Source: Anaerolineae bacterium | GTDB taxonomy: Bacteria > Chloroflexota > Anaerolineae > Epilineales > JAANWY01 | DNA length: 38,447 bases | NCBI GenBank assembly: GCA_046753605.1 | Contig: JBHHTZ010000002.1 | Coordinates: forward strand, 1-38,447 | Direction of reading: 5' to 3' | Shown here: in pieces, positions 1-38,447 of the stretch | Position numbering within the stretch: position 1 is the stretch's first letter | Layout: each line of letters opens with the position of its first letter | Position numbers and translations under genes: made by a program | Notes under the pieces: model-generated | The model's database searches: none | The model's input: the letters and a program-made list of their open reading frames with translations, nothing else | Told to the model about the DNA's origin: nothing

Positions 1-903
1 GCGATTCTGCCGACGGTGCCGCCTGGCGAATATGGGGTGATTGCCGGCTTCTACTTCACGCCCCCCCAGGGCGGATTTCAGCGCCTGACCACGGCCAATG
101 GGGATGCTGTGCAGTTGGGAAGCGTGACCCTCGCGCCACGCCGCAGCCCGCCGGCAACTCAGCACCGGCTCCAGGCGCCGTTTAGGGACGGACCGACGCT
201 GATCGGGGTGGACTACGACACCAGCCTCCCGGAGTCTACGCGCGTCTATCTGCACTGGCGTGCTGCGCCAGGCGGCCCGTGGTTGGCGACCCTCGCTCGG
301 GCTGAGCAGACGATTGGCACCGGAACCGTACCGGTTGCGCCGGCTGGCACATTCATCACCACGGCCATCGACGTCCCGCCTGACCTGTCGGATCTCCGAC
401 TGGCGCTGGCAACAGCCGACGGCAACAGCCGGCCCGCTCTCGGACCGTGGCGCTGGCCGCTTCCGAAATCATCGGTCCGCCTTCCGGGGGTCAGAGCCGG
501 CGATCGATATCTGGTCTTCGGCGGAGAAATGGCCCTGGTGGGCGTTGAGTGGGAAGTGCAGGAGAATGAGGCGATCGTCGATCTGGAGTGGATCGGCCTG
601 AAGCCCGTGGTGCATGACTACACGGTCTCAGTTCAGTTGTTGGTTGAATCGGGGTGGCGGGCTCAGGATGATGGCACGCCGGCGCTGGGGGCGATCCCCA
701 CGCTGAAGTGGATCGCGGGGACGCGGGTGGTGGACCGGCATCGCATCGAGTTGCCGGCAGGGGCGACCGGGCCGGCGGACATTCAGGTCAGCGTCTACGA
801 TGCCTTCACAGGGACAGCGCTGGCAGTGCTGGACGACCGGTTCCAGCGGGCCGGCCAGGGCCAGGCGGCGGTGATTGGTCGGATCGCGACTGCCGACCGC
901 TGA
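1..903 (+). CDS. hypothetical protein, C-terminal fragment (5' end outside the window); tentatively the extracytoplasmic C-terminal domain of a GT39/PMT-like membrane glycosyltransferase
   Basis: Frame +1 is open from base 1; the track ORF 16..903 starts at an internal GTG. Stop TGA at 901-903. No minus-strand ORF over 60 aa lies left of 913. The block HDYTVSVQLL...GAIPTLKWIAGTRVVDRHRIELP resembles a DYxVxVHL...PTxxW...D motif block I recall from such proteins (memory only). Confidence 0.55.
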   Translation, partial: AILPTVPPGEYGVIAGFYFTPPQGGFQRLTTANGDAVQLGSVTLAPRRSPPATQHRLQAPFRDGPTLIGVDYDTSLPESTRVYLHWRAAPGGPWLATLARAEQTIGTGTVPVAPAGTFITTAIDVPPDLSDLRLALATADGNSRPALGPWRWPLPKSSVRLPGVRAGDRYLVFGGEMALVGVEWEVQENEAIVDLEWIGLKPVVHDYTVSVQLLVESGWRAQDDGTPALGAIPTLKWIAGTRVVDRHRIELPAGATGPADIQVSVYDAFTGTALAVLDDRFQRAGQGQAAVIGRIATADR

Positions 904-913
904 CCGTTTTCAT

Positions 914-3900
914 TCAGTGCGATGAAATCACATACCTCATCACAAGTCCGTTGTTTCCAACAACCCAACCGTTGCTGAGGGTATCATCCATCCAGATGTC
1001 ATTAAGCTGTGCGGTGTATGTATAAGCGACTTGTTCCCACTGGTGGCCTCGGTACCGGTAGATGGCACCATCCGCCCGCTCGTCGCTGCCTATGGCCGCC
1101 GCCGCCCAGACATCGGTAGGTGTGTGGACATGCAAGCCGGTAATGCCGCCGCCATCATAGGCCCCACTCACCAGGGATTCTGTCCACCGTCCGTTGAAGT
1201 ATCGGACAAGCACGCCGTCGCCGCCGGCTGCCCAGCCTTCTGTGGGCGAATACATGGTGATAGTGCGCAAGGGGCCGGCAGCTCTCAGCAGTGGAGACTC
1301 GGTCCACCCGCCCTTGAAGGCGTAGATATAGCCGTCCGCCGTGATGGCCCAGCCCTGGTCAGGGGCCGGCATGAAAAGATCGGTGTACGGCAAACCAGTC
1401 CAGCGGATGCCGATACCAAAGTCCCATCGTTGTCCGTCCCAGTACAGGATGACGCCATCGTGGTGGCCCAATGCCCATGCCTCATTTGCCGAGAAGGCAT
1501 AGACGGACCAGAAGTCTTCGTCGCGCCCCAACATATCTGAGGGCATCTTCATTCTCAAGAAGTGGTTACCACCGTCGAGTGTTCGAAAGATTGTCTCACC
1601 ATCAGCGACGATGAACCCCACGCGGGCGTCCACCATGAAAATGTCCCGCAGTGTCATGGATCCCAATGTGTCCCATCTCCAGGTGTCACCACCGTCGTTT
1701 GTGCGAGCTATGAAGCCCTCCTCGCCCACGATAAACCCGTTCAGTGCATCGGTAAACGTGATGTCGTGCAGGTCTCGTTGTGGGAACTGTGGAATGTTGA
1801 CCTGGCGACAGGCTGGGTTTGTCGAGGTTGATTGACACCAGACACCTGTCGGGGGCGGTTCAGGCGTTGGAGTAACAGTTGGGGTAACAGTTGGCGTCGA
1901 ACTTGGAGTCGTCGTTGGTCGAATGGTAGGGGTGGTTGTCAGGGTGGGTGTTGGAGAGGGTGTGCCCGTGGGACTCGGTGTCCTGGTCAGTGTTTCTGTC
2001 GGCGGCGCCTCGGTCGGCGTACTTGTGCTGCTTGATGTGACTGTGGGGAGTAAGCATTCAACATGGGACTCACATGCCACGAGCCACTCACCTCTGAAGA
2101 GAGCCTCGACACGGACATGGGATCCCACTGGCGCCTCGATAACGGCGTAGCTCGGTGCTTCTTCTGGCAGGATTCCTATGATCCAGCCGTTCAGGTACAC
2201 TCGCCAATCGTCCACGGGTCGATCCGAGGTTATCGTCTGTTGCCTCATTTCCGGCGTACTTCCCGACCCACACCACCCGCCGCAGTCGAACTGTGGAGAG
2301 ATGCCGGCGGAGGGAGTTGCTGTTGCGGTGGGAAGATGGCCTGCCCGGTTACTGACCACCATCGGCAAGTAGACTCGCCGTGGGACGCGTACAGTAGGAG
2401 TCGCCGTCGGGGTGGCCGGCTGTTGGGTGACGACACCCGTGGGCGTCGAGGAGGGGCTGCTTGTCGCAGTGGGGCTGGATGGGGCAGGTGTCTCGGTACT
2501 TGTAGGTGTCGAGGAGGGGCTGCCTGTCGCGGTTGAGCTAGGCGGGGCAGGTGTTTCCGTACCCGTGGGCGTTGAGGAGGGGCTGCCTGTCGCGGTGGGG
2601 CCAGGCGGGGCCGGCGTACTCGTACTCGTTGGCGTTGGTGAGATTGGTTCGGTCGGGTGGAAGCGAAAGAGCCCCCACCCGTTGGTGCCTATCCAGACGT
2701 CGCCATCCGGTCCCACGGCGACGACCTCGATGTCGCCGCTCACCAGCCGGGAGTTGGCCGGCGACAAGCTCAGCCACTCGGCACCGTCCCGCGCCAGCTT
2801 GATCCCACCGGCGGTTTTCCTGGCCGCCTGGTCCTCTTGACCGTCCTGGTCAGTGTCCACGCCCCCACGCGAGGTTCCAGCCCACACGCCGCCCGTTGCA
2901 TCAACGGCGATGGAGGAGGTCCAGCCATCATGCTCGAACACCTCGTAGGACCAGGCCCCGCCCCGGTACCAGTTAACGACGGCGGGAACGTAGGGCCAAC
3001 TCCTGATGACATCCTTACGTGACATGTCAGTGGTCCCCCAGGTACCGACCCAAACCGTCCCATCGGGCCCAACAGCGATGCTTCGAGCGTCGCCCGTGAT
3101 GCCAGTTTCCACGTATGATTGGATTCCGTCAGCTTTCGTATACACCGTCCACTGCGCCGTTTCGTAGTCATAAGCGCCTACCCCTCCGCCCTGGATGCGG
3201 GCGCCCGTGAAGTACGGCGCGCTGGATACCCACAACTGACGGCGACTGCAATCCGGGACGATGCCGGTGATGAGATTCGAGGGGAGGGGTGGGAATCTGA
3301 ACGGATCCCACCAGATATCGGTGACCGGGTTGAAAGGGTCGTCAGCCGTGGCCAGAATGTCGATGCCGGCGCCGGTGCTATCCTGCAGGTTTCCCAGACC
3401 GATCCATAGCTCCCCGCTACAGCCCACCGCCAGGGCAGTCACACTGTTTGAGCGCAAGCCGGCCGACTCTCCACCGGTGTTCTCGACCGTTCGGATGGCC
3501 CAATGATCACCGTCGAATACACTGAGGCCGCCGTCGGTGTACTCCCGTCTGGAGGAGTCCCACGTGGCTTCGCGAGTGCCGAACCACACGTGGCTACCAT
3601 CGACTTCCAGAGCGACGACATTGTTGCCGGCCAGCCCGGTCCAGGGGGGCTGCCCATCGTCATCAGTGCCTTCCTTCGTGAACTGAGACCACGTGTCATC
3701 CTCTGCATCCAGGGTGCCCTGGGTATTCAGGAGCAGCGCTCCCACACCGTATCGGCGTTCCCGCCGATGCCCCGTGCCCACCCACACCTGGTTCGCCCAC
3801 CGGGTGCCAGCTTCGCCGAAAGCGATGGCCGTCACGTAGTTGCTCGCAATGCCAGAAACAGCCGTGGTCAACCGGCCCTCGAACGCGCCCGTCGTGAGCC

Positions 3901-5455
3901 CGAACCGGCTGATGCCGTACGCCCGGCCGCTGACCCCGCCGGTGCCCATCCACATCACGCTCCCCTGTCCTGACCCCCCTGAAGCGACGCCGGCCACCAT
4001 GACCTGCACGCGGTCTCCCGCCAGACCATTGCCGGTGGTGATGGGCTCGCCGGGCACCGGATTCTTGTCGTTCCAGGTGTCGTCCCGCCGGTTCCCGGGG
4101 GTCCCATTGTGATCCAGGACCGAGATGCCTCGGCCCCAACCGTTGAGACTTCGATACGTACTGAACCACACCGTGTTCCCCCATTCGGGATCGTCTGGTG
4201 GGCCAAAAGCGATGGCATCTACGAAGTTGGTTTCAAGGCCATCAGCCGTAGTGAATCGATCGCGATCGGGACGCAAGATAGTCGCATCCCGCCGAAAGAC
4301 GAGAACACCCCGGCCGCGCATGGCGGCCCAGATATAGCCGAGCGTGTCCATCCGCAACTGCGTCACGACACACCCAAACTGGCTGTTTTCCTCACAGTTC
4401 CACGTCTCCCAGGTGTCATCATCCGTCTCGGGGGTGCCGGCATGGTCGAGCCGGCTGAGACCGCCGTGAGCCTCGACCCACTGGCCCGGGATATTCTCAT
4501 CAGGTTGCTCGAAGAGCCAGTGCTGGCGAGTGGCCACCCAAATCCGGTTGCCGGGCACCGGCAGGATGTCAAGAATATTGTTGGACGCCAGGCCGAGTAT
4601 CACCTCGCCACGCCGCCTGGTGAGGGTATTCTCCAGCGTGTAGGTGTGCAGCCACACGTCGTCACCCGGCTCCAGCGTGCCCTGGGTGTCCAACTGGCTG
4701 AGCCCACCTCCCACGTAGGCCTCCAGCTCGGGGTCCCAGTACTGCGCCGAGCCAACCCACACGTGGCCGGCCTCGTCCAGCGCCACAGCCGTAACCTGGT
4801 TCGAGGGGAGACCGCCGTCCGTGCTTTGCTGCGTATAGGTGTACCAGATGTCATCAGCCTGGTCGGCGGTGCCGTTGTCATCCAGCACACTCAAGCCTCC
4901 GTCGGTGGCAAACCACTTGTGGCCGTGCGAGTCGATAGCGATGTCGTACACCGTGTTGCCGCCCAGACCGCTTTGGGGCTTCAGAAACTGGACGTAAGAG
5001 CTGTCGGTGGTATTCCAGCGGACGACGCCGCCAGCGCGGGTGCCGGCCCATATAACAGTGTGCCCCGAGGTCTCTCCCGAGCTTGTCGAAGCGGTGTCCT
5101 GATCCCCGCTCCGGGCCTGTCGAGGGGCTTGGCGAAGGGGGCCTGACGAAGGGTCGCCCTCGACTTCCAGAGCCAGGATGTCATCCCCGTTAGCGTACGT
5201 GTACCAGTGGCCTGTAGGGAGTGAGGGGGACCCGGTCTGGGCGGTGGAAGGCGTTGGTTGCAGCAAAAGAGGAAGAGACAGGAGCAGCGACAGGCTGAGC
5301 AGGAGGAGCGCGACACAAAGCCCAGGCGGACGAATAAACTTGCCCGCCTGAGTGGGTTCGCCACCAGAACACTTCCCCCGGCCAGGCCGGGGGAAGTGTT
5401 GTCTCATTCCACCTGGAGCGCTATGGCTGGCCAGGGCAGGCGGGAGGCAGCCCAT
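914..5455 (-). CDS. P1: secreted multidomain protein. Signal peptide, about 12-14 Reg_prop-type propeller blades, PT linker, 82-aa 4-Cys domain, second PT linker, BNR/Ycf48-like propeller.
   Basis: 1513-codon ORF. Candidate starts are ATG 5455 (GAGG 9 nt upstream, overlaps the G1 stop by 35 nt) or ATG 5407. Hydrophobic LCVALLLLSLSLLLSLPLLL segment. Repeated blades such as VYDIAIDSHGHKWFATDGGLSVLD, VTAVALDEAGHVWVGS...GGGLSQLD and IEVVAVGPDGDVWIGTNGWGLFRF. SPQFDCGGWC...ACESHVEC domain. Asp-box-like TNDGGDTW and TLDGGNHF in the C-terminal 320 aa. Confidence 0.85.
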   Translation of the reverse strand: MGCLPPALASHSAPGGMRQHFPRPGRGKCSGGEPTQAGKFIRPPGLCVALLLLSLSLLLSLPLLLQPTPSTAQTGSPSLPTGHWYTYANGDDILALEVEGDPSSGPLRQAPRQARSGDQDTASTSSGETSGHTVIWAGTRAGGVVRWNTTDSSYVQFLKPQSGLGGNTVYDIAIDSHGHKWFATDGGLSVLDDNGTADQADDIWYTYTQQSTDGGLPSNQVTAVALDEAGHVWVGSAQYWDPELEAYVGGGLSQLDTQGTLEPGDDVWLHTYTLENTLTRRRGEVILGLASNNILDILPVPGNRIWVATRQHWLFEQPDENIPGQWVEAHGGLSRLDHAGTPETDDDTWETWNCEENSQFGCVVTQLRMDTLGYIWAAMRGRGVLVFRRDATILRPDRDRFTTADGLETNFVDAIAFGPPDDPEWGNTVWFSTYRSLNGWGRGISVLDHNGTPGNRRDDTWNDKNPVPGEPITTGNGLAGDRVQVMVAGVASGGSGQGSVMWMGTGGVSGRAYGISRFGLTTGAFEGRLTTAVSGIASNYVTAIAFGEAGTRWANQVWVGTGHRRERRYGVGALLLNTQGTLDAEDDTWSQFTKEGTDDDGQPPWTGLAGNNVVALEVDGSHVWFGTREATWDSSRREYTDGGLSVFDGDHWAIRTVENTGGESAGLRSNSVTALAVGCSGELWIGLGNLQDSTGAGIDILATADDPFNPVTDIWWDPFRFPPLPSNLITGIVPDCSRRQLWVSSAPYFTGARIQGGGVGAYDYETAQWTVYTKADGIQSYVETGITGDARSIAVGPDGTVWVGTWGTTDMSRKDVIRSWPYVPAVVNWYRGGAWSYEVFEHDGWTSSIAVDATGGVWAGTSRGGVDTDQDGQEDQAARKTAGGIKLARDGAEWLSLSPANSRLVSGDIEVVAVGPDGDVWIGTNGWGLFRFHPTEPISPTPTSTSTPAPPGPTATGSPSSTPTGTETPAPPSSTATGSPSSTPTSTETPAPSSPTATSSPSSTPTGVVTQQPATPTATPTVRVPRRVYLPMVVSNRAGHLPTATATPSAGISPQFDCGGWCGSGSTPEMRQQTITSDRPVDDWRVYLNGWIIGILPEEAPSYAVIEAPVGSHVRVEALFRGEWLVACESHVECLLPTVTSSSTSTPTEAPPTETLTRTPSPTGTPSPTPTLTTTPTIRPTTTPSSTPTVTPTVTPTPEPPPTGVWCQSTSTNPACRQVNIPQFPQRDLHDITFTDALNGFIVGEEGFIARTNDGGDTWRWDTLGSMTLRDIFMVDARVGFIVADGETIFRTLDGGNHFLRMKMPSDMLGRDEDFWSVYAFSANEAWALGHHDGVILYWDGQRWDFGIGIRWTGLPYTDLFMPAPDQGWAITADGYIYAFKGGWTESPLLRAAGPLRTITMYSPTEGWAAGGDGVLVRYFNGRWTESLVSGAYDGGGITGLHVHTPTDVWAAAAIGSDERADGAIYRYRGHQWEQVAYTYTAQLNDIWMDDTLSNGWVVGNNGLVMRYVISSH
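1850..2053 (-). other. second Pro/Thr/Ser-rich linker of P1 (absent from P2 and P3)
   Basis: Translation LLPTVTSSSTSTPTEAPPTETLTRTPSPTGTPSPTPTLTTTPTIRPTTTPSSTPTVTPTVTPTPEPPPTG. Confidence 0.8.
2392..2656 (-). other. first Pro/Thr/Ser-rich linker of P1
   Basis: Translation HPTEPISPTPTSTSTPAPPGPTATGSPSSTPTGTET...TPTATPTV. Contains the 3 x 63-bp tandem repeat. Confidence 0.8.
2444..2632 (-). repeat. in-frame tandem repeat, 3 x 63 bp (21-aa units PAPPGPTATGSPSSTPTGTET / PAPPSSTATGSPSSTPTSTET / PAPSSPTATSSPSSTPTGVVT)
   Basis: Plus-strand units start at 2444, 2507 and 2570. Each opens gt(c/t)gaggaggggctgc(t/c)tgtcgc. Read directly from the sequence. Confidence 0.9.
5058..5160 (-). repeat. REP-like element array inserted in frame in blade 1 of P1 (about 32 extra codons relative to P3)
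   Basis: Contains gagcttgtcgaag (5079-5091) plus degenerate copies gggcctgtcgagggg and cctgacgaaggg. P1 reads EGDPSSGPLRQAPRQARSGDQDTASTSSGETSGHTV where P3 reads only QGDT. Confidence 0.7.
5368..5400 (-). repeat. 33-nt perfect GC-rich palindrome (16-nt arms aacacttcccccggcc / ggccgggggaagtgtt around one central base)
   Basis: Read directly. Lies 21 nt downstream of the G1 stop on the minus strand and inside the first codons of P1 (encodes QHFPRPGRGKC). No U-tract follows. Confidence 0.9.
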
Positions 5456-8400
5456 CAGGACCGACCTCTACCAGGAATCCGCCGTCGAATAGCGGGAAGG
5501 CTTCGAAAGCCTTGGACTCGTCGCCTGGGATGTCTGGATCAGACAGAACGCGACCGACGCGCTCCACCGCCACGGCCCCCAGGGCTACCCCTACGCCTTC
5601 CTGAGTCGGGTCACCGCCCTGCTGATTGGTGTAGGTGGCCGAGATCACCAGCGATCCCAGGAAGCCTGGTGGGATAATACCCCATTCGTCCAGATTGATG
5701 TACTCCACCTGTTTCTCATTCAACTTCTCGCACACGTAGTCGATCAGCCGGTTCTGATCGTAGATGAAGATGACGAAGTCGGTGAAGCCGGGATGGGGGT
5801 TCAGGTTCTGAATGGCCAACTCCGTGGACACGCCCCGGTTGCGCTTGGCCGCCAGCGGAACGGAGAGCACGCCGGTACCGCGGAATCCTCCCCGGCCGGG
5901 CCCCAGTTGCCAGTCATAGGAGCCCATCTCCTGCAGGGCGTTGTATAGGACCGCCTCCTGGCGCGAGGTCTTGGCCGGGTCGGTGTACTTCTCCAGCATG
6001 ACCACCGACAGGACGCGTGGGGCCGAGATCGCCGGATCACCCGGTGAGAACCAGTTCTGGGACTCGACGCGGGCCGAACCGACCCAGTTGCCCGGCAGGC
6101 CGGCAATCATCGGCAGGAAGAAGGTCTGGGAGCCGCGCGGACAGATCCAGTCAACGACGGTCTTGATGACGTCGCCACTATTGTCCAGGAAGTAGACCTT
6201 CACCTTGGCGTTGTACGTCGAGCTCAGGTTCTGCACCTGGATGCTGGTCTCCCAGCCCTGGTGCTCGCGGTAGATCAGCGGCGCGTAGTTCACCTGGGTG
6301 CCCAGGCTGAAGTTTAGAGGGTCATCTTGACCCACGTACACGTCAGCCGGCACGCCGTGGTAGGCGCCGAAGTGGTTGGCGCCCAGCGTATCTATAATCA
6401 CCCCCAGCGGCTGCGAGGCCGACAACCACGCTGAGCCCTGCCAACCAGGCCCTACGACTTCGTTCGGGTCAAATGGATAGGACTCGCCAGGGGCCAGGGA
6501 CAGGATGTCCCACACCACCGGCCGGATGCAGTCCCCCTGGCGCTGGAACCACAGCTCCACGGACGTGCACTCTTCACCCGAGTTCTGGACATTGATGATG
6601 CTGTTCATGCCGAAGTAGTCGGCCCAGACCAGAGGCGCGTAGTAGGCGAACCCGCCGGCCCGTGGGTCACGGAACCCCTCGCGGTCGGTGGAGATGCCTA
6701 CGTAGGCCGCACTGCTGTCCAGGTTGGGATCGACCACGTCCGGACACGTCCGGTTGACTGTGACAGCCAGCGGTTCGCCCGTGTGGGCACCGAAGTCAAG
6801 GACCAACTGCTCCCCCGGGAAATCGCCAATGGGGCCGAAGTAGGTGCCGCTCTCGCGATACGCCCGGTCAAACAGCAGCCACTCGTCGTGATTCTGCCGG
6901 ATCAACGGGAATAGCCGGCCACACGCCATGTCAGCGAAGATACGCTCGTTCCCGCGCTCATCTGTCACCAGGTCGGTCGCGTTCAGGGAGTACATGATGC
7001 CGGACCTGGCCCCTGCCGGCAGCAATCGGTTGGTGAAGGTCCAGGCACTGCCGGGGCGCAGGAGCCCGGTGCACTCGACCTTGAGCGGCCCAAAGGCCTG
7101 CGGCGGGCAGAATCCCGGTTCGCCCCACAGTACCAGCAATGCCTTGGTAAACTCGTTCCCCACATTCTGGACCTGGATCCAGGTCTCGCACTCGTCGGTG
7201 TTGATGGCCGGCAACTGAAGCCGCCAGTCCACGCCCTTGCACGGCGACTGACGCGACACCTCGAACCAGGTGGGGTCATCGTCGTCCCGAGGGTACTCGT
7301 CGTCGAAGCGCGGTCCGTCGAAGTGCGGTCCCTGGACGAAGTTCGTAGGCTCGACGCCGGCTGGGATCTCCGGCCAGCCCGGAGTCTCGGACCACCAGTA
7401 GACGAGACCAGCAGTGCCGGCATGGTTGTTGGCCTGGCGGTTGCTGGTAAAGTATTTGTTGGTGTCCGTGGGGTCGAACTGTGGGAACCGCTGGTCGAAC
7501 AGATCGATCTCGTTATAGTCCACCCAACCGTGGTTGAGGACGATGGTTTTCCCGCAGTGCACGCTGAACCCTGGCCCTGCTTCCATGTCTTTGATCCGCA
7601 CCTGGTAACGCACGCGCAGGGAGAAGGTGACAGGGATGGGCGGGTCATAAGTGACGCCGTTGAAGCGCAGCAGCTCGCCCTTGGGCGGGATGGCCAGCCT
7701 GGTAGCCACGCGGACCTCGTCGTCGCCCGTGTTGTTGCCCAGCGTGATCTCTCCGGGCAGCACGATGGCCGAGGGGTCGGTGATCTCAATCCAGGCGCCA
7801 CCGATCGCCGGCGCCTGTGTGCGGAGCAGGAGATCGTCGCCGAAGGCCAGGTCTGGTGGCTGCACGTCGGCATCAATGATGCGGCCGGTGACCGGATCAC
7901 GTCCGGAGACGTGGATGGCGGCGGTGACGCTGCCGTTGATCAGCTTCGCCGGCACCCACGGGTGATCCGGGTCGTCGTTGATGTAGTTGTACAGCCCATC
8001 GTAGAACACGACCCCCGTGGCCGAGATGGCGCCGGTATTGGAGATGTTAACCGTGTACTCGACGATGTCGCCGGCGGTCGGCTCGCCGTCCCCGTCGTGG
8101 TCATCGAAGATGCTCCAGTCCTTGGTGGTGTCTTCCAGCACCGGCAGGGCCAGGGTATCATGGAGCAGATCGGTGTCGCAGATGAGATTGGGGTCGAGAT
8201 CGTTGCAATAATCATCGCCGGAGGGCTCAATGCCAGGCAAGGGGGTGCTGTACTTGGTGCTGGGCACCGCATCCACCCGCGCCCGATTGGTGCCCAGGGC
8301 GATGATCTGGTTGTTCCCGGCCGGGAAGTCCACCGTGAAGCTGCGGATGATCAGGATGTGGTCGTAGTCGTCCGGCGTGCCCTTCGGGGCCAGGACGGCC

Positions 8401-10808
8401 ACTTCGGGCTCGGTCGTGGCGATGGTGATGGTCTGGGCCTCGTCAGCGCCGGCCACGGTGATGGTGCCCCGCAGCGGCGGCTGGCTCGGGTCCACGACAG
8501 TGAAATTGGTAGTCGCCGCGCGGTAGATAGCTGCATCGGACGGGTCCTGCAGCGTGATGGAGTGGAGCCACGTGTCGCCCTCGTTGGTGATGGTGTAGCA
8601 GTAGGTGAGCTCGTCGCCAGGCAGCGTCAGGATGTCGTCGGCGCTGTAGGCAGCACAGCGTTCAGCCTCCGTCAGGCCATCCGTGGTGACGTCGATGCCT
8701 CTGGCCGGGCTGCTGCGGACGTACACCTTCTTGTCCACCTTGACCGCAGGCGTGACCAGCAGCGTTTGCTCGACGAAAACGTTGTTGCTCAGGTTCGAGT
8801 CCGGCGTCGGGGTGTAGCCGTGGGGCCAGGGATCCGTGCAGGCCAGGCTGCCAGTCTGGGTCGGGCAGATGTTGCCAGGGACGGTGCCCACCTCCACCCG
8901 GTTCTCCACAAAGCCGATGTCCGGCGCCACGTTGGCGTCCACGCGCACGCGGATGGTCAGGGTCCGCGTCGTGGGCAGTGATGGGTTGGCGGGATTAGTC
9001 AGATCCAGGTCATCGCGCCGGCCATCGTTGCCGGCAATCTGGCCCCAGTCCACGATGACCACGCCATCGTCACGGAATCGGATACCGAGGGCGCCCGTGG
9101 GGGAGCCGGTAGTCGTGATCGCTGTCAGCGGATCGCTACCTACCATGTCCAGGCTGGCATAGACCGGCAACGTGTCGGTCAAGATCACTCGGCCGGCATC
9201 CGACGGGCCCAGGTTCTCAATGGTGAGGTAGTAGGTATAGACGAAGCTGTTGGTGACCGGGTCGAAGGTCAGGTAGCCGTCGTCGGGTGTGGGGTTGGGG
9301 ACATCGGTCTTGCTGACGGCCAGGTCAGCCTGGCTGGTGACGCCCGTCAACTCGTGGTCGGTGTTGTTGGCCGCGTAGAAATCGCTGATGTCTGTGGCCT
9401 CGGTGATGACGACCGTGTCGGTGATGGTCACCAGGTTGCCCACAGCATCCGGCTCGCTGTAGATGTCTGGCTCTTTGACCAGGTTACTCCGGGCATAGGC
9501 CACGATGCGGAAGGAGCGCTCCTCATCCGGCATCAGATCGTCCCGCAGCAAGCCGTTAATGCGGAAGTCCGTCAGGGTGACGGTGTTGGCCGGTTGGTCG
9601 TAGGTGCAAACCGGCACCTCATCTGGATCCACCGGCTCGCAGCGGACGAAGACCAGGCCGCTGGGCAGCGTATCGGTGATGTCTGTAGCGCGCGCCTTGG
9701 ACGGCCCCAGGTTCCGGGCCGTGATGTCGTAGGTCACTTCCTCGCCGGCCAGCACCGGGTCGGGGATGTCGGTCTTGGTGATCTGCAGGTTGGCGACCGC
9801 GTTCACGGTTGCTGCCAGGTCGAACGAGTTCGGCGTGGTTGGGTCAGTAGTGTCGCTCGACACCTGGACATTGTTGGTCGCGGTGCGCACGTTGTCCCCA
9901 TCGTCGGGGTCGTCAATGGCGGCATCCGGCCGGGTGCGCGCGACCACCTCTATCTGCTGGGTGGTGGTAGCCGGCACGGTGTTCAGCGGGCAGGTAATGA
10001 GCAGCGGGTTGGCGGCGTTGGCCCAACAGCCGGCCGGCACGCTCTCTACGAAGTCGAACTTGGCCGGCAGGGTGTCAGTGATGATCACGGTCTGGGCATC
10101 CGACGGGCCAGTGTTGGTGACGGTGATTATGTACTTGATCAACTCACCGGCGGTCACCTGATCCGCGGTGGGTGTGAGGATGTCCTGGAAGGTATTGGTG
10201 TCGAAGCCGGTGGCCACGTCGCCCTCAGACGTCTTGGACACAGAGAGGTCGGCCTCGGCTTGTACTGTGACGAAGGCGTGGTTCTCGTTGTCAGGGGGAT
10301 TATCCTCGGTGCCAAACTGCCAGGCTCGCACGTCGTGGTCCAGGAGCGTGCCATCCGGGACGTCCGGGAGCACGTACACGGTGACGTTGACCGTCTCGGT
10401 CCTACCTGTGGGCATGTTGCCCAGGGAACAGATGGACGGGTCGCTGGGATCGCCCTCGGTGCCGACCTCACAAGGGCCGACAGAGCTTGAGATGCTCTGG
10501 ATCACCACGCCGGCCGGCGCCCGGTACTCGAACACCACGGCCTCCGCGTCCGGCTGGCTGCTGGCGTTGTTTGTTACCTCCACGGCGAACGAGTGGTTGG
10601 TACCGGCCTTGGTCGTAGTTGGTGGCGACGTCGAAAAGGTCACCTCCAGGTCGCCGAAGGCGCGGGCGGTCAAGACGTTTAGAGCCAGCGCCAGCACGAG
10701 GACGGCGACGATGGCCGGCGCGGCGAGCAGGAGAATGCGCCGGCCTGGCCAGGCATGATATGGAAGATGATTGCCGGGATGTTTATGGTTAGGGGCGCGA
10801 CTATTCAT
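5421..10808 (-). CDS. G1: giant cell-surface protein. N-terminal signal/anchor, multiple DUF11-type repeats, conserved 608-aa Cys-rich C-terminal head.
   Basis: 1795-codon ORF. ATG 10808 has GAGGAGGAG 8 nt upstream. N-terminal RRILLLAAPAIVAVLVLALALNVLTARA. DUF11-like repeat openings EADLSVSKT, VANLQITKTD and QADLAVSKTD, with VTNTGPSDA / ARNLGPSKA / IENLGPSDA cores. Acidic DDHDGDGEPTAGD loop. Stop TAG at 5421-5423. Confidence 0.9.
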   Translation of the reverse strand: MNSRAPNHKHPGNHLPYHAWPGRRILLLAAPAIVAVLVLALALNVLTARAFGDLEVTFSTSPPTTTKAGTNHSFAVEVTNNASSQPDAEAVVFEYRAPAGVVIQSISSSVGPCEVGTEGDPSDPSICSLGNMPTGRTETVNVTVYVLPDVPDGTLLDHDVRAWQFGTEDNPPDNENHAFVTVQAEADLSVSKTSEGDVATGFDTNTFQDILTPTADQVTAGELIKYIITVTNTGPSDAQTVIITDTLPAKFDFVESVPAGCWANAANPLLITCPLNTVPATTTQQIEVVARTRPDAAIDDPDDGDNVRTATNNVQVSSDTTDPTTPNSFDLAATVNAVANLQITKTDIPDPVLAGEEVTYDITARNLGPSKARATDITDTLPSGLVFVRCEPVDPDEVPVCTYDQPANTVTLTDFRINGLLRDDLMPDEERSFRIVAYARSNLVKEPDIYSEPDAVGNLVTITDTVVITEATDISDFYAANNTDHELTGVTSQADLAVSKTDVPNPTPDDGYLTFDPVTNSFVYTYYLTIENLGPSDAGRVILTDTLPVYASLDMVGSDPLTAITTTGSPTGALGIRFRDDGVVIVDWGQIAGNDGRRDDLDLTNPANPSLPTTRTLTIRVRVDANVAPDIGFVENRVEVGTVPGNICPTQTGSLACTDPWPHGYTPTPDSNLSNNVFVEQTLLVTPAVKVDKKVYVRSSPARGIDVTTDGLTEAERCAAYSADDILTLPGDELTYCYTITNEGDTWLHSITLQDPSDAAIYRAATTNFTVVDPSQPPLRGTITVAGADEAQTITIATTEPEVAVLAPKGTPDDYDHILIIRSFTVDFPAGNNQIIALGTNRARVDAVPSTKYSTPLPGIEPSGDDYCNDLDPNLICDTDLLHDTLALPVLEDTTKDWSIFDDHDGDGEPTAGDIVEYTVNISNTGAISATGVVFYDGLYNYINDDPDHPWVPAKLINGSVTAAIHVSGRDPVTGRIIDADVQPPDLAFGDDLLLRTQAPAIGGAWIEITDPSAIVLPGEITLGNNTGDDEVRVATRLAIPPKGELLRFNGVTYDPPIPVTFSLRVRYQVRIKDMEAGPGFSVHCGKTIVLNHGWVDYNEIDLFDQRFPQFDPTDTNKYFTSNRQANNHAGTAGLVYWWSETPGWPEIPAGVEPTNFVQGPHFDGPRFDDEYPRDDDDPTWFEVSRQSPCKGVDWRLQLPAINTDECETWIQVQNVGNEFTKALLVLWGEPGFCPPQAFGPLKVECTGLLRPGSAWTFTNRLLPAGARSGIMYSLNATDLVTDERGNERIFADMACGRLFPLIRQNHDEWLLFDRAYRESGTYFGPIGDFPGEQLVLDFGAHTGEPLAVTVNRTCPDVVDPNLDSSAAYVGISTDREGFRDPRAGGFAYYAPLVWADYFGMNSIINVQNSGEECTSVELWFQRQGDCIRPVVWDILSLAPGESYPFDPNEVVGPGWQGSAWLSASQPLGVIIDTLGANHFGAYHGVPADVYVGQDDPLNFSLGTQVNYAPLIYREHQGWETSIQVQNLSSTYNAKVKVYFLDNSGDVIKTVVDWICPRGSQTFFLPMIAGLPGNWVGSARVESQNWFSPGDPAISAPRVLSVVMLEKYTDPAKTSRQEAVLYNALQEMGSYDWQLGPGRGGFRGTGVLSVPLAAKRNRGVSTELAIQNLNPHPGFTDFVIFIYDQNRLIDYVCEKLNEKQVEYINLDEWGIIPPGFLGSLVISATYTNQQGGDPTQEGVGVALGAVAVERVGRVLSDPDIPGDESKAFEAFPLFDGGFLVEVGPDGLPPACPGQP
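5424..7247 (-). other. G1 C-terminal head: four tandem modules sharing xPL(I/V)...(T/S)xIxVQN...F...LxPxxS...GSA; family not recognised
   Basis: Module openings are LQLPAINTDECETWIQVQNVG, YYAPLVWADYFGMNSIINVQNSG, NYAPLIYREHQGWETSIQVQNLS and LSVPLAAKRNRGVSTELAIQNLN. About 12 conserved Cys. Confidence 0.75.
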
Positions 10809-10954
10809 GAGTGATTCTCCTCCTCAAACAACGTTCTAAGGGCCGGCGCCAGGCCGGCTGAAGCGCTGATTTCGCACTTTTGGCCTGAATTTGACAACCC
10901 AAGAGCAGGCTGAGTCGTACATCGGACTTCGGGCATCGGATGGGTGCATCTGCC

Positions 10955-12814
10955 TCATGGACACGGCTGGCCCCACTGCGCACTCACAAGCATGATATCC
11001 TGCACGGTGATAATACCATCATCTGGATGCAGGTCGAAGTAGAGCTCGTAGTTCGGGGTAAGCGGGTTGCCATCCGGGTCCGGGTTGGCGGCCGTGAGGT
11101 GCCAGCGGCTGGCAATGGCCACCACGTCATCGATGTCTACCGCTTCATCTCCATCAAAATTGTAGCAACCTGCCGCGATGGCGGCGGCGACAGGGTCTTC
11201 AAAGGCTCCAATGTCACAGGTTGTCCCCTTCGGTCGGGCGACGCCGCGCTGGTCGGTCGCCGGCGCGCCTGCGCAGGTGCCGGCATCAACAGCCGGGCTC
11301 CCGACGAGGAGCGCATGGGTTTCGGTGTTACCAGGTGCATTAAGTTGCAGCGGACCGAGGAGCGGATCGGTATTGACCAGATCGGTTGGTTCCGTGAAGC
11401 CACAACTGCTAGCGCTTTCCAGATTGTAGCCCTGGGACGTGACGACGCTCTTGGTTGTTGTCCCGGTGCCTCCGCCAACAATCGTGTTCTTGAACGTAGC
11501 GCTGCCCAGGTTGTGGATCATGTTTATGCCGACATTGTTGAAGATGGTGCTGTTGACCACCTGCAGAGTGGCACCGGCATTGTTGCGGATGGCTGCACCG
11601 TAGCCGGCGGGGGCCTGATTGCCGGTGATGGTTACGTTGGTGAGCGACATAGGGCCGCGATTGTAGATGCCACCCCCGCCCATGCCTTGCAGGGCGAGTG
11701 TGTTGCCGCTGATGGTGCTTTTAGTGAGCGTGGCGGTGGAGGCGTCGCTGGAATGGAACAGCCCGCCGCCTCCCTTGCGGGCTGTGTTATCGCGAATAGT
11801 GCTCTGGTCCATGGTCAACGCACCCGTGTTGTAGATGCCTCCACCAAAGGAACCAGGTGCGTCGAGTACGTTGTCGCGGATGGTACTGGTGGTGAGCGTG
11901 AGCGTGCCACCGCCGCTGAAGATGCCGGCACCCTGCCGGTTTGCGGTATTTCCGCTGACCGTGCTGTCGGTCAGCGTCAGTGAGCCAAGGGTGGCGATGC
12001 CACCCCCTCGTCGCTCCACAGTGTTGTCACTGACAGTGACGTTGTTCAACGTCGCCGTGCCCGAATCCAGATTGAAGATGCCGCCGCCAGCATCCCGCGC
12101 CGAGTTATCGCTGATGGTGCCACCGCTCATTGTCAGGGAGCCCTGATTGGCAATGCCACCGCCTGCGGACTCGTCGGCTGCGTTGTCTTTGACGTCGACG
12201 TCGGTCAGAGTCAGCGTACCCATGTTTCGGATGCCGGCACCTATTCCCGTGACACCGCCACCCACGATGACGACAATGACCGATGCAGTATCCCCGTTCT
12301 GGATCGTCACATCCTGGATTGTTACGGTGGCACCCGGAAGAATGTCGAACACCCGGTCGAAGGTGAGACCGTCAACGATTGTGGTAGCTGCGTTTGCGCC
12401 AATTATGGTCATGTCGTCGGTGATGTCCAGATCGCCGGTATCGGCCTCATCCTCACCGGTGCCGACACGGGTCAAAGTGTAGACTCCAGCCGGCAAGGTA
12501 ATGGCATCGGGACCGACCGTGGCGTTGGCCTGCTGTATGGCCGCACGCAGGGTGCATATGCCAGTCAAGAAGGGGGCGCTGCCGGTATCGCAGAGGCCGT
12601 CCGCAAGGCCCCCATCGGGAAGGTCGGCGACACTGTTGACAAGGAAGGCCGCAGCGTGGGCCACTGGCACTGATCCCGAACCCACGTTCAGCGCTATCCC
12701 GGCCATCAGCACAGCGAGGAAAAACAGATGTAATCCTCGGACGCAGGTGGAACTCAACCTGGCCTTATTGTTGGTAGGCTTGCGGTTCATTCTCGGGTGC
12801 ATAAGGTGATTCAA
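10955..12814 (-). CDS. H1: secreted CSLREA-motif / right-handed parallel beta-helix / choice-of-anchor Q protein with dockerin-like tail
   Basis: 619-codon ORF. The first in-frame start, TTG 12814, is 3 nt after the N1 stop; ATG alternatives are 12802 and 12790. Signal peptide ends VPVAHA. CTLRAAIQQAN motif. About 12 turns of GGGIxNxGxLT(L/M)xxSTIxxNxA. SQGYNLE..SCGF..DPLLGPLQLN..THALLVGSPAVDAG..DQRGVARP..CDIGAFE. Confidence 0.9.
   Translation of the reverse strand: MNHLMHPRMNRKPTNNKARLSSTCVRGLHLFFLAVLMAGIALNVGSGSVPVAHAAAFLVNSVADLPDGGLADGLCDTGSAPFLTGICTLRAAIQQANATVGPDAITLPAGVYTLTRVGTGEDEADTGDLDITDDMTIIGANAATTIVDGLTFDRVFDILPGATVTIQDVTIQNGDTASVIVVIVGGGVTGIGAGIRNMGTLTLTDVDVKDNAADESAGGGIANQGSLTMSGGTISDNSARDAGGGIFNLDSGTATLNNVTVSDNTVERRGGGIATLGSLTLTDSTVSGNTANRQGAGIFSGGGTLTLTTSTIRDNVLDAPGSFGGGIYNTGALTMDQSTIRDNTARKGGGGLFHSSDASTATLTKSTISGNTLALQGMGGGGIYNRGPMSLTNVTITGNQAPAGYGAAIRNNAGATLQVVNSTIFNNVGINMIHNLGSATFKNTIVGGGTGTTTKSVVTSQGYNLESASSCGFTEPTDLVNTDPLLGPLQLNAPGNTETHALLVGSPAVDAGTCAGAPATDQRGVARPKGTTCDIGAFEDPVAAAIAAGCYNFDGDEAVDIDDVVAIASRWHLTAANPDPDGNPLTPNYELYFDLHPDDGIITVQDIMLVSAQWGQPCP
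10958..11167 (-). other. dockerin-like C-terminal module of H1 (two Ca-loop/helix segments)
   Basis: The pair YNFDGDEAVDIDDVVAIASRW and FDLHPDDGIITVQDIMLVSAQW matches the duplicated DxDxDGxIxxxD-hydrophobic pattern of type I dockerins. Confidence 0.55.
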
Positions 12815-12817
12815 AGC

Positions 12818-14779
12818 CTATGGAAATGGAAGAATCCCGCCACCAACCTGCCGGCTGGAGCGCTGGTAGCGGTGATTCCACGTGTCGACGGTGAAGATAT
12901 CGCTCTCCAGACCAACGTCATCCGGGTGGAGGCGATCAGCAGCGATGCCGGCCAGGGAATTGAATAGCCCCTCCTCGTCGCCGTAGTGACCAAACTGGTT
13001 CTGGAATTCATGATCGTCTGTATCGCCCTGTCGGAGCAGGTACATGATGCGATGGTTCCCGGTGTCTGCAACATGGAGGTCAACCAGCCGCGGAGCACAT
13101 CCGTCGATGAAGCCCAGCATGCTGTCCAGGCGAATGCCAACACCCACATCCTGGGGTGAGTGGAACTGAACTCCCGTCGTGTCACCCTGTGACGGAATGG
13201 CATCCCCGTAGCTGCCAATCTCCTTCTTGAAGTCACCCTCTAGGCTGAAGGACTGTACCCGGTGGTTGTTGGTATCCGCGACGTAGACCCGGGCTTCCCA
13301 GCTCTCGATTTGGCAGAAGATTGGGGGCATGCCTCCGAGATCCTGTGGAGTCTCGATGGGGTCTACGTCAATGCCTTCCGGCGAGTTGAACTCGCCGTCC
13401 CCATCGCCGTAGTAGCCCCACTCACCATCATACTTGGGCGCCCCACCATTATTCTCGATCTTGAACCTCTGCACCCGATGGTTGCCTGTGTCGGCCACGT
13501 ACACGTAGTAGTAGTCGCCTTGGGGGCCATCTGTGAGTCCCTGTGTGAGGTGCCAGGCGCTGGTTGCCACGCCGCTCGGCGACTTGAACCGTGCGTCCTC
13601 GGCGGGGTCTCCTTGACTGGGGATCGCGTCGCCGTAGCTGCCAAACTGTCCCTGGAAGTTGCCATCCGCGTCAAAGTACTCAATGCGGTGGTTCCCCGTG
13701 TCAGCCACGTAGACCACGGCGTCCGGTCCCACAACCACGTCCTCAGGCAGGTGGAATTCGCCGTCGCCGTCGCCGTAATACCCTATTTCACCCTTAAAAG
13801 TCAGGGCCGTCCCATCAGGCTCATACTCAAAGATCTGGACGCGGTGGTTGCCCGTGTCTGCAATGTAGGCACGGGCTTTCAGCTCATCCAGCCCCATCCC
13901 GCCACCAAATCCACCACCCATACTACCCTCGGCACCAATGCCGCCTTTGATCTGCACGTTCTTGACCACAAAATAGTTCGTGCAGTCCCCCGGTACTTCC
14001 GGATCCCCGCAAAGTTGATTGCCAATGAGCCCCCATCGGAGCTGGATGATCGAAAAGGCATAGTCGGACAAGCTGACTTCCGCCTTTTGCCCACTGCCCG
14101 GCGTCAATGACTGTCCTGGTCCGGGATGAAGGTCAACCCAGCCGCTGCCATTGATCGAGATGTCAACCCAGCCTCGAGGAGCCGTTGAGTCCAGGTCATA
14201 TTCAAACGTGAGCGTGATCGGTTTGGGGATGTCAAAGAGGTTGATGCGCGGCGAGATGAGGTAGAACGTCCCATTATAATCCGCATGGCGAGCCTGCGTG
14301 CCAAGCAGTTGCCACAGGCCCATTTGCTGCCATCCGTCCATGAGGGTGATCATTGGCTGCCAGTCAATGACGGAGGAGGTATCGATGCCCTCAGGGAGCC
14401 GGAACGCTGCATTCTCGCCAGGGTCCCCCGGGCTGAGGGTCGTGTCGCCGTAGGTGCCCCCGACAAAGTCAACGTTACTGCTCTCGCAATTCAAGTCGGG
14501 CGATGCAGCCAGTGCCGCTGCGTTGACCGCGCCGGGTCCGGTGGCGTTCACCGGCAGGGAGTGCAAGCGAGACGCCTGAGCGCCGACCGGGGCCGGCTGA
14601 GAATCGCCGAGGAAGCCTAGCAACACACCCAGCAGGAAGCTTGCGAGGCTCACCGCGACCAGGGCGGCTGCACGCCGTCGAAGATATGCTATTGCAGATT
14701 GCCCAGGGGTATGCGTGGGGCGCGCACTCACTGTGGCTGGCCTCCCCGCCCAAACCTCGCGCCACATCGGCCGAGGCAT
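12818..14779 (-). CDS. N1: membrane-anchored protein with an unassigned beta-rich domain and a six-blade NHL-repeat propeller
   Basis: 653-codon ORF. ATG 14779 lacks an SD. In-frame GTG 14731 has GGGAGG 9 nt upstream and may be the true start. TM helix AALVAVSLASFLLGVLLGFLG. NHL motifs YIADTGNHRVQIF, YVADTGNHRIEYF, YVADTGNHRVQRF, YVADTNNHRVQSF, HVADTGNHRIMYL and FTVDTWNHRYQR. Confidence 0.9.
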   Translation of the reverse strand: MPRPMWREVWAGRPATVSARPTHTPGQSAIAYLRRRAAALVAVSLASFLLGVLLGFLGDSQPAPVGAQASRLHSLPVNATGPGAVNAAALAASPDLNCESSNVDFVGGTYGDTTLSPGDPGENAAFRLPEGIDTSSVIDWQPMITLMDGWQQMGLWQLLGTQARHADYNGTFYLISPRINLFDIPKPITLTFEYDLDSTAPRGWVDISINGSGWVDLHPGPGQSLTPGSGQKAEVSLSDYAFSIIQLRWGLIGNQLCGDPEVPGDCTNYFVVKNVQIKGGIGAEGSMGGGFGGGMGLDELKARAYIADTGNHRVQIFEYEPDGTALTFKGEIGYYGDGDGEFHLPEDVVVGPDAVVYVADTGNHRIEYFDADGNFQGQFGSYGDAIPSQGDPAEDARFKSPSGVATSAWHLTQGLTDGPQGDYYYVYVADTGNHRVQRFKIENNGGAPKYDGEWGYYGDGDGEFNSPEGIDVDPIETPQDLGGMPPIFCQIESWEARVYVADTNNHRVQSFSLEGDFKKEIGSYGDAIPSQGDTTGVQFHSPQDVGVGIRLDSMLGFIDGCAPRLVDLHVADTGNHRIMYLLRQGDTDDHEFQNQFGHYGDEEGLFNSLAGIAADRLHPDDVGLESDIFTVDTWNHRYQRSSRQVGGGILPFP

Positions 14780-14975
14780 CGGATTTCAATAGCGGTGGCT
14801 GTTGTTAGGCTGCAACGCGGAGTCAGCGCGGAGCGCCTCGTGCTATCAGCAAGATATTCCCTGCCTGGTGAATGGTTTTAACTTGAGTGCTGTAACGCAA
14901 CGCGGGCGCGAAGGATACGGGCACTGACCGCGAATTTGCCCATTTTGTGAAAAACTCGTGAATTCCCGAATCGTC

Positions 14976-15005
14976 TTGACCCCCGCCATGCCTTTCATGT
15001 ATACT
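14976..15005 (+). promoter_or_regulatory. sigma70-like promoter of S1: TTGACC (14976-14981), 18-nt spacer, TATACT (15000-15005)
   Basis: Read directly. Lies about 40 nt upstream of the S1 SD/ATG, in the 267-bp divergent spacer between N1 and S1. Confidence 0.6.
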
Positions 15006-15046
15006 GCAGGCAGTTCATTTCAATTGAGAATGTGAGGAGGTCACAA

Positions 15047-15379
15047 ATGAAGAAGACTGTGATGGTTCTGCTGTCCGTCTTGTTGATCGCGCTCGTACTT
15101 GTGGTGGGGAGTACCCGATGGGGCGGTAACGCCCTGGCTCAATCGCCGGGCAAGCAGGTTGTTGTCTTGAGGTGTTCGGTCAGCGCCCCCGTCTCTTCCA
15201 TCCCCATCGTCATGTCTGCCAGTGGAAGTGCCGGCGCTCCGGTTGTCATCAGAGGGACGACCTGCGCGCAGGCCCTGGCAGACCTGCTGAGCGATGGCTT
15301 CGGGATACAGGCCGTCGAGTCTGCCGGCCGAGATAATGACACGGACCTGTACTACACTCTGGCGTCGGGTGGCCCGTGA
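15047..15379 (+). CDS. S1: small secreted protein (110 aa, 2 Cys), function unknown
   Basis: ATG 15047 has AGGAGG (15035-15040) 6 nt upstream. The track start GTG 15032 would place the SD inside the ORF. Signal peptide MKKTVMVLLSVLLIALVLVVGS...ALA-Q. Stop TGA at 15377-15379. Confidence 0.8.
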   Translation: MKKTVMVLLSVLLIALVLVVGSTRWGGNALAQSPGKQVVVLRCSVSAPVSSIPIVMSASGSAGAPVVIRGTTCAQALADLLSDGFGIQAVESAGRDNDTDLYYTLASGGP

Positions 15380-18300
15380 CTAGCACCCAACATCTGACTC
15401 GCAGGCCAGGAGCCACTGGCCCTGGAACAGGGCCTCGATGCGAACGTGGTATCCCACGGGGGCCTCGACGACGGCGTAAGTTGGGTATTCTTCTGACAGT
15501 AACCCGATCGCCAGGCCGTTCACGTACATACGCCAGTCGTCCACGGGTTGGCTCGATGTCACGGTCTGCTGTCTCATGTCCGCCGAGCCTCCCAATTCAC
15601 ACCACCCTCCACAATCGAACTGAGGGGAGGTAGCAGGCGGCGTTGGCGCTGCAGCGAGCTGGCTCACCCAGTTGCTGGCCACCAGCGGCAAATAGAGTTG
15701 CCGGGACGAGGTTCCCCCAGGGGTCGCTGTCGGTGTCGGCGTAGGTGTCGGTGTAGGGGGCAGCGGCGTAGCAGTGCTGGTGGGCGTGCTGGTGGGTGTT
15801 GATGTCGGAGCAGGCGAGGTCGGCGTGCTCGTCGGGGTTGGCTCGGTCGGTTCCTGGCCCGCGTGGAAGCGCATCAAACCCCATCCGTTGGTGCCGATCC
15901 AGACATCACCATCCGGCGCTGCAGCGATGACTTCGACGTCGCCGCTCACCAGCGGCGAATTGGCCGGCGACCAGCTCGCCCACCCGGCCCCGGCACGCGT
16001 GAGCTTGATCCCGCCGGCAGTCTTTTTGATCTCCGTATCCTCTGCCTGGCCATCCCGATCGCCGTCCATGCCACCGCGCGAAGTGCCGGCCCAGACGGTG
16101 CCGGCGGCATCCACGGCGATAGACGAAACCCAGCCATCGTGCTGGAAGGAGGCGGAATCCCAGGCGCCACCCCGGTACCAGTTGATCGTCGCCGGAACGT
16201 AGGGCCAGTTGGAGATATCCGTACTCGTGGTGTTGGTCATGCCCCAGGTGCCGGCCCAGATCGCCCCCTCGGGACCAACGGCGATGCTTCGGGCGTCGCC
16301 GGTGACGTTCCGACTGGCGTATGATTGCAGGCCATCGGCCGTCGTGTAGGCTGTCCAGGCCTGGGCAGCCTCGTCATACCGGCCCACGCCGCCCCCCATG
16401 TTGCCGAAACCGGCAAAGTGAGGCGCACCGGACACCCATACCTGGCCCTGGCCGCAATCTGGCGCAATGTCAGTTATGAGGTCCGAAGGAATCGCGGGGT
16501 ATCTGAATGGGTTCCACCAGGTATCGTTCTCCAGGTTGTGGGGATCGCCCCCCGTGTCCAGCACATCGATGCCGGCCCCCTGGTTCTCCTGCAAACTCCC
16601 CAGCCCAATCCACACCTCCCCATGGCACCCCACCGCCAGCGCCGATACCCCGTTCGACCGCAATCCCGTTGACTCACCCCCCGTACTCTCCACAGTGCGA
16701 ACGGTCCACCCCTCACCGTCGTACACGCTCAACCCCCCGTCGGTGTACCCATGGGCCTCCGAATCCCACATCGCCTCCCGCGTGCCGAACCACACGTTGT
16801 CCCCAGCCACGGCCACCGCCACCACGTTGTCCCCAGCCAGCCCCGTCCACGGCGGCTGCCCATCGTCGTCGGCGCCGGCCTTGGTGAACTGCGTCCACGT
16901 ATCATCGTCCCCCCCCAGCGTGCCATGGGTGTCCAGTAGCAGGGCGCCCGCCCCATACCGCCGCTCCCACCGATTGCCCGTGCCCACCCACACCTGGTTC
17001 TCCCAGCGCGTGCCGGCCTCCCCGAAGGCCACATCGGTGATGTAGTTGCTGGGGATGCCCGTGGCAGCCGTGCTCAGCGGGTCGTCGAAGGCCCGCCTGG
17101 TCAGATCGAAGGGGCTGATGCCGTACGCCCGACCACTGATCCCGCCGGTCCCCATCCAGATGACGTCGTTGCCGGCCAGCATGGCCTGCACCCGGTTGCC
17201 CGCCAGACCATCCCCCGTGGTGAGGGGCTGGCCGGCGGTCGGGTTTTTGACGTTCCACGTGTCGTCGCTGCGGTTGCCGGGCGTGCCGCCGTGATCCAGC
17301 ACCGACACGCCGTACCCCTGGCCGTTGAAGCTGTGGTAGCTGCTGAACCAGACGGCGTTGGCCCATTCGGGGTCATTCGGCGGGCCAAAGGCGATGGCAT
17401 CCACGAAGTTGGACGCCAGGCCATCGGCGGTGGTGAAGCGATCGCGATCCGGGCGCAGGCTGGCGGCGTCGTAGCGGAAAGTGAGCACGCCCCGGCCGCG
17501 CATGGCGGCCCAGATATAGCCCAGGCTGTCCATGCGCAGTTGGGTGACCACGCACCCAAACTGGCTGTCATCCTCGCAGTTCCAGCTCTTCCAGGTGTCA
17601 TCGTCCGGCTCCGGCGTGCCGGCGTGGTCCAGCCGGCTGAGACCACCATGGACCTGGACCCACCGGCCGGGGATGTTCTCGGTGGGTTCTTCGTACAGCC
17701 AGTGCTGCCGGCTGGCGACCCACACGCGACCCTGTCCTGAGCCTGTCGAAGGGTTGCCCGGCACCGGCAGGATGTCGGTGATGTTGTCGGATGCCAGCCC
17801 CAGAATCTGTTGACCCTGCTGGACGGTGAGGGTGTTGTCCAGGGTGAAGGTGTGGAGCCACACATCGTCACTCGGGTCCAGGGTGCCGTGTGGGTCCAGC
17901 TCTGTCAGGCCACCACCGGTGTAGGCTTCTGCATCGGGGTCCCAGTACTGGGAAGAGCCGATCCACAGGCGGCCGGCCTCATCGACGGCCACAGCGGTGA
18001 CCTGGTTGGAGGGGAGTTGGCCGCCGGTGTTCTGCCGGGTGTAGGTGTGCCAGGTGTCGTCGGCTTTGCCGGGAGTGCTGTTGTCATCCAGCACGCTGAG
18101 GCCGCCGTCGGTGGCCAGCCACTTGAGGCCATGGTCATCGATGGCGATGTCGTAGACGATGTTGCCGGCCAGCTCGTCCTGGGGCTTGAGGAACTGGGTG
18201 TAGGAGCCGGCGGTCGTGTTCCAGCGGATGAGGCCGCCGGCGCGGGTGCCGGCCCACAGGACGCCGTGTCCCGAGGTCTCTCCTGAGCTTGTCGAAGCGA

Positions 18301-18637
18301 CGTCCCGAGCTTGTCGAAGGGGGCCTGACGAAGGGTCGCCTTCGCGGGCCAGAGCCAAGATGTCGTCGCCGTTGGCGTAGGTGTACCACTGGCCTGTAGG
18401 GAGTGAGGGGGACCCGGTCTGGGCGGTGGAAGGCGTTGGTTGCAGCAAAAGAGGAAGAGACAGGAGCAGCGACAGGCTGAGCAGGAGGAGCGCGACACAA
18501 AGCCCAGGCGGACGAATAAACTTGCCCGCCTGAGTGGGTTCGCCACCAGAACACTTCCCCCGGCCAGGCCGGGGGAAGTGTTGTCTCATTCCACCTGGAG
18601 CGCTATGGCTGGCCAGGGCAGGCGGGAGGCAGCCCAT
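15380..18637 (-). CDS. P2: Reg_prop-type propeller protein with PT linker and terminal 4-Cys domain; mosaic of P3 (body) and P1 (N-terminus)
   Basis: 1085-codon ORF. 15380-18130 is identical to P3. 18390-18637 is identical to the P1 5' end. Same blade motifs as P1. Ends ...ACESDVGC with stop TAG at 15380-15382, directly abutting the S1 stop. Confidence 0.85.
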   Translation of the reverse strand: MGCLPPALASHSAPGGMRQHFPRPGRGKCSGGEPTQAGKFIRPPGLCVALLLLSLSLLLSLPLLLQPTPSTAQTGSPSLPTGQWYTYANGDDILALAREGDPSSGPLRQARDVASTSSGETSGHGVLWAGTRAGGLIRWNTTAGSYTQFLKPQDELAGNIVYDIAIDDHGLKWLATDGGLSVLDDNSTPGKADDTWHTYTRQNTGGQLPSNQVTAVAVDEAGRLWIGSSQYWDPDAEAYTGGGLTELDPHGTLDPSDDVWLHTFTLDNTLTVQQGQQILGLASDNITDILPVPGNPSTGSGQGRVWVASRQHWLYEEPTENIPGRWVQVHGGLSRLDHAGTPEPDDDTWKSWNCEDDSQFGCVVTQLRMDSLGYIWAAMRGRGVLTFRYDAASLRPDRDRFTTADGLASNFVDAIAFGPPNDPEWANAVWFSSYHSFNGQGYGVSVLDHGGTPGNRSDDTWNVKNPTAGQPLTTGDGLAGNRVQAMLAGNDVIWMGTGGISGRAYGISPFDLTRRAFDDPLSTAATGIPSNYITDVAFGEAGTRWENQVWVGTGNRWERRYGAGALLLDTHGTLGGDDDTWTQFTKAGADDDGQPPWTGLAGDNVVAVAVAGDNVWFGTREAMWDSEAHGYTDGGLSVYDGEGWTVRTVESTGGESTGLRSNGVSALAVGCHGEVWIGLGSLQENQGAGIDVLDTGGDPHNLENDTWWNPFRYPAIPSDLITDIAPDCGQGQVWVSGAPHFAGFGNMGGGVGRYDEAAQAWTAYTTADGLQSYASRNVTGDARSIAVGPEGAIWAGTWGMTNTTSTDISNWPYVPATINWYRGGAWDSASFQHDGWVSSIAVDAAGTVWAGTSRGGMDGDRDGQAEDTEIKKTAGGIKLTRAGAGWASWSPANSPLVSGDVEVIAAAPDGDVWIGTNGWGLMRFHAGQEPTEPTPTSTPTSPAPTSTPTSTPTSTATPLPPTPTPTPTPTATPGGTSSRQLYLPLVASNWVSQLAAAPTPPATSPQFDCGGWCELGGSADMRQQTVTSSQPVDDWRMYVNGLAIGLLSEEYPTYAVVEAPVGYHVRIEALFQGQWLLACESDVGC
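15383..15628 (-). other. 82-aa terminal 4-Cys domain of P2 (CxxxC ... Cx5C-end); homologous segments at 28565-28810 (P3) and 2054-2299 (P1)
   Basis: SPQFDCGGWCELGGSADMRQQTVTSSQPVDDWRMYVNGLAIGLLSEEYPTYAVVEAPVGYHVRIEALFQGQWLLACESDVGC. About 70 percent identical to the P1 version by eye. Confidence 0.6.
15721..15856 (-). other. PT linker of P2
   Basis: EPTEPTPTSTPTSPAPTSTPTSTPTSTATPLPPTPTPTPTPTATPGG. Confidence 0.8.
17729..17752 (-). repeat. 24-nt REP-like insertion (core gagcctgtcgaag) adding PSTGSGQG to a P2 blade loop
   Basis: P2 and P3 read PVPGNPSTGSGQGRVWVA where P1 reads PVPGNRIWVA. The inserted plus-strand sequence is accctgtcctgagcctgtcgaagg. Confidence 0.7.
18262..18343 (-). repeat. 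REP-like element array inserted in frame in blade 1 of P2 (24 extra codons relative to P3)
   Basis: Two exact copies of gagcttgtcgaag (18285-18297 and 18307-18319) plus cctgacgaaggg. P2 reads EGDPSSGPLRQARDVASTSSGETSGHGV where P3 reads QGDT. Confidence 0.7.
18550..18582 (-). repeat. second copy of the 33-nt perfect palindrome, at the G2-to-P2 junction
   Basis: Identical to 5368-5400. Confidence 0.9.
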
Positions 18638-21600
18638 CAGGACCGACCTCTACCAGGAATCCGCCGTCGAATAGCGGGAAGGCTTCGAAAGCCTTGGACT
18701 CGTCGCCTGGGATGTCTGGATCAGACAGAACGCGACCGACGCGCTCCACCGCCACGGCCCCCAGGGCTACCCCTACGCCTTCCTGAGTCGGGTCACCGCC
18801 CTGCTGATTGGTGTAGGTGGCCGAGATCACCAGCGATCCCAGGAAGCCTGGTGGGATAATACCCCATTCGTCCAGATTGATGTACTCCACCTGTTTCTCA
18901 TTCAACTTCTCGCACACGTAGTCGATCAGCCGGTTCTGATCGTAGATGAAGATGACGAAGTCGGTGAAGCCGGGATGGGGGTTCAGGTTCTGAATGGCCA
19001 ACTCCGTGGACACGCCCCGGTTGCGCTTGGCCGCCAGCGGAACGGAGAGCACGCCGGTACCGCGGAATCCTCCCCGGCCGGGCCCCAGTTGCCAGTCATA
19101 GGAGCCCATCTCCTGCAGGGCGTTGTATAGGACCGCCTCCTGGCGCGAGGTCTTGGCCGGGTCGGTGTACTTCTCCAGCATGACCACCGACAGGACGCGT
19201 GGGGCCGAGATCGCCGGATCACCCGGTGAGAACCAGTTCTGGGACTCGACGCGGGCCGAACCGACCCAGTTGCCCGGCAGGCCGGCAATCATCGGCAGGA
19301 AGAAGGTCTGGGAGCCGCGCGGACAGATCCAGTCAACGACGGTCTTGATGACGTCGCCACTATTGTCCAGGAAGTAGACCTTCACCTTGGCGTTGTACGT
19401 CGAGCTCAGGTTCTGCACCTGGATGCTGGTCTCCCAGCCCTGGTGCTCGCGGTAGATCAGCGGCGCGTAGTTCACCTGGGTGCCCAGGCTGAAGTTTAGA
19501 GGGTCATCTTGACCCACGTACACGTCAGCCGGCACGCCGTGGTAGGCGCCGAAGTGGTTGGCGCCCAGCGTATCTATAATCACCCCCAGCGGCTGCGAGG
19601 CCGACAACCACGCTGAGCCCTGCCAACCAGGCCCTACGACTTCGTTCGGGTCAAATGGATAGGACTCGCCAGGGGCCAGGGACAGGATGTCCCACACCAC
19701 CGGCCGGATGCAGTCCCCCTGGCGCTGGAACCACAGCTCCACGGACGTGCACTCTTCACCCGAGTTCTGGACATTGATGATGCTGTTCATGCCGAAGTAG
19801 TCGGCCCAGACCAGAGGCGCGTAGTAGGCGAACCCGCCGGCCCGTGGGTCACGGAACCCCTCGCGGTCGGTGGAGATGCCTACGTAGGCCGCACTGCTGT
19901 CCAGGTTGGGATCGACCACGTCCGGACACGTCCGGTTGACTGTGACAGCCAGCGGTTCGCCCGTGTGGGCACCGAAGTCAAGGACCAACTGCTCCCCCGG
20001 GAAATCGCCAATGGGGCCGAAGTAGGTGCCGCTCTCGCGATACGCCCGGTCAAACAGCAGCCACTCGTCGTGATTCTGCCGGATCAACGGGAATAGCCGG
20101 CCACACGCCATGTCAGCGAAGATACGCTCGTTCCCGCGCTCATCTGTCACCAGGTCGGTCGCGTTCAGGGAGTACATGATGCCGGACCTGGCCCCTGCCG
20201 GCAGCAATCGGTTGGTGAAGGTCCAGGCACTGCCGGGGCGCAGGAGCCCGGTGCACTCGACCTTGAGCGGCCCAAAGGCCTGCGGCGGGCAGAATCCCGG
20301 TTCGCCCCACAGTACCAGCAATGCCTTGGTAAACTCGTTCCCCACATTCTGGACCTGGATCCAGGTCTCGCACTCGTCGGTGTTGATGGCCGGCAACTGA
20401 AGCCGCCAGTCCACGCCCTTGCACGGCGACTGACGCGACACCTCGAACCAGGTGGGGTCATCGTCGTCCCGAGGGTACTCGTCGTCGAAGCGCGGTCCGT
20501 CGAAGTGCGGTCCCTGGACGAAGTTCGTAGGCTCGACGCCGGCTGGGATCTCCGGCCAGCCCGGAGTCTCGGACCACCAGTAGACGAGACCAGCAGTGCC
20601 GGCATGGTTGTTGGCCTGGCGGTTGCTGGTAAAGTATTTGTTGGTGTCCGTGGGGTCGAACTGTGGGAACCGCTGGTCGAACAGATCGATCTCGTTATAG
20701 TCCACCCAACCGTGGTTGAGGACGATGGTTTTCCCGCAGTGCACGCTGAACCCTGGCCCTGCTTCCATGTCTTTGATCCGCACCTGGTAACGCACGCGCA
20801 GGGAGAAGGTGACAGGGATGGGCGGGTCATAAGTGACGCCGTTGAAGCGCAGCAGCTCGCCCTTGGGCGGGATGGCCAGCCTGGTAGCCACGCGGACCTC
20901 GTCGTCGCCCGTGTTGTTGCCCAGCGTGATCTCTCCGGGCAGCACGATGGCCGAGGGGTCGGTGATCTCAATCCAGGCGCCACCGATCGCCGGCGCCTGT
21001 GTGCGGAGCAGGAGATCGTCGCCGAAGGCCAGGTCTGGTGGCTGCACGTCGGCATCAATGATGCGGCCGGTGACCGGATCACGTCCGGAGACGTGGATGG
21101 CGGCGGTGACGCTGCCGTTGATCAGCTTCGCCGGCACCCACGGGTGATCCGGGTCGTCGTTGATGTAGTTGTACAGCCCATCGTAGAACACGACCCCCGT
21201 GGCCGAGATGGCGCCGGTATTGGAGATGTTAACCGTGTACTCGACGATGTCGCCGGCGGTCGGCTCGCCGTCCCCGTCGTGGTCATCGAAGATGCTCCAG
21301 TCCTTGGTGGTGTCTTCCAGCACCGGCAGGGCCAGGGTATCATGGAGCAGATCGGTGTCGCAGATGAGATTGGGGTCGAGATCGTTGCAATAATCATCGC
21401 CGGAGGGCTCAATGCCAGGCAAGGGGGTGCTGTACTTGGTGCTGGGCACCGCATCCACCCGCGCCCGATTGGTGCCCAGGGCGATGATCTGGTTGTTCCC
21501 GGCCGGGAAGTCCACCGTGAAGCTGCGGATGATCAGGATGTGGTCGTAGTCGTCCGGCGTGCCCTTCGGGGCCAGGACGGCCACTTCGGGCTCGGTCGTG

Positions 21601-23990
21601 GCGATGGTGATGGTCTGGGCCTCGTCAGCGCCGGCCACGGTGATGGTGCCCCGCAGCGGCGGCTGGCTCGGGTCCACGACAGTGAAATTGGTAGTCGCCG
21701 CGCGGTAGATAGCTGCATCGGACGGGTCCTGCAGCGTGATGGAGTGGAGCCACGTGTCGCCCTCGTTGGTGATGGTGTAGCAGTAGGTGAGCTCGTCGCC
21801 AGGCAGCGTCAGGATGTCGTCGGCGCTGTAGGCAGCACAGCGTTCAGCCTCCGTCAGGCCATCCGTGGTGACGTCGATGCCTCTGGCCGGGCTGCTGCGG
21901 ACGTACACCTTCTTGTCCACCTTGACCGCAGGCGTGACCAGCAGCGTTTGCTCGACGAAAACGTTGTTGCTCAGGTTCGAGTCCGGCGTCGGGGTGTAGC
22001 CGTGGGGCCAGGGATCCGTGCAGGCCAGGCTGCCAGTCTGGGTCGGGCAGATGTTGCCAGGGACGGTGCCCACCTCCACCCGGTTCTCCACAAAGCCGAT
22101 GTCCGGCGCCACGTTGGCGTCCACGCGCACGCGGATGGTCAGGGTCCGCGTCGTGGGCAGTGATGGGTTGGCGGGATTAGTCAGATCCAGGTCATCGCGC
22201 CGGCCATCGTTGCCGGCAATCTGGCCCCAGTCCACGATGACCACGCCATCGTCACGGAATCGGATACCGAGGGCGCCCGTGGGGGAGCCGGTAGTCGTGA
22301 TCGCTGTCAGCGGATCGCTACCTACCATGTCCAGGCTGGCATAGACCGGCAACGTGTCGGTCAAGATCACTCGGCCGGCATCCGACGGGCCCAGGTTCTC
22401 AATGGTGAGGTAGTAGGTATAGACGAAGCTGTTGGTGACCGGGTCGAAGGTCAGGTAGCCGTCGTCGGGTGTGGGGTTGGGGACATCGGTCTTGCTGACG
22501 GCCAGGTCAGCCTGGCTGGTGACGCCCGTCAACTCGTGGTCGGTGTTGTTGGCCGCGTAGAAATCGCTGATGTCTGTGGCCTCGGTGATGACGACCGTGT
22601 CGGTGATGGTCACCAGGTTGCCCACAGCATCCGGCTCGCTGTAGATGTCTGGCTCTTTGACCAGGTTACTCCGGGCATAGGCCACGATGCGGAAGGAGCG
22701 CTCCTCATCCGGCATCAGATCGTCCCGCAGCAAGCCGTTAATGCGGAAGTCCGTCAGGGTGACGGTGTTGGCCGGTTGGTCGTAGGTGCAAACCGGCACC
22801 TCATCTGGATCCACCGGCTCGCAGCGGACGAAGACCAGGCCGCTGGGCAGCGTATCGGTGATGTCTGTAGCGCGCGCCTTGGACGGCCCCAGGTTCCGGG
22901 CCGTGATGTCGTAGGTCACTTCCTCGCCGGCCAGCACCGGGTCGGGGATGTCGGTCTTGGTGATCTGCAGGTTGGCGACCGCGTTCACGGTTGCTGCCAG
23001 GTCGAACGAGTTCGGCGTGGTTGGGTCAGTAGTGTCGCTCGACACCTGGACATTGTTGGTCGCGGTGCGCACGTTGTCCCCATCGTCGGGGTCGTCAATG
23101 GCGGCATCCGGCCGGGTGCGCGCGACCACCTCTATCTGCTGGGTGGTGGTAGCCGGCACGGTGTTCAGCGGGCAGGTAATGAGCAGCGGGTTGGCGGCGT
23201 TGGCCCAACAGCCGGCCGGCACGCTCTCTACGAAGTCGAACTTGGCCGGCAGGGTGTCAGTGATGATCACGGTCTGGGCATCCGACGGGCCAGTGTTGGT
23301 GACGGTGATTATGTACTTGATCAACTCACCGGCGGTCACCTGATCCGCGGTGGGTGTGAGGATGTCCTGGAAGGTATTGGTGTCGAAGCCGGTGGCCACG
23401 TCGCCCTCAGACGTCTTGGACACAGAGAGGTCGGCCTCGGCTTGTACTGTGACGAAGGCGTGGTTCTCGTTGTCAGGGGGATTATCCTCGGTGCCAAACT
23501 GCCAGGCTCGCACGTCGTGGTCCAGGAGCGTGCCATCCGGGACGTCCGGGAGCACGTACACGGTGACGTTGACCGTCTCGGTCCTACCTGTGGGCATGTT
23601 GCCCAGGGAACAGATGGACGGGTCGCTGGGATCGCCCTCGGTGCCGACCTCACAAGGGCCGACAGAGCTTGAGATGCTCTGGATCACCACGCCGGCCGGC
23701 GCCCGGTACTCGAACACCACGGCCTCCGCGTCCGGCTGGCTGCTGGCGTTGTTTGTTACCTCCACGGCGAACGAGTGGTTGGTACCGGCCTTGGTCGTAG
23801 TTGGTGGCGACGTCGAAAAGGTCACCTCCAGGTCGCCGAAGGCGCGGGCGGTCAAGACGTTTAGAGCCAGCGCCAGCACGAGGACGGCGACGATGGCCGG
23901 CGCGGCGAGCAGGAGAATGCGCCGGCCTGGCCAGGCATGATATGGAAGATGATTGCCGGGATGTTTATGGTTAGGGGCGCGACTATTCAT
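18603..23990 (-). CDS. G2: giant DUF11-repeat surface protein, identical to G1
   Basis: The 1795-aa translation is identical to 5421..10808. Head at 18606-20429. Confidence 0.9.
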   Translation of the reverse strand: MNSRAPNHKHPGNHLPYHAWPGRRILLLAAPAIVAVLVLALALNVLTARAFGDLEVTFSTSPPTTTKAGTNHSFAVEVTNNASSQPDAEAVVFEYRAPAGVVIQSISSSVGPCEVGTEGDPSDPSICSLGNMPTGRTETVNVTVYVLPDVPDGTLLDHDVRAWQFGTEDNPPDNENHAFVTVQAEADLSVSKTSEGDVATGFDTNTFQDILTPTADQVTAGELIKYIITVTNTGPSDAQTVIITDTLPAKFDFVESVPAGCWANAANPLLITCPLNTVPATTTQQIEVVARTRPDAAIDDPDDGDNVRTATNNVQVSSDTTDPTTPNSFDLAATVNAVANLQITKTDIPDPVLAGEEVTYDITARNLGPSKARATDITDTLPSGLVFVRCEPVDPDEVPVCTYDQPANTVTLTDFRINGLLRDDLMPDEERSFRIVAYARSNLVKEPDIYSEPDAVGNLVTITDTVVITEATDISDFYAANNTDHELTGVTSQADLAVSKTDVPNPTPDDGYLTFDPVTNSFVYTYYLTIENLGPSDAGRVILTDTLPVYASLDMVGSDPLTAITTTGSPTGALGIRFRDDGVVIVDWGQIAGNDGRRDDLDLTNPANPSLPTTRTLTIRVRVDANVAPDIGFVENRVEVGTVPGNICPTQTGSLACTDPWPHGYTPTPDSNLSNNVFVEQTLLVTPAVKVDKKVYVRSSPARGIDVTTDGLTEAERCAAYSADDILTLPGDELTYCYTITNEGDTWLHSITLQDPSDAAIYRAATTNFTVVDPSQPPLRGTITVAGADEAQTITIATTEPEVAVLAPKGTPDDYDHILIIRSFTVDFPAGNNQIIALGTNRARVDAVPSTKYSTPLPGIEPSGDDYCNDLDPNLICDTDLLHDTLALPVLEDTTKDWSIFDDHDGDGEPTAGDIVEYTVNISNTGAISATGVVFYDGLYNYINDDPDHPWVPAKLINGSVTAAIHVSGRDPVTGRIIDADVQPPDLAFGDDLLLRTQAPAIGGAWIEITDPSAIVLPGEITLGNNTGDDEVRVATRLAIPPKGELLRFNGVTYDPPIPVTFSLRVRYQVRIKDMEAGPGFSVHCGKTIVLNHGWVDYNEIDLFDQRFPQFDPTDTNKYFTSNRQANNHAGTAGLVYWWSETPGWPEIPAGVEPTNFVQGPHFDGPRFDDEYPRDDDDPTWFEVSRQSPCKGVDWRLQLPAINTDECETWIQVQNVGNEFTKALLVLWGEPGFCPPQAFGPLKVECTGLLRPGSAWTFTNRLLPAGARSGIMYSLNATDLVTDERGNERIFADMACGRLFPLIRQNHDEWLLFDRAYRESGTYFGPIGDFPGEQLVLDFGAHTGEPLAVTVNRTCPDVVDPNLDSSAAYVGISTDREGFRDPRAGGFAYYAPLVWADYFGMNSIINVQNSGEECTSVELWFQRQGDCIRPVVWDILSLAPGESYPFDPNEVVGPGWQGSAWLSASQPLGVIIDTLGANHFGAYHGVPADVYVGQDDPLNFSLGTQVNYAPLIYREHQGWETSIQVQNLSSTYNAKVKVYFLDNSGDVIKTVVDWICPRGSQTFFLPMIAGLPGNWVGSARVESQNWFSPGDPAISAPRVLSVVMLEKYTDPAKTSRQEAVLYNALQEMGSYDWQLGPGRGGFRGTGVLSVPLAAKRNRGVSTELAIQNLNPHPGFTDFVIFIYDQNRLIDYVCEKLNEKQVEYINLDEWGIIPPGFLGSLVISATYTNQQGGDPTQEGVGVALGAVAVERVGRVLSDPDIPGDESKAFEAFPLFDGGFLVEVGPDGLPPACPGQP

Positions 23991-24136
23991 GAGTGATTCT
24001 CCTCCTCAAACAACGTTCTAAGGGCCGGCGCCAGGCCGGCTGAAGCGCTGATTTCGCACTTTTGGCCTGAATTTGACAACCCAAGAGCAGGCTGAGTCGT
24101 ACATCGGACTTCGGGCATCGGATGGGTGCATCTGCC

Positions 24137-25996
24137 TCATGGACACGGCTGGCCCCACTGCGCACTCACAAGCATGATATCCTGCACGGTGATAATACCA
24201 TCATCTGGATGCAGGTCGAAGTAGAGCTCGTAGTTCGGGGTAAGCGGGTTGCCATCCGGGTCCGGGTTGGCGGCCGTGAGGTGCCAGCGGCTGGCAATGG
24301 CCACCACGTCATCGATGTCTACCGCTTCATCTCCATCAAAATTGTAGCAACCTGCCGCGATGGCGGCGGCGACAGGGTCTTCAAAGGCTCCAATGTCACA
24401 GGTTGTCCCCTTCGGTCGGGCGACGCCGCGCTGGTCGGTCGCCGGCGCGCCTGCGCAGGTGCCGGCATCAACAGCCGGGCTCCCGACGAGGAGCGCATGG
24501 GTTTCGGTGTTACCAGGTGCATTAAGTTGCAGCGGACCGAGGAGCGGATCGGTATTGACCAGATCGGTTGGTTCCGTGAAGCCACAACTGCTAGCGCTTT
24601 CCAGATTGTAGCCCTGGGACGTGACGACGCTCTTGGTTGTTGTCCCGGTGCCTCCGCCAACAATCGTGTTCTTGAACGTAGCGCTGCCCAGGTTGTGGAT
24701 CATGTTTATGCCGACATTGTTGAAGATGGTGCTGTTGACCACCTGCAGAGTGGCACCGGCATTGTTGCGGATGGCTGCACCGTAGCCGGCGGGGGCCTGA
24801 TTGCCGGTGATGGTTACGTTGGTGAGCGACATAGGGCCGCGATTGTAGATGCCACCCCCGCCCATGCCTTGCAGGGCGAGTGTGTTGCCGCTGATGGTGC
24901 TTTTAGTGAGCGTGGCGGTGGAGGCGTCGCTGGAATGGAACAGCCCGCCGCCTCCCTTGCGGGCTGTGTTATCGCGAATAGTGCTCTGGTCCATGGTCAA
25001 CGCACCCGTGTTGTAGATGCCTCCACCAAAGGAACCAGGTGCGTCGAGTACGTTGTCGCGGATGGTACTGGTGGTGAGCGTGAGCGTGCCACCGCCGCTG
25101 AAGATGCCGGCACCCTGCCGGTTTGCGGTATTTCCGCTGACCGTGCTGTCGGTCAGCGTCAGTGAGCCAAGGGTGGCGATGCCACCCCCTCGTCGCTCCA
25201 CAGTGTTGTCACTGACAGTGACGTTGTTCAACGTCGCCGTGCCCGAATCCAGATTGAAGATGCCGCCGCCAGCATCCCGCGCCGAGTTATCGCTGATGGT
25301 GCCACCGCTCATTGTCAGGGAGCCCTGATTGGCAATGCCACCGCCTGCGGACTCGTCGGCTGCGTTGTCTTTGACGTCGACGTCGGTCAGAGTCAGCGTA
25401 CCCATGTTTCGGATGCCGGCACCTATTCCCGTGACACCGCCACCCACGATGACGACAATGACCGATGCAGTATCCCCGTTCTGGATCGTCACATCCTGGA
25501 TTGTTACGGTGGCACCCGGAAGAATGTCGAACACCCGGTCGAAGGTGAGACCGTCAACGATTGTGGTAGCTGCGTTTGCGCCAATTATGGTCATGTCGTC
25601 GGTGATGTCCAGATCGCCGGTATCGGCCTCATCCTCACCGGTGCCGACACGGGTCAAAGTGTAGACTCCAGCCGGCAAGGTAATGGCATCGGGACCGACC
25701 GTGGCGTTGGCCTGCTGTATGGCCGCACGCAGGGTGCATATGCCAGTCAAGAAGGGGGCGCTGCCGGTATCGCAGAGGCCGTCCGCAAGGCCCCCATCGG
25801 GAAGGTCGGCGACACTGTTGACAAGGAAGGCCGCAGCGTGGGCCACTGGCACTGATCCCGAACCCACGTTCAGCGCTATCCCGGCCATCAGCACAGCGAG
25901 GAAAAACAGATGTAATCCTCGGACGCAGGTGGAACTCAACCTGGCCTTATTGTTGGTAGGCTTGCGGTTCATTCTCGGGTGCATAAGGTGATTCAA
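24137..25996 (-). CDS. H2: identical copy of H1 (dockerin-like tail at 24140-24349)
   Basis: The 619-aa translation is identical to 10955..12814. Confidence 0.9.
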   Translation of the reverse strand: MNHLMHPRMNRKPTNNKARLSSTCVRGLHLFFLAVLMAGIALNVGSGSVPVAHAAAFLVNSVADLPDGGLADGLCDTGSAPFLTGICTLRAAIQQANATVGPDAITLPAGVYTLTRVGTGEDEADTGDLDITDDMTIIGANAATTIVDGLTFDRVFDILPGATVTIQDVTIQNGDTASVIVVIVGGGVTGIGAGIRNMGTLTLTDVDVKDNAADESAGGGIANQGSLTMSGGTISDNSARDAGGGIFNLDSGTATLNNVTVSDNTVERRGGGIATLGSLTLTDSTVSGNTANRQGAGIFSGGGTLTLTTSTIRDNVLDAPGSFGGGIYNTGALTMDQSTIRDNTARKGGGGLFHSSDASTATLTKSTISGNTLALQGMGGGGIYNRGPMSLTNVTITGNQAPAGYGAAIRNNAGATLQVVNSTIFNNVGINMIHNLGSATFKNTIVGGGTGTTTKSVVTSQGYNLESASSCGFTEPTDLVNTDPLLGPLQLNAPGNTETHALLVGSPAVDAGTCAGAPATDQRGVARPKGTTCDIGAFEDPVAAAIAAGCYNFDGDEAVDIDDVVAIASRWHLTAANPDPDGNPLTPNYELYFDLHPDDGIITVQDIMLVSAQWGQPCP

Positions 25997-25999
25997 AGC

Positions 26000-27961
26000 C
26001 TATGGAAATGGAAGAATCCCGCCACCAACCTGCCGGCTGGAGCGCTGGTAGCGGTGATTCCACGTGTCGACGGTGAAGATATCGCTCTCCAGACCAACGT
26101 CATCCGGGTGGAGGCGATCAGCAGCGATGCCGGCCAGGGAATTGAATAGCCCCTCCTCGTCGCCGTAGTGACCAAACTGGTTCTGGAATTCATGATCGTC
26201 TGTATCGCCCTGTCGGAGCAGGTACATGATGCGATGGTTCCCGGTGTCTGCAACATGGAGGTCAACCAGCCGCGGAGCACATCCGTCGATGAAGCCCAGC
26301 ATGCTGTCCAGGCGAATGCCAACACCCACATCCTGGGGTGAGTGGAACTGAACTCCCGTCGTGTCACCCTGTGACGGAATGGCATCCCCGTAGCTGCCAA
26401 TCTCCTTCTTGAAGTCACCCTCTAGGCTGAAGGACTGTACCCGGTGGTTGTTGGTATCCGCGACGTAGACCCGGGCTTCCCAGCTCTCGATTTGGCAGAA
26501 GATTGGGGGCATGCCTCCGAGATCCTGTGGAGTCTCGATGGGGTCTACGTCAATGCCTTCCGGCGAGTTGAACTCGCCGTCCCCATCGCCGTAGTAGCCC
26601 CACTCACCATCATACTTGGGCGCCCCACCATTATTCTCGATCTTGAACCTCTGCACCCGATGGTTGCCTGTGTCGGCCACGTACACGTAGTAGTAGTCGC
26701 CTTGGGGGCCATCTGTGAGTCCCTGTGTGAGGTGCCAGGCGCTGGTTGCCACGCCGCTCGGCGACTTGAACCGTGCGTCCTCGGCGGGGTCTCCTTGACT
26801 GGGGATCGCGTCGCCGTAGCTGCCAAACTGTCCCTGGAAGTTGCCATCCGCGTCAAAGTACTCAATGCGGTGGTTCCCCGTGTCAGCCACGTAGACCACG
26901 GCGTCCGGTCCCACAACCACGTCCTCAGGCAGGTGGAATTCGCCGTCGCCGTCGCCGTAATACCCTATTTCACCCTTAAAAGTCAGGGCCGTCCCATCAG
27001 GCTCATACTCAAAGATCTGGACGCGGTGGTTGCCCGTGTCTGCAATGTAGGCACGGGCTTTCAGCTCATCCAGCCCCATCCCGCCACCAAATCCACCACC
27101 CATACTACCCTCGGCACCAATGCCGCCTTTGATCTGCACGTTCTTGACCACAAAATAGTTCGTGCAGTCCCCCGGTACTTCCGGATCCCCGCAAAGTTGA
27201 TTGCCAATGAGCCCCCATCGGAGCTGGATGATCGAAAAGGCATAGTCGGACAAGCTGACTTCCGCCTTTTGCCCACTGCCCGGCGTCAATGACTGTCCTG
27301 GTCCGGGATGAAGGTCAACCCAGCCGCTGCCATTGATCGAGATGTCAACCCAGCCTCGAGGAGCCGTTGAGTCCAGGTCATATTCAAACGTGAGCGTGAT
27401 CGGTTTGGGGATGTCAAAGAGGTTGATGCGCGGCGAGATGAGGTAGAACGTCCCATTATAATCCGCATGGCGAGCCTGCGTGCCAAGCAGTTGCCACAGG
27501 CCCATTTGCTGCCATCCGTCCATGAGGGTGATCATTGGCTGCCAGTCAATGACGGAGGAGGTATCGATGCCCTCAGGGAGCCGGAACGCTGCATTCTCGC
27601 CAGGGTCCCCCGGGCTGAGGGTCGTGTCGCCGTAGGTGCCCCCGACAAAGTCAACGTTACTGCTCTCGCAATTCAAGTCGGGCGATGCAGCCAGTGCCGC
27701 TGCGTTGACCGCGCCGGGTCCGGTGGCGTTCACCGGCAGGGAGTGCAAGCGAGACGCCTGAGCGCCGACCGGGGCCGGCTGAGAATCGCCGAGGAAGCCT
27801 AGCAACACACCCAGCAGGAAGCTTGCGAGGCTCACCGCGACCAGGGCGGCTGCACGCCGTCGAAGATATGCTATTGCAGATTGCCCAGGGGTATGCGTGG
27901 GGCGCGCACTCACTGTGGCTGGCCTCCCCGCCCAAACCTCGCGCCACATCGGCCGAGGCAT
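26000..27961 (-). CDS. N2: identical copy of N1
   Basis: The 653-aa translation is identical to 12818..14779. Alternative GTG start at 27913. Confidence 0.9.
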   Translation of the reverse strand: MPRPMWREVWAGRPATVSARPTHTPGQSAIAYLRRRAAALVAVSLASFLLGVLLGFLGDSQPAPVGAQASRLHSLPVNATGPGAVNAAALAASPDLNCESSNVDFVGGTYGDTTLSPGDPGENAAFRLPEGIDTSSVIDWQPMITLMDGWQQMGLWQLLGTQARHADYNGTFYLISPRINLFDIPKPITLTFEYDLDSTAPRGWVDISINGSGWVDLHPGPGQSLTPGSGQKAEVSLSDYAFSIIQLRWGLIGNQLCGDPEVPGDCTNYFVVKNVQIKGGIGAEGSMGGGFGGGMGLDELKARAYIADTGNHRVQIFEYEPDGTALTFKGEIGYYGDGDGEFHLPEDVVVGPDAVVYVADTGNHRIEYFDADGNFQGQFGSYGDAIPSQGDPAEDARFKSPSGVATSAWHLTQGLTDGPQGDYYYVYVADTGNHRVQRFKIENNGGAPKYDGEWGYYGDGDGEFNSPEGIDVDPIETPQDLGGMPPIFCQIESWEARVYVADTNNHRVQSFSLEGDFKKEIGSYGDAIPSQGDTTGVQFHSPQDVGVGIRLDSMLGFIDGCAPRLVDLHVADTGNHRIMYLLRQGDTDDHEFQNQFGHYGDEEGLFNSLAGIAADRLHPDDVGLESDIFTVDTWNHRYQRSSRQVGGGILPFP

Positions 27962-28157
27962 CGGATTTCAATAGCGGTGGCTGTTGTTAGGCTGCAACGC
28001 GGAGTCAGCGCGGAGCGCCTCGTGCTATCAGCAAGATATTCCCTGCCTGGTGAATGGTTTTAACTTGAGTGCTGTAACGCAACGCGGGCGCGAAGGATAC
28101 GGGCACTGACCGCGAATTTGCCCATTTTGTGAAAAACTCGTGAATTCCCGAATCGTC

Positions 28158-28187
28158 TTGACCCCCGCCATGCCTTTCATGTATACT
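28158..28187 (+). promoter_or_regulatory. promoter of S2 (TTGACC-N18-TATACT), copy of 14976-15005
   Basis: Lies inside the perfect repeat. Confidence 0.6.
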
Positions 28188-28228
28188 GCAGGCAGTTCAT
28201 TTCAATTGAGAATGTGAGGAGGTCACAA

Positions 28229-28561
28229 ATGAAGAAGACTGTGATGGTTCTGCTGTCCGTCTTGTTGATCGCGCTCGTACTTGTGGTGGGGAGTACCCGA
28301 TGGGGCGGTAACGCCCTGGCTCAATCGCCGGGCAAGCAGGTTGTTGTCTTGAGGTGTTCGGTCAGCGCCCCCGTCTCTTCCATCCCCATCGTCATGTCTG
28401 CCAGTGGAAGTGCCGGCGCTCCGGTTGTCATCAGAGGGACGACCTGCGCGCAGGCCCTGGCAGACCTGCTGAGCGATGGCTTCGGGATACAGGCCGTCGA
28501 GTCTGCCGGCCGAGATAATGACACGGACCTGTACTACACTCTGGCGTCGGGTGGCCCGTGA
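28229..28561 (+). CDS. S2: identical copy of S1
   Basis: Same SD/ATG context. Its stop abuts the P3 stop at 28562-28564. Confidence 0.8.
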   Translation: MKKTVMVLLSVLLIALVLVVGSTRWGGNALAQSPGKQVVVLRCSVSAPVSSIPIVMSASGSAGAPVVIRGTTCAQALADLLSDGFGIQAVESAGRDNDTDLYYTLASGGP

Positions 28562-31500
28562 CTAGCACCCAACATCTGACTCGCAGGCCAGGAGCCACTG
28601 GCCCTGGAACAGGGCCTCGATGCGAACGTGGTATCCCACGGGGGCCTCGACGACGGCGTAAGTTGGGTATTCTTCTGACAGTAACCCGATCGCCAGGCCG
28701 TTCACGTACATACGCCAGTCGTCCACGGGTTGGCTCGATGTCACGGTCTGCTGTCTCATGTCCGCCGAGCCTCCCAATTCACACCACCCTCCACAATCGA
28801 ACTGAGGGGAGGTAGCAGGCGGCGTTGGCGCTGCAGCGAGCTGGCTCACCCAGTTGCTGGCCACCAGCGGCAAATAGAGTTGCCGGGACGAGGTTCCCCC
28901 AGGGGTCGCTGTCGGTGTCGGCGTAGGTGTCGGTGTAGGGGGCAGCGGCGTAGCAGTGCTGGTGGGCGTGCTGGTGGGTGTTGATGTCGGAGCAGGCGAG
29001 GTCGGCGTGCTCGTCGGGGTTGGCTCGGTCGGTTCCTGGCCCGCGTGGAAGCGCATCAAACCCCATCCGTTGGTGCCGATCCAGACATCACCATCCGGCG
29101 CTGCAGCGATGACTTCGACGTCGCCGCTCACCAGCGGCGAATTGGCCGGCGACCAGCTCGCCCACCCGGCCCCGGCACGCGTGAGCTTGATCCCGCCGGC
29201 AGTCTTTTTGATCTCCGTATCCTCTGCCTGGCCATCCCGATCGCCGTCCATGCCACCGCGCGAAGTGCCGGCCCAGACGGTGCCGGCGGCATCCACGGCG
29301 ATAGACGAAACCCAGCCATCGTGCTGGAAGGAGGCGGAATCCCAGGCGCCACCCCGGTACCAGTTGATCGTCGCCGGAACGTAGGGCCAGTTGGAGATAT
29401 CCGTACTCGTGGTGTTGGTCATGCCCCAGGTGCCGGCCCAGATCGCCCCCTCGGGACCAACGGCGATGCTTCGGGCGTCGCCGGTGACGTTCCGACTGGC
29501 GTATGATTGCAGGCCATCGGCCGTCGTGTAGGCTGTCCAGGCCTGGGCAGCCTCGTCATACCGGCCCACGCCGCCCCCCATGTTGCCGAAACCGGCAAAG
29601 TGAGGCGCACCGGACACCCATACCTGGCCCTGGCCGCAATCTGGCGCAATGTCAGTTATGAGGTCCGAAGGAATCGCGGGGTATCTGAATGGGTTCCACC
29701 AGGTATCGTTCTCCAGGTTGTGGGGATCGCCCCCCGTGTCCAGCACATCGATGCCGGCCCCCTGGTTCTCCTGCAAACTCCCCAGCCCAATCCACACCTC
29801 CCCATGGCACCCCACCGCCAGCGCCGATACCCCGTTCGACCGCAATCCCGTTGACTCACCCCCCGTACTCTCCACAGTGCGAACGGTCCACCCCTCACCG
29901 TCGTACACGCTCAACCCCCCGTCGGTGTACCCATGGGCCTCCGAATCCCACATCGCCTCCCGCGTGCCGAACCACACGTTGTCCCCAGCCACGGCCACCG
30001 CCACCACGTTGTCCCCAGCCAGCCCCGTCCACGGCGGCTGCCCATCGTCGTCGGCGCCGGCCTTGGTGAACTGCGTCCACGTATCATCGTCCCCCCCCAG
30101 CGTGCCATGGGTGTCCAGTAGCAGGGCGCCCGCCCCATACCGCCGCTCCCACCGATTGCCCGTGCCCACCCACACCTGGTTCTCCCAGCGCGTGCCGGCC
30201 TCCCCGAAGGCCACATCGGTGATGTAGTTGCTGGGGATGCCCGTGGCAGCCGTGCTCAGCGGGTCGTCGAAGGCCCGCCTGGTCAGATCGAAGGGGCTGA
30301 TGCCGTACGCCCGACCACTGATCCCGCCGGTCCCCATCCAGATGACGTCGTTGCCGGCCAGCATGGCCTGCACCCGGTTGCCCGCCAGACCATCCCCCGT
30401 GGTGAGGGGCTGGCCGGCGGTCGGGTTTTTGACGTTCCACGTGTCGTCGCTGCGGTTGCCGGGCGTGCCGCCGTGATCCAGCACCGACACGCCGTACCCC
30501 TGGCCGTTGAAGCTGTGGTAGCTGCTGAACCAGACGGCGTTGGCCCATTCGGGGTCATTCGGCGGGCCAAAGGCGATGGCATCCACGAAGTTGGACGCCA
30601 GGCCATCGGCGGTGGTGAAGCGATCGCGATCCGGGCGCAGGCTGGCGGCGTCGTAGCGGAAAGTGAGCACGCCCCGGCCGCGCATGGCGGCCCAGATATA
30701 GCCCAGGCTGTCCATGCGCAGTTGGGTGACCACGCACCCAAACTGGCTGTCATCCTCGCAGTTCCAGCTCTTCCAGGTGTCATCGTCCGGCTCCGGCGTG
30801 CCGGCGTGGTCCAGCCGGCTGAGACCACCATGGACCTGGACCCACCGGCCGGGGATGTTCTCGGTGGGTTCTTCGTACAGCCAGTGCTGCCGGCTGGCGA
30901 CCCACACGCGACCCTGTCCTGAGCCTGTCGAAGGGTTGCCCGGCACCGGCAGGATGTCGGTGATGTTGTCGGATGCCAGCCCCAGAATCTGTTGACCCTG
31001 CTGGACGGTGAGGGTGTTGTCCAGGGTGAAGGTGTGGAGCCACACATCGTCACTCGGGTCCAGGGTGCCGTGTGGGTCCAGCTCTGTCAGGCCACCACCG
31101 GTGTAGGCTTCTGCATCGGGGTCCCAGTACTGGGAAGAGCCGATCCACAGGCGGCCGGCCTCATCGACGGCCACAGCGGTGACCTGGTTGGAGGGGAGTT
31201 GGCCGCCGGTGTTCTGCCGGGTGTAGGTGTGCCAGGTGTCGTCGGCTTTGCCGGGAGTGCTGTTGTCATCCAGCACGCTGAGGCCGCCGTCGGTGGCCAG
31301 CCACTTGAGGCCGTGGTCATCGATGGCGATGTCGTAGACTATGTTGCCGGCCAGGCCGTCCTGGGGCTTGAGGAACTGGACGTAGGAACCAGTGGCCGTG
31401 TCCCAGCGCACAACGCCGCCGGCCCGCGTGCCGGCCCACAGGGTGTCACCCTGGCGGGCCAGAGCCAGGATGTCGTCGCCGTTGGCGTAGGTGAACCACT

Positions 31501-31774
31501 GGCCGGCGGGGGGAAAGGGTGGCTCCGTCTGAGCTGCCGAGCGGGGCGGCTGAAAAGGTGACAGCGGCAGGGAGACCAGGAGCAGGATAGCCAGAAGGAC
31601 GAGCGACACAAGGAAGGACGGGCGCGCGATTCTTGTGGTGGGCCTGCCTGACCGGCGTTTGAATTCGCCGGCTGGTACAGGGAGTTCGTTAGAAACGCAC
31701 TGTTGCGCCGCTTGATCAACCTGTTTCAACGGGCCTTTCGTGGCAAGCCGGAGCACAAGGTGGATGGTTACCAT
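28562..31774 (-). CDS. P3: Reg_prop-type propeller protein with PT linker (28903-29038) and terminal 4-Cys domain
   Basis: 1070-codon ORF. N-terminus unrelated to P1/P2 (MVTIHLVLRL...RPSFLVSLVLLAILLLVSLPLS). Lacks the blade-1 REP-like array but keeps the 24-nt insertion at 30911-30934. The start is uncertain: ATG 31774 has no clear SD. Confidence 0.85.
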   Translation of the reverse strand: MVTIHLVLRLATKGPLKQVDQAAQQCVSNELPVPAGEFKRRSGRPTTRIARPSFLVSLVLLAILLLVSLPLSPFQPPRSAAQTEPPFPPAGQWFTYANGDDILALARQGDTLWAGTRAGGVVRWDTATGSYVQFLKPQDGLAGNIVYDIAIDDHGLKWLATDGGLSVLDDNSTPGKADDTWHTYTRQNTGGQLPSNQVTAVAVDEAGRLWIGSSQYWDPDAEAYTGGGLTELDPHGTLDPSDDVWLHTFTLDNTLTVQQGQQILGLASDNITDILPVPGNPSTGSGQGRVWVASRQHWLYEEPTENIPGRWVQVHGGLSRLDHAGTPEPDDDTWKSWNCEDDSQFGCVVTQLRMDSLGYIWAAMRGRGVLTFRYDAASLRPDRDRFTTADGLASNFVDAIAFGPPNDPEWANAVWFSSYHSFNGQGYGVSVLDHGGTPGNRSDDTWNVKNPTAGQPLTTGDGLAGNRVQAMLAGNDVIWMGTGGISGRAYGISPFDLTRRAFDDPLSTAATGIPSNYITDVAFGEAGTRWENQVWVGTGNRWERRYGAGALLLDTHGTLGGDDDTWTQFTKAGADDDGQPPWTGLAGDNVVAVAVAGDNVWFGTREAMWDSEAHGYTDGGLSVYDGEGWTVRTVESTGGESTGLRSNGVSALAVGCHGEVWIGLGSLQENQGAGIDVLDTGGDPHNLENDTWWNPFRYPAIPSDLITDIAPDCGQGQVWVSGAPHFAGFGNMGGGVGRYDEAAQAWTAYTTADGLQSYASRNVTGDARSIAVGPEGAIWAGTWGMTNTTSTDISNWPYVPATINWYRGGAWDSASFQHDGWVSSIAVDAAGTVWAGTSRGGMDGDRDGQAEDTEIKKTAGGIKLTRAGAGWASWSPANSPLVSGDVEVIAAAPDGDVWIGTNGWGLMRFHAGQEPTEPTPTSTPTSPAPTSTPTSTPTSTATPLPPTPTPTPTPTATPGGTSSRQLYLPLVASNWVSQLAAAPTPPATSPQFDCGGWCELGGSADMRQQTVTSSQPVDDWRMYVNGLAIGLLSEEYPTYAVVEAPVGYHVRIEALFQGQWLLACESDVGC
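30911..30934 (-). repeat. 24-nt REP-like insertion in P3 (copy of 17729-17752)
   Basis: Lies inside the perfect repeat. Confidence 0.7.
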
Positions 31775-31794
31775 TCAGATAATGTCTCGTGCTC

Positions 31795-31848
31795 GTAGTA
31801 ACGACTTCAGTCGTTTTGAGCGGGTTGAACCACTGAAGTCGTTACTAC
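31795..31848. repeat. REP-type hairpin: 16-nt perfect inverted arms gtagtaacgacttcag / ctgaagtcgttactac with a 22-nt loop
   Basis: Read directly. Lies in the G3-P3 spacer. The left arm also contains the mini-palindrome aacgac-ttca-gtcgtt. Confidence 0.85.
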
Positions 31849-31899
31849 AAATCTCGGATGTTATTCTGAACATCTATTAGATGCTCAGATCAGTAGCCA

Positions 31900-31928
31900 A
31901 GTATACCACGAGCGCTCAGGATAATCAA
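31900..31928 (-). promoter_or_regulatory. candidate sigma70-like promoter for P3: TTGATT (31928-31923), 17-nt spacer, TATACT (31905-31900)
   Basis: Read from the reverse complement. The -10 hexamer is the same as in the S promoter. Sits in the AT-richer 181-bp spacer. Confidence 0.35.
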
Positions 31929-31955
31929 GCTTCTCAACTTTCAACTTCCATGACC

Positions 31956-34900
31956 CTACGGCTGGCCGGGACATTGGACGGGTTCCTCTGGTTTGAATCG
32001 GTTGAAGAGTGGGAAAGCCTCAAAGGCCTTGGACTCGTCGCCGGGCAGGTCCGGCTGGGACTGACTCCGGCCCACGCGCTCCACGGCCACGGCGCCCAGC
32101 GCGGCACCGCCCTTCTGATTGTTGAAGTTGGCTGAGATCACCACAGAACCCAGGAAGCCTGGCCGGATGACGCCCCATTCGTTCAGATCGATGTACTCGA
32201 CCTGCTTCTCATTCAGTTTCTCGCACACGTAATCTAGTATCCCGTTCTGATCGTAGACGAAGATCACAAAGTCGGTGAAGCCAGGATTCGGGTTCAAGTT
32301 CTGGATTGCCAGCTCCGTCGTTACACCGAACGCGCCCTTTGCCACCAGCGGCACGGACAGCACGTCGCTGCCGCTGAAGCCGGTGGTCTGGCCCGGCCCC
32401 ACCTGCCAGTCAAAGGAGCCCATCTCTTGCAAGGCGTTGTACACCACCGCCTCCTGACGGGCGGCCTTGGCCGGGTCGGTGTACTTCTCCAGCAGCACCA
32501 CCGACAGGATGCGTGGCGATGATATCGCCGGGTCGCCCGGTGAGAGCCAGTCCTGGGACTCGATCCGAGCGGAACCGATCCAGTTACCGGGCAAGCCGGC
32601 TATGACCGGTAGGAAGAAAGTCTGCGAGCCACGTGGGCAGATCCAATCGACGACGGTCTTGATAACGTCGCCGCTATTATCCAGGAAGTACACCTTGACC
32701 TTGGCGTTGTGGGTCGAGCTCAAGTTCTGGACCTGGATGCTCGATTCCCACCCCTGGTGTTCGCGGTAGATGAGCGGCGCGTAGTTCACCTGGGTGCCCA
32801 GAGTGAAATCACGATCCCCGAAGCCTTCGAAGATGTCGGCCGGCACGCCGTGGTAGGCGCCGAAGTGATTGGCGCCCAGGGTATCTACGACGACGCCCAT
32901 GGGCTGGGAGGCGCGCAGCCAGATCGACCCCTGCCAGTTGGGCCCTACGACCTCGTTCGGGTCGAATGGATAGGACTCGCCAGGGGCAATGGACAGGATG
33001 TTCCACACCACCGGTCGGATGCAGTCCCCTTGCCGCTGGAACCACAGCTCGACGGAGGTGCACTCGACACCCGAGTTCTGGACGTGGATGATGCTGTTCA
33101 TGCCAAAGTAGTCGGCCCACACCAACGGTGCGTAGTATGCGTACTGGCCGGCCCTCGGGTCGCGGATACCTTCTCGGTCGGTAGAGATGCCGACGTAGGC
33201 CGCGCTGCTCTCCAGGTTGGGATCGACGGGATCGGGGCAGGTGCGGTTGACGGTCACCGCCAGCGGCTCACCCTGGTGGGCGCCGAAGTCCATCATCGTC
33301 TGCTGACCTTGGTTCCCAATCGGTCCGAGATAGATGCCGCGCGTGCGGTACGCCTCGTCGAACTGAGCCCACTGGTCGTAATCCTGCCTGATAGCGGTGA
33401 ACAACTCCGTACAGGCGACGTCGGCGAAGGTCTGCAGGTTGCCCTGTCTATTGACAATCTTGTCGGTGGCATTCATGGAGTACATGATCCCCGACCTCGC
33501 ACCCGGCGGCAGCAGCCGATTGGAGAAAGACCACGCGCTGCCGGGACGCAGGAGGCCGGTACACTCGACCTTCAATGGACCATACGCTTGCGGCGGACAC
33601 GCACCCGGCTCACCCCACAGCACCAGCAGCGCCTTCGTATCCACGTTGCCGACGTTTTGGACCTGAATCCAGGTGTCGCATTCGTCGGTGTTCAGGGCCG
33701 GCAGTTGCAGCCGCCAGTCCACCCCCTTGCACGGCGTCTCGACCACCGCCATGTCCGTCGCCAGGGCGACCGGCACGCTAAAGAAGGGCGTTCGCCCCCG
33801 GTTCACGGCTTGCGCTGTGACGACGGCCGTGTCTGGACGATCGTTGCAGTCCACCATGATGTCGCTACTCACCGTCGTGCTGACAATGAAGCTGGTGCCT
33901 GGCGGGAACGGCAGGTTGGGATCAACATCCGGGTTGGCGTGGAATGTCTCCTCGAAGATGACGACCGGTCCCGAACGCGTGACGACCGTGTCGGTCACGA
34001 TGATGGTATCCAGGTAGGTCGCGCCGGTGTTGGTCAGCTCGTAGCAGTAGGTCACCGGTTGTCCCAGGAACCCGATGGCCACGTTGTTTGTCCCGGGGCA
34101 CGTCCCATCCAGCGAAACCGTCTTGTCGACCTGGATCTCCGGACAGACGATGCTCGTGTCCTCGTCGTCTGTGTTGTTGGTCAGGTCTGGGTCTTCCGTT
34201 GGCGTGGGCGCGAAGGCTGCGCCGGCAAGTGGAGGCCACACGGCGTCGTTGCGGCGGGTCTCTACGGACGCCGTGTTTGTGATCGTCCCCCCACATTCGG
34301 CATCCTGGGTCACGATCACGCCGATCTGAATCGTTACGGCATCGCCGCCGGCGTTGATCCGCCCGAACTGCTTGACCATGTTATTGTCTTCGTCATCGCC
34401 GGCAAGCACGGTGATCCGACCGTCGTCGCGGATTTCCTCCGTGATGCCGCGCGTGCCGGAGATGACGACCGTGACCAGGGCCGGGTCCAGGGCGATACCG
34501 TCCTGCGGAAGCAGGTCTACCAACGTGACCTCCGCCGCATCCGAAGGACCGTGGTTAGCAATGGTGATGGTGTAGGTGATGGTGCCGCCTGGCGAGACCG
34601 GATCGCCAACCTGGAAGCCGGCGCCATCGGCTTTGGTAATCTCAAGGTCCGCTTCCGCGTTCACCCGCGTACACTCGTCGTCGCGGTCCGCAGCGCTGCC
34701 TACAGGCTGCCCTTGATCCAGCAGGTCGGCGGTGATGTCGGCCCGGTTATGAGCGAAGTGGGGGTAGCCGGTGGCCTGGAAGAGTGGGTCACAGACCGAA
34801 TCTGGATCGGTTATCGTGGTGTCGCCTCGACCATTCAAGACATAACCGGATTCCACATCGGCGATCAAACGGAACGTGAAGCTGTCGCCCACGTTGATGA

Positions 34901-37900
34901 TGCCGGTGTTCGTGTAAACCACGGTGTTGCCTTCGAGGATCTCGTCCACGCGCACGATCTGCTGGGTGATGTTCCCGTCGCCGGCGATCACCGAGCAGGT
35001 GACCCGGTCATTCGGATCGAGGGACTCACAGCGATCGAAGATCACACCCAGCGGGAGTGTGTCCGTCACAACCGAGTTCGCAGCCTGGGACGGCCCGTTG
35101 TTTCCGAAACTGATGGTGTATTGCAGCTCGGTGCCGGCAATCACCGGATCGGGGAAGTCGGATTTCACAACGAATAGTTGCTGTGCGCGATTCACACCCG
35201 TTTGCTCGTTGAAGGTGTTGTCGCCCGTGTTCGGGTCCAGTGTGTCGCTGCTCACCGAGACCTGGTTGTCCAGTGTCGCCGGCGCCGCCGGGTTGACGCG
35301 CACCAGGATGGTGAACGTCTTGACATCGCCGAATGGCATATCTCCCAGAGCGCAGGTGAGCGTGTGCTCATCGATGGGGTTCAGACTACAGCTCACACCC
35401 GTCGCAAAGGGATCGCGGATGCGCTCGAACGTCACTTCCTGTGGCAGGACGTCCACCACGACCACGTCGATGGCGTCGGAGGGGCCGGTGTTGGTGACGG
35501 TCACGGTGTACTCCAGCAGCTCGCCGGCCACCACCGGGTCCGGGTTGTCGGTCTTGGTCACCACGAGGTCCGCCCAGGCATCCACCGTGGTCAGGTTCGT
35601 CGCGCGGTCGTTGGCGTTGTTGTCATCGAAGAGGTCAGAGAAGACCAGGGCGTCGTTCTCCAGAATAGTTCCCCCGGGCAGGCTCGGGTCCACACGGAGC
35701 GTGACCTGAACCGTGGTGGAGGCCAGCGGCGCCATCGTTCCCAGACCGCAGGTCAGCTTGTCCAGCGGCTCGCCCGGTGTGCCGGTATCGCAGTCCCCTG
35801 AGCCGGCGTCGAAGCCGGTCACCACGACACCAGGCGGCAACCGGTCCTGGATGACCACATTCTCGGCTGTGGACGGCCCGTTGTTGGTGACGGTCAGCGT
35901 GTAGACCAGGGTGCGGCCGGCTGTGACCCGGTCCGGCACCAGGCTGACGACCCCGCCCGGCTGGCCGTCCACCTGCACCTCACCGACAGCGCTCTTGTCG
36001 ATCTCCATGTCCGCCACGTCGATGATGTCGTGCAACACGAAAGCGTCGTTGTTGTCCAGGTTGGGGTCTGGCTGCTCGCTGAGAACCGACGCAACGTTGT
36101 TGAAGTTCTGGGCGTGATCCAGACCACGCACCCGTACGGTCAGCAGCCAGCGACCGGAGTTTGGCGGCCCATCGGCCGCCAGGACTTCCAACCCCCCGGT
36201 GAGGGTACAGTCCAGCTCCAGACGCTCGCTGATATTTTGCACGCCGGTCTGTGGGTCCACCCCGGGTGGAGGCGGCGCTGCACCCGGCGGCCACGCAGTT
36301 GCCGTCACGGTCACGCCGGGCGTGGGTCCCGGTATGCCTGCACAGAACGTCTCGCGGTCGCTGGAGATATCGACCAGGTCGAAGGTTGCCGCCGTCTGCA
36401 AGACATCCTTAATCGCGACACCTTCGGCGGCGCTGGGACCCAGGTTGTCAACGACAACGGTGTAGGTCAGAATCTCATTCGCCCGCACCTCGCCATCCGG
36501 CTTGCCGAACTTGCGGATGTGCAGGTCGGCTTCGCCCTCCACGAAGTTCCTGAAGCTCCCCACGTTGTTCCCCGGCACGGGATCGCCCAGGGTGGTCGTG
36601 CTGGTGACGATGGAGACGTTGGTGATGACGGTGCCGGCCGGCGTGGCCGGGTCCACCAGCGCCCAGATGTCGAAGTGGTGGCTGGCGCCGGCGGCGAGTG
36701 TGCCGATCTCGCAGCGCAGCGGCGTGTTCGGCTCCTGGGTCATCGTAGTCACCGCTTCCTCCACCTGGCCCTGGATTTCGCCCGACGGGAAGTCGGAAGT
36801 CTGGACGATGACCTGGAAGCTGGTGGGGTTGGCGAGAAGCGCCGCCACCAGGGTTGGACTGATGATGCTGCCCACCAGCGCGTTGGGTGGGTCGAAAACG
36901 GGTGGAGGCCCACTGTACAGTTGTGCCGTCAACGTGCCATTGGTGAGGATCGTACCCGTGATGTTGTCGATGTCCGTGACTTCCACGGCGAATTGCACCT
37001 TGTTCGTGTCGGTGATGAGCACGAAGGTGGCCAGGCCCGCTGCCACTGTCGGGTTGCCCAGCGTGTCCGACAGCGGTGCTCTCAGGCCAACCAGCGTCTC
37101 CGGCCGGGTGCACATGGGGCTATTGGTGTCGATTTCGTAGTCCACTTCGTCCGGCAGGAGGTCGAAGACGGTCACGTCCTGCGCGTCGGACGGGCCGTTG
37201 TTCTCGACCCAGAGGGTGTATTTCACCTGCTCGCCGGCCGGCACCTTCACCGGCTCGCCGACTTTGCTGATCTCCACATCGGCCTGGGTCTCCACCTGGG
37301 TCGTCTCCTGGACCTGGTTTGGCGTCGGGTCCCCTACCTCCGGAACGTTGGGGTCCGGGGTGAGGCTGGACACGGTTGCCGTGTTGGTGATCGTGCCCGC
37401 CGGCGCGCTGGCGCTAACCAGGCTGGTGATCACCAGCGTGATGGTCTTCCCCGGCAGGATGTTGCCAAAGCCGCAGTCGATGATGTTGGCCGGCGTAGTG
37501 CGGAAGGAGCACGTGGCGGCCGGCTCATTCACCACGTTGACTTGCAGACTGGTCAGCGCCGAGGGCAGCTCGTCCAGCAGTGTCACATCCTCGGCCGTGG
37601 ACGGGCCGGCGTTGGAAATCGTGAGGGTGTATTCCAATTGCTGGCCGGCGATTACAAAATCGGGTCGATCGATTTTCTGCACCCCCAGGTCGGCCTGGGC
37701 GAGTACCCTAACCAATGCATCGAACACGATATTGTCGTCCGTATCGGGGTCGAACGTATCGCTGGTGAGGTGGGCGTCGTTGGGCAGGAAATCTGCGAAC
37801 CCCGTGTTCGGCTGGGTTGCCACGTAGCTCGGATCAATGTCAGCCGTGATCGTGATGATGGCAGTATCGCCCGGCGCCAAGTTGCCGACCTGGCAGATCA

Positions 37901-38447
37901 GGGGCTCATTCGGATCGCCCGGCGTGCCGACGTTGCATTGCCCCCCACCCACCGGAGGCGTCACCGCGACTGCAGTTACCGATTCCTGAACCAGGCCTTT
38001 TGGCAAGGTGTCCACGACGGCGACGTTCTCGGCCGTGCTTGGGCCGCCGTTCGTCACCGTGATCACCCACGTCACGCTCTCGCCGGCCAGCACTGTGAGG
38101 GAGTTGCCGTCCGGGTTCGAGCCGGCGTCCTGGCCAATCTTCGTCATGCCCAGGTCCGCCGTGGCGGTTACGCTGATGAAGTCGGTGGCGCGGTTGTTGG
38201 AGGTGTCCGGGTCGGGCGTGGCGGTCTGCGGGCCGGCGGCTCCATCCGGGTCCAGGCTGAACACGTTGACCTCGTTGTTCACGTCCTGGGCCTGGTTGGC
38301 GCGCACCGTCATCTGGATGGTCCAGCGCCCGTTCCCCGGGGGGTCGCCCTGGGGTTCCAGAGACTGGTTCAGGCTACACGTGACGAGGGTCCCGCCGGAT
38401 ATGGCGGAGGTGGTGCAAGAGTCTGTGCGGTTGGGATCATCATCAAC
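31956..38447 (-). CDS. G3: giant DUF11-repeat surface protein, 5'-truncated by the window edge (over 2160 aa visible), same head as G1/G2 on a different stalk
   Basis: The track ORF starts at an internal ATG 38312, but I translated 38313-38447 in the same frame and found no stop. At least 9 DUF11-type openings: TADLGMTK, QADLGVQK, QADVEISK, EADLHIRK, VADMEIDK, WADLVVTK, QQLFVVKS, EADLEITK, PEIQVDKT. Head at 31959-33737. Stop TAG at 31956-31958. Confidence 0.9.
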   Translation of the reverse strand, partial: VDDDPNRTDSCTTSAISGGTLVTCSLNQSLEPQGDPPGNGRWTIQMTVRANQAQDVNNEVNVFSLDPDGAAGPQTATPDPDTSNNRATDFISVTATADLGMTKIGQDAGSNPDGNSLTVLAGESVTWVITVTNGGPSTAENVAVVDTLPKGLVQESVTAVAVTPPVGGGQCNVGTPGDPNEPLICQVGNLAPGDTAIITITADIDPSYVATQPNTGFADFLPNDAHLTSDTFDPDTDDNIVFDALVRVLAQADLGVQKIDRPDFVIAGQQLEYTLTISNAGPSTAEDVTLLDELPSALTSLQVNVVNEPAATCSFRTTPANIIDCGFGNILPGKTITLVITSLVSASAPAGTITNTATVSSLTPDPNVPEVGDPTPNQVQETTQVETQADVEISKVGEPVKVPAGEQVKYTLWVENNGPSDAQDVTVFDLLPDEVDYEIDTNSPMCTRPETLVGLRAPLSDTLGNPTVAAGLATFVLITDTNKVQFAVEVTDIDNITGTILTNGTLTAQLYSGPPPVFDPPNALVGSIISPTLVAALLANPTSFQVIVQTSDFPSGEIQGQVEEAVTTMTQEPNTPLRCEIGTLAAGASHHFDIWALVDPATPAGTVITNVSIVTSTTTLGDPVPGNNVGSFRNFVEGEADLHIRKFGKPDGEVRANEILTYTVVVDNLGPSAAEGVAIKDVLQTAATFDLVDISSDRETFCAGIPGPTPGVTVTATAWPPGAAPPPPGVDPQTGVQNISERLELDCTLTGGLEVLAADGPPNSGRWLLTVRVRGLDHAQNFNNVASVLSEQPDPNLDNNDAFVLHDIIDVADMEIDKSAVGEVQVDGQPGGVVSLVPDRVTAGRTLVYTLTVTNNGPSTAENVVIQDRLPPGVVVTGFDAGSGDCDTGTPGEPLDKLTCGLGTMAPLASTTVQVTLRVDPSLPGGTILENDALVFSDLFDDNNANDRATNLTTVDAWADLVVTKTDNPDPVVAGELLEYTVTVTNTGPSDAIDVVVVDVLPQEVTFERIRDPFATGVSCSLNPIDEHTLTCALGDMPFGDVKTFTILVRVNPAAPATLDNQVSVSSDTLDPNTGDNTFNEQTGVNRAQQLFVVKSDFPDPVIAGTELQYTISFGNNGPSQAANSVVTDTLPLGVIFDRCESLDPNDRVTCSVIAGDGNITQQIVRVDEILEGNTVVYTNTGIINVGDSFTFRLIADVESGYVLNGRGDTTITDPDSVCDPLFQATGYPHFAHNRADITADLLDQGQPVGSAADRDDECTRVNAEADLEITKADGAGFQVGDPVSPGGTITYTITIANHGPSDAAEVTLVDLLPQDGIALDPALVTVVISGTRGITEEIRDDGRITVLAGDDEDNNMVKQFGRINAGGDAVTIQIGVIVTQDAECGGTITNTASVETRRNDAVWPPLAGAAFAPTPTEDPDLTNNTDDEDTSIVCPEIQVDKTVSLDGTCPGTNNVAIGFLGQPVTYCYELTNTGATYLDTIIVTDTVVTRSGPVVIFEETFHANPDVDPNLPFPPGTSFIVSTTVSSDIMVDCNDRPDTAVVTAQAVNRGRTPFFSVPVALATDMAVVETPCKGVDWRLQLPALNTDECDTWIQVQNVGNVDTKALLVLWGEPGACPPQAYGPLKVECTGLLRPGSAWSFSNRLLPPGARSGIMYSMNATDKIVNRQGNLQTFADVACTELFTAIRQDYDQWAQFDEAYRTRGIYLGPIGNQGQQTMMDFGAHQGEPLAVTVNRTCPDPVDPNLESSAAYVGISTDREGIRDPRAGQYAYYAPLVWADYFGMNSIIHVQNSGVECTSVELWFQRQGDCIRPVVWNILSIAPGESYPFDPNEVVGPNWQGSIWLRASQPMGVVVDTLGANHFGAYHGVPADIFEGFGDRDFTLGTQVNYAPLIYREHQGWESSIQVQNLSSTHNAKVKVYFLDNSGDVIKTVVDWICPRGSQTFFLPVIAGLPGNWIGSARIESQDWLSPGDPAISSPRILSVVLLEKYTDPAKAARQEAVVYNALQEMGSFDWQVGPGQTTGFSGSDVLSVPLVAKGAFGVTTELAIQNLNPNPGFTDFVIFVYDQNGILDYVCEKLNEKQVEYIDLNEWGVIRPGFLGSVVISANFNNQKGGAALGAVAVERVGRSQSQPDLPGDESKAFEAFPLFNRFKPEEPVQCPGQP
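31959..33737 (-). other. G3 C-terminal head (593 aa), roughly four-fifths identical in protein to the G1/G2 head by eye
   Basis: TPCKGVDWRLQLPALNTDECDTWIQVQNVG...AFEAFPLF...CPGQP is collinear with the G1 head. All four IxVQN modules and the Cys positions are retained. Confidence 0.8.
36762..37085 (-). other. degenerate CHRD-like domain nested inside a DUF11 repeat of G3
   Basis: LRAPLSDTLGNPTVAAGLATFVLITDTNKVQFAVEVTDIDNITGTILTNGT...LVAALLANPTSFQVIVQTSDFPSGEIQGQV. This follows the CHRD pattern G.A.F.L...L.Y.L.V...(AHIH)...AL...YVNVHT..fP.GEIRGQ, but the AHIH motif is lost. Confidence 0.5.

Follow-up and report, generated by a model that had tools for sequence, protein, structure and literature searches.

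A window of duplicated DUF11 and propeller genes in an Anaerolineae-class Chloroflexota genome: a possible island of secreted structural cell-envelope proteins

The stretch of DNA analysed here (38,447 nt, referred to below as the window) carries its large genes all on the minus strand, in the order G3, P3, N2, H2, G2, P2, N1, H1, G1, P1. Our best explanation, which as a whole we hold tentatively and somewhat short of even confidence, is that the window is a recently duplicated paralogous island of genes for secreted structural cell-envelope proteins of an Anaerolineae-class Chloroflexota. The threefold iteration of the G-P gene pair would then go back to two events, namely an old duplication of the pair, which separated G3-P3 from G1-P1, and a segmental duplication of 13.2 kb that arose very recently through the homologous P genes, and G would be a DUF11 surface fibril comparable to GhlA and GhpA, with its C-terminal module as the probable anchor and with P as a clade-specific accessory. 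The observation in an earlier note on this sequence is hereby partly confirmed, and its interpretation as an undescribed cell-surface system is partly supported: the term 'undescribed' applies to the C-terminal domain of G (the head) and to the G-P pairing, whereas a giant DUF11 surface fibril has already been described in Chloroflexota (GhlA, PMC13319060). The features of the window are as follows.

1..903, plus strand: 3' end of a convergent gene, with similarity to TMEM260-like/PMT_2 genes
914..5455, minus strand: P1, 1513 aa; Reg_prop double propeller, PT linker, 4-Cys domain (2054-2395; RRVYLPMVVSN motif at 2348-2380), second PT linker, Ycf48/PSII_BNR-like propeller (917-1870)
5208..18130, strandless: copy A of a perfect 12,923-nt tandem direct repeat
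5421..10808, minus strand: G1, 1795 aa; signal/anchor segment, DUF11/DUF7507 stalk, C-terminal head of about 609 aa (5424-7250)
10955..12814, minus strand: H1, choice-of-anchor Q beta-helix protein, 619 aa
12818..14779, minus strand: N1, membrane-anchored NHL propeller protein, 653 aa
15032..15379, plus strand: small ORF, 115 aa, with GAGGAGG ribosome-binding site and signal peptide
15380..18637, minus strand: P2, mosaic propeller gene
18390..31312: copy B of the perfect 12,923-nt tandem direct repeat
18603..23990, minus strand: G2, 1795 aa, exact copy of G1
24137..25996, minus strand: H2, exact copy of H1; CSLREA N-terminus, Chlam_PMP repeats, choice-of-anchor Q, flexitail-like tail
26000..27961, minus strand: N2, exact copy of N1; N-terminal TM anchor, domain of about 220 aa, NHL propeller
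28214..28561, plus strand: second copy of the small ORF (115 aa), an offset copy of 15032-15379, convergent with P3
28562..31774, minus strand: P3, 1070 aa; secreted Reg_prop double propeller, PT linker, RQLYLPLVASN motif (28853-28885), 4-Cys Ig/FN3-like domain (28565-28894)
31775..31955, minus strand: G3-P3 spacer, 181 nt, with a 20-bp perfect hairpin and an 11-bp hairpin
31956..38447, minus strand: G3, at least 2163 aa; DUF11 stalk, CHRD and RrgB-like isopeptide domains, head (31959-33740)

Copies A and B lie at an offset of 13182, separated by a 259-nt junction zone within P2, and G2, H2 and N2 owe their identity to G1, H1 and N1 to their position within the repeat. P2 itself is a mosaic: its first 248 nt (5') are identical to P1 and from 18130 downward it is identical to P3, while the junction zone (18131-18389) has 19 substitutions of its own and contains a short dispersed repeat twice. 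Given the perfect repeat, the number of independent G-P pairs in the window is two. The gene layout reported before is thus real, but 'three times' overstates two older pairs plus one recent copy, and the presence of N and H ahead of the pair 'in two cases' comes down to one case that was duplicated with the repeat. The spacing of 3 nt between the N stop and the H start was recovered as described. The 600-nt gap between P and N contains a small plus-strand gene that had been overlooked (15032-15379, divergent from N1 and convergent with P2), for which there is no match in Pfam and no homologue among the loci retrieved for comparison. At the other side of P1, the gene at 1..903 shares 61% identity with the C-terminal 350 aa of a TMEM260-like/PMT_2 member of the protein O-mannosyltransferase family in L095, where this member adjoins a P orthologue, and 84% with its counterpart in L099; P is syntenic with a PMT_2/TMEM260-like gene in three relatives.

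The domain content of the window consists of DUF11, Reg_prop, NHL and Chlam_PMP/choice-of-anchor Q, and the reported absence of catalytic, kinase and transport domains holds, none being detected in the cluster proteins. Sec-type N-termini, earlier ascribed to all members, are present as hydrophobic signal/anchor segments in G1, H, N and P, whereas G3 has no upstream stop within the window, so that its N-terminus and any signal peptide lie outside it. The tail of H had been called dockerin-like; no dockerin match was obtained in Pfam even at E<=1, and its only match is to the NCBIfam 'flexitail' family, below threshold (17.9 bits, cut-off 40).

At the junctions of G1 and G2 with P, the G stop overlaps the longest P ORF by 35 nt. 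The overlapping ATG is conserved in the related strain L098, whereas the alternative start at Met17, which would give the 13-nt gap that the earlier note had also allowed for, is CTG there. The overlap of G1 with P1 suggests that the two may be translationally coupled. A tight gap is not found at G3-P3, where at least 181 nt with a strong hairpin (MFE -69.4 kcal/mol, z -6.2) separate the genes; no U-tract accompanies the spacer hairpins. Since head-to-P spacers in other genomes also measure 30-600 nt, co-transcription of G and P is not assured.

The common C-terminal module of the G proteins was recovered in G1, G2 and G3. G1 and G3 are 78% identical in this head and 31% in the stalk, in which Pfam detects roughly 4-9 DUF11 domains. 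The head is an all-beta module of about 600 aa with some four related beta-sandwich repeats (hhalign probabilities for the internal repeats 91%, 51% and 42%), and AF2 models it confidently (pLDDT 84, pTM 0.88) as an all-beta structure with numerous invariant Cys residues; there is no match in Pfam or NCBIfam and no whole-domain match in PDB or BFVD. As judged by homology searches, the head defines a large Chloroflexota-specific family: at least 384 close homologues, every one of them from a Chloroflexota MAG and annotated 'hypothetical', and 1,346 cluster representatives (E<=1e-3) were retrieved, with 9 or more copies per genome. It occurs at the extreme C-terminus of proteins of 4,000-4,800 aa and follows DUF11, S8 peptidase, SdrD_B, CarboxypepD_reg or P-domain modules; it is also found with nothing but a signal peptide in front, and in tandem (up to 3 heads).

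In the explanation that we prefer, G would be fibrillar, composed of a Sec signal/anchor, a beads-on-a-string stalk of DUF11 Ig-like domains and the C-terminal module, the latter being the cell-proximal attachment or assembly end that would fix G to the unusual outer glycan/protein layers of these filaments, with the stalk pointing outward. The picture of the earlier note is the reverse: the head would be the distal, ligand-binding tip of a fibril anchored by its N-terminal hydrophobic segment in the membrane, the DUF11 stalk would span the envelope, and filaments, prey, particles or P would be the targets. We regard this as possible, at clearly lower probability. It accords with the compact, Cys-rich multi-sandwich body predicted for the head, and also with three points that count against our own explanation, in which the orientation of G is one that we infer: the hydrophobic segment of G1 runs directly into DUF11 domains, a distinct N-terminal tip domain being absent; secreted head-only proteins exist, which are hard to account for as pure anchors; and the N-terminal stretch of GhlA is predicted by its authors to be transmembrane (PMC13319060), which would make the C-terminus distal. 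Adhesin tips, however, are usually variable, whereas the head is the most conserved part of G; its association with unrelated N-terminal modules, S8 proteases included, is the pattern of an anchoring module; the G1 segment ends ARA|FG and resembles a cleavable signal peptide; and GhpA, an analogue of solved structure, has its C-terminus at the cell-proximal end (bioRxiv 10.1101/2024.01.29.577165).

The P proteins are indeed Reg_prop propellers with PT linkers. The 4-Cys domain forms the end of P3 but not of P1, where the second PT linker and the Ycf48/PSII_BNR-like propeller come after it. The P profile matches BT4663-type HTCS sensors (1e-39) and PorZ (5m11; 2e-7), by which P is a predicted free-standing double propeller, homologous to the Bacteroides HTCS glycan sensors and PorZ. 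That free-standing secreted propellers of this type are unusual was overstated, as PorZ is an example (PMC5121618) and Anaerolineae have about 60 stand-alone orthologues. According to our preferred explanation P, a secreted double beta-propeller with PT linker and YLPLV-type tag, would in a few head subfamilies, the present one included, serve as an accessory specific to the clade, binding envelope glycan and assisting in the attachment or decoration of the fibril; its PT linker may be O-glycosylated by the neighbouring PMT_2/TMEM260-like transferase, and the order of G then P would parallel that of ghpA and the anchoring genes ghpB/C in Aureispira.

Alternatively, the adjacency of G and P may have no direct functional meaning, envelope-gene islands expanding by duplication and the synteny elsewhere being inherited. 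Among the informative head loci (at least 3 kb of downstream sequence; n=74), 62 are without a downstream P-type gene, the co-directional genes found there being heterogeneous and without a Reg_prop match; conversely, an upstream head is missing at 9 of 13 informative P loci, as it is for the close P relatives in L096, L097 and L099. The earlier note had named such a count beforehand as a refutation, and heads are indeed not usually found beside P. With most heads lacking P and most P lacking a head, cooperation is intrinsic to neither family, and this, like the doubt about co-transcription, weighs against our explanation too. Close P relatives adjoin ECF sigma factors and PMT_2/YfhO transferases instead, of two Epilinea head paralogues that are nearly identical (L010 and L012) only one has P, and the repeat in the window is itself an example of how easily this region is duplicated. 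We nevertheless consider an adjacency without meaning unlikely. Every P-type gene near a head follows it immediately on the same strand, and none lies upstream, on the opposite strand or farther away; the arrangement recurs in three or four distinct clades of heads, with all five informative members paired (5/5) in one, and is kept down to 28% P identity (paired P elsewhere being 28% to 66% identical to those of the window) and across N-terminal architectures of the head proteins (DUF11 versus SdrD_B/CarboxypepD_reg). The G1-P1 start/stop overlap is conserved, and the same pair is present in a related strain of 93% nt identity that was assembled independently. On the evidence of gene neighbourhood, then, the G-P pairing is not due to chance, but clade-specific and recurring in a few related lineages. 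The proposed N-H-G-P unit, in contrast, is not conserved, N-like genes occurring at 2 and H-like genes at 4 of 75 head loci.

It is improbable that the head family is the self-assembling subunit of an S-layer-like layer on filamentous Chloroflexota, with G as lattice subunits bearing stalk decorations, since the AF2 model of the head is a monomer and at least nine divergent paralogues per genome would be unusual for a main S-layer protein, even though the family is large, phylum-restricted and multi-copy with head-only and tandem-head members, the module is modelled as compact and all-beta, and a lattice-like protein layer exists on Litorilinea (PMC13319060).

The nearest known system within the phylum is GhlA of Litorilinea aerophila (Caldilineae), a protein of 6,596 aa with 49 DUF11 domains that forms surface filaments; the filaments of this organism also bear a proteinaceous outer layer, whose composition the paper leaves unidentified (PMC13319060). 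Like GhlA, G is a secreted giant with consecutive DUF11 Ig-like domains and an N-terminal hydrophobic segment, yet it is far shorter (1,795 and at least 2,163 aa) and carries fewer DUF11 domains, and trimeric filaments would for G be a prediction. GhpA, the Aureispira grappling hook, is anchored by its C-terminal end, with the anchoring partners encoded directly downstream (bioRxiv 10.1101/2024.01.29.577165). The GhpA-GhpB-GhpC system and G-P have in common Sec secretion, an Ig-repeat stem, a conserved C-terminal sorting/anchoring end (predicted in G) and accessory genes directly downstream; GhpA, however, belongs to a diderm and relies on a T9SS C-terminal domain together with PorP/PorE homologues (bioRxiv 10.1101/2024.01.29.577165), whereas G has no T9SS CTD match, the fold of its C-terminal module of about 600 aa is unrelated, and the partner gene encodes a propeller instead of a barrel or OmpA protein. 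PorZ, a surface-located component of the T9SS attachment complex, binds the cell-surface glycan A-LPS (PDB 5M11; PMC5121618, PMC8545088). P resembles it as a free-standing double Reg_prop-type beta-propeller, but scores 43.7 bits on the NCBIfam PorZ equivalog (cut-off 260), has no T9SS CTD, belongs to an organism without T9SS context, and possesses a PT linker, a YLPLV motif and a 4-Cys and/or Ycf48-like domain. The sensor domains of the Bacteroides hybrid two-component systems of the BT4663 type are glycan-binding double propellers. By sequence, the P propellers are most closely related to these periplasmic domains (BT4663, PDB 4A2L/4A2M), from which P differs in being stand-alone and secreted, without the transmembrane-kinase-receiver-AraC part. 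For the head, a parallel lies in the wall-anchoring modules of monoderms, the triple CWB2 of the Clostridioides difficile Cwp proteins and the SLH domains. We know of no sequence or fold relationship between these and the head, with its approximately 600 aa of beta-sandwiches, but the pattern is alike: a conserved multi-repeat module, present in many paralogues per genome and joined to diverse passengers that include proteases and adhesin stalks.

All large open reading frames (ORFs) of the window lie on the minus strand, in the order G3, P3, N2, H2, G2, P2, N1, H1, G1 and P1, where G stands for the DUF11 stalk proteins that share a C-terminal module of about 600 residues (the head), P for the secreted Reg_prop double propellers, N for the NHL propeller proteins and H for the beta-helix proteins. 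The ORF map places the G and P genes as follows.

31956 to beyond 38447, minus strand: G3
28562-31774, minus strand: P3
18603-23990, minus strand: G2
15380-18637, minus strand: P2
5421-10808, minus strand: G1
914-5455, minus strand: P1

There is no in-frame stop upstream of G3 inside the window, and its N-terminus therefore lies outside it. Along the order N-H-G-P the genes are separated by 3 nt (N to H) and 146 nt (H to G), after which the stops of G1 and G2 overlap the longest ORF of P1 and P2 by 35 nt; 600 nt separate P from the next N. The tight G-P gaps on which the earlier note had remarked are thus found for G1 and G2, but not for G3-P3, where the spacer measures 181 nt. In the locus of a related strain (L098) the ATG that overlaps the G stop is retained and the alternative start, Met17, is a CTG; a scaffold gap (a run of N's) at that G-P junction means that no spacer length can be taken from it. 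A scan for consensus promoters and terminators returned matches that did not exceed those in shuffled sequence, and Rfam gave no match anywhere in the whole window. The G3-P3 spacer (31775-31955, minus strand) holds a perfect 20-bp hairpin and an 11-bp hairpin (MFE -69.4 kcal/mol, z -6.2), without a U-tract, and may act as an attenuator or processing site or else represent a repeat element. The 600-nt P-to-N gap carries, divergent from N, a plus-strand ORF of 115 aa (15032-15379, with a second copy at 28214-28561) that has a strong ribosome-binding site (GAGGAGG) and a signal peptide, has no match in Pfam and has no homologue among 99 related loci.

Self-comparison of the window revealed a perfect direct repeat of 12,923 nt (5208-18130 = 18390-31312, offset 13,182), which makes G2, H2 and N2 identical to G1, H1 and N1. 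Of the three occurrences of the G-P pair that had been counted earlier, G3-P3 and G1-P1 stand as two older pairs, but the third is a recent copy by this repeat. P2 is a mosaic: its first 248 nt equal P1 and the part from 18130 to the stop equals P3, and in the 259-nt zone at 18131-18389 neither parent is matched throughout (132 positions common to P1, P2 and P3, 77 equal to P1 only, 31 to P3 only and 19 private to P2). Because of these 19 private positions P2 is not a plain recombinant of the present P1 and P3, which rules out a simple P1 x P3 crossover; the private substitutions argue as well against an assembler that merely traversed a graph cycle twice. An exact look-up found no record of the P2 chimera protein in public assemblies, and the duplication is therefore documented by this assembly only.

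A short dispersed repeat, CTTCGACARGCTCRGGA, has five exact copies in the window, against 0.02 expected.

5075-5091, minus strand: first copy
17735-17751, minus strand: second copy
18281-18297, minus strand: third copy
18303-18319, minus strand: fourth copy
30917-30933, minus strand: fifth copy

All five lie in-frame within P genes and encode loop insertions (e.g. NPSTGSGQG and PSSGPLRQA...SSGETSG), and two of them fall inside the 259-nt junction zone of the duplication. The same repeat is also present in the related loci L036, L095, L097, L098 and L099.

The G proteins belong to the DUF11/TIGR01451 repeat proteins, the curated cut-off (PF01345/TIGR01451) being exceeded with 154.9 bits over 4 stretches in G1 and 381.8 bits over 9 stretches in G3; G also contains DUF7507, and G3 additionally a CHRD and an RrgB-like isopeptide domain. 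The head corresponds to residues 1187-1795 of G1 and is 78% identical to the C-terminus of G3, the stalks being 31% identical. By sequence it has no match in Pfam, NCBIfam or the PDB, where a profile search came back empty at E<=1. The AF2 model, made from a 32-sequence alignment, is all-beta and confident (pLDDT 84, pTM 0.88), and seven cysteines are invariant. Segment profiles of the head match each other (u2-u3 with 91%, u2-u4 with 51% and u3-u4 with 42% probability), from which it follows that the head is composed of related repeats. Foldseek found no whole-domain analogue in the PDB or in the viral structure library BFVD: locally, the PDB offers only the TM1070 sandwich, with which one repeat aligns (TMt 0.68), and low-TM arrays, and the hits in BFVD (TM <= 0.15) are meaningless.

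At least 384 close homologues of the head were recovered, all of them from Chloroflexota MAGs (Anaerolineae, Caldilineae, Ardenticatenales) and all annotated as 'hypothetical', and the full HMM search yielded 1,346 cluster representatives (50% identity) at E<=1e-3 and 432 at E<=1e-30. Individual genomes carry many copies (e.g. at least nine loci in Ca. Epilinea brevis), and the module occurs in the following architectures.

Signal peptide and head alone, about 600-680 aa
Head after DUF11, S8 peptidase, SdrD_B, CarboxypepD_reg, LTD or P-domain modules
Up to 3 tandem heads per protein
Head at the extreme C-terminus of proteins of 4,000-4,800 aa
P-domain after the head (L012, one of the Ca. Epilinea brevis loci)

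Two loci of this last genome, L010 and L012, carry nearly identical head paralogues, and a P gene lies downstream in L012 only. The giant G-type gene is split in two ORFs in L012 and in L005, where the P gene is split too; the split ORFs are probably frameshift errors of long-read assembly.

Since the head is the most conserved part, is usually C-terminal, is multi-copy and is found on unrelated passengers (including proteases), it looks more like a module for anchoring or assembly than like a variable tip for adhesion, and from these four features we favour a DUF11 fibril with an attaching C-terminal module. That the head would instead be the distal binding tip of the fibril is unlikely, though it ranks first among the rival explanations.

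The P proteins all match Reg_prop (PF07494, 56-66 bits in P1, P2 and P3) and have the double-propeller ectodomain of the HTCS type; a P profile recovers from the PDB the Bacteroides HTCS sensor ectodomains 4a2l (E 1e-39), 3v9f and 3ott, and PorZ 5m11 (E 2e-7). Searches against Pfam and NCBIfam detected no histidine kinase, receiver or DNA-binding domain in P1, P2 or P3, and membership of the HTCS sensors is ruled out by the missing kinase part. Orthology to PorZ is likewise ruled out, given the sub-threshold scores to its equivalog (NF052228, 43.7 and 31.1 bits vs a cut-off of 260) and the lack of a T9SS CTD in P; in both cases the homology of the propeller stands. About 60 stand-alone orthologues of P (>=38% identity) are present in Anaerolineae, in two recurring architectures of about 930-1,080 aa and, with a Ycf48-like domain, about 1,280-1,460 aa. 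P1 had been described as ending in the 4-Cys domain, the small domain that follows the PT linker, but its C-terminus is formed by a PSII_BNR/Ycf48-like domain (PF14870, 41.6 bits vs a cut-off of 27), which, with 36 bits to the NCBIfam Ycf48 equivalog (cut-off 326), is by its profile scores a Ycf48-like fold and not the PSII factor. The 4-Cys domain is kept only in the closest P orthologues. Its AF2 model is a generic Ig/FN3-like sandwich of about 80 aa without a specific relative in the PDB, and a word-indexed homologue search returned one fragment only. The closest relative of P (P0121, at 74-4039 of L095, from MAG K_2_bin.73) has two tandem cassettes of PT linker, YLPLI motif and 4-Cys domain, where P1 has one cassette and the Ycf48-like domain.

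In 58 of 120 P homologues (P0121-P0240) the PT linker is followed by a tag-like motif, [RK]x0-3[YFWH]LP[LMFIV][LVIA]x[RKN], which lies within 15 aa of the C-terminus in 20 of these 58 (examples are RQLYLPLVASN and ...RLYLPLVLR*). In the window it is found three times.

28853-28885, minus strand: tag-like motif of P3
15671-15703, minus strand: tag-like motif of P2
2348-2380, minus strand: tag-like motif of P1

It also closes 5 of 259 head-family proteins (P0293, P0321, P0322, P0356 and P0359), and the first strand of the head resembles it (QVHLPILNF; WRLQLPAINT in G1). The motif may serve this lineage as a signal for sorting or processing. At the left edge of the window (1-903, plus strand) lies the C-terminus of a TMEM260-like/PMT_2 protein of the O-mannosyltransferase family, convergent with P, an arrangement that is kept in three relatives with the following PMT_2-type genes.

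L095, 4040-7147: PMT_2-type gene
L099, 7603-9960: PMT_2-type gene
L097, 13840-23843: PMT_2-type genes, a run of PMT_2/YfhO genes adjoining the P genes

This neighbourhood suggests that the PT linkers of P are O-glycosylated.

The N proteins consist of a TM anchor, a domain of about 220 aa without assignment and NHL repeats (74.9 bits); with 79.5 bits to the ScyF equivalog, below its cut-off of 350, N is by these scores an NHL protein but not ScyF. The H proteins have a CSLREA N-terminus and Chlam_PMP repeats and belong to the choice-of-anchor Q proteins (NF041518, 86.5 bits vs a cut-off of 25). Their tail, taken for dockerin-like in the earlier note, is ruled out as a dockerin, as the tail alone has no Pfam match at E<=1; with 17.9 bits (E 0.004) to flexitail NF041520, below the cut-off of 40, it is possibly a remote flexitail relative only, and a literature search for 'flexitail' returned unrelated antibody papers only. 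The same note's statement that G, P, N and H lack catalytic, kinase and transporter domains agrees with our searches of Pfam and NCBIfam, in which none was detected.

To what extent G and P belong together was judged from a head scan with one genome per species, the resulting 75 loci being searched for P, N, H and the 4-Cys domain; a head copy counted as informative for P if at least 3 kb of downstream sequence was available. In this first scan a P-type gene lay downstream in only 6 of 68 informative head copies, and with later loci added P was present in 12 and absent in 62 of 74. H-like sequences occurred in 4 and N-like sequences in 2 of the 75 loci; N and H are thus rare companions of heads outside the window, in which the earlier note had suggested, from the spacing of the genes, a single N-H-G-P operon. 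The co-directional genes downstream of 53 P-less heads are heterogeneous, any one Pfam family matching at most 3 of them and Reg_prop none. Reciprocally, a metagenome scan for P found a head directly upstream in 4 of 13 informative P loci. L099 has a P3-like gene and, converging on it, the PMT-like gene also seen in the window, and the close relatives L096 and L097 contain pairs of a short and a long P bordered by ECF sigma factors and PMT_2/YfhO transferases; none of these three loci has a head gene. The co-occurrence expected from the earlier note is thereby largely lost, as most heads lack a neighbouring P, but wherever P is near a head it lies directly downstream and on the same strand. 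When 92 head copies are placed on a neighbour-joining tree, those linked to P fall in three or four clades.

Window and L098
L005 with L007/L076
L012, with L035 assigned by adjacency (its head is split and not on the tree)
L050/L062/L083/L086/L089, P linked in 5 of 5 informative members

The head proteins of the last clade are of the SdrD_B/CarboxypepD_reg type and their P is only 28% identical to that of the window, and L098, an independent ENA assembly with about 93% nucleotide identity, reproduces G1-P1. The head-P association is clearly non-random. Adjacency of G and P without functional coupling, with which the many P-less heads and head-less P loci would agree and with which the fixed orientation and the clade-wise linkage sit less easily, is somewhat less likely again than the distal tip. 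As to the P loci themselves, the short and the long (Ycf48-like) P stand in tandem in L096 (2870-3283, 5366-14017) and L097 (3073-13843), at 54-57% identity and interleaved with ECF sigma-factor genes, and tandem short and long P genes are also found downstream of heads in L062, L050/L086 and L083.

Our leading reading, held tentatively and falling a little short of probable, is that G is a surface fibril of the DUF11 type, attached to the envelope by its C-terminal module, and that P is a clade-specific glycan-binding accessory. The head would fix G to the envelope and P would act as the accessory in certain clades; both the orientation of G and the role of P are what we infer. The G-P "system" is facultative and not universal, which limits its importance. 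The locus bears on a little-known question, namely in what way and with which proteins the unusual multilayered envelope, its outer proteinaceous layer and the appendages of filamentous Chloroflexota are built and decorated. It contributes a large conserved domain family (about 1,300 cluster representatives) that Pfam, NCBIfam and the PDB lack, with a confident predicted fold, C-terminal in many surface proteins including giant fibrils, and a clade-restricted partner that resembles glycan-binding propellers. Head and P both offer definite targets for proteomics of the envelope, for cryo-ET and for binding assays in cultured relatives, Litorilinea, Caldilinea and Ardenticatena among them. In a bolder and rather improbable extension, the head of about 600 aa would be the first example of an undescribed module with which filamentous Chloroflexota, across the phylum, attach proteins to the envelope or build a lattice, a functional counterpart of SLH, CWB2 or the T9SS CTD for an atypical multilayered envelope; the PorZ-like P, the YLPLV-type tag at the C-terminus and the O-mannosyltransferase-like enzymes encoded nearby would then belong to the apparatus by which proteins of this type are fastened to the outer layer.

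Large surface fibrils of related design have been described. With 6,596 aa and 49 DUF11 domains, GhlA of Litorilinea aerophila (Caldilineae) builds polar filaments of three strands that resemble grappling hooks and bear unassigned protein-sized densities, and on the shared outer layer of the Litorilinea filament lies a likewise unassigned protein layer with a lattice-like appearance (PMC13319060). That the head family would be the subunit of such an outer-layer lattice is improbable and the least likely of the alternatives. GhpA of Aureispira has an N-terminal hook, a stem of Ig repeats and a C-terminal sorting domain that holds it at the cell, and the genes for GhpB/C, its anchoring partners, follow it immediately downstream (bioRxiv 10.1101/2024.01.29.577165). 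Whereas grappling-hook proteins, which assemble into multimeric filaments of parallel strands with a hook at the distal end, are about 6,000 aa long and contain about 50 Ig-like repeats, G1 has 1,795 aa and G3 at least 2,163 aa up to the window edge, which sets G apart from them; and where the GhpA type ends in a T9SS sorting domain, G has no T9SS CTD match in Pfam or NCBIfam and carries the head at its C-terminus. P shares its propeller with the HTCS sensors and PorZ, but differs from them in lacking the kinase and the CTD and in its sub-threshold equivalog score. A surface fibril accompanied by an accessory gene is a known kind of thing; undescribed are the head, the 4-Cys domain and the pairing of G with P in certain clades.

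Follow-up and report, generated by a model that had tools for sequence, protein, structure and literature searches.

The 38,447-bp window analysed here, which is an entire contig of the NCBI metagenome-assembled genome (MAG) of an uncultured Anaerolineae (Chloroflexota) bacterium, carries a cassette of surface-protein genes twice, head to tail and in perfect copies. Copy A (5208-18130) equals copy B (18390-31312) base for base over 12,923 bp, with a period of 13,182 bp, and an exact repeat of about 12.9 kb cannot be a product of chance. Judging from the sequence, the explanation that we consider somewhat more probable than improbable is a segmental duplication of the 13,182-bp cassette, which would have created a hybrid gene (P2) from two paralogues (P1 and P3). 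The junction inside P2 would be the older part of the array, and its two arms would have been homogenised.

Anatomy of the repeat and of its gene cassette

The original prediction had described a 12,923-bp perfect direct repeat with a period of 13,182 bp, in which the genes N-H-G, S and most of P are duplicated in tandem. A base-by-base self-comparison of the window bears this out, and the gene content of both copies matches. It gave a single identity run of 12,923 bp at an offset of 13,182, within which there is neither a mismatch nor an N, the second-best run at this offset being only 32 bp long. In 500-bp bins, identity at the same offset is 1.000 from 5501 to 18000 and 0.22-0.35 in the unrelated flanks, and it takes values of 0.61-0.80 solely where paralogous P genes overlap in register. 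The open reading frames that had been listed as recurring at +13,182 do so with equal lengths (5421..10808 and 18603..23990, 10955..12814 and 24137..25996, 12818..14779 and 26000..27961, 15032..15379 and 28214..28561). As claimed, the run is bounded on the plus strand by the mismatches 5207 g/18389 c and 18131 a/31313 g, the spacer between the copies (18131-18389) measures 259 bp, and both ends of the repeat fall within paralogous P genes. These ends, located in P1/P2 and P2/P3, all on the minus strand, lie inside homologous coding sequence. The two units are adjacent, oriented head to tail with a constant period, and framed by unique flanks on either side.

Thirteen long genes occupy 97% of the window, and the biggest intergenic gap measures 252 bp. 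Copy A comprises S on the plus strand and, on the minus strand, the P2 body from about codon 170, N, H, G and the first ~82 codons of P3 with its upstream region; copy B comprises the P1 body, S, N, H, G and the first ~82 codons of P2 with its upstream region. P1 (28562..31774, minus strand), the upstream 'short' propeller paralogue of 1070 aa, has its own unrelated leader (31572-31774). P3 (914..5455, minus strand), the downstream 'long' propeller paralogue, has an extra C-terminal BNR/Ycf48-like domain, and its called product of 1497 aa starts at 5407. P2 (15380..18637, minus strand) encodes a chimeric two-component-regulator propeller (Reg_prop, Pfam PF07494) of 1085 aa as its longest open reading frame; by analogy with the called P3 product, its start is likely at 18589 (1069 aa). 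Amino-acid identity between P1 and P3 ranges from 55 to 83% along the body. Convergent with P lies S (15047..15379, plus strand; second copy 28229-28561), a gene for 110 aa with a signal peptide, the exact product of which is called on three Logan contigs. The remainder of the cassette, on the minus strand, consists of N, an NHL-repeat beta-propeller of 637 aa as called (12818..14731; second copy 26000-27913), H, a protein of 615 aa with a CSLREA N-terminus, a PMP/NosD-like beta-helix and choice-of-anchor Q (10955..12802; second copy 24137-25984), and G, a DUF11-repeat protein of 1795 aa (5421..10808; second copy 18603-23990). Upstream of P1 lies the gene (31956..38312, minus strand) of a DUF11-repeat protein that is 2118 aa long and has an isopeptide-forming domain; its last 1.8 kb (32001-33739) match the 3' end of G at 77-85% identity and thus mark an older round of duplication. 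In the unique flank at the other side of the array, a gene converging on P3 is present with its 3' part (16..903, plus strand); it is homologous to a PMT_2-type glycosyltransferase gene located after the long P in the contig of a relative (L029) and to an uncharacterised gene at the same position in another contig (L033).

This anatomy also bears on the idea of a mobile or extrachromosomal origin of the 13.2-kb unit, which as a composite transposon, integrative element or excised circle would have been placed twice in the assembled chromosome. A circle formed by recombination between P1 and P3 would indeed show the same join of P3 leader and P1 body as the contig. However, the unit is embedded between unique flanks, and transposase, integrase and replication genes are all absent from a window that is filled by structural and surface-protein genes. 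Pfam and NCBIfam scans of the long genes returned no transposase, and no gap is large enough for one. We found no inverted repeat of 40 nt or more in the window, no tRNA, Rfam match, structured RNA or known RNA family, and no target-site duplication at the repeat ends. We consider an element of this kind highly improbable. The proposal that the repeat arose by unequal homologous recombination or conversion between paralogues, and not by transposition, is instead supported by the in-frame P2 chimera and by the lack of mobile-element features.

The hybrid P2 gene and its junction

Upstream of 18390, P2 is 100% identical to P3, and downstream of 18130 it is 100% identical to P1. In the protein alignment, residues 1-82 match P3 and those from about 170 to the end match P1, and the reading frame is uninterrupted across the junction. 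Identity between P2 and P3 stops exactly at the onset of nucleotide homology between P1 and P3; upstream of 18390, these two share just 51% nucleotide and about 41% amino-acid identity. Such a gene would result from unequal non-allelic homologous recombination between a short P (now P1) upstream and a long P (P3) downstream of a single cassette. The product would be an intact hybrid in which the promoter side and leader of P3 are joined to the mature body of P1, a join of the 'anti-Lepore' type that is made by duplication only. The dosage of S, N, H and G would thereby be doubled, and a third propeller protein would be expressed downstream of G.

The junction itself (18131..18389, minus strand; codons ~83-169, in frame) is made of four blocks of alternating ancestry. 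The first (18389-18344) is 95.7% P1-like. It is followed by an in-frame inserted element (18343-18261) that is 88% P3-like, and has a 24-bp in-frame deletion. P1 and P3 states are interleaved in the third, mixed block (18260-18204), and the last one (18203-18131) is 91.8% P1-like. We counted 16 substitutions that are strictly private to P2 (14-19 by other counts, 19 being the loosest) in these 259 bp versus none in the 12,923 bp of the repeat (Fisher p = 3e-28). They include C>T, G>A, G>C, T>C and A>C and amount to synonymous changes and mostly conservative replacements (V>L, V>I, V>T, G>E). This pattern, together with the intact frame, indicates an evolving gene rather than sequencing error. 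Within the junction, the P1-like block differs from P1 by 8% and the element block from P3 by 12%, values at least as high as the 6-7% that separate this organism from its closest sampled relative, lineage R. The junction would thus seem not to be brand-new: it may have traded short patches with P1 as well as P3, and may also have acquired its private substitutions and the 24-bp deletion over time. On this evidence the arms look younger than the junction, so that homogenisation or a second exchange is preferred to one fresh event.

The simplest reading of 12.9 kb without a difference would be just one unequal crossover of P1 with P3 in the very recent past. The odd junction would then stem from patchy heteroduplex repair with error-prone synthesis in the same event, the interleaved states in 18260-18204 resembling such repair, or from a short conversion soon afterwards by a P paralogue outside the contig. 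Unseen donors are plausible since P genes form multi-copy arrays in relatives (three copies in contig L030, for example), and the private L of the P2 motif GGLIRW is also present in the homologues P0002 and P0004. However, heteroduplex repair cannot create states that are absent from both parents, and the junction has 16 such sites in addition to its deletion. Moreover, six private changes and not one P3-like site occur in the block 18203-18131, which is therefore no repair mosaic, and no donor-like sequence was found in public data. We regard a single recent crossover as unlikely. The original prediction had offered a very recent event, ongoing concerted evolution and an assembly artefact as explanations for the identity of the copies; the private substitutions and the deletion make the first the least likely of the three.

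In public data, the N-terminal 260 aa of P2 have no match above 60% amino-acid identity and the full-length protein none above 68%, and junction-bearing sequence was not found elsewhere. The exact products of P1 and P2 are absent from the protein collection, in which those of N, G, P3 and the 2118-aa protein of the contig are present. The private substitutions could also have been imported from an unseen paralogue instead of having accumulated in P2. Two other candidate explanations for the junction were rejected. The in-frame element of the spacer, taken as 18262-18334 in P2 and 5056-5152 in P3, does not qualify as a hairpin or REP-like recombination hot spot, as its DNA folds no more stably than shuffled sequence (z = 0.17 and 1.35); a 12-mer motif occurs 7 times in the window against 2.1 expected, a marginal excess over chance. 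DGR-type mutagenesis was dismissed since there is no RT domain in the window and the changes are not adenine-specific.

Relatives of the locus and the identity of the arms

The two copies are 100% alike and 93-94% identical to lineage R over G and P3. R (JGI 3300002231, ENA ERZ4201062) is known from two contigs (L032 and L034), the first of which carries an ortholog of P3 (P0001) with 93.9% nucleotide identity. A fresh duplication alone would equally make the paralogues more alike than the orthologues of R. The gene order in R, P(3' end)-S-N-H-G-P3, is the same as here, so that the P-flanked cassette is older than the split from R. In both R contigs, which are independent, short-read and 9-12.6 kb in length, G leads straight to P3, with no sign of a fork or of a P2-type junction, and so they give no indication that R shares the duplication. 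More distant relatives have either a short and a long P adjacent to each other without N-H-G, or N-H-G without flanking P genes. An N-run near the 5' end of P3 in L032, considered as a signal of a repeat boundary, turned out to be a false scaffold gap with a 55-bp overlap that is bridged by L034. Another contig (L039, the representative of the G cluster) was set aside as evidence for a fork, since it is distant (83% nucleotide identity) and its downstream sequence differs.

In the scenario of duplication followed by homogenisation, the full or almost full identity of the 12.9-kb arms would be due either to RecA-type unequal exchange or gene conversion that happened again and again, or to a single long second exchange in the recent past. 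On both sides of the homology edge, the final ~130 bp would lie beyond the range of such exchange between the copies. RecA-dependent recombination is expected to remove perfect tandem repeats of 13 kb frequently, as in Salmonella and Escherichia coli; for the junction to be old, the two-copy state must therefore be favoured by selection. Conversion walks in the tuf genes of Salmonella average about 500 nt each way (PMC5485169), and with walks of this size, homogenising 12.9 kb needs many events or unequal crossovers. The two-copy array could be truly old and selectively maintained, with a P2 junction about as old as the split from the 93%-identical relative and arms that are homogenised continually, a scenario that we put forward only tentatively.

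The perfect identity of the arms may also be technical in origin. In a graph assembler, a repeat edge and one unique junction edge form a simple cycle that can be traversed twice, which renders the copies identical by construction. The unique spacer had been taken as an argument against an assembler loop; this argument fails, as a repeat edge with a unique junction edge is exactly such a cycle. The junction could then be real in some DNA of the sample and the contig nevertheless unfaithful, either because slightly different copies were collapsed into one graph edge and then output twice, or because the dominant genome has one cassette and the duplication with its junction is confined to a co-occurring strain or a subpopulation. 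Three probably short-read runs (SRR29324588, SRR29324589 and SRR29324594) yielded Logan contigs of 1.8-4.5 kb with 99.5-99.9% identity to the cassette. The same twelve SNPs recur in two runs that are independent, and further contigs combine SNPs differently; these shared alternative SNPs imply that a second haplotype exists, be it a strain or the other copy. A stretch of about 3 kb with 99.6% identity to R, set in surroundings of 93-95% identity, further indicates that sequences of the locus mix between lineages or between contigs. Taken together, a contig that is all of the window, a second haplotype and the traversal of a cycle mean that 'zero divergence' may be a technical result. Against an unfaithful contig, the join of P3 leader and P1 body can come from a duplication or a circle only and never from a deletion, so that some genome has at least two units. 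In addition, P2 is an intact open reading frame with gene-like substitutions, and all 13 genes of the window are free of Ns and frameshifts. On balance we find such an artefact conceivable but rather doubtful; the true identity of the two copies is decidable from the original reads only.

Known processes and the meaning of the duplication

RecA-dependent tandem duplication between direct homologies is classically known from rrn operons or IS copies in Salmonella and E. coli. The array described here is similar in its head-to-tail copies, its end points in pre-existing direct homologies, its hybrid join point and its lack of transposition features. In contrast to the rrn and IS cases, the recombining homologies are protein-coding paralogues of only about 75-80% identity, and the join point diverged later. 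A second parallel is provided by the Lepore and anti-Lepore fusion genes, which arise by unequal crossing-over between tandem paralogues, as in the human delta- and beta-globin genes. Like an anti-Lepore gene, P2 combines in frame the 5' part of the downstream paralogue with the 3' part of the upstream one, and both parents are retained. Unlike the globin fusions, it belongs to a bacterial locus with four further genes in the duplicated interval, and its junction is a multi-block mosaic instead of a single switch point.

Concerted evolution by gene conversion is documented for tufA and tufB in Salmonella (PMC5485169). Long-lasting cases of concerted evolution in prokaryotes and gene conversion in a mycobacterial PE_PGRS gene pair are also reported (PMC6053082 and PMC1762029, respectively). 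As in concerted evolution, the copies here are identical within the genome while differing by 6-7% from the nearest lineage, and a sharp identity boundary adjoins a diverged, mosaic margin. The identical tract, however, is in tandem and spans 12.9 kb, unlike the tracts of about 1 kb in tuf, and unequal crossover between units is more likely to be the homogeniser than classical short conversion.

The duplication is a new case of an ordinary, known process and involves neither a new mechanism nor a new class of system. For users of MAGs, an exact 13-kb repeat in a contig that probably derives from short reads calls for validation at the read level before gene dosage or recency is inferred. If real, the array would show in a clear natural case how flanking paralogues let a bacterial locus for surface proteins grow, with recombination doubling four genes and creating a new hybrid propeller gene, and its junction may preserve the age of the duplication while the arms homogenise. 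If the array is old, this Chloroflexota bacterium would harbour a stable, concertedly evolving and possibly copy-number-variable cassette of surface proteins, in which unconvertible margins of about 130 bp would record the age of the duplication.

Repeat structure and the hybrid gene P2

Comparison of the window with itself at an offset of 13,182 shows that positions 5208-18130 and 18390-31312 are identical over 12,923 bp with no mismatch, in agreement with the perfect direct repeat originally predicted. The second-longest identical run at this offset is 32 bp, and the window contains no Ns. Every ORF pair quoted in that prediction was recovered with equal lengths, and both the mismatches bounding the repeat and the spacer of 259 bp (18131-18389) were confirmed.

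The spacer lies within P2 (15380-18637), one of three propeller paralogues on the minus strand, with P1 (28562-31774) and P3 (914-5455). The P2 ORF is uninterrupted. Upstream of 18390, intergenic region and leader included, P2 is 100% identical to P3, whereas P1 and P3 are only 51% identical there; downstream of 18130, it matches P1 without a single difference. The identity between P2 and P3 stops where nucleotide homology between P1 and P3 starts, a coincidence predicted by recombination between paralogues. Such a hybrid, with a P3 5' part and a P1 3' part, is obtainable only from a duplication or an excised circle, whereas a deletion is expected to give the reciprocal hybrid. P2 can be described as an anti-Lepore-type hybrid gene. 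The defining anatomical features of a tandem segmental duplication by non-allelic homologous recombination are all present, and the locus is a fresh instance of this well-known process, probably followed by concerted evolution. The features of a transposon and of a diversity-generating retroelement were also looked for and were not found.

Gene content of the locus

Thirteen genes occupy 97% of the window, the biggest gap being 252 bp. In minus-strand order, the gene at 31956-38312, whose 2118-aa product combines DUF11 repeats with an isopeptide-forming domain, is followed by P1, encoding a 1070-aa Reg_prop beta-propeller protein, and by the cassette genes S (110-aa signal-peptide protein, plus strand), N (NHL propeller), H (CSLREA N-terminus, PMP/NosD-like beta-helix and choice-of-anchor Q domain) and G (1795-aa DUF11-repeat protein), the last three on the minus strand. 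After P2, the genes S, N, H and G occur a second time in the same order, followed by P3, a long propeller paralogue with an additional BNR/Ycf48-like domain. All the products appear to be secreted or located at the cell surface. Scans of the window detected neither tRNAs nor Rfam families, and neither long inverted repeats nor a transposase.

A convergent gene after P3 (16-903) is homologous to a PMT_2-type glycosyltransferase gene located 3' of the long P gene in a related contig, L029. This position directly 3' of the (long) P gene is kept across relatives (L029, 4040-7147; L031, 13840-16011; L033, 7603-9960); the gene is of PMT_2/TMEM260 type in L029 and L031, and likewise in the window and L033 by nucleotide homology. 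Its conservation suggests that the surface proteins of the locus may be glycosylated.

The longest ORFs of P2 and P3 share 35 nt with the end of G (18603-18637 and 5421-5455); as called, the P3 product starts 16 codons later, at 5407 (MRQHF...), leaving a small gap rather than an overlap. Since N and H are separated by only a few bases, and G and P by a short gap or an overlap, N-H-G-P may form a single transcription unit. P3 also carries 3.1 copies of a 63-bp unit in tandem (79% matches) at 2438-2635, in a Pro/Thr-rich linker region.

The gene of the 2118-aa DUF11 protein, located upstream of P1, resembles G in its final 1.8 kb (32001-33739), which match the 3' end of the G genes (5484-7249 and 18666-20431) at 77-85% identity. 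A DUF11 C-terminus followed by a P gene thus occurs three times, spaced by ~13.2-13.3 kb, which points to an earlier duplication of a DUF11-P gene pair that has since diverged.

Relatives, haplotypes and assembly

The window makes up a whole 38,447-bp contig of an NCBI assembly, the length of the contig on which the N, G, P3 and 2118-aa products are recorded. Homologues of the window genes come from Anaerolineae/Chloroflexota MAGs. The closest sampled relative lineage, R, is represented by two independent metagenome contigs, L034 (JGI 3300002231, 12,571 bp) and L032 (ENA ERZ4201062, 9,075 bp), which are 99.5-99.7% identical to each other. Its gene order, P(3' end)-S-N-H-G-P3, is that of the window, at 93-94% nucleotide identity, and neither contig shows any sign of a second cassette copy. 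Among more distant relatives, the short P adjoins the long P with no N-H-G in between (L030, L031), or N-H-G is present without flanking P genes (L001). From these arrangements, one cassette lying between a short P gene and a long one is the likely ancestral state for this lineage.

Over ~3 kb spanning the N gene and the 5' half of H (11634-14674, also 24816-27856), the window differs from L034 (~1100-4150) at 11 sites (99.6% identity, with 1,145 bp perfectly identical) against a surrounding background of 93-95%. This stretch reflects either a recent homologous exchange between lineages or a strain-chimeric metagenome contig. The N gene of L034 (1118-2954) is called as two products of 408 and 218 aa, because it differs from the window by a single-base indel (near 13410-13608 of the window); at this point the relative's sequence has either a frameshift or an assembly error. 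The run of Ns in L032 (4480-4579) is a false gap: the sequences to its left and right share a 55-bp overlap, and L034 is continuous across it.

The exact S and N products were found on Logan contigs from three runs (SRR29324588, SRR29324589 and SRR29324594); these contigs, 1.8-4.5 kb long, are 99.5-99.9% identical to the cassette. Twelve SNPs are common to two runs, and other Logan contigs carry different combinations. An alternative haplotype is present on four Logan contigs from three SRA runs (L035, L036, L037 and L038, compared with 10302-17786); its sites common to two runs include 14777, 14782, 14795, 14801, 14802, 14806 and 14828, as well as 16873, 16914, 17480, 17492 and 17495. It represents either strain microdiversity or true differences between the two cassette copies that are not visible in the MAG contig.

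Judging from the size and number of the Logan contigs, the window contig probably derives from short-read metagenomes with more than one haplotype of the locus. A tandem repeat of two copies joined by a unique junction forms a simple cycle in a de Bruijn graph; an assembler unrolling this cycle according to coverage would output one edge two times, so that the copies would be identical by construction and small true differences would be lost. At least some of the sampled genomes must nevertheless carry the duplication, because the junction edge needs real reads linking a P3-type leader to a P1-type body. The zero divergence of the arms and the copy number are to be read as assembled, at the level of the contig.

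The spacer and the proposed history

A four-way alignment including R3, the P3 orthologue of R, resolved the spacer into blocks. P2 is closest to P1 at 18389-18344 (95.7%; P3, 78%) and at 18203-18131 (91.8%; P3, 73%). Between them lie an in-frame inserted element missing in P1 (18343-18261), closest to P3 and R3 (88%, with a 24-bp deletion), and a block of mixed parentage (18260-18204; 80% to P1, 82.5% to P3). At 19 spacer sites P2 differs from all other sequences, which agree among themselves at 16 of them; as two sites (18260 and 18259) depend on the alignment, being P1-like in a three-way alignment, we give the range as 14-19. Against none in the 12,923 bp of the arms, this excess is highly significant (Fisher p = 3e-28). 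The private changes leave the frame intact and comprise both synonymous substitutions and replacements, most of the latter conservative (V>L, V>I, V>T, G>E); for this reason they look like gene evolution rather than consensus error. Mismatch repair of a P1/P3 heteroduplex can explain the interleaved parental states, but not states missing from both parents. The junction diverges by 8% from P1 in its P1-like block and by 12% from P3 in the inserted element, at least as much as the window organism from R (6-7%).

Short in-frame S/G/Q/R/L-rich insertions (SGPLRQA...STSSGETSGH, PSTGSGQG, STALRQAQDD) are present or absent at several positions among P paralogues and orthologues (P3 5056-5152; P2 18262-18334; 'PSTGSGQG' in P1/P2, P2 codons ~310; homologues P0001, P0002, P0003 and P0020). 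They resemble a small repeated element that coding sequences can tolerate, and DNA folding gave no hairpin signal for them.

We propose that an unequal crossover between the flanking P paralogues would have made the array and P2 some time ago, and that the arms would later have been homogenized, either through repeated rounds of unequal exchange or conversion, or in one late, long exchange. In the tuf genes of Salmonella, conversion walks ~500 nt each way on average (PMC5485169), which makes unequal crossover between units the more plausible homogenizer of 12.9 kb. The final ~130 bp on either side of the homology edge, with no anchor beyond, would have escaped homogenization and may have swapped small tracts with both P1 and P3. 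Because rapid segregation is the expected fate of long, perfect tandem repeats, an old junction implies selection for two copies. Alternatively, the private states could have been donated by an unseen third paralogue. That the locus is a two-copy surface-protein array, long maintained and evolving concertedly, is a tentative and rather unlikely reading.

Follow-up and report, generated by a model that had tools for sequence, protein, structure and literature searches.

The closest described relatives of the protein region analysed here are found in the ASRAH superfamily, of which ASRT/TM1070 (PF07100, formerly DUF1362; PDB 2ii7, 1nc7) is the founding family. Two residues mark ASRAH domains: a nearly invariant Asn, with which strand 2 ends and which closes the tight turn to strand 3, and a Trp, also well conserved, where strand 1 begins (PMC2739507). 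Secreted ASRAH proteins are built as dyads or tetrads, and those of Chloroflexi as tetrads (De Souza, Iyer & Aravind 2009, PMC2739507). The tetrads of family 2 in that paper are always fused to an N-acetylmuramoyl-L-alanine amidase and are predicted to bind cell-wall glycan; sugar binding is also predicted for the superfamily as a whole, and TM1070 is a homotetramer with a cleft (PMC2739507). There is also a report that ASRT binds DNA and forms loops in it (PMC8660804). For ASRAH domains, then, sugar binding is a predicted role.

Activated sludge, sediments and sponges all harbour abundant Anaerolineae-type Chloroflexota that grow as filaments; to our knowledge, almost nothing has been established about how their envelope is built or decorated. 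The window discussed below, a stretch of 38,447 nucleotides from an Anaerolineae bacterium, encodes large proteins with a Cys-rich C-terminal head, for which an earlier, sequence-only reading could name no family. This stands to the extent that neither the head nor its modules have a Pfam or NCBIfam match; it does not stand for the fold, which matches that of ASRT/TM1070 and of which Chloroflexi tetrads were described in 2009. A match to a characterised family was thus found at the level of fold and superfamily, the function of that superfamily being predicted only. The fold is not new, and the head represents a large unannotated family that is distinct within the ASRAH-type domains.

The head genes and their neighbours

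G1 (5421..10808, minus strand) encodes a predicted secreted protein of 1795 aa with an N-terminal hydrophobic signal segment, a stalk of DUF11/TIGR01451-type Ig-like repeats and a head formed by the C-terminal 608 aa (residues 1188-1795; 5424..7247, minus strand), in whose translation all of the previously quoted peptide strings are present. Matches to DUF11, DUF7507 and TIGR01451 in Pfam and NCBIfam are confined to the N-terminal part of G1, and the last 608 aa have none. A second gene, G2 (18603..23990; head 18606..20429, minus strand), encodes an identical protein, and both heads lie inside a perfect direct repeat of 12,923 bp (5208-18130 = 18390-31312). The third copy, G3 (31956..38312; head 31959..33740, minus strand, residues 1525-2118), has diverged. 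Its head is 78% identical to that of G1 over 610 aa (~85% at the nucleotide level) and the rest of the protein at most 31%, in keeping with the claim that the head is the most conserved part of these proteins.

The head had also been placed at the membrane-distal end as the likely functional part. In such a scheme, the N-terminal segment is a membrane anchor, the DUF11 repeats are a stalk and the tetrad at the far end is an adhesin tip for other cells, foreign surfaces or polysaccharides of the environment. The hydrophobic stretch of G1 (~22 residues; KD15 = 3.08) could be an uncleaved anchor, and DUF11 and TIGR04226 isopeptide domains are typical of adhesin stalks. Just after this stretch, however, there is a signal-peptidase-like site (ARA|F), and adhesin tips usually diverge quickly, whereas here the head is the slowest-evolving part.

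A Reg_prop/BNR-type beta-propeller gene (914..5455, minus strand; Pfam Reg_prop) is co-directional with G1 and immediately downstream of it, its longest ORF overlapping the G1 stop by 35 nt. The same pairing is seen behind G2 (propeller gene 15380..18637), and G3 is followed, after 182 nt, by a propeller paralogue (28562..31774). Such proximity could mean that the head is a protein-protein assembly module, i.e. a cohesin-like receptor or lattice unit for propellers, dockerin-like tails or YLPLV-type strands, or one that self-associates into a sheath or S-layer. The window has three such pairs, two of them in the perfect repeat. In the propeller proteins, a lone R-x-YLP(L/M)V-x-SN strand flanked by Pro/Thr linkers resembles strand 1 of the modules, although the YLPLV resemblance amounts to six residues only. 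There is a weak dockerin signal in the homolog P0143 (E 0.011) and another, recognised by eye, in a 619-aa neighbour; the occurrence of stand-alone heads, half-units and triple-unit proteins would also suit assembly, and ASRT itself works by protein and DNA contacts (PMC8660804). Nevertheless, a homologous propeller gene is near the head gene in a minority of related loci (5 of 75), and no cohesin appears among the Foldseek structural neighbours of the whole head or of module 2. We regard assembly as decidedly improbable as the main role, and a functional partnership of the propeller protein with the head as only possible. Clustering of the neighbouring genes at the 75 loci gave no conserved operon partner, glycan synthesis included; the largest cluster consisted of antisense ORFs of the head genes themselves and was discarded.

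Four modules in one predicted compact body

The head was said to consist of four tandem modules sharing a repeated beta-sandwich unit, and both profile comparison and structure prediction bear this out. Self-BLAST of the single head sequence showed no internal repeat, so that profiles were needed. Shallow profiles of 40 sequences per module gave weak repeat signals only, and nothing against ASRT; the repeat was recovered by hhalign once the module profiles included distant homologs and redundancy above 55% identity had been removed. For four of the six module pairs, the profile-profile E-values run from 5e-12 to 4e-7: M2-M3 (97.5%, E 5.5e-12), M1 with its insert removed against M2 (96%, E 2e-9, over 98 columns), M3-M4 (96%, E 4e-9) and M2-M4 (93%, E 4e-7). 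M1-M3 and M1-M4 reached 72% and 42%, respectively. The AF2 model of the head (pLDDT 86.2, pTM 0.89) contains four eight-stranded beta-sandwiches in one compact body; module 2 modelled alone (pLDDT 92.9) also has eight strands.

The four homologous modules are ~100-125 aa in size, and all lie on the minus strand. Module 1 (6690..7235; head residues 5-186) has DSSP strands at 9-12, 21-28, 34-41, 56-59, 68-71, 82-89, 160-169 and 177-183; strand 2 (ETWIQVQN) ends at N28, and Cys 20, 47, 59, 109 and 168 are conserved. An insertion (6783..6971; head residues ~93-155) sits between its strands 6 and 7 and is made up of helices 104-116 and 120-131 with short strands. The sequence-only reading had correctly proposed an insert, but with ~100 aa after module 1; it is ~63 aa long and lies inside the module. 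The insertion has no significant similarity to the modules and is missing from some homologs, whose matches to the HMM are limited to positions 8-88 and 140-590. Module 2 (6348..6659; head residues 197-300) has the strand 2 sequence NSIINVQN, ending at N222, together with C227 and C240. The corresponding features of module 3 (5934..6302; head residues 316-438) are WETSIQVQN, N340 and C369, and those of module 4 (5496..5879; head residues 457-584) are STELAIQN, N481 and C506; DSSP assigns eight strands to each. The C-terminal tail (5424..5495, minus strand; head residues 585-608), which ends in CPGQP, is modelled with low confidence; its C604 is invariant in the alignment (A1), with 100% conservation among the units that have the position.

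In place of the ~12 conserved Cys claimed previously, the head holds 11, of which 10 reach at least 89% conservation in a set of 240 homologous units. Altogether, 43 head positions are conserved at 93% or more; Gly, Pro, Asn, Cys and Trp predominate among them, and they occupy equivalent places in the structure. Their make-up bears on the idea that the head is an unrecognised enzyme, such as a beta-sandwich hydrolase or lyase, with the P-domain/PPC that follows it in many paralogs being the sort of appendage that secreted catalytic domains usually carry. Forty-nine of 218 homologs do carry a C-terminal extension of at least 100 aa after the head (P-domain-like in those inspected), which puts the head in a position normal for a catalytic domain. 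However, the 43 positions include neither a conserved His nor an obvious catalytic constellation, no enzyme occurs among the sequence or structure matches, and some paralogs already possess a separate S8 catalytic domain. We therefore consider an enzyme very improbable, and this reading was largely rejected on the conserved-residue make-up.

Relationship to the ASRAH superfamily

From the predicted structures, the modules are members of the ASRT/TM1070 (ASRAH) superfamily; by sequence, their membership is borderline. An eight-stranded sandwich of the ASRT/TM1070 type is indicated both by the DSSP strand counts and by the Foldseek ranking. In a PDB comparison with the module 2 model, the first three places go to TM1070 (E 1e-6, TMq 0.75-0.76, rmsd 2.9-3.5 A); among the top 24 neighbours, 20 are TM1070 or ASRT chains. 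For the whole-head model, TM1070 (1nc7) is the sole domain-level PDB match (prob 1.0, TMt 0.72). Matches of the whole 608-aa model to arrestin, complement MG domains and capsid jelly rolls were set aside as generic multi-sandwich noise (TM <0.2), as were the three-jelly-roll proteins of picornaviruses and nepoviruses, which have no global similarity to the head. Viral contigs gave no relatives of the head.

The second element is the strand 2 Asn. N28, N222, N340 and N481 each close strand 2; N222, N340 and N481 are conserved at 97-99% in the 240 units, and in the merged four-module alignment (A2) no column other than this Asn, which aligns to that of ASRT, reaches 90% conservation. The strand 1 Trp of ASRAH domains, by contrast, is not conserved in the head family. 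At this point, module 1 of G1 reads D7-W8 where the family consensus is QVHLPILNF, and modules 2-4 show Y/Y, Y and L/I ahead of a conserved Pro. With four modules per unit and signal segments, the proteins conform to the secreted dyads and tetrads of the superfamily; half-units (M1 + M2, HMM positions 1-300) also stand alone between full units.

Sequence links to ASRT all fall below curated thresholds. Whether the query was the head, a single module or a full-length profile, nothing was found in Pfam, NCBIfam or the PDB sequences, and no module matched PF07100, the Pfam ASRT family, at E-values up to 10. The merged module profile, searched against 177,635 PDB sequences, nevertheless ranked ASRT first and second (E 0.059), and hhalign against an ASRT profile gave E 1.7e-4 in the correct register.

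Family, architectures and proposed function

More than 480 close homologs are 46-86% identical over ~100% of the head length, and the ~590-aa unit forms 992 clusters at 50% identity. There are at least 6-9 paralogs per Anaerolineae-class MAG, and the proteins bearing the unit reach ~4800 aa. Across MAGs labelled Anaerolineae, Caldilineae and Ardenticatenales, the unit remains 46-60% identical while the partner regions vary. It occurs at the C-terminus, at the N-terminus, alone, and in two or three tandem copies, and its fusion partners comprise DUF11 stalks, S8 proteases, propellers and P-domains; in P0142, it follows an S8 subtilase with its own prodomain and a spacer. An N-terminal hydrophobic segment is present in 134 of 175 complete homologs and a strongly hydrophobic C-terminal tail in one only; like the ten conserved Cys, this speaks for an extracellular location.

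These arrangements do not support the idea of the head as a membrane-distal functional tip. In 69 of 218 homologs, the head is C-terminal and preceded by a long N-terminal region, as that scheme would have it, and the nearest non-ASRT neighbours of the fold are carbohydrate-binding modules, as would befit an adhesin. Against this, the unit is elsewhere N-terminal, alone, in tandem or behind a protease whose N-terminal prodomain must be removed, and it is well conserved across orders. The varied architecture agrees no less well with a shared module for targeting or binding than with a distal tip, and we regard an adhesin tip as rather unlikely.

A conserved unit with variable partners, in varied positions and, in P0142, after an S8 protease, follows the logic of a targeting module. 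The head is probably a secreted, disulfide-stabilised ASRAH tetrad acting as a lectin-like targeting or binding module, most plausibly for a glycan of the cell's own surface; we place the probability of this reading at roughly 55%. Four ASRAH-type sandwiches would pack into one rigid body of ~590 aa, with clefts on or between them to hold a conserved ligand; the likeliest candidate is a glycan from the envelope, sheath or matrix of the producing cell. A head bound in this way would target or retain whatever is fused to it. In G1-G3 this would be isopeptide-type DUF11 stalks, and in the paralogs it would be S8 proteases, propellers or P-domains. The four-fold repeat, the predicted compact fold, the Asn in every module, the export signals and the modular reuse emerge from prediction and sequence comparison; from these we infer that the tetrad mimics the TM1070 homotetramer, that its ligand is a carbohydrate and that this ligand is part of the cell's own surface. 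Counting against targeting, 60 of the 218 proteins are essentially stand-alone heads with nothing to target.

It could further be imagined that the tetrad is a general display and anchoring system of Anaerolineae-class Chloroflexota that attaches dozens of different secreted proteins in each genome to a wall or sheath polymer particular to the lineage, or to partner proteins via short YLPLV-type strands. It would then be a functional analogue of SLH domains or cohesin scaffolds; this extension is tentative and, in our judgement, unlikely. The unit is, in any case, among the most expanded extracellular building blocks of these bacteria and is covered by no Pfam or NCBIfam model. The ASRAH link is a starting point for a new domain model, with which thousands of 'hypothetical' proteins could be annotated, and it also provides a testable hypothesis, namely glycan binding at clefts on or between the four sandwiches.

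Comparison with known systems

After ASRT/TM1070, the next structural neighbours of module 2 are carbohydrate-binding modules (CBMs) of Ruminococcus flavefaciens (5aos, 5fu2-4; prob 0.97-1.0, TM ~0.5). Beta-sandwich CBMs serve as non-catalytic targeting domains on secreted proteins, the same kind of role as that proposed for the head. They differ from it in their lower TM, in having no sequence signal and in acting singly, rather than as obligate four-domain blocks.

The only Pfam family that any module matches is DUF5719 (PF18986). The match is to an M2-type module (E 5.5e-5, profile positions 61-143), and two of 72 modules match, the best single-module score of 22.9 bits being below the gathering threshold of 26.2 bits; scores of 31-32 bits came from artificial concatenates. 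DUF5719 is also the second-best Pfam match of ASRT (E 0.069), at profile positions 175-224. That the module and ASRT match at different positions suggests that DUF5719 is an ASRAH-like dyad, and it may correspond to the actinobacterial lipoprotein dyads of the 2009 paper. Compared with the tetrad of the head, it is an apparent dyad with flanking regions of its own. No relevant literature was found on YLPLV, on DUF5719 or on DUF11 with Chloroflexi.

Closer in organisation are the amidase-associated tetrads of family 2 from Roseiflexus, Chloroflexus and Herpetosiphon, which, like the head, are from Chloroflexota, secreted and composed of four tandem ASRAH domains. The hosts are Chloroflexia for family 2 and Anaerolineae-type MAGs for the head. 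No amidase is present in 120 homologs among the matches listed (precomputed Pfam), in eight further large homologs, or in G1 and G3. The helical insert in module 1 and the 10 conserved Cys also distinguish the head.

With ASRT/TM1070, finally, the head modules share the eight-stranded sandwich and the strand 2 Asn. ASRT/TM1070 is a solo, intracellular domain of ~125 aa with an SHEshChhN signature on strand 2, whereas the head modules lack the His and Cys of that signature as well as the strand 1 Trp, are extracellular, Cys-rich and fused in one chain, and are missed by PF07100. Both have a fourfold organisation, reached by TM1070 through a homotetramer and by the head through four domains in one polypeptide. 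The head therefore offers a single-chain counterpart with which to ask why ASRT/TM1070 proteins tetramerise.

Genes of the window

Every long gene in the ORF list of the window lies on the minus strand. Among them are three giant secreted-protein genes, G1 (5421..10808, 1795 aa), G2 (18603..23990) and G3 (31956..38312). G2 is identical to G1 because both lie in a perfect direct repeat of 12,923 bp (5208-18130 = 18390-31312, 100% identical, period 13,182 bp), which also contains a 619-aa beta-helix gene, a 653-aa NHL gene and most of one propeller gene; either the segment was duplicated very recently or the assembly is at fault. DUF11/TIGR01451/DUF7507 Ig-like repeats occupy the N-terminal ~750 residues of G1 (Pfam, NCBIfam), and the C-terminal 608 aa (residues 1188-1795; 5424-7247, minus strand) form the head. 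The heads of G1 and G3 are 78% identical, against at most 31% over the remainder, which identifies the head as the conserved part.

The G3 ORF as listed begins 135 nt from the window end and lacks an N-terminal signal segment, so that its true start may be upstream or beyond the window. G3 also has two domains that G1 lacks, CHRD and the isopeptide-forming TIGR04226 (Pfam, NCBIfam). Long ORFs of 552-822 aa run antisense to the G genes (7323-8981, 20505-22163 and 32709-35177, plus strand), as in many related loci, where their homologs make up the biggest ‘neighbour cluster’ (16 loci); almost certainly they are not genes but arise as artefacts of coding sequence with 63% GC.

A four-fold repeat in the head

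A sequence-only reading had proposed four tandem modules sharing a repeated beta-sandwich, and all the peptides that it quoted are found in the minus-strand translation of 5424-7247. Self-BLAST of the head detects no internal repeat, and profiles built from 40 close homologs give modest signals only (M2-M3, E 2e-6). The modules, M1 to M4, were therefore compared by the profiles of 240 homologous units, cut into modules and made non-redundant at 55% identity. Adjacent modules match well (M1-M2, 96%, E 2e-9; M2-M3, 97.5%, E 5.5e-12; M3-M4, 96%, E 4e-9), followed by M2-M4 (93%, E 4e-7), M1-M3 (72%, E 3.3e-5) and M1-M4 (42%, E 2.6e-4). Together with an AlphaFold2 model of the head (40-sequence alignment; pLDDT 86.2, pTM 0.89), which has four eight-strand blocks, this comparison bears out the proposal. 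A pTM of 0.89 over 608 residues means that the four sandwiches are predicted as one rigid body.

The insert had been placed after module 1. M1 aligns to M2 when its residues 5-92 are joined to 156-186, and the insert, which contains two helices (104-131) in the model and is missing from some homologs, therefore sits within module 1, between strands 6 and 7. About 12 conserved Cys had been expected, which is slightly too many: there are 11 Cys in the head, of which ten (20, 47, 59, 109, 168, 227, 240, 369, 506 and 604) are 89-100% conserved across the 240 units. Gly, Pro, Asn, Cys and Trp account for most of the 43 positions that reach 93% conservation, and His for none, which makes it very improbable that the head is an enzyme.

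Probable relationship to the ASRAH superfamily

Pfam and NCBIfam give no match to the head, or to individual modules even at E up to 10; the ~590-aa unit is without any covering model in either. Phmmer of the head against PDB sequences is likewise negative, PF07100 (ASRT, ‘sensory rhodopsin transducer’) gives no match to the modules at all, and a literature search found no paper describing the family.

The single convincing domain-level Foldseek match of the whole head model is Thermotoga maritima TM1070 (1nc7; prob 1.0, TMt 0.72); other matches reflect generic multi-sandwich similarity (TM <0.2). Module 2 modelled alone (pLDDT 92.9) finds TM1070 at ranks 1-3 in the PDB (E 1e-6, TMq 0.75-0.76, rmsd 2.9-3.5 A), with TM1070 or ASRT chains in 20 of the first 24 places and carbohydrate-binding modules of Ruminococcus flavefaciens nearest after them. 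TM1070, a homotetramer with a cleft, and ASRT belong to the ASRAH superfamily of De Souza, Iyer and Aravind, an eight-stranded sandwich with a Trp opening strand 1 and a nearly invariant Asn closing strand 2 (PMC2739507). It comprises three families: ASRT-like proteins, which are intracellular and stand alone; tetrads of Roseiflexus, Chloroflexus and Herpetosiphon, which are secreted and fused to amidases; and dyads secreted by actinobacteria. Sugar binding is a prediction only (PMC2739507). For ASRT, DNA looping has been reported (PMC8660804).

The Asn of the IxVQN motif noted from sequence closes strand 2 in every module (N28, N222, N340 and N481), and is the sole column at least 90% conserved when 72 diverse modules, representing all four types, are aligned together. 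The Trp of strand 1 shows no such conservation in the head family. Searched against 177,635 PDB sequences, the merged profile ranks ASRT first and second in the correct register (E 0.059 and 0.065), hhalign of a 307-sequence module profile with the ASRT profile gives 50% probability (E 1.7e-4), and TM1070 scores 15.7 bits in one-to-one hmmsearch. This link is consistent but borderline, and we therefore class the modules as ASRAH-like on the strength of their fold and hallmark Asn; from the sequence alone, no family had been named for them. The structural assignment is highly probable; homology at the sequence level is probable but not proven.

One M2-type module matches Pfam DUF5719 (PF18986; E 5.5e-5, profile positions 61-143), which is also ASRT's own second-best Pfam match (E 0.069, positions 175-224). 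DUF5719 thus resembles a bridging dyad family; it appears to hold two ASRAH-like domains and may be a candidate for merging into an ASRT clan. It may correspond to the actinobacterial dyads that De Souza et al. described in 2009.

Distribution and architecture

The unit of conservation is the whole ~590-aa block rather than the single module. More than 480 proteins match the head at 46-86% identity over ~100% of its length; an exhaustive search gives 992 clusters at 50% identity (328 at E <1e-30), and GTDB representative genomes contain 208 head loci. No relatives were found on viral contigs. All 75 loci inspected come from MAGs, with at least 6-9 copies per MAG, most being labelled Anaerolineae, Anaerolineales, Caldilineae, Ardenticatenales, Ca. 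Epilinea brevis or simply Chloroflexi. Two head-bearing records, CAVZRD010000004.1 and P0109, carry the labels of Gammaproteobacteria and Acidobacteria MAGs; nearly all the remaining records are Chloroflexota, a few of them labelled just ‘bacterium’. The two exceptions may be due to wrong binning, a wrong label or a rare transfer.

Of 218 proteins that contain a full unit, 69 end in the head after a long N-terminal region, 60 consist of little besides the head, 49 continue beyond it for at least 100 aa (resembling a P-domain wherever this tail was inspected), 23 are extended on both sides and 17 have two or three units; half-units (M1+M2) also exist. The unit is fused to DUF11/DUF7507 stalks, to SdrD-B and CarboxypepD_reg spacers, to PD40, LTD and P-domain, and to S8 subtilases that carry a fervidolysin-type prodomain. 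An N-terminal hydrophobic segment is present in 134 of 175 complete homologs, and a strongly hydrophobic C-terminal tail in just one.

Neighbouring genes

There is no conserved operon among the 75 loci; a Reg_prop propeller gene lies near the head gene in five, as in the window. Here the longest propeller ORF and the G gene upstream share 35 nt at the G stop (914-5455 with 5421-10808; 15380-18637 with 18603-23990). If translation starts at the internal Met17 (MRQHF...), 13 nt separate the two genes; with either start the pair looks co-transcribed. The propeller proteins contain an isolated hydrophobic strand, R-x-(V/L)YLP(L/M)V-x-SN, with Pro/Thr-rich linkers on both sides (all minus strand: ~2357-2374, residue 1028 of 1513 aa; ~15680-15697, residue 981 of 1085 aa; ~28862-28879, residue 966 of 1070 aa), which also occurs in related loci (L034, 3993-5513; L066, 9687-12173). 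It is like strand 1 of the ASRAH module (YxPLV), and no literature on such a strand was found. A similar motif (ARLFLPLLFREGRIIR) follows a PT linker at the extreme C-terminus in L034, resembling a sorting or docking signal.

The C-terminal ~75 aa (10955-11180, minus strand) of the 619-aa Chlamydia-PMP-like beta-helix protein (10955..12814) look by eye like a two-repeat dockerin or EF-hand (DGDEAVDIDDVVAIASRW ... HPDDGIITVQDIMLVSAQW); Pfam Dockerin_1 does not reach E 0.1 there. Within the head family, protein P0143 matches Dockerin_1 weakly (E 0.011).

Proposed function

Prediction and comparison show an exported, Cys-rich protein in which four ASRAH-type sandwiches form one body, reused as a cassette. 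The tetrad would reproduce the TM1070 tetramer in one chain, and clefts on or between the sandwiches may bind a conserved ligand, most likely carbohydrate, because sugar binding is predicted for ASRAH proteins and carbohydrate-binding modules are the next structural neighbours. The head could then serve its various partners as a shared module that targets them to a conserved polymer or retains them there, plausibly one of the wall, sheath or matrix of the cell itself. Alternatively, a head at the end of a long stalk might be the distal tip of an adhesin, which would be expected to evolve fast. The head evolves more slowly than any other part, its partners vary, and it is also found behind a protease that requires N-terminal processing; the adhesin tip is therefore unlikely, and targeting is favoured over it. 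A protein-docking or lattice module is less probable still. Glycan-binding targeting, taken by itself, is a tentative prediction with slightly less than even odds; for the ASRAH-type tetrad combined with predicted glycan-binding targeting we estimate a probability of roughly 0.55.

Comparison with known ASRAH tetrads

Both the fold and the concept of Chloroflexi secreting ASRAH tetrads date from a 2009 paper (PMC2739507). The head family differs from the amidase-linked tetrads, as those are described, in several respects. No amidase is present among the head-protein domains examined, the hosts belong to a different class of Chloroflexota, a helical insert and ten conserved Cys mark the head, and the family is massively expanded, with many different fusion partners.
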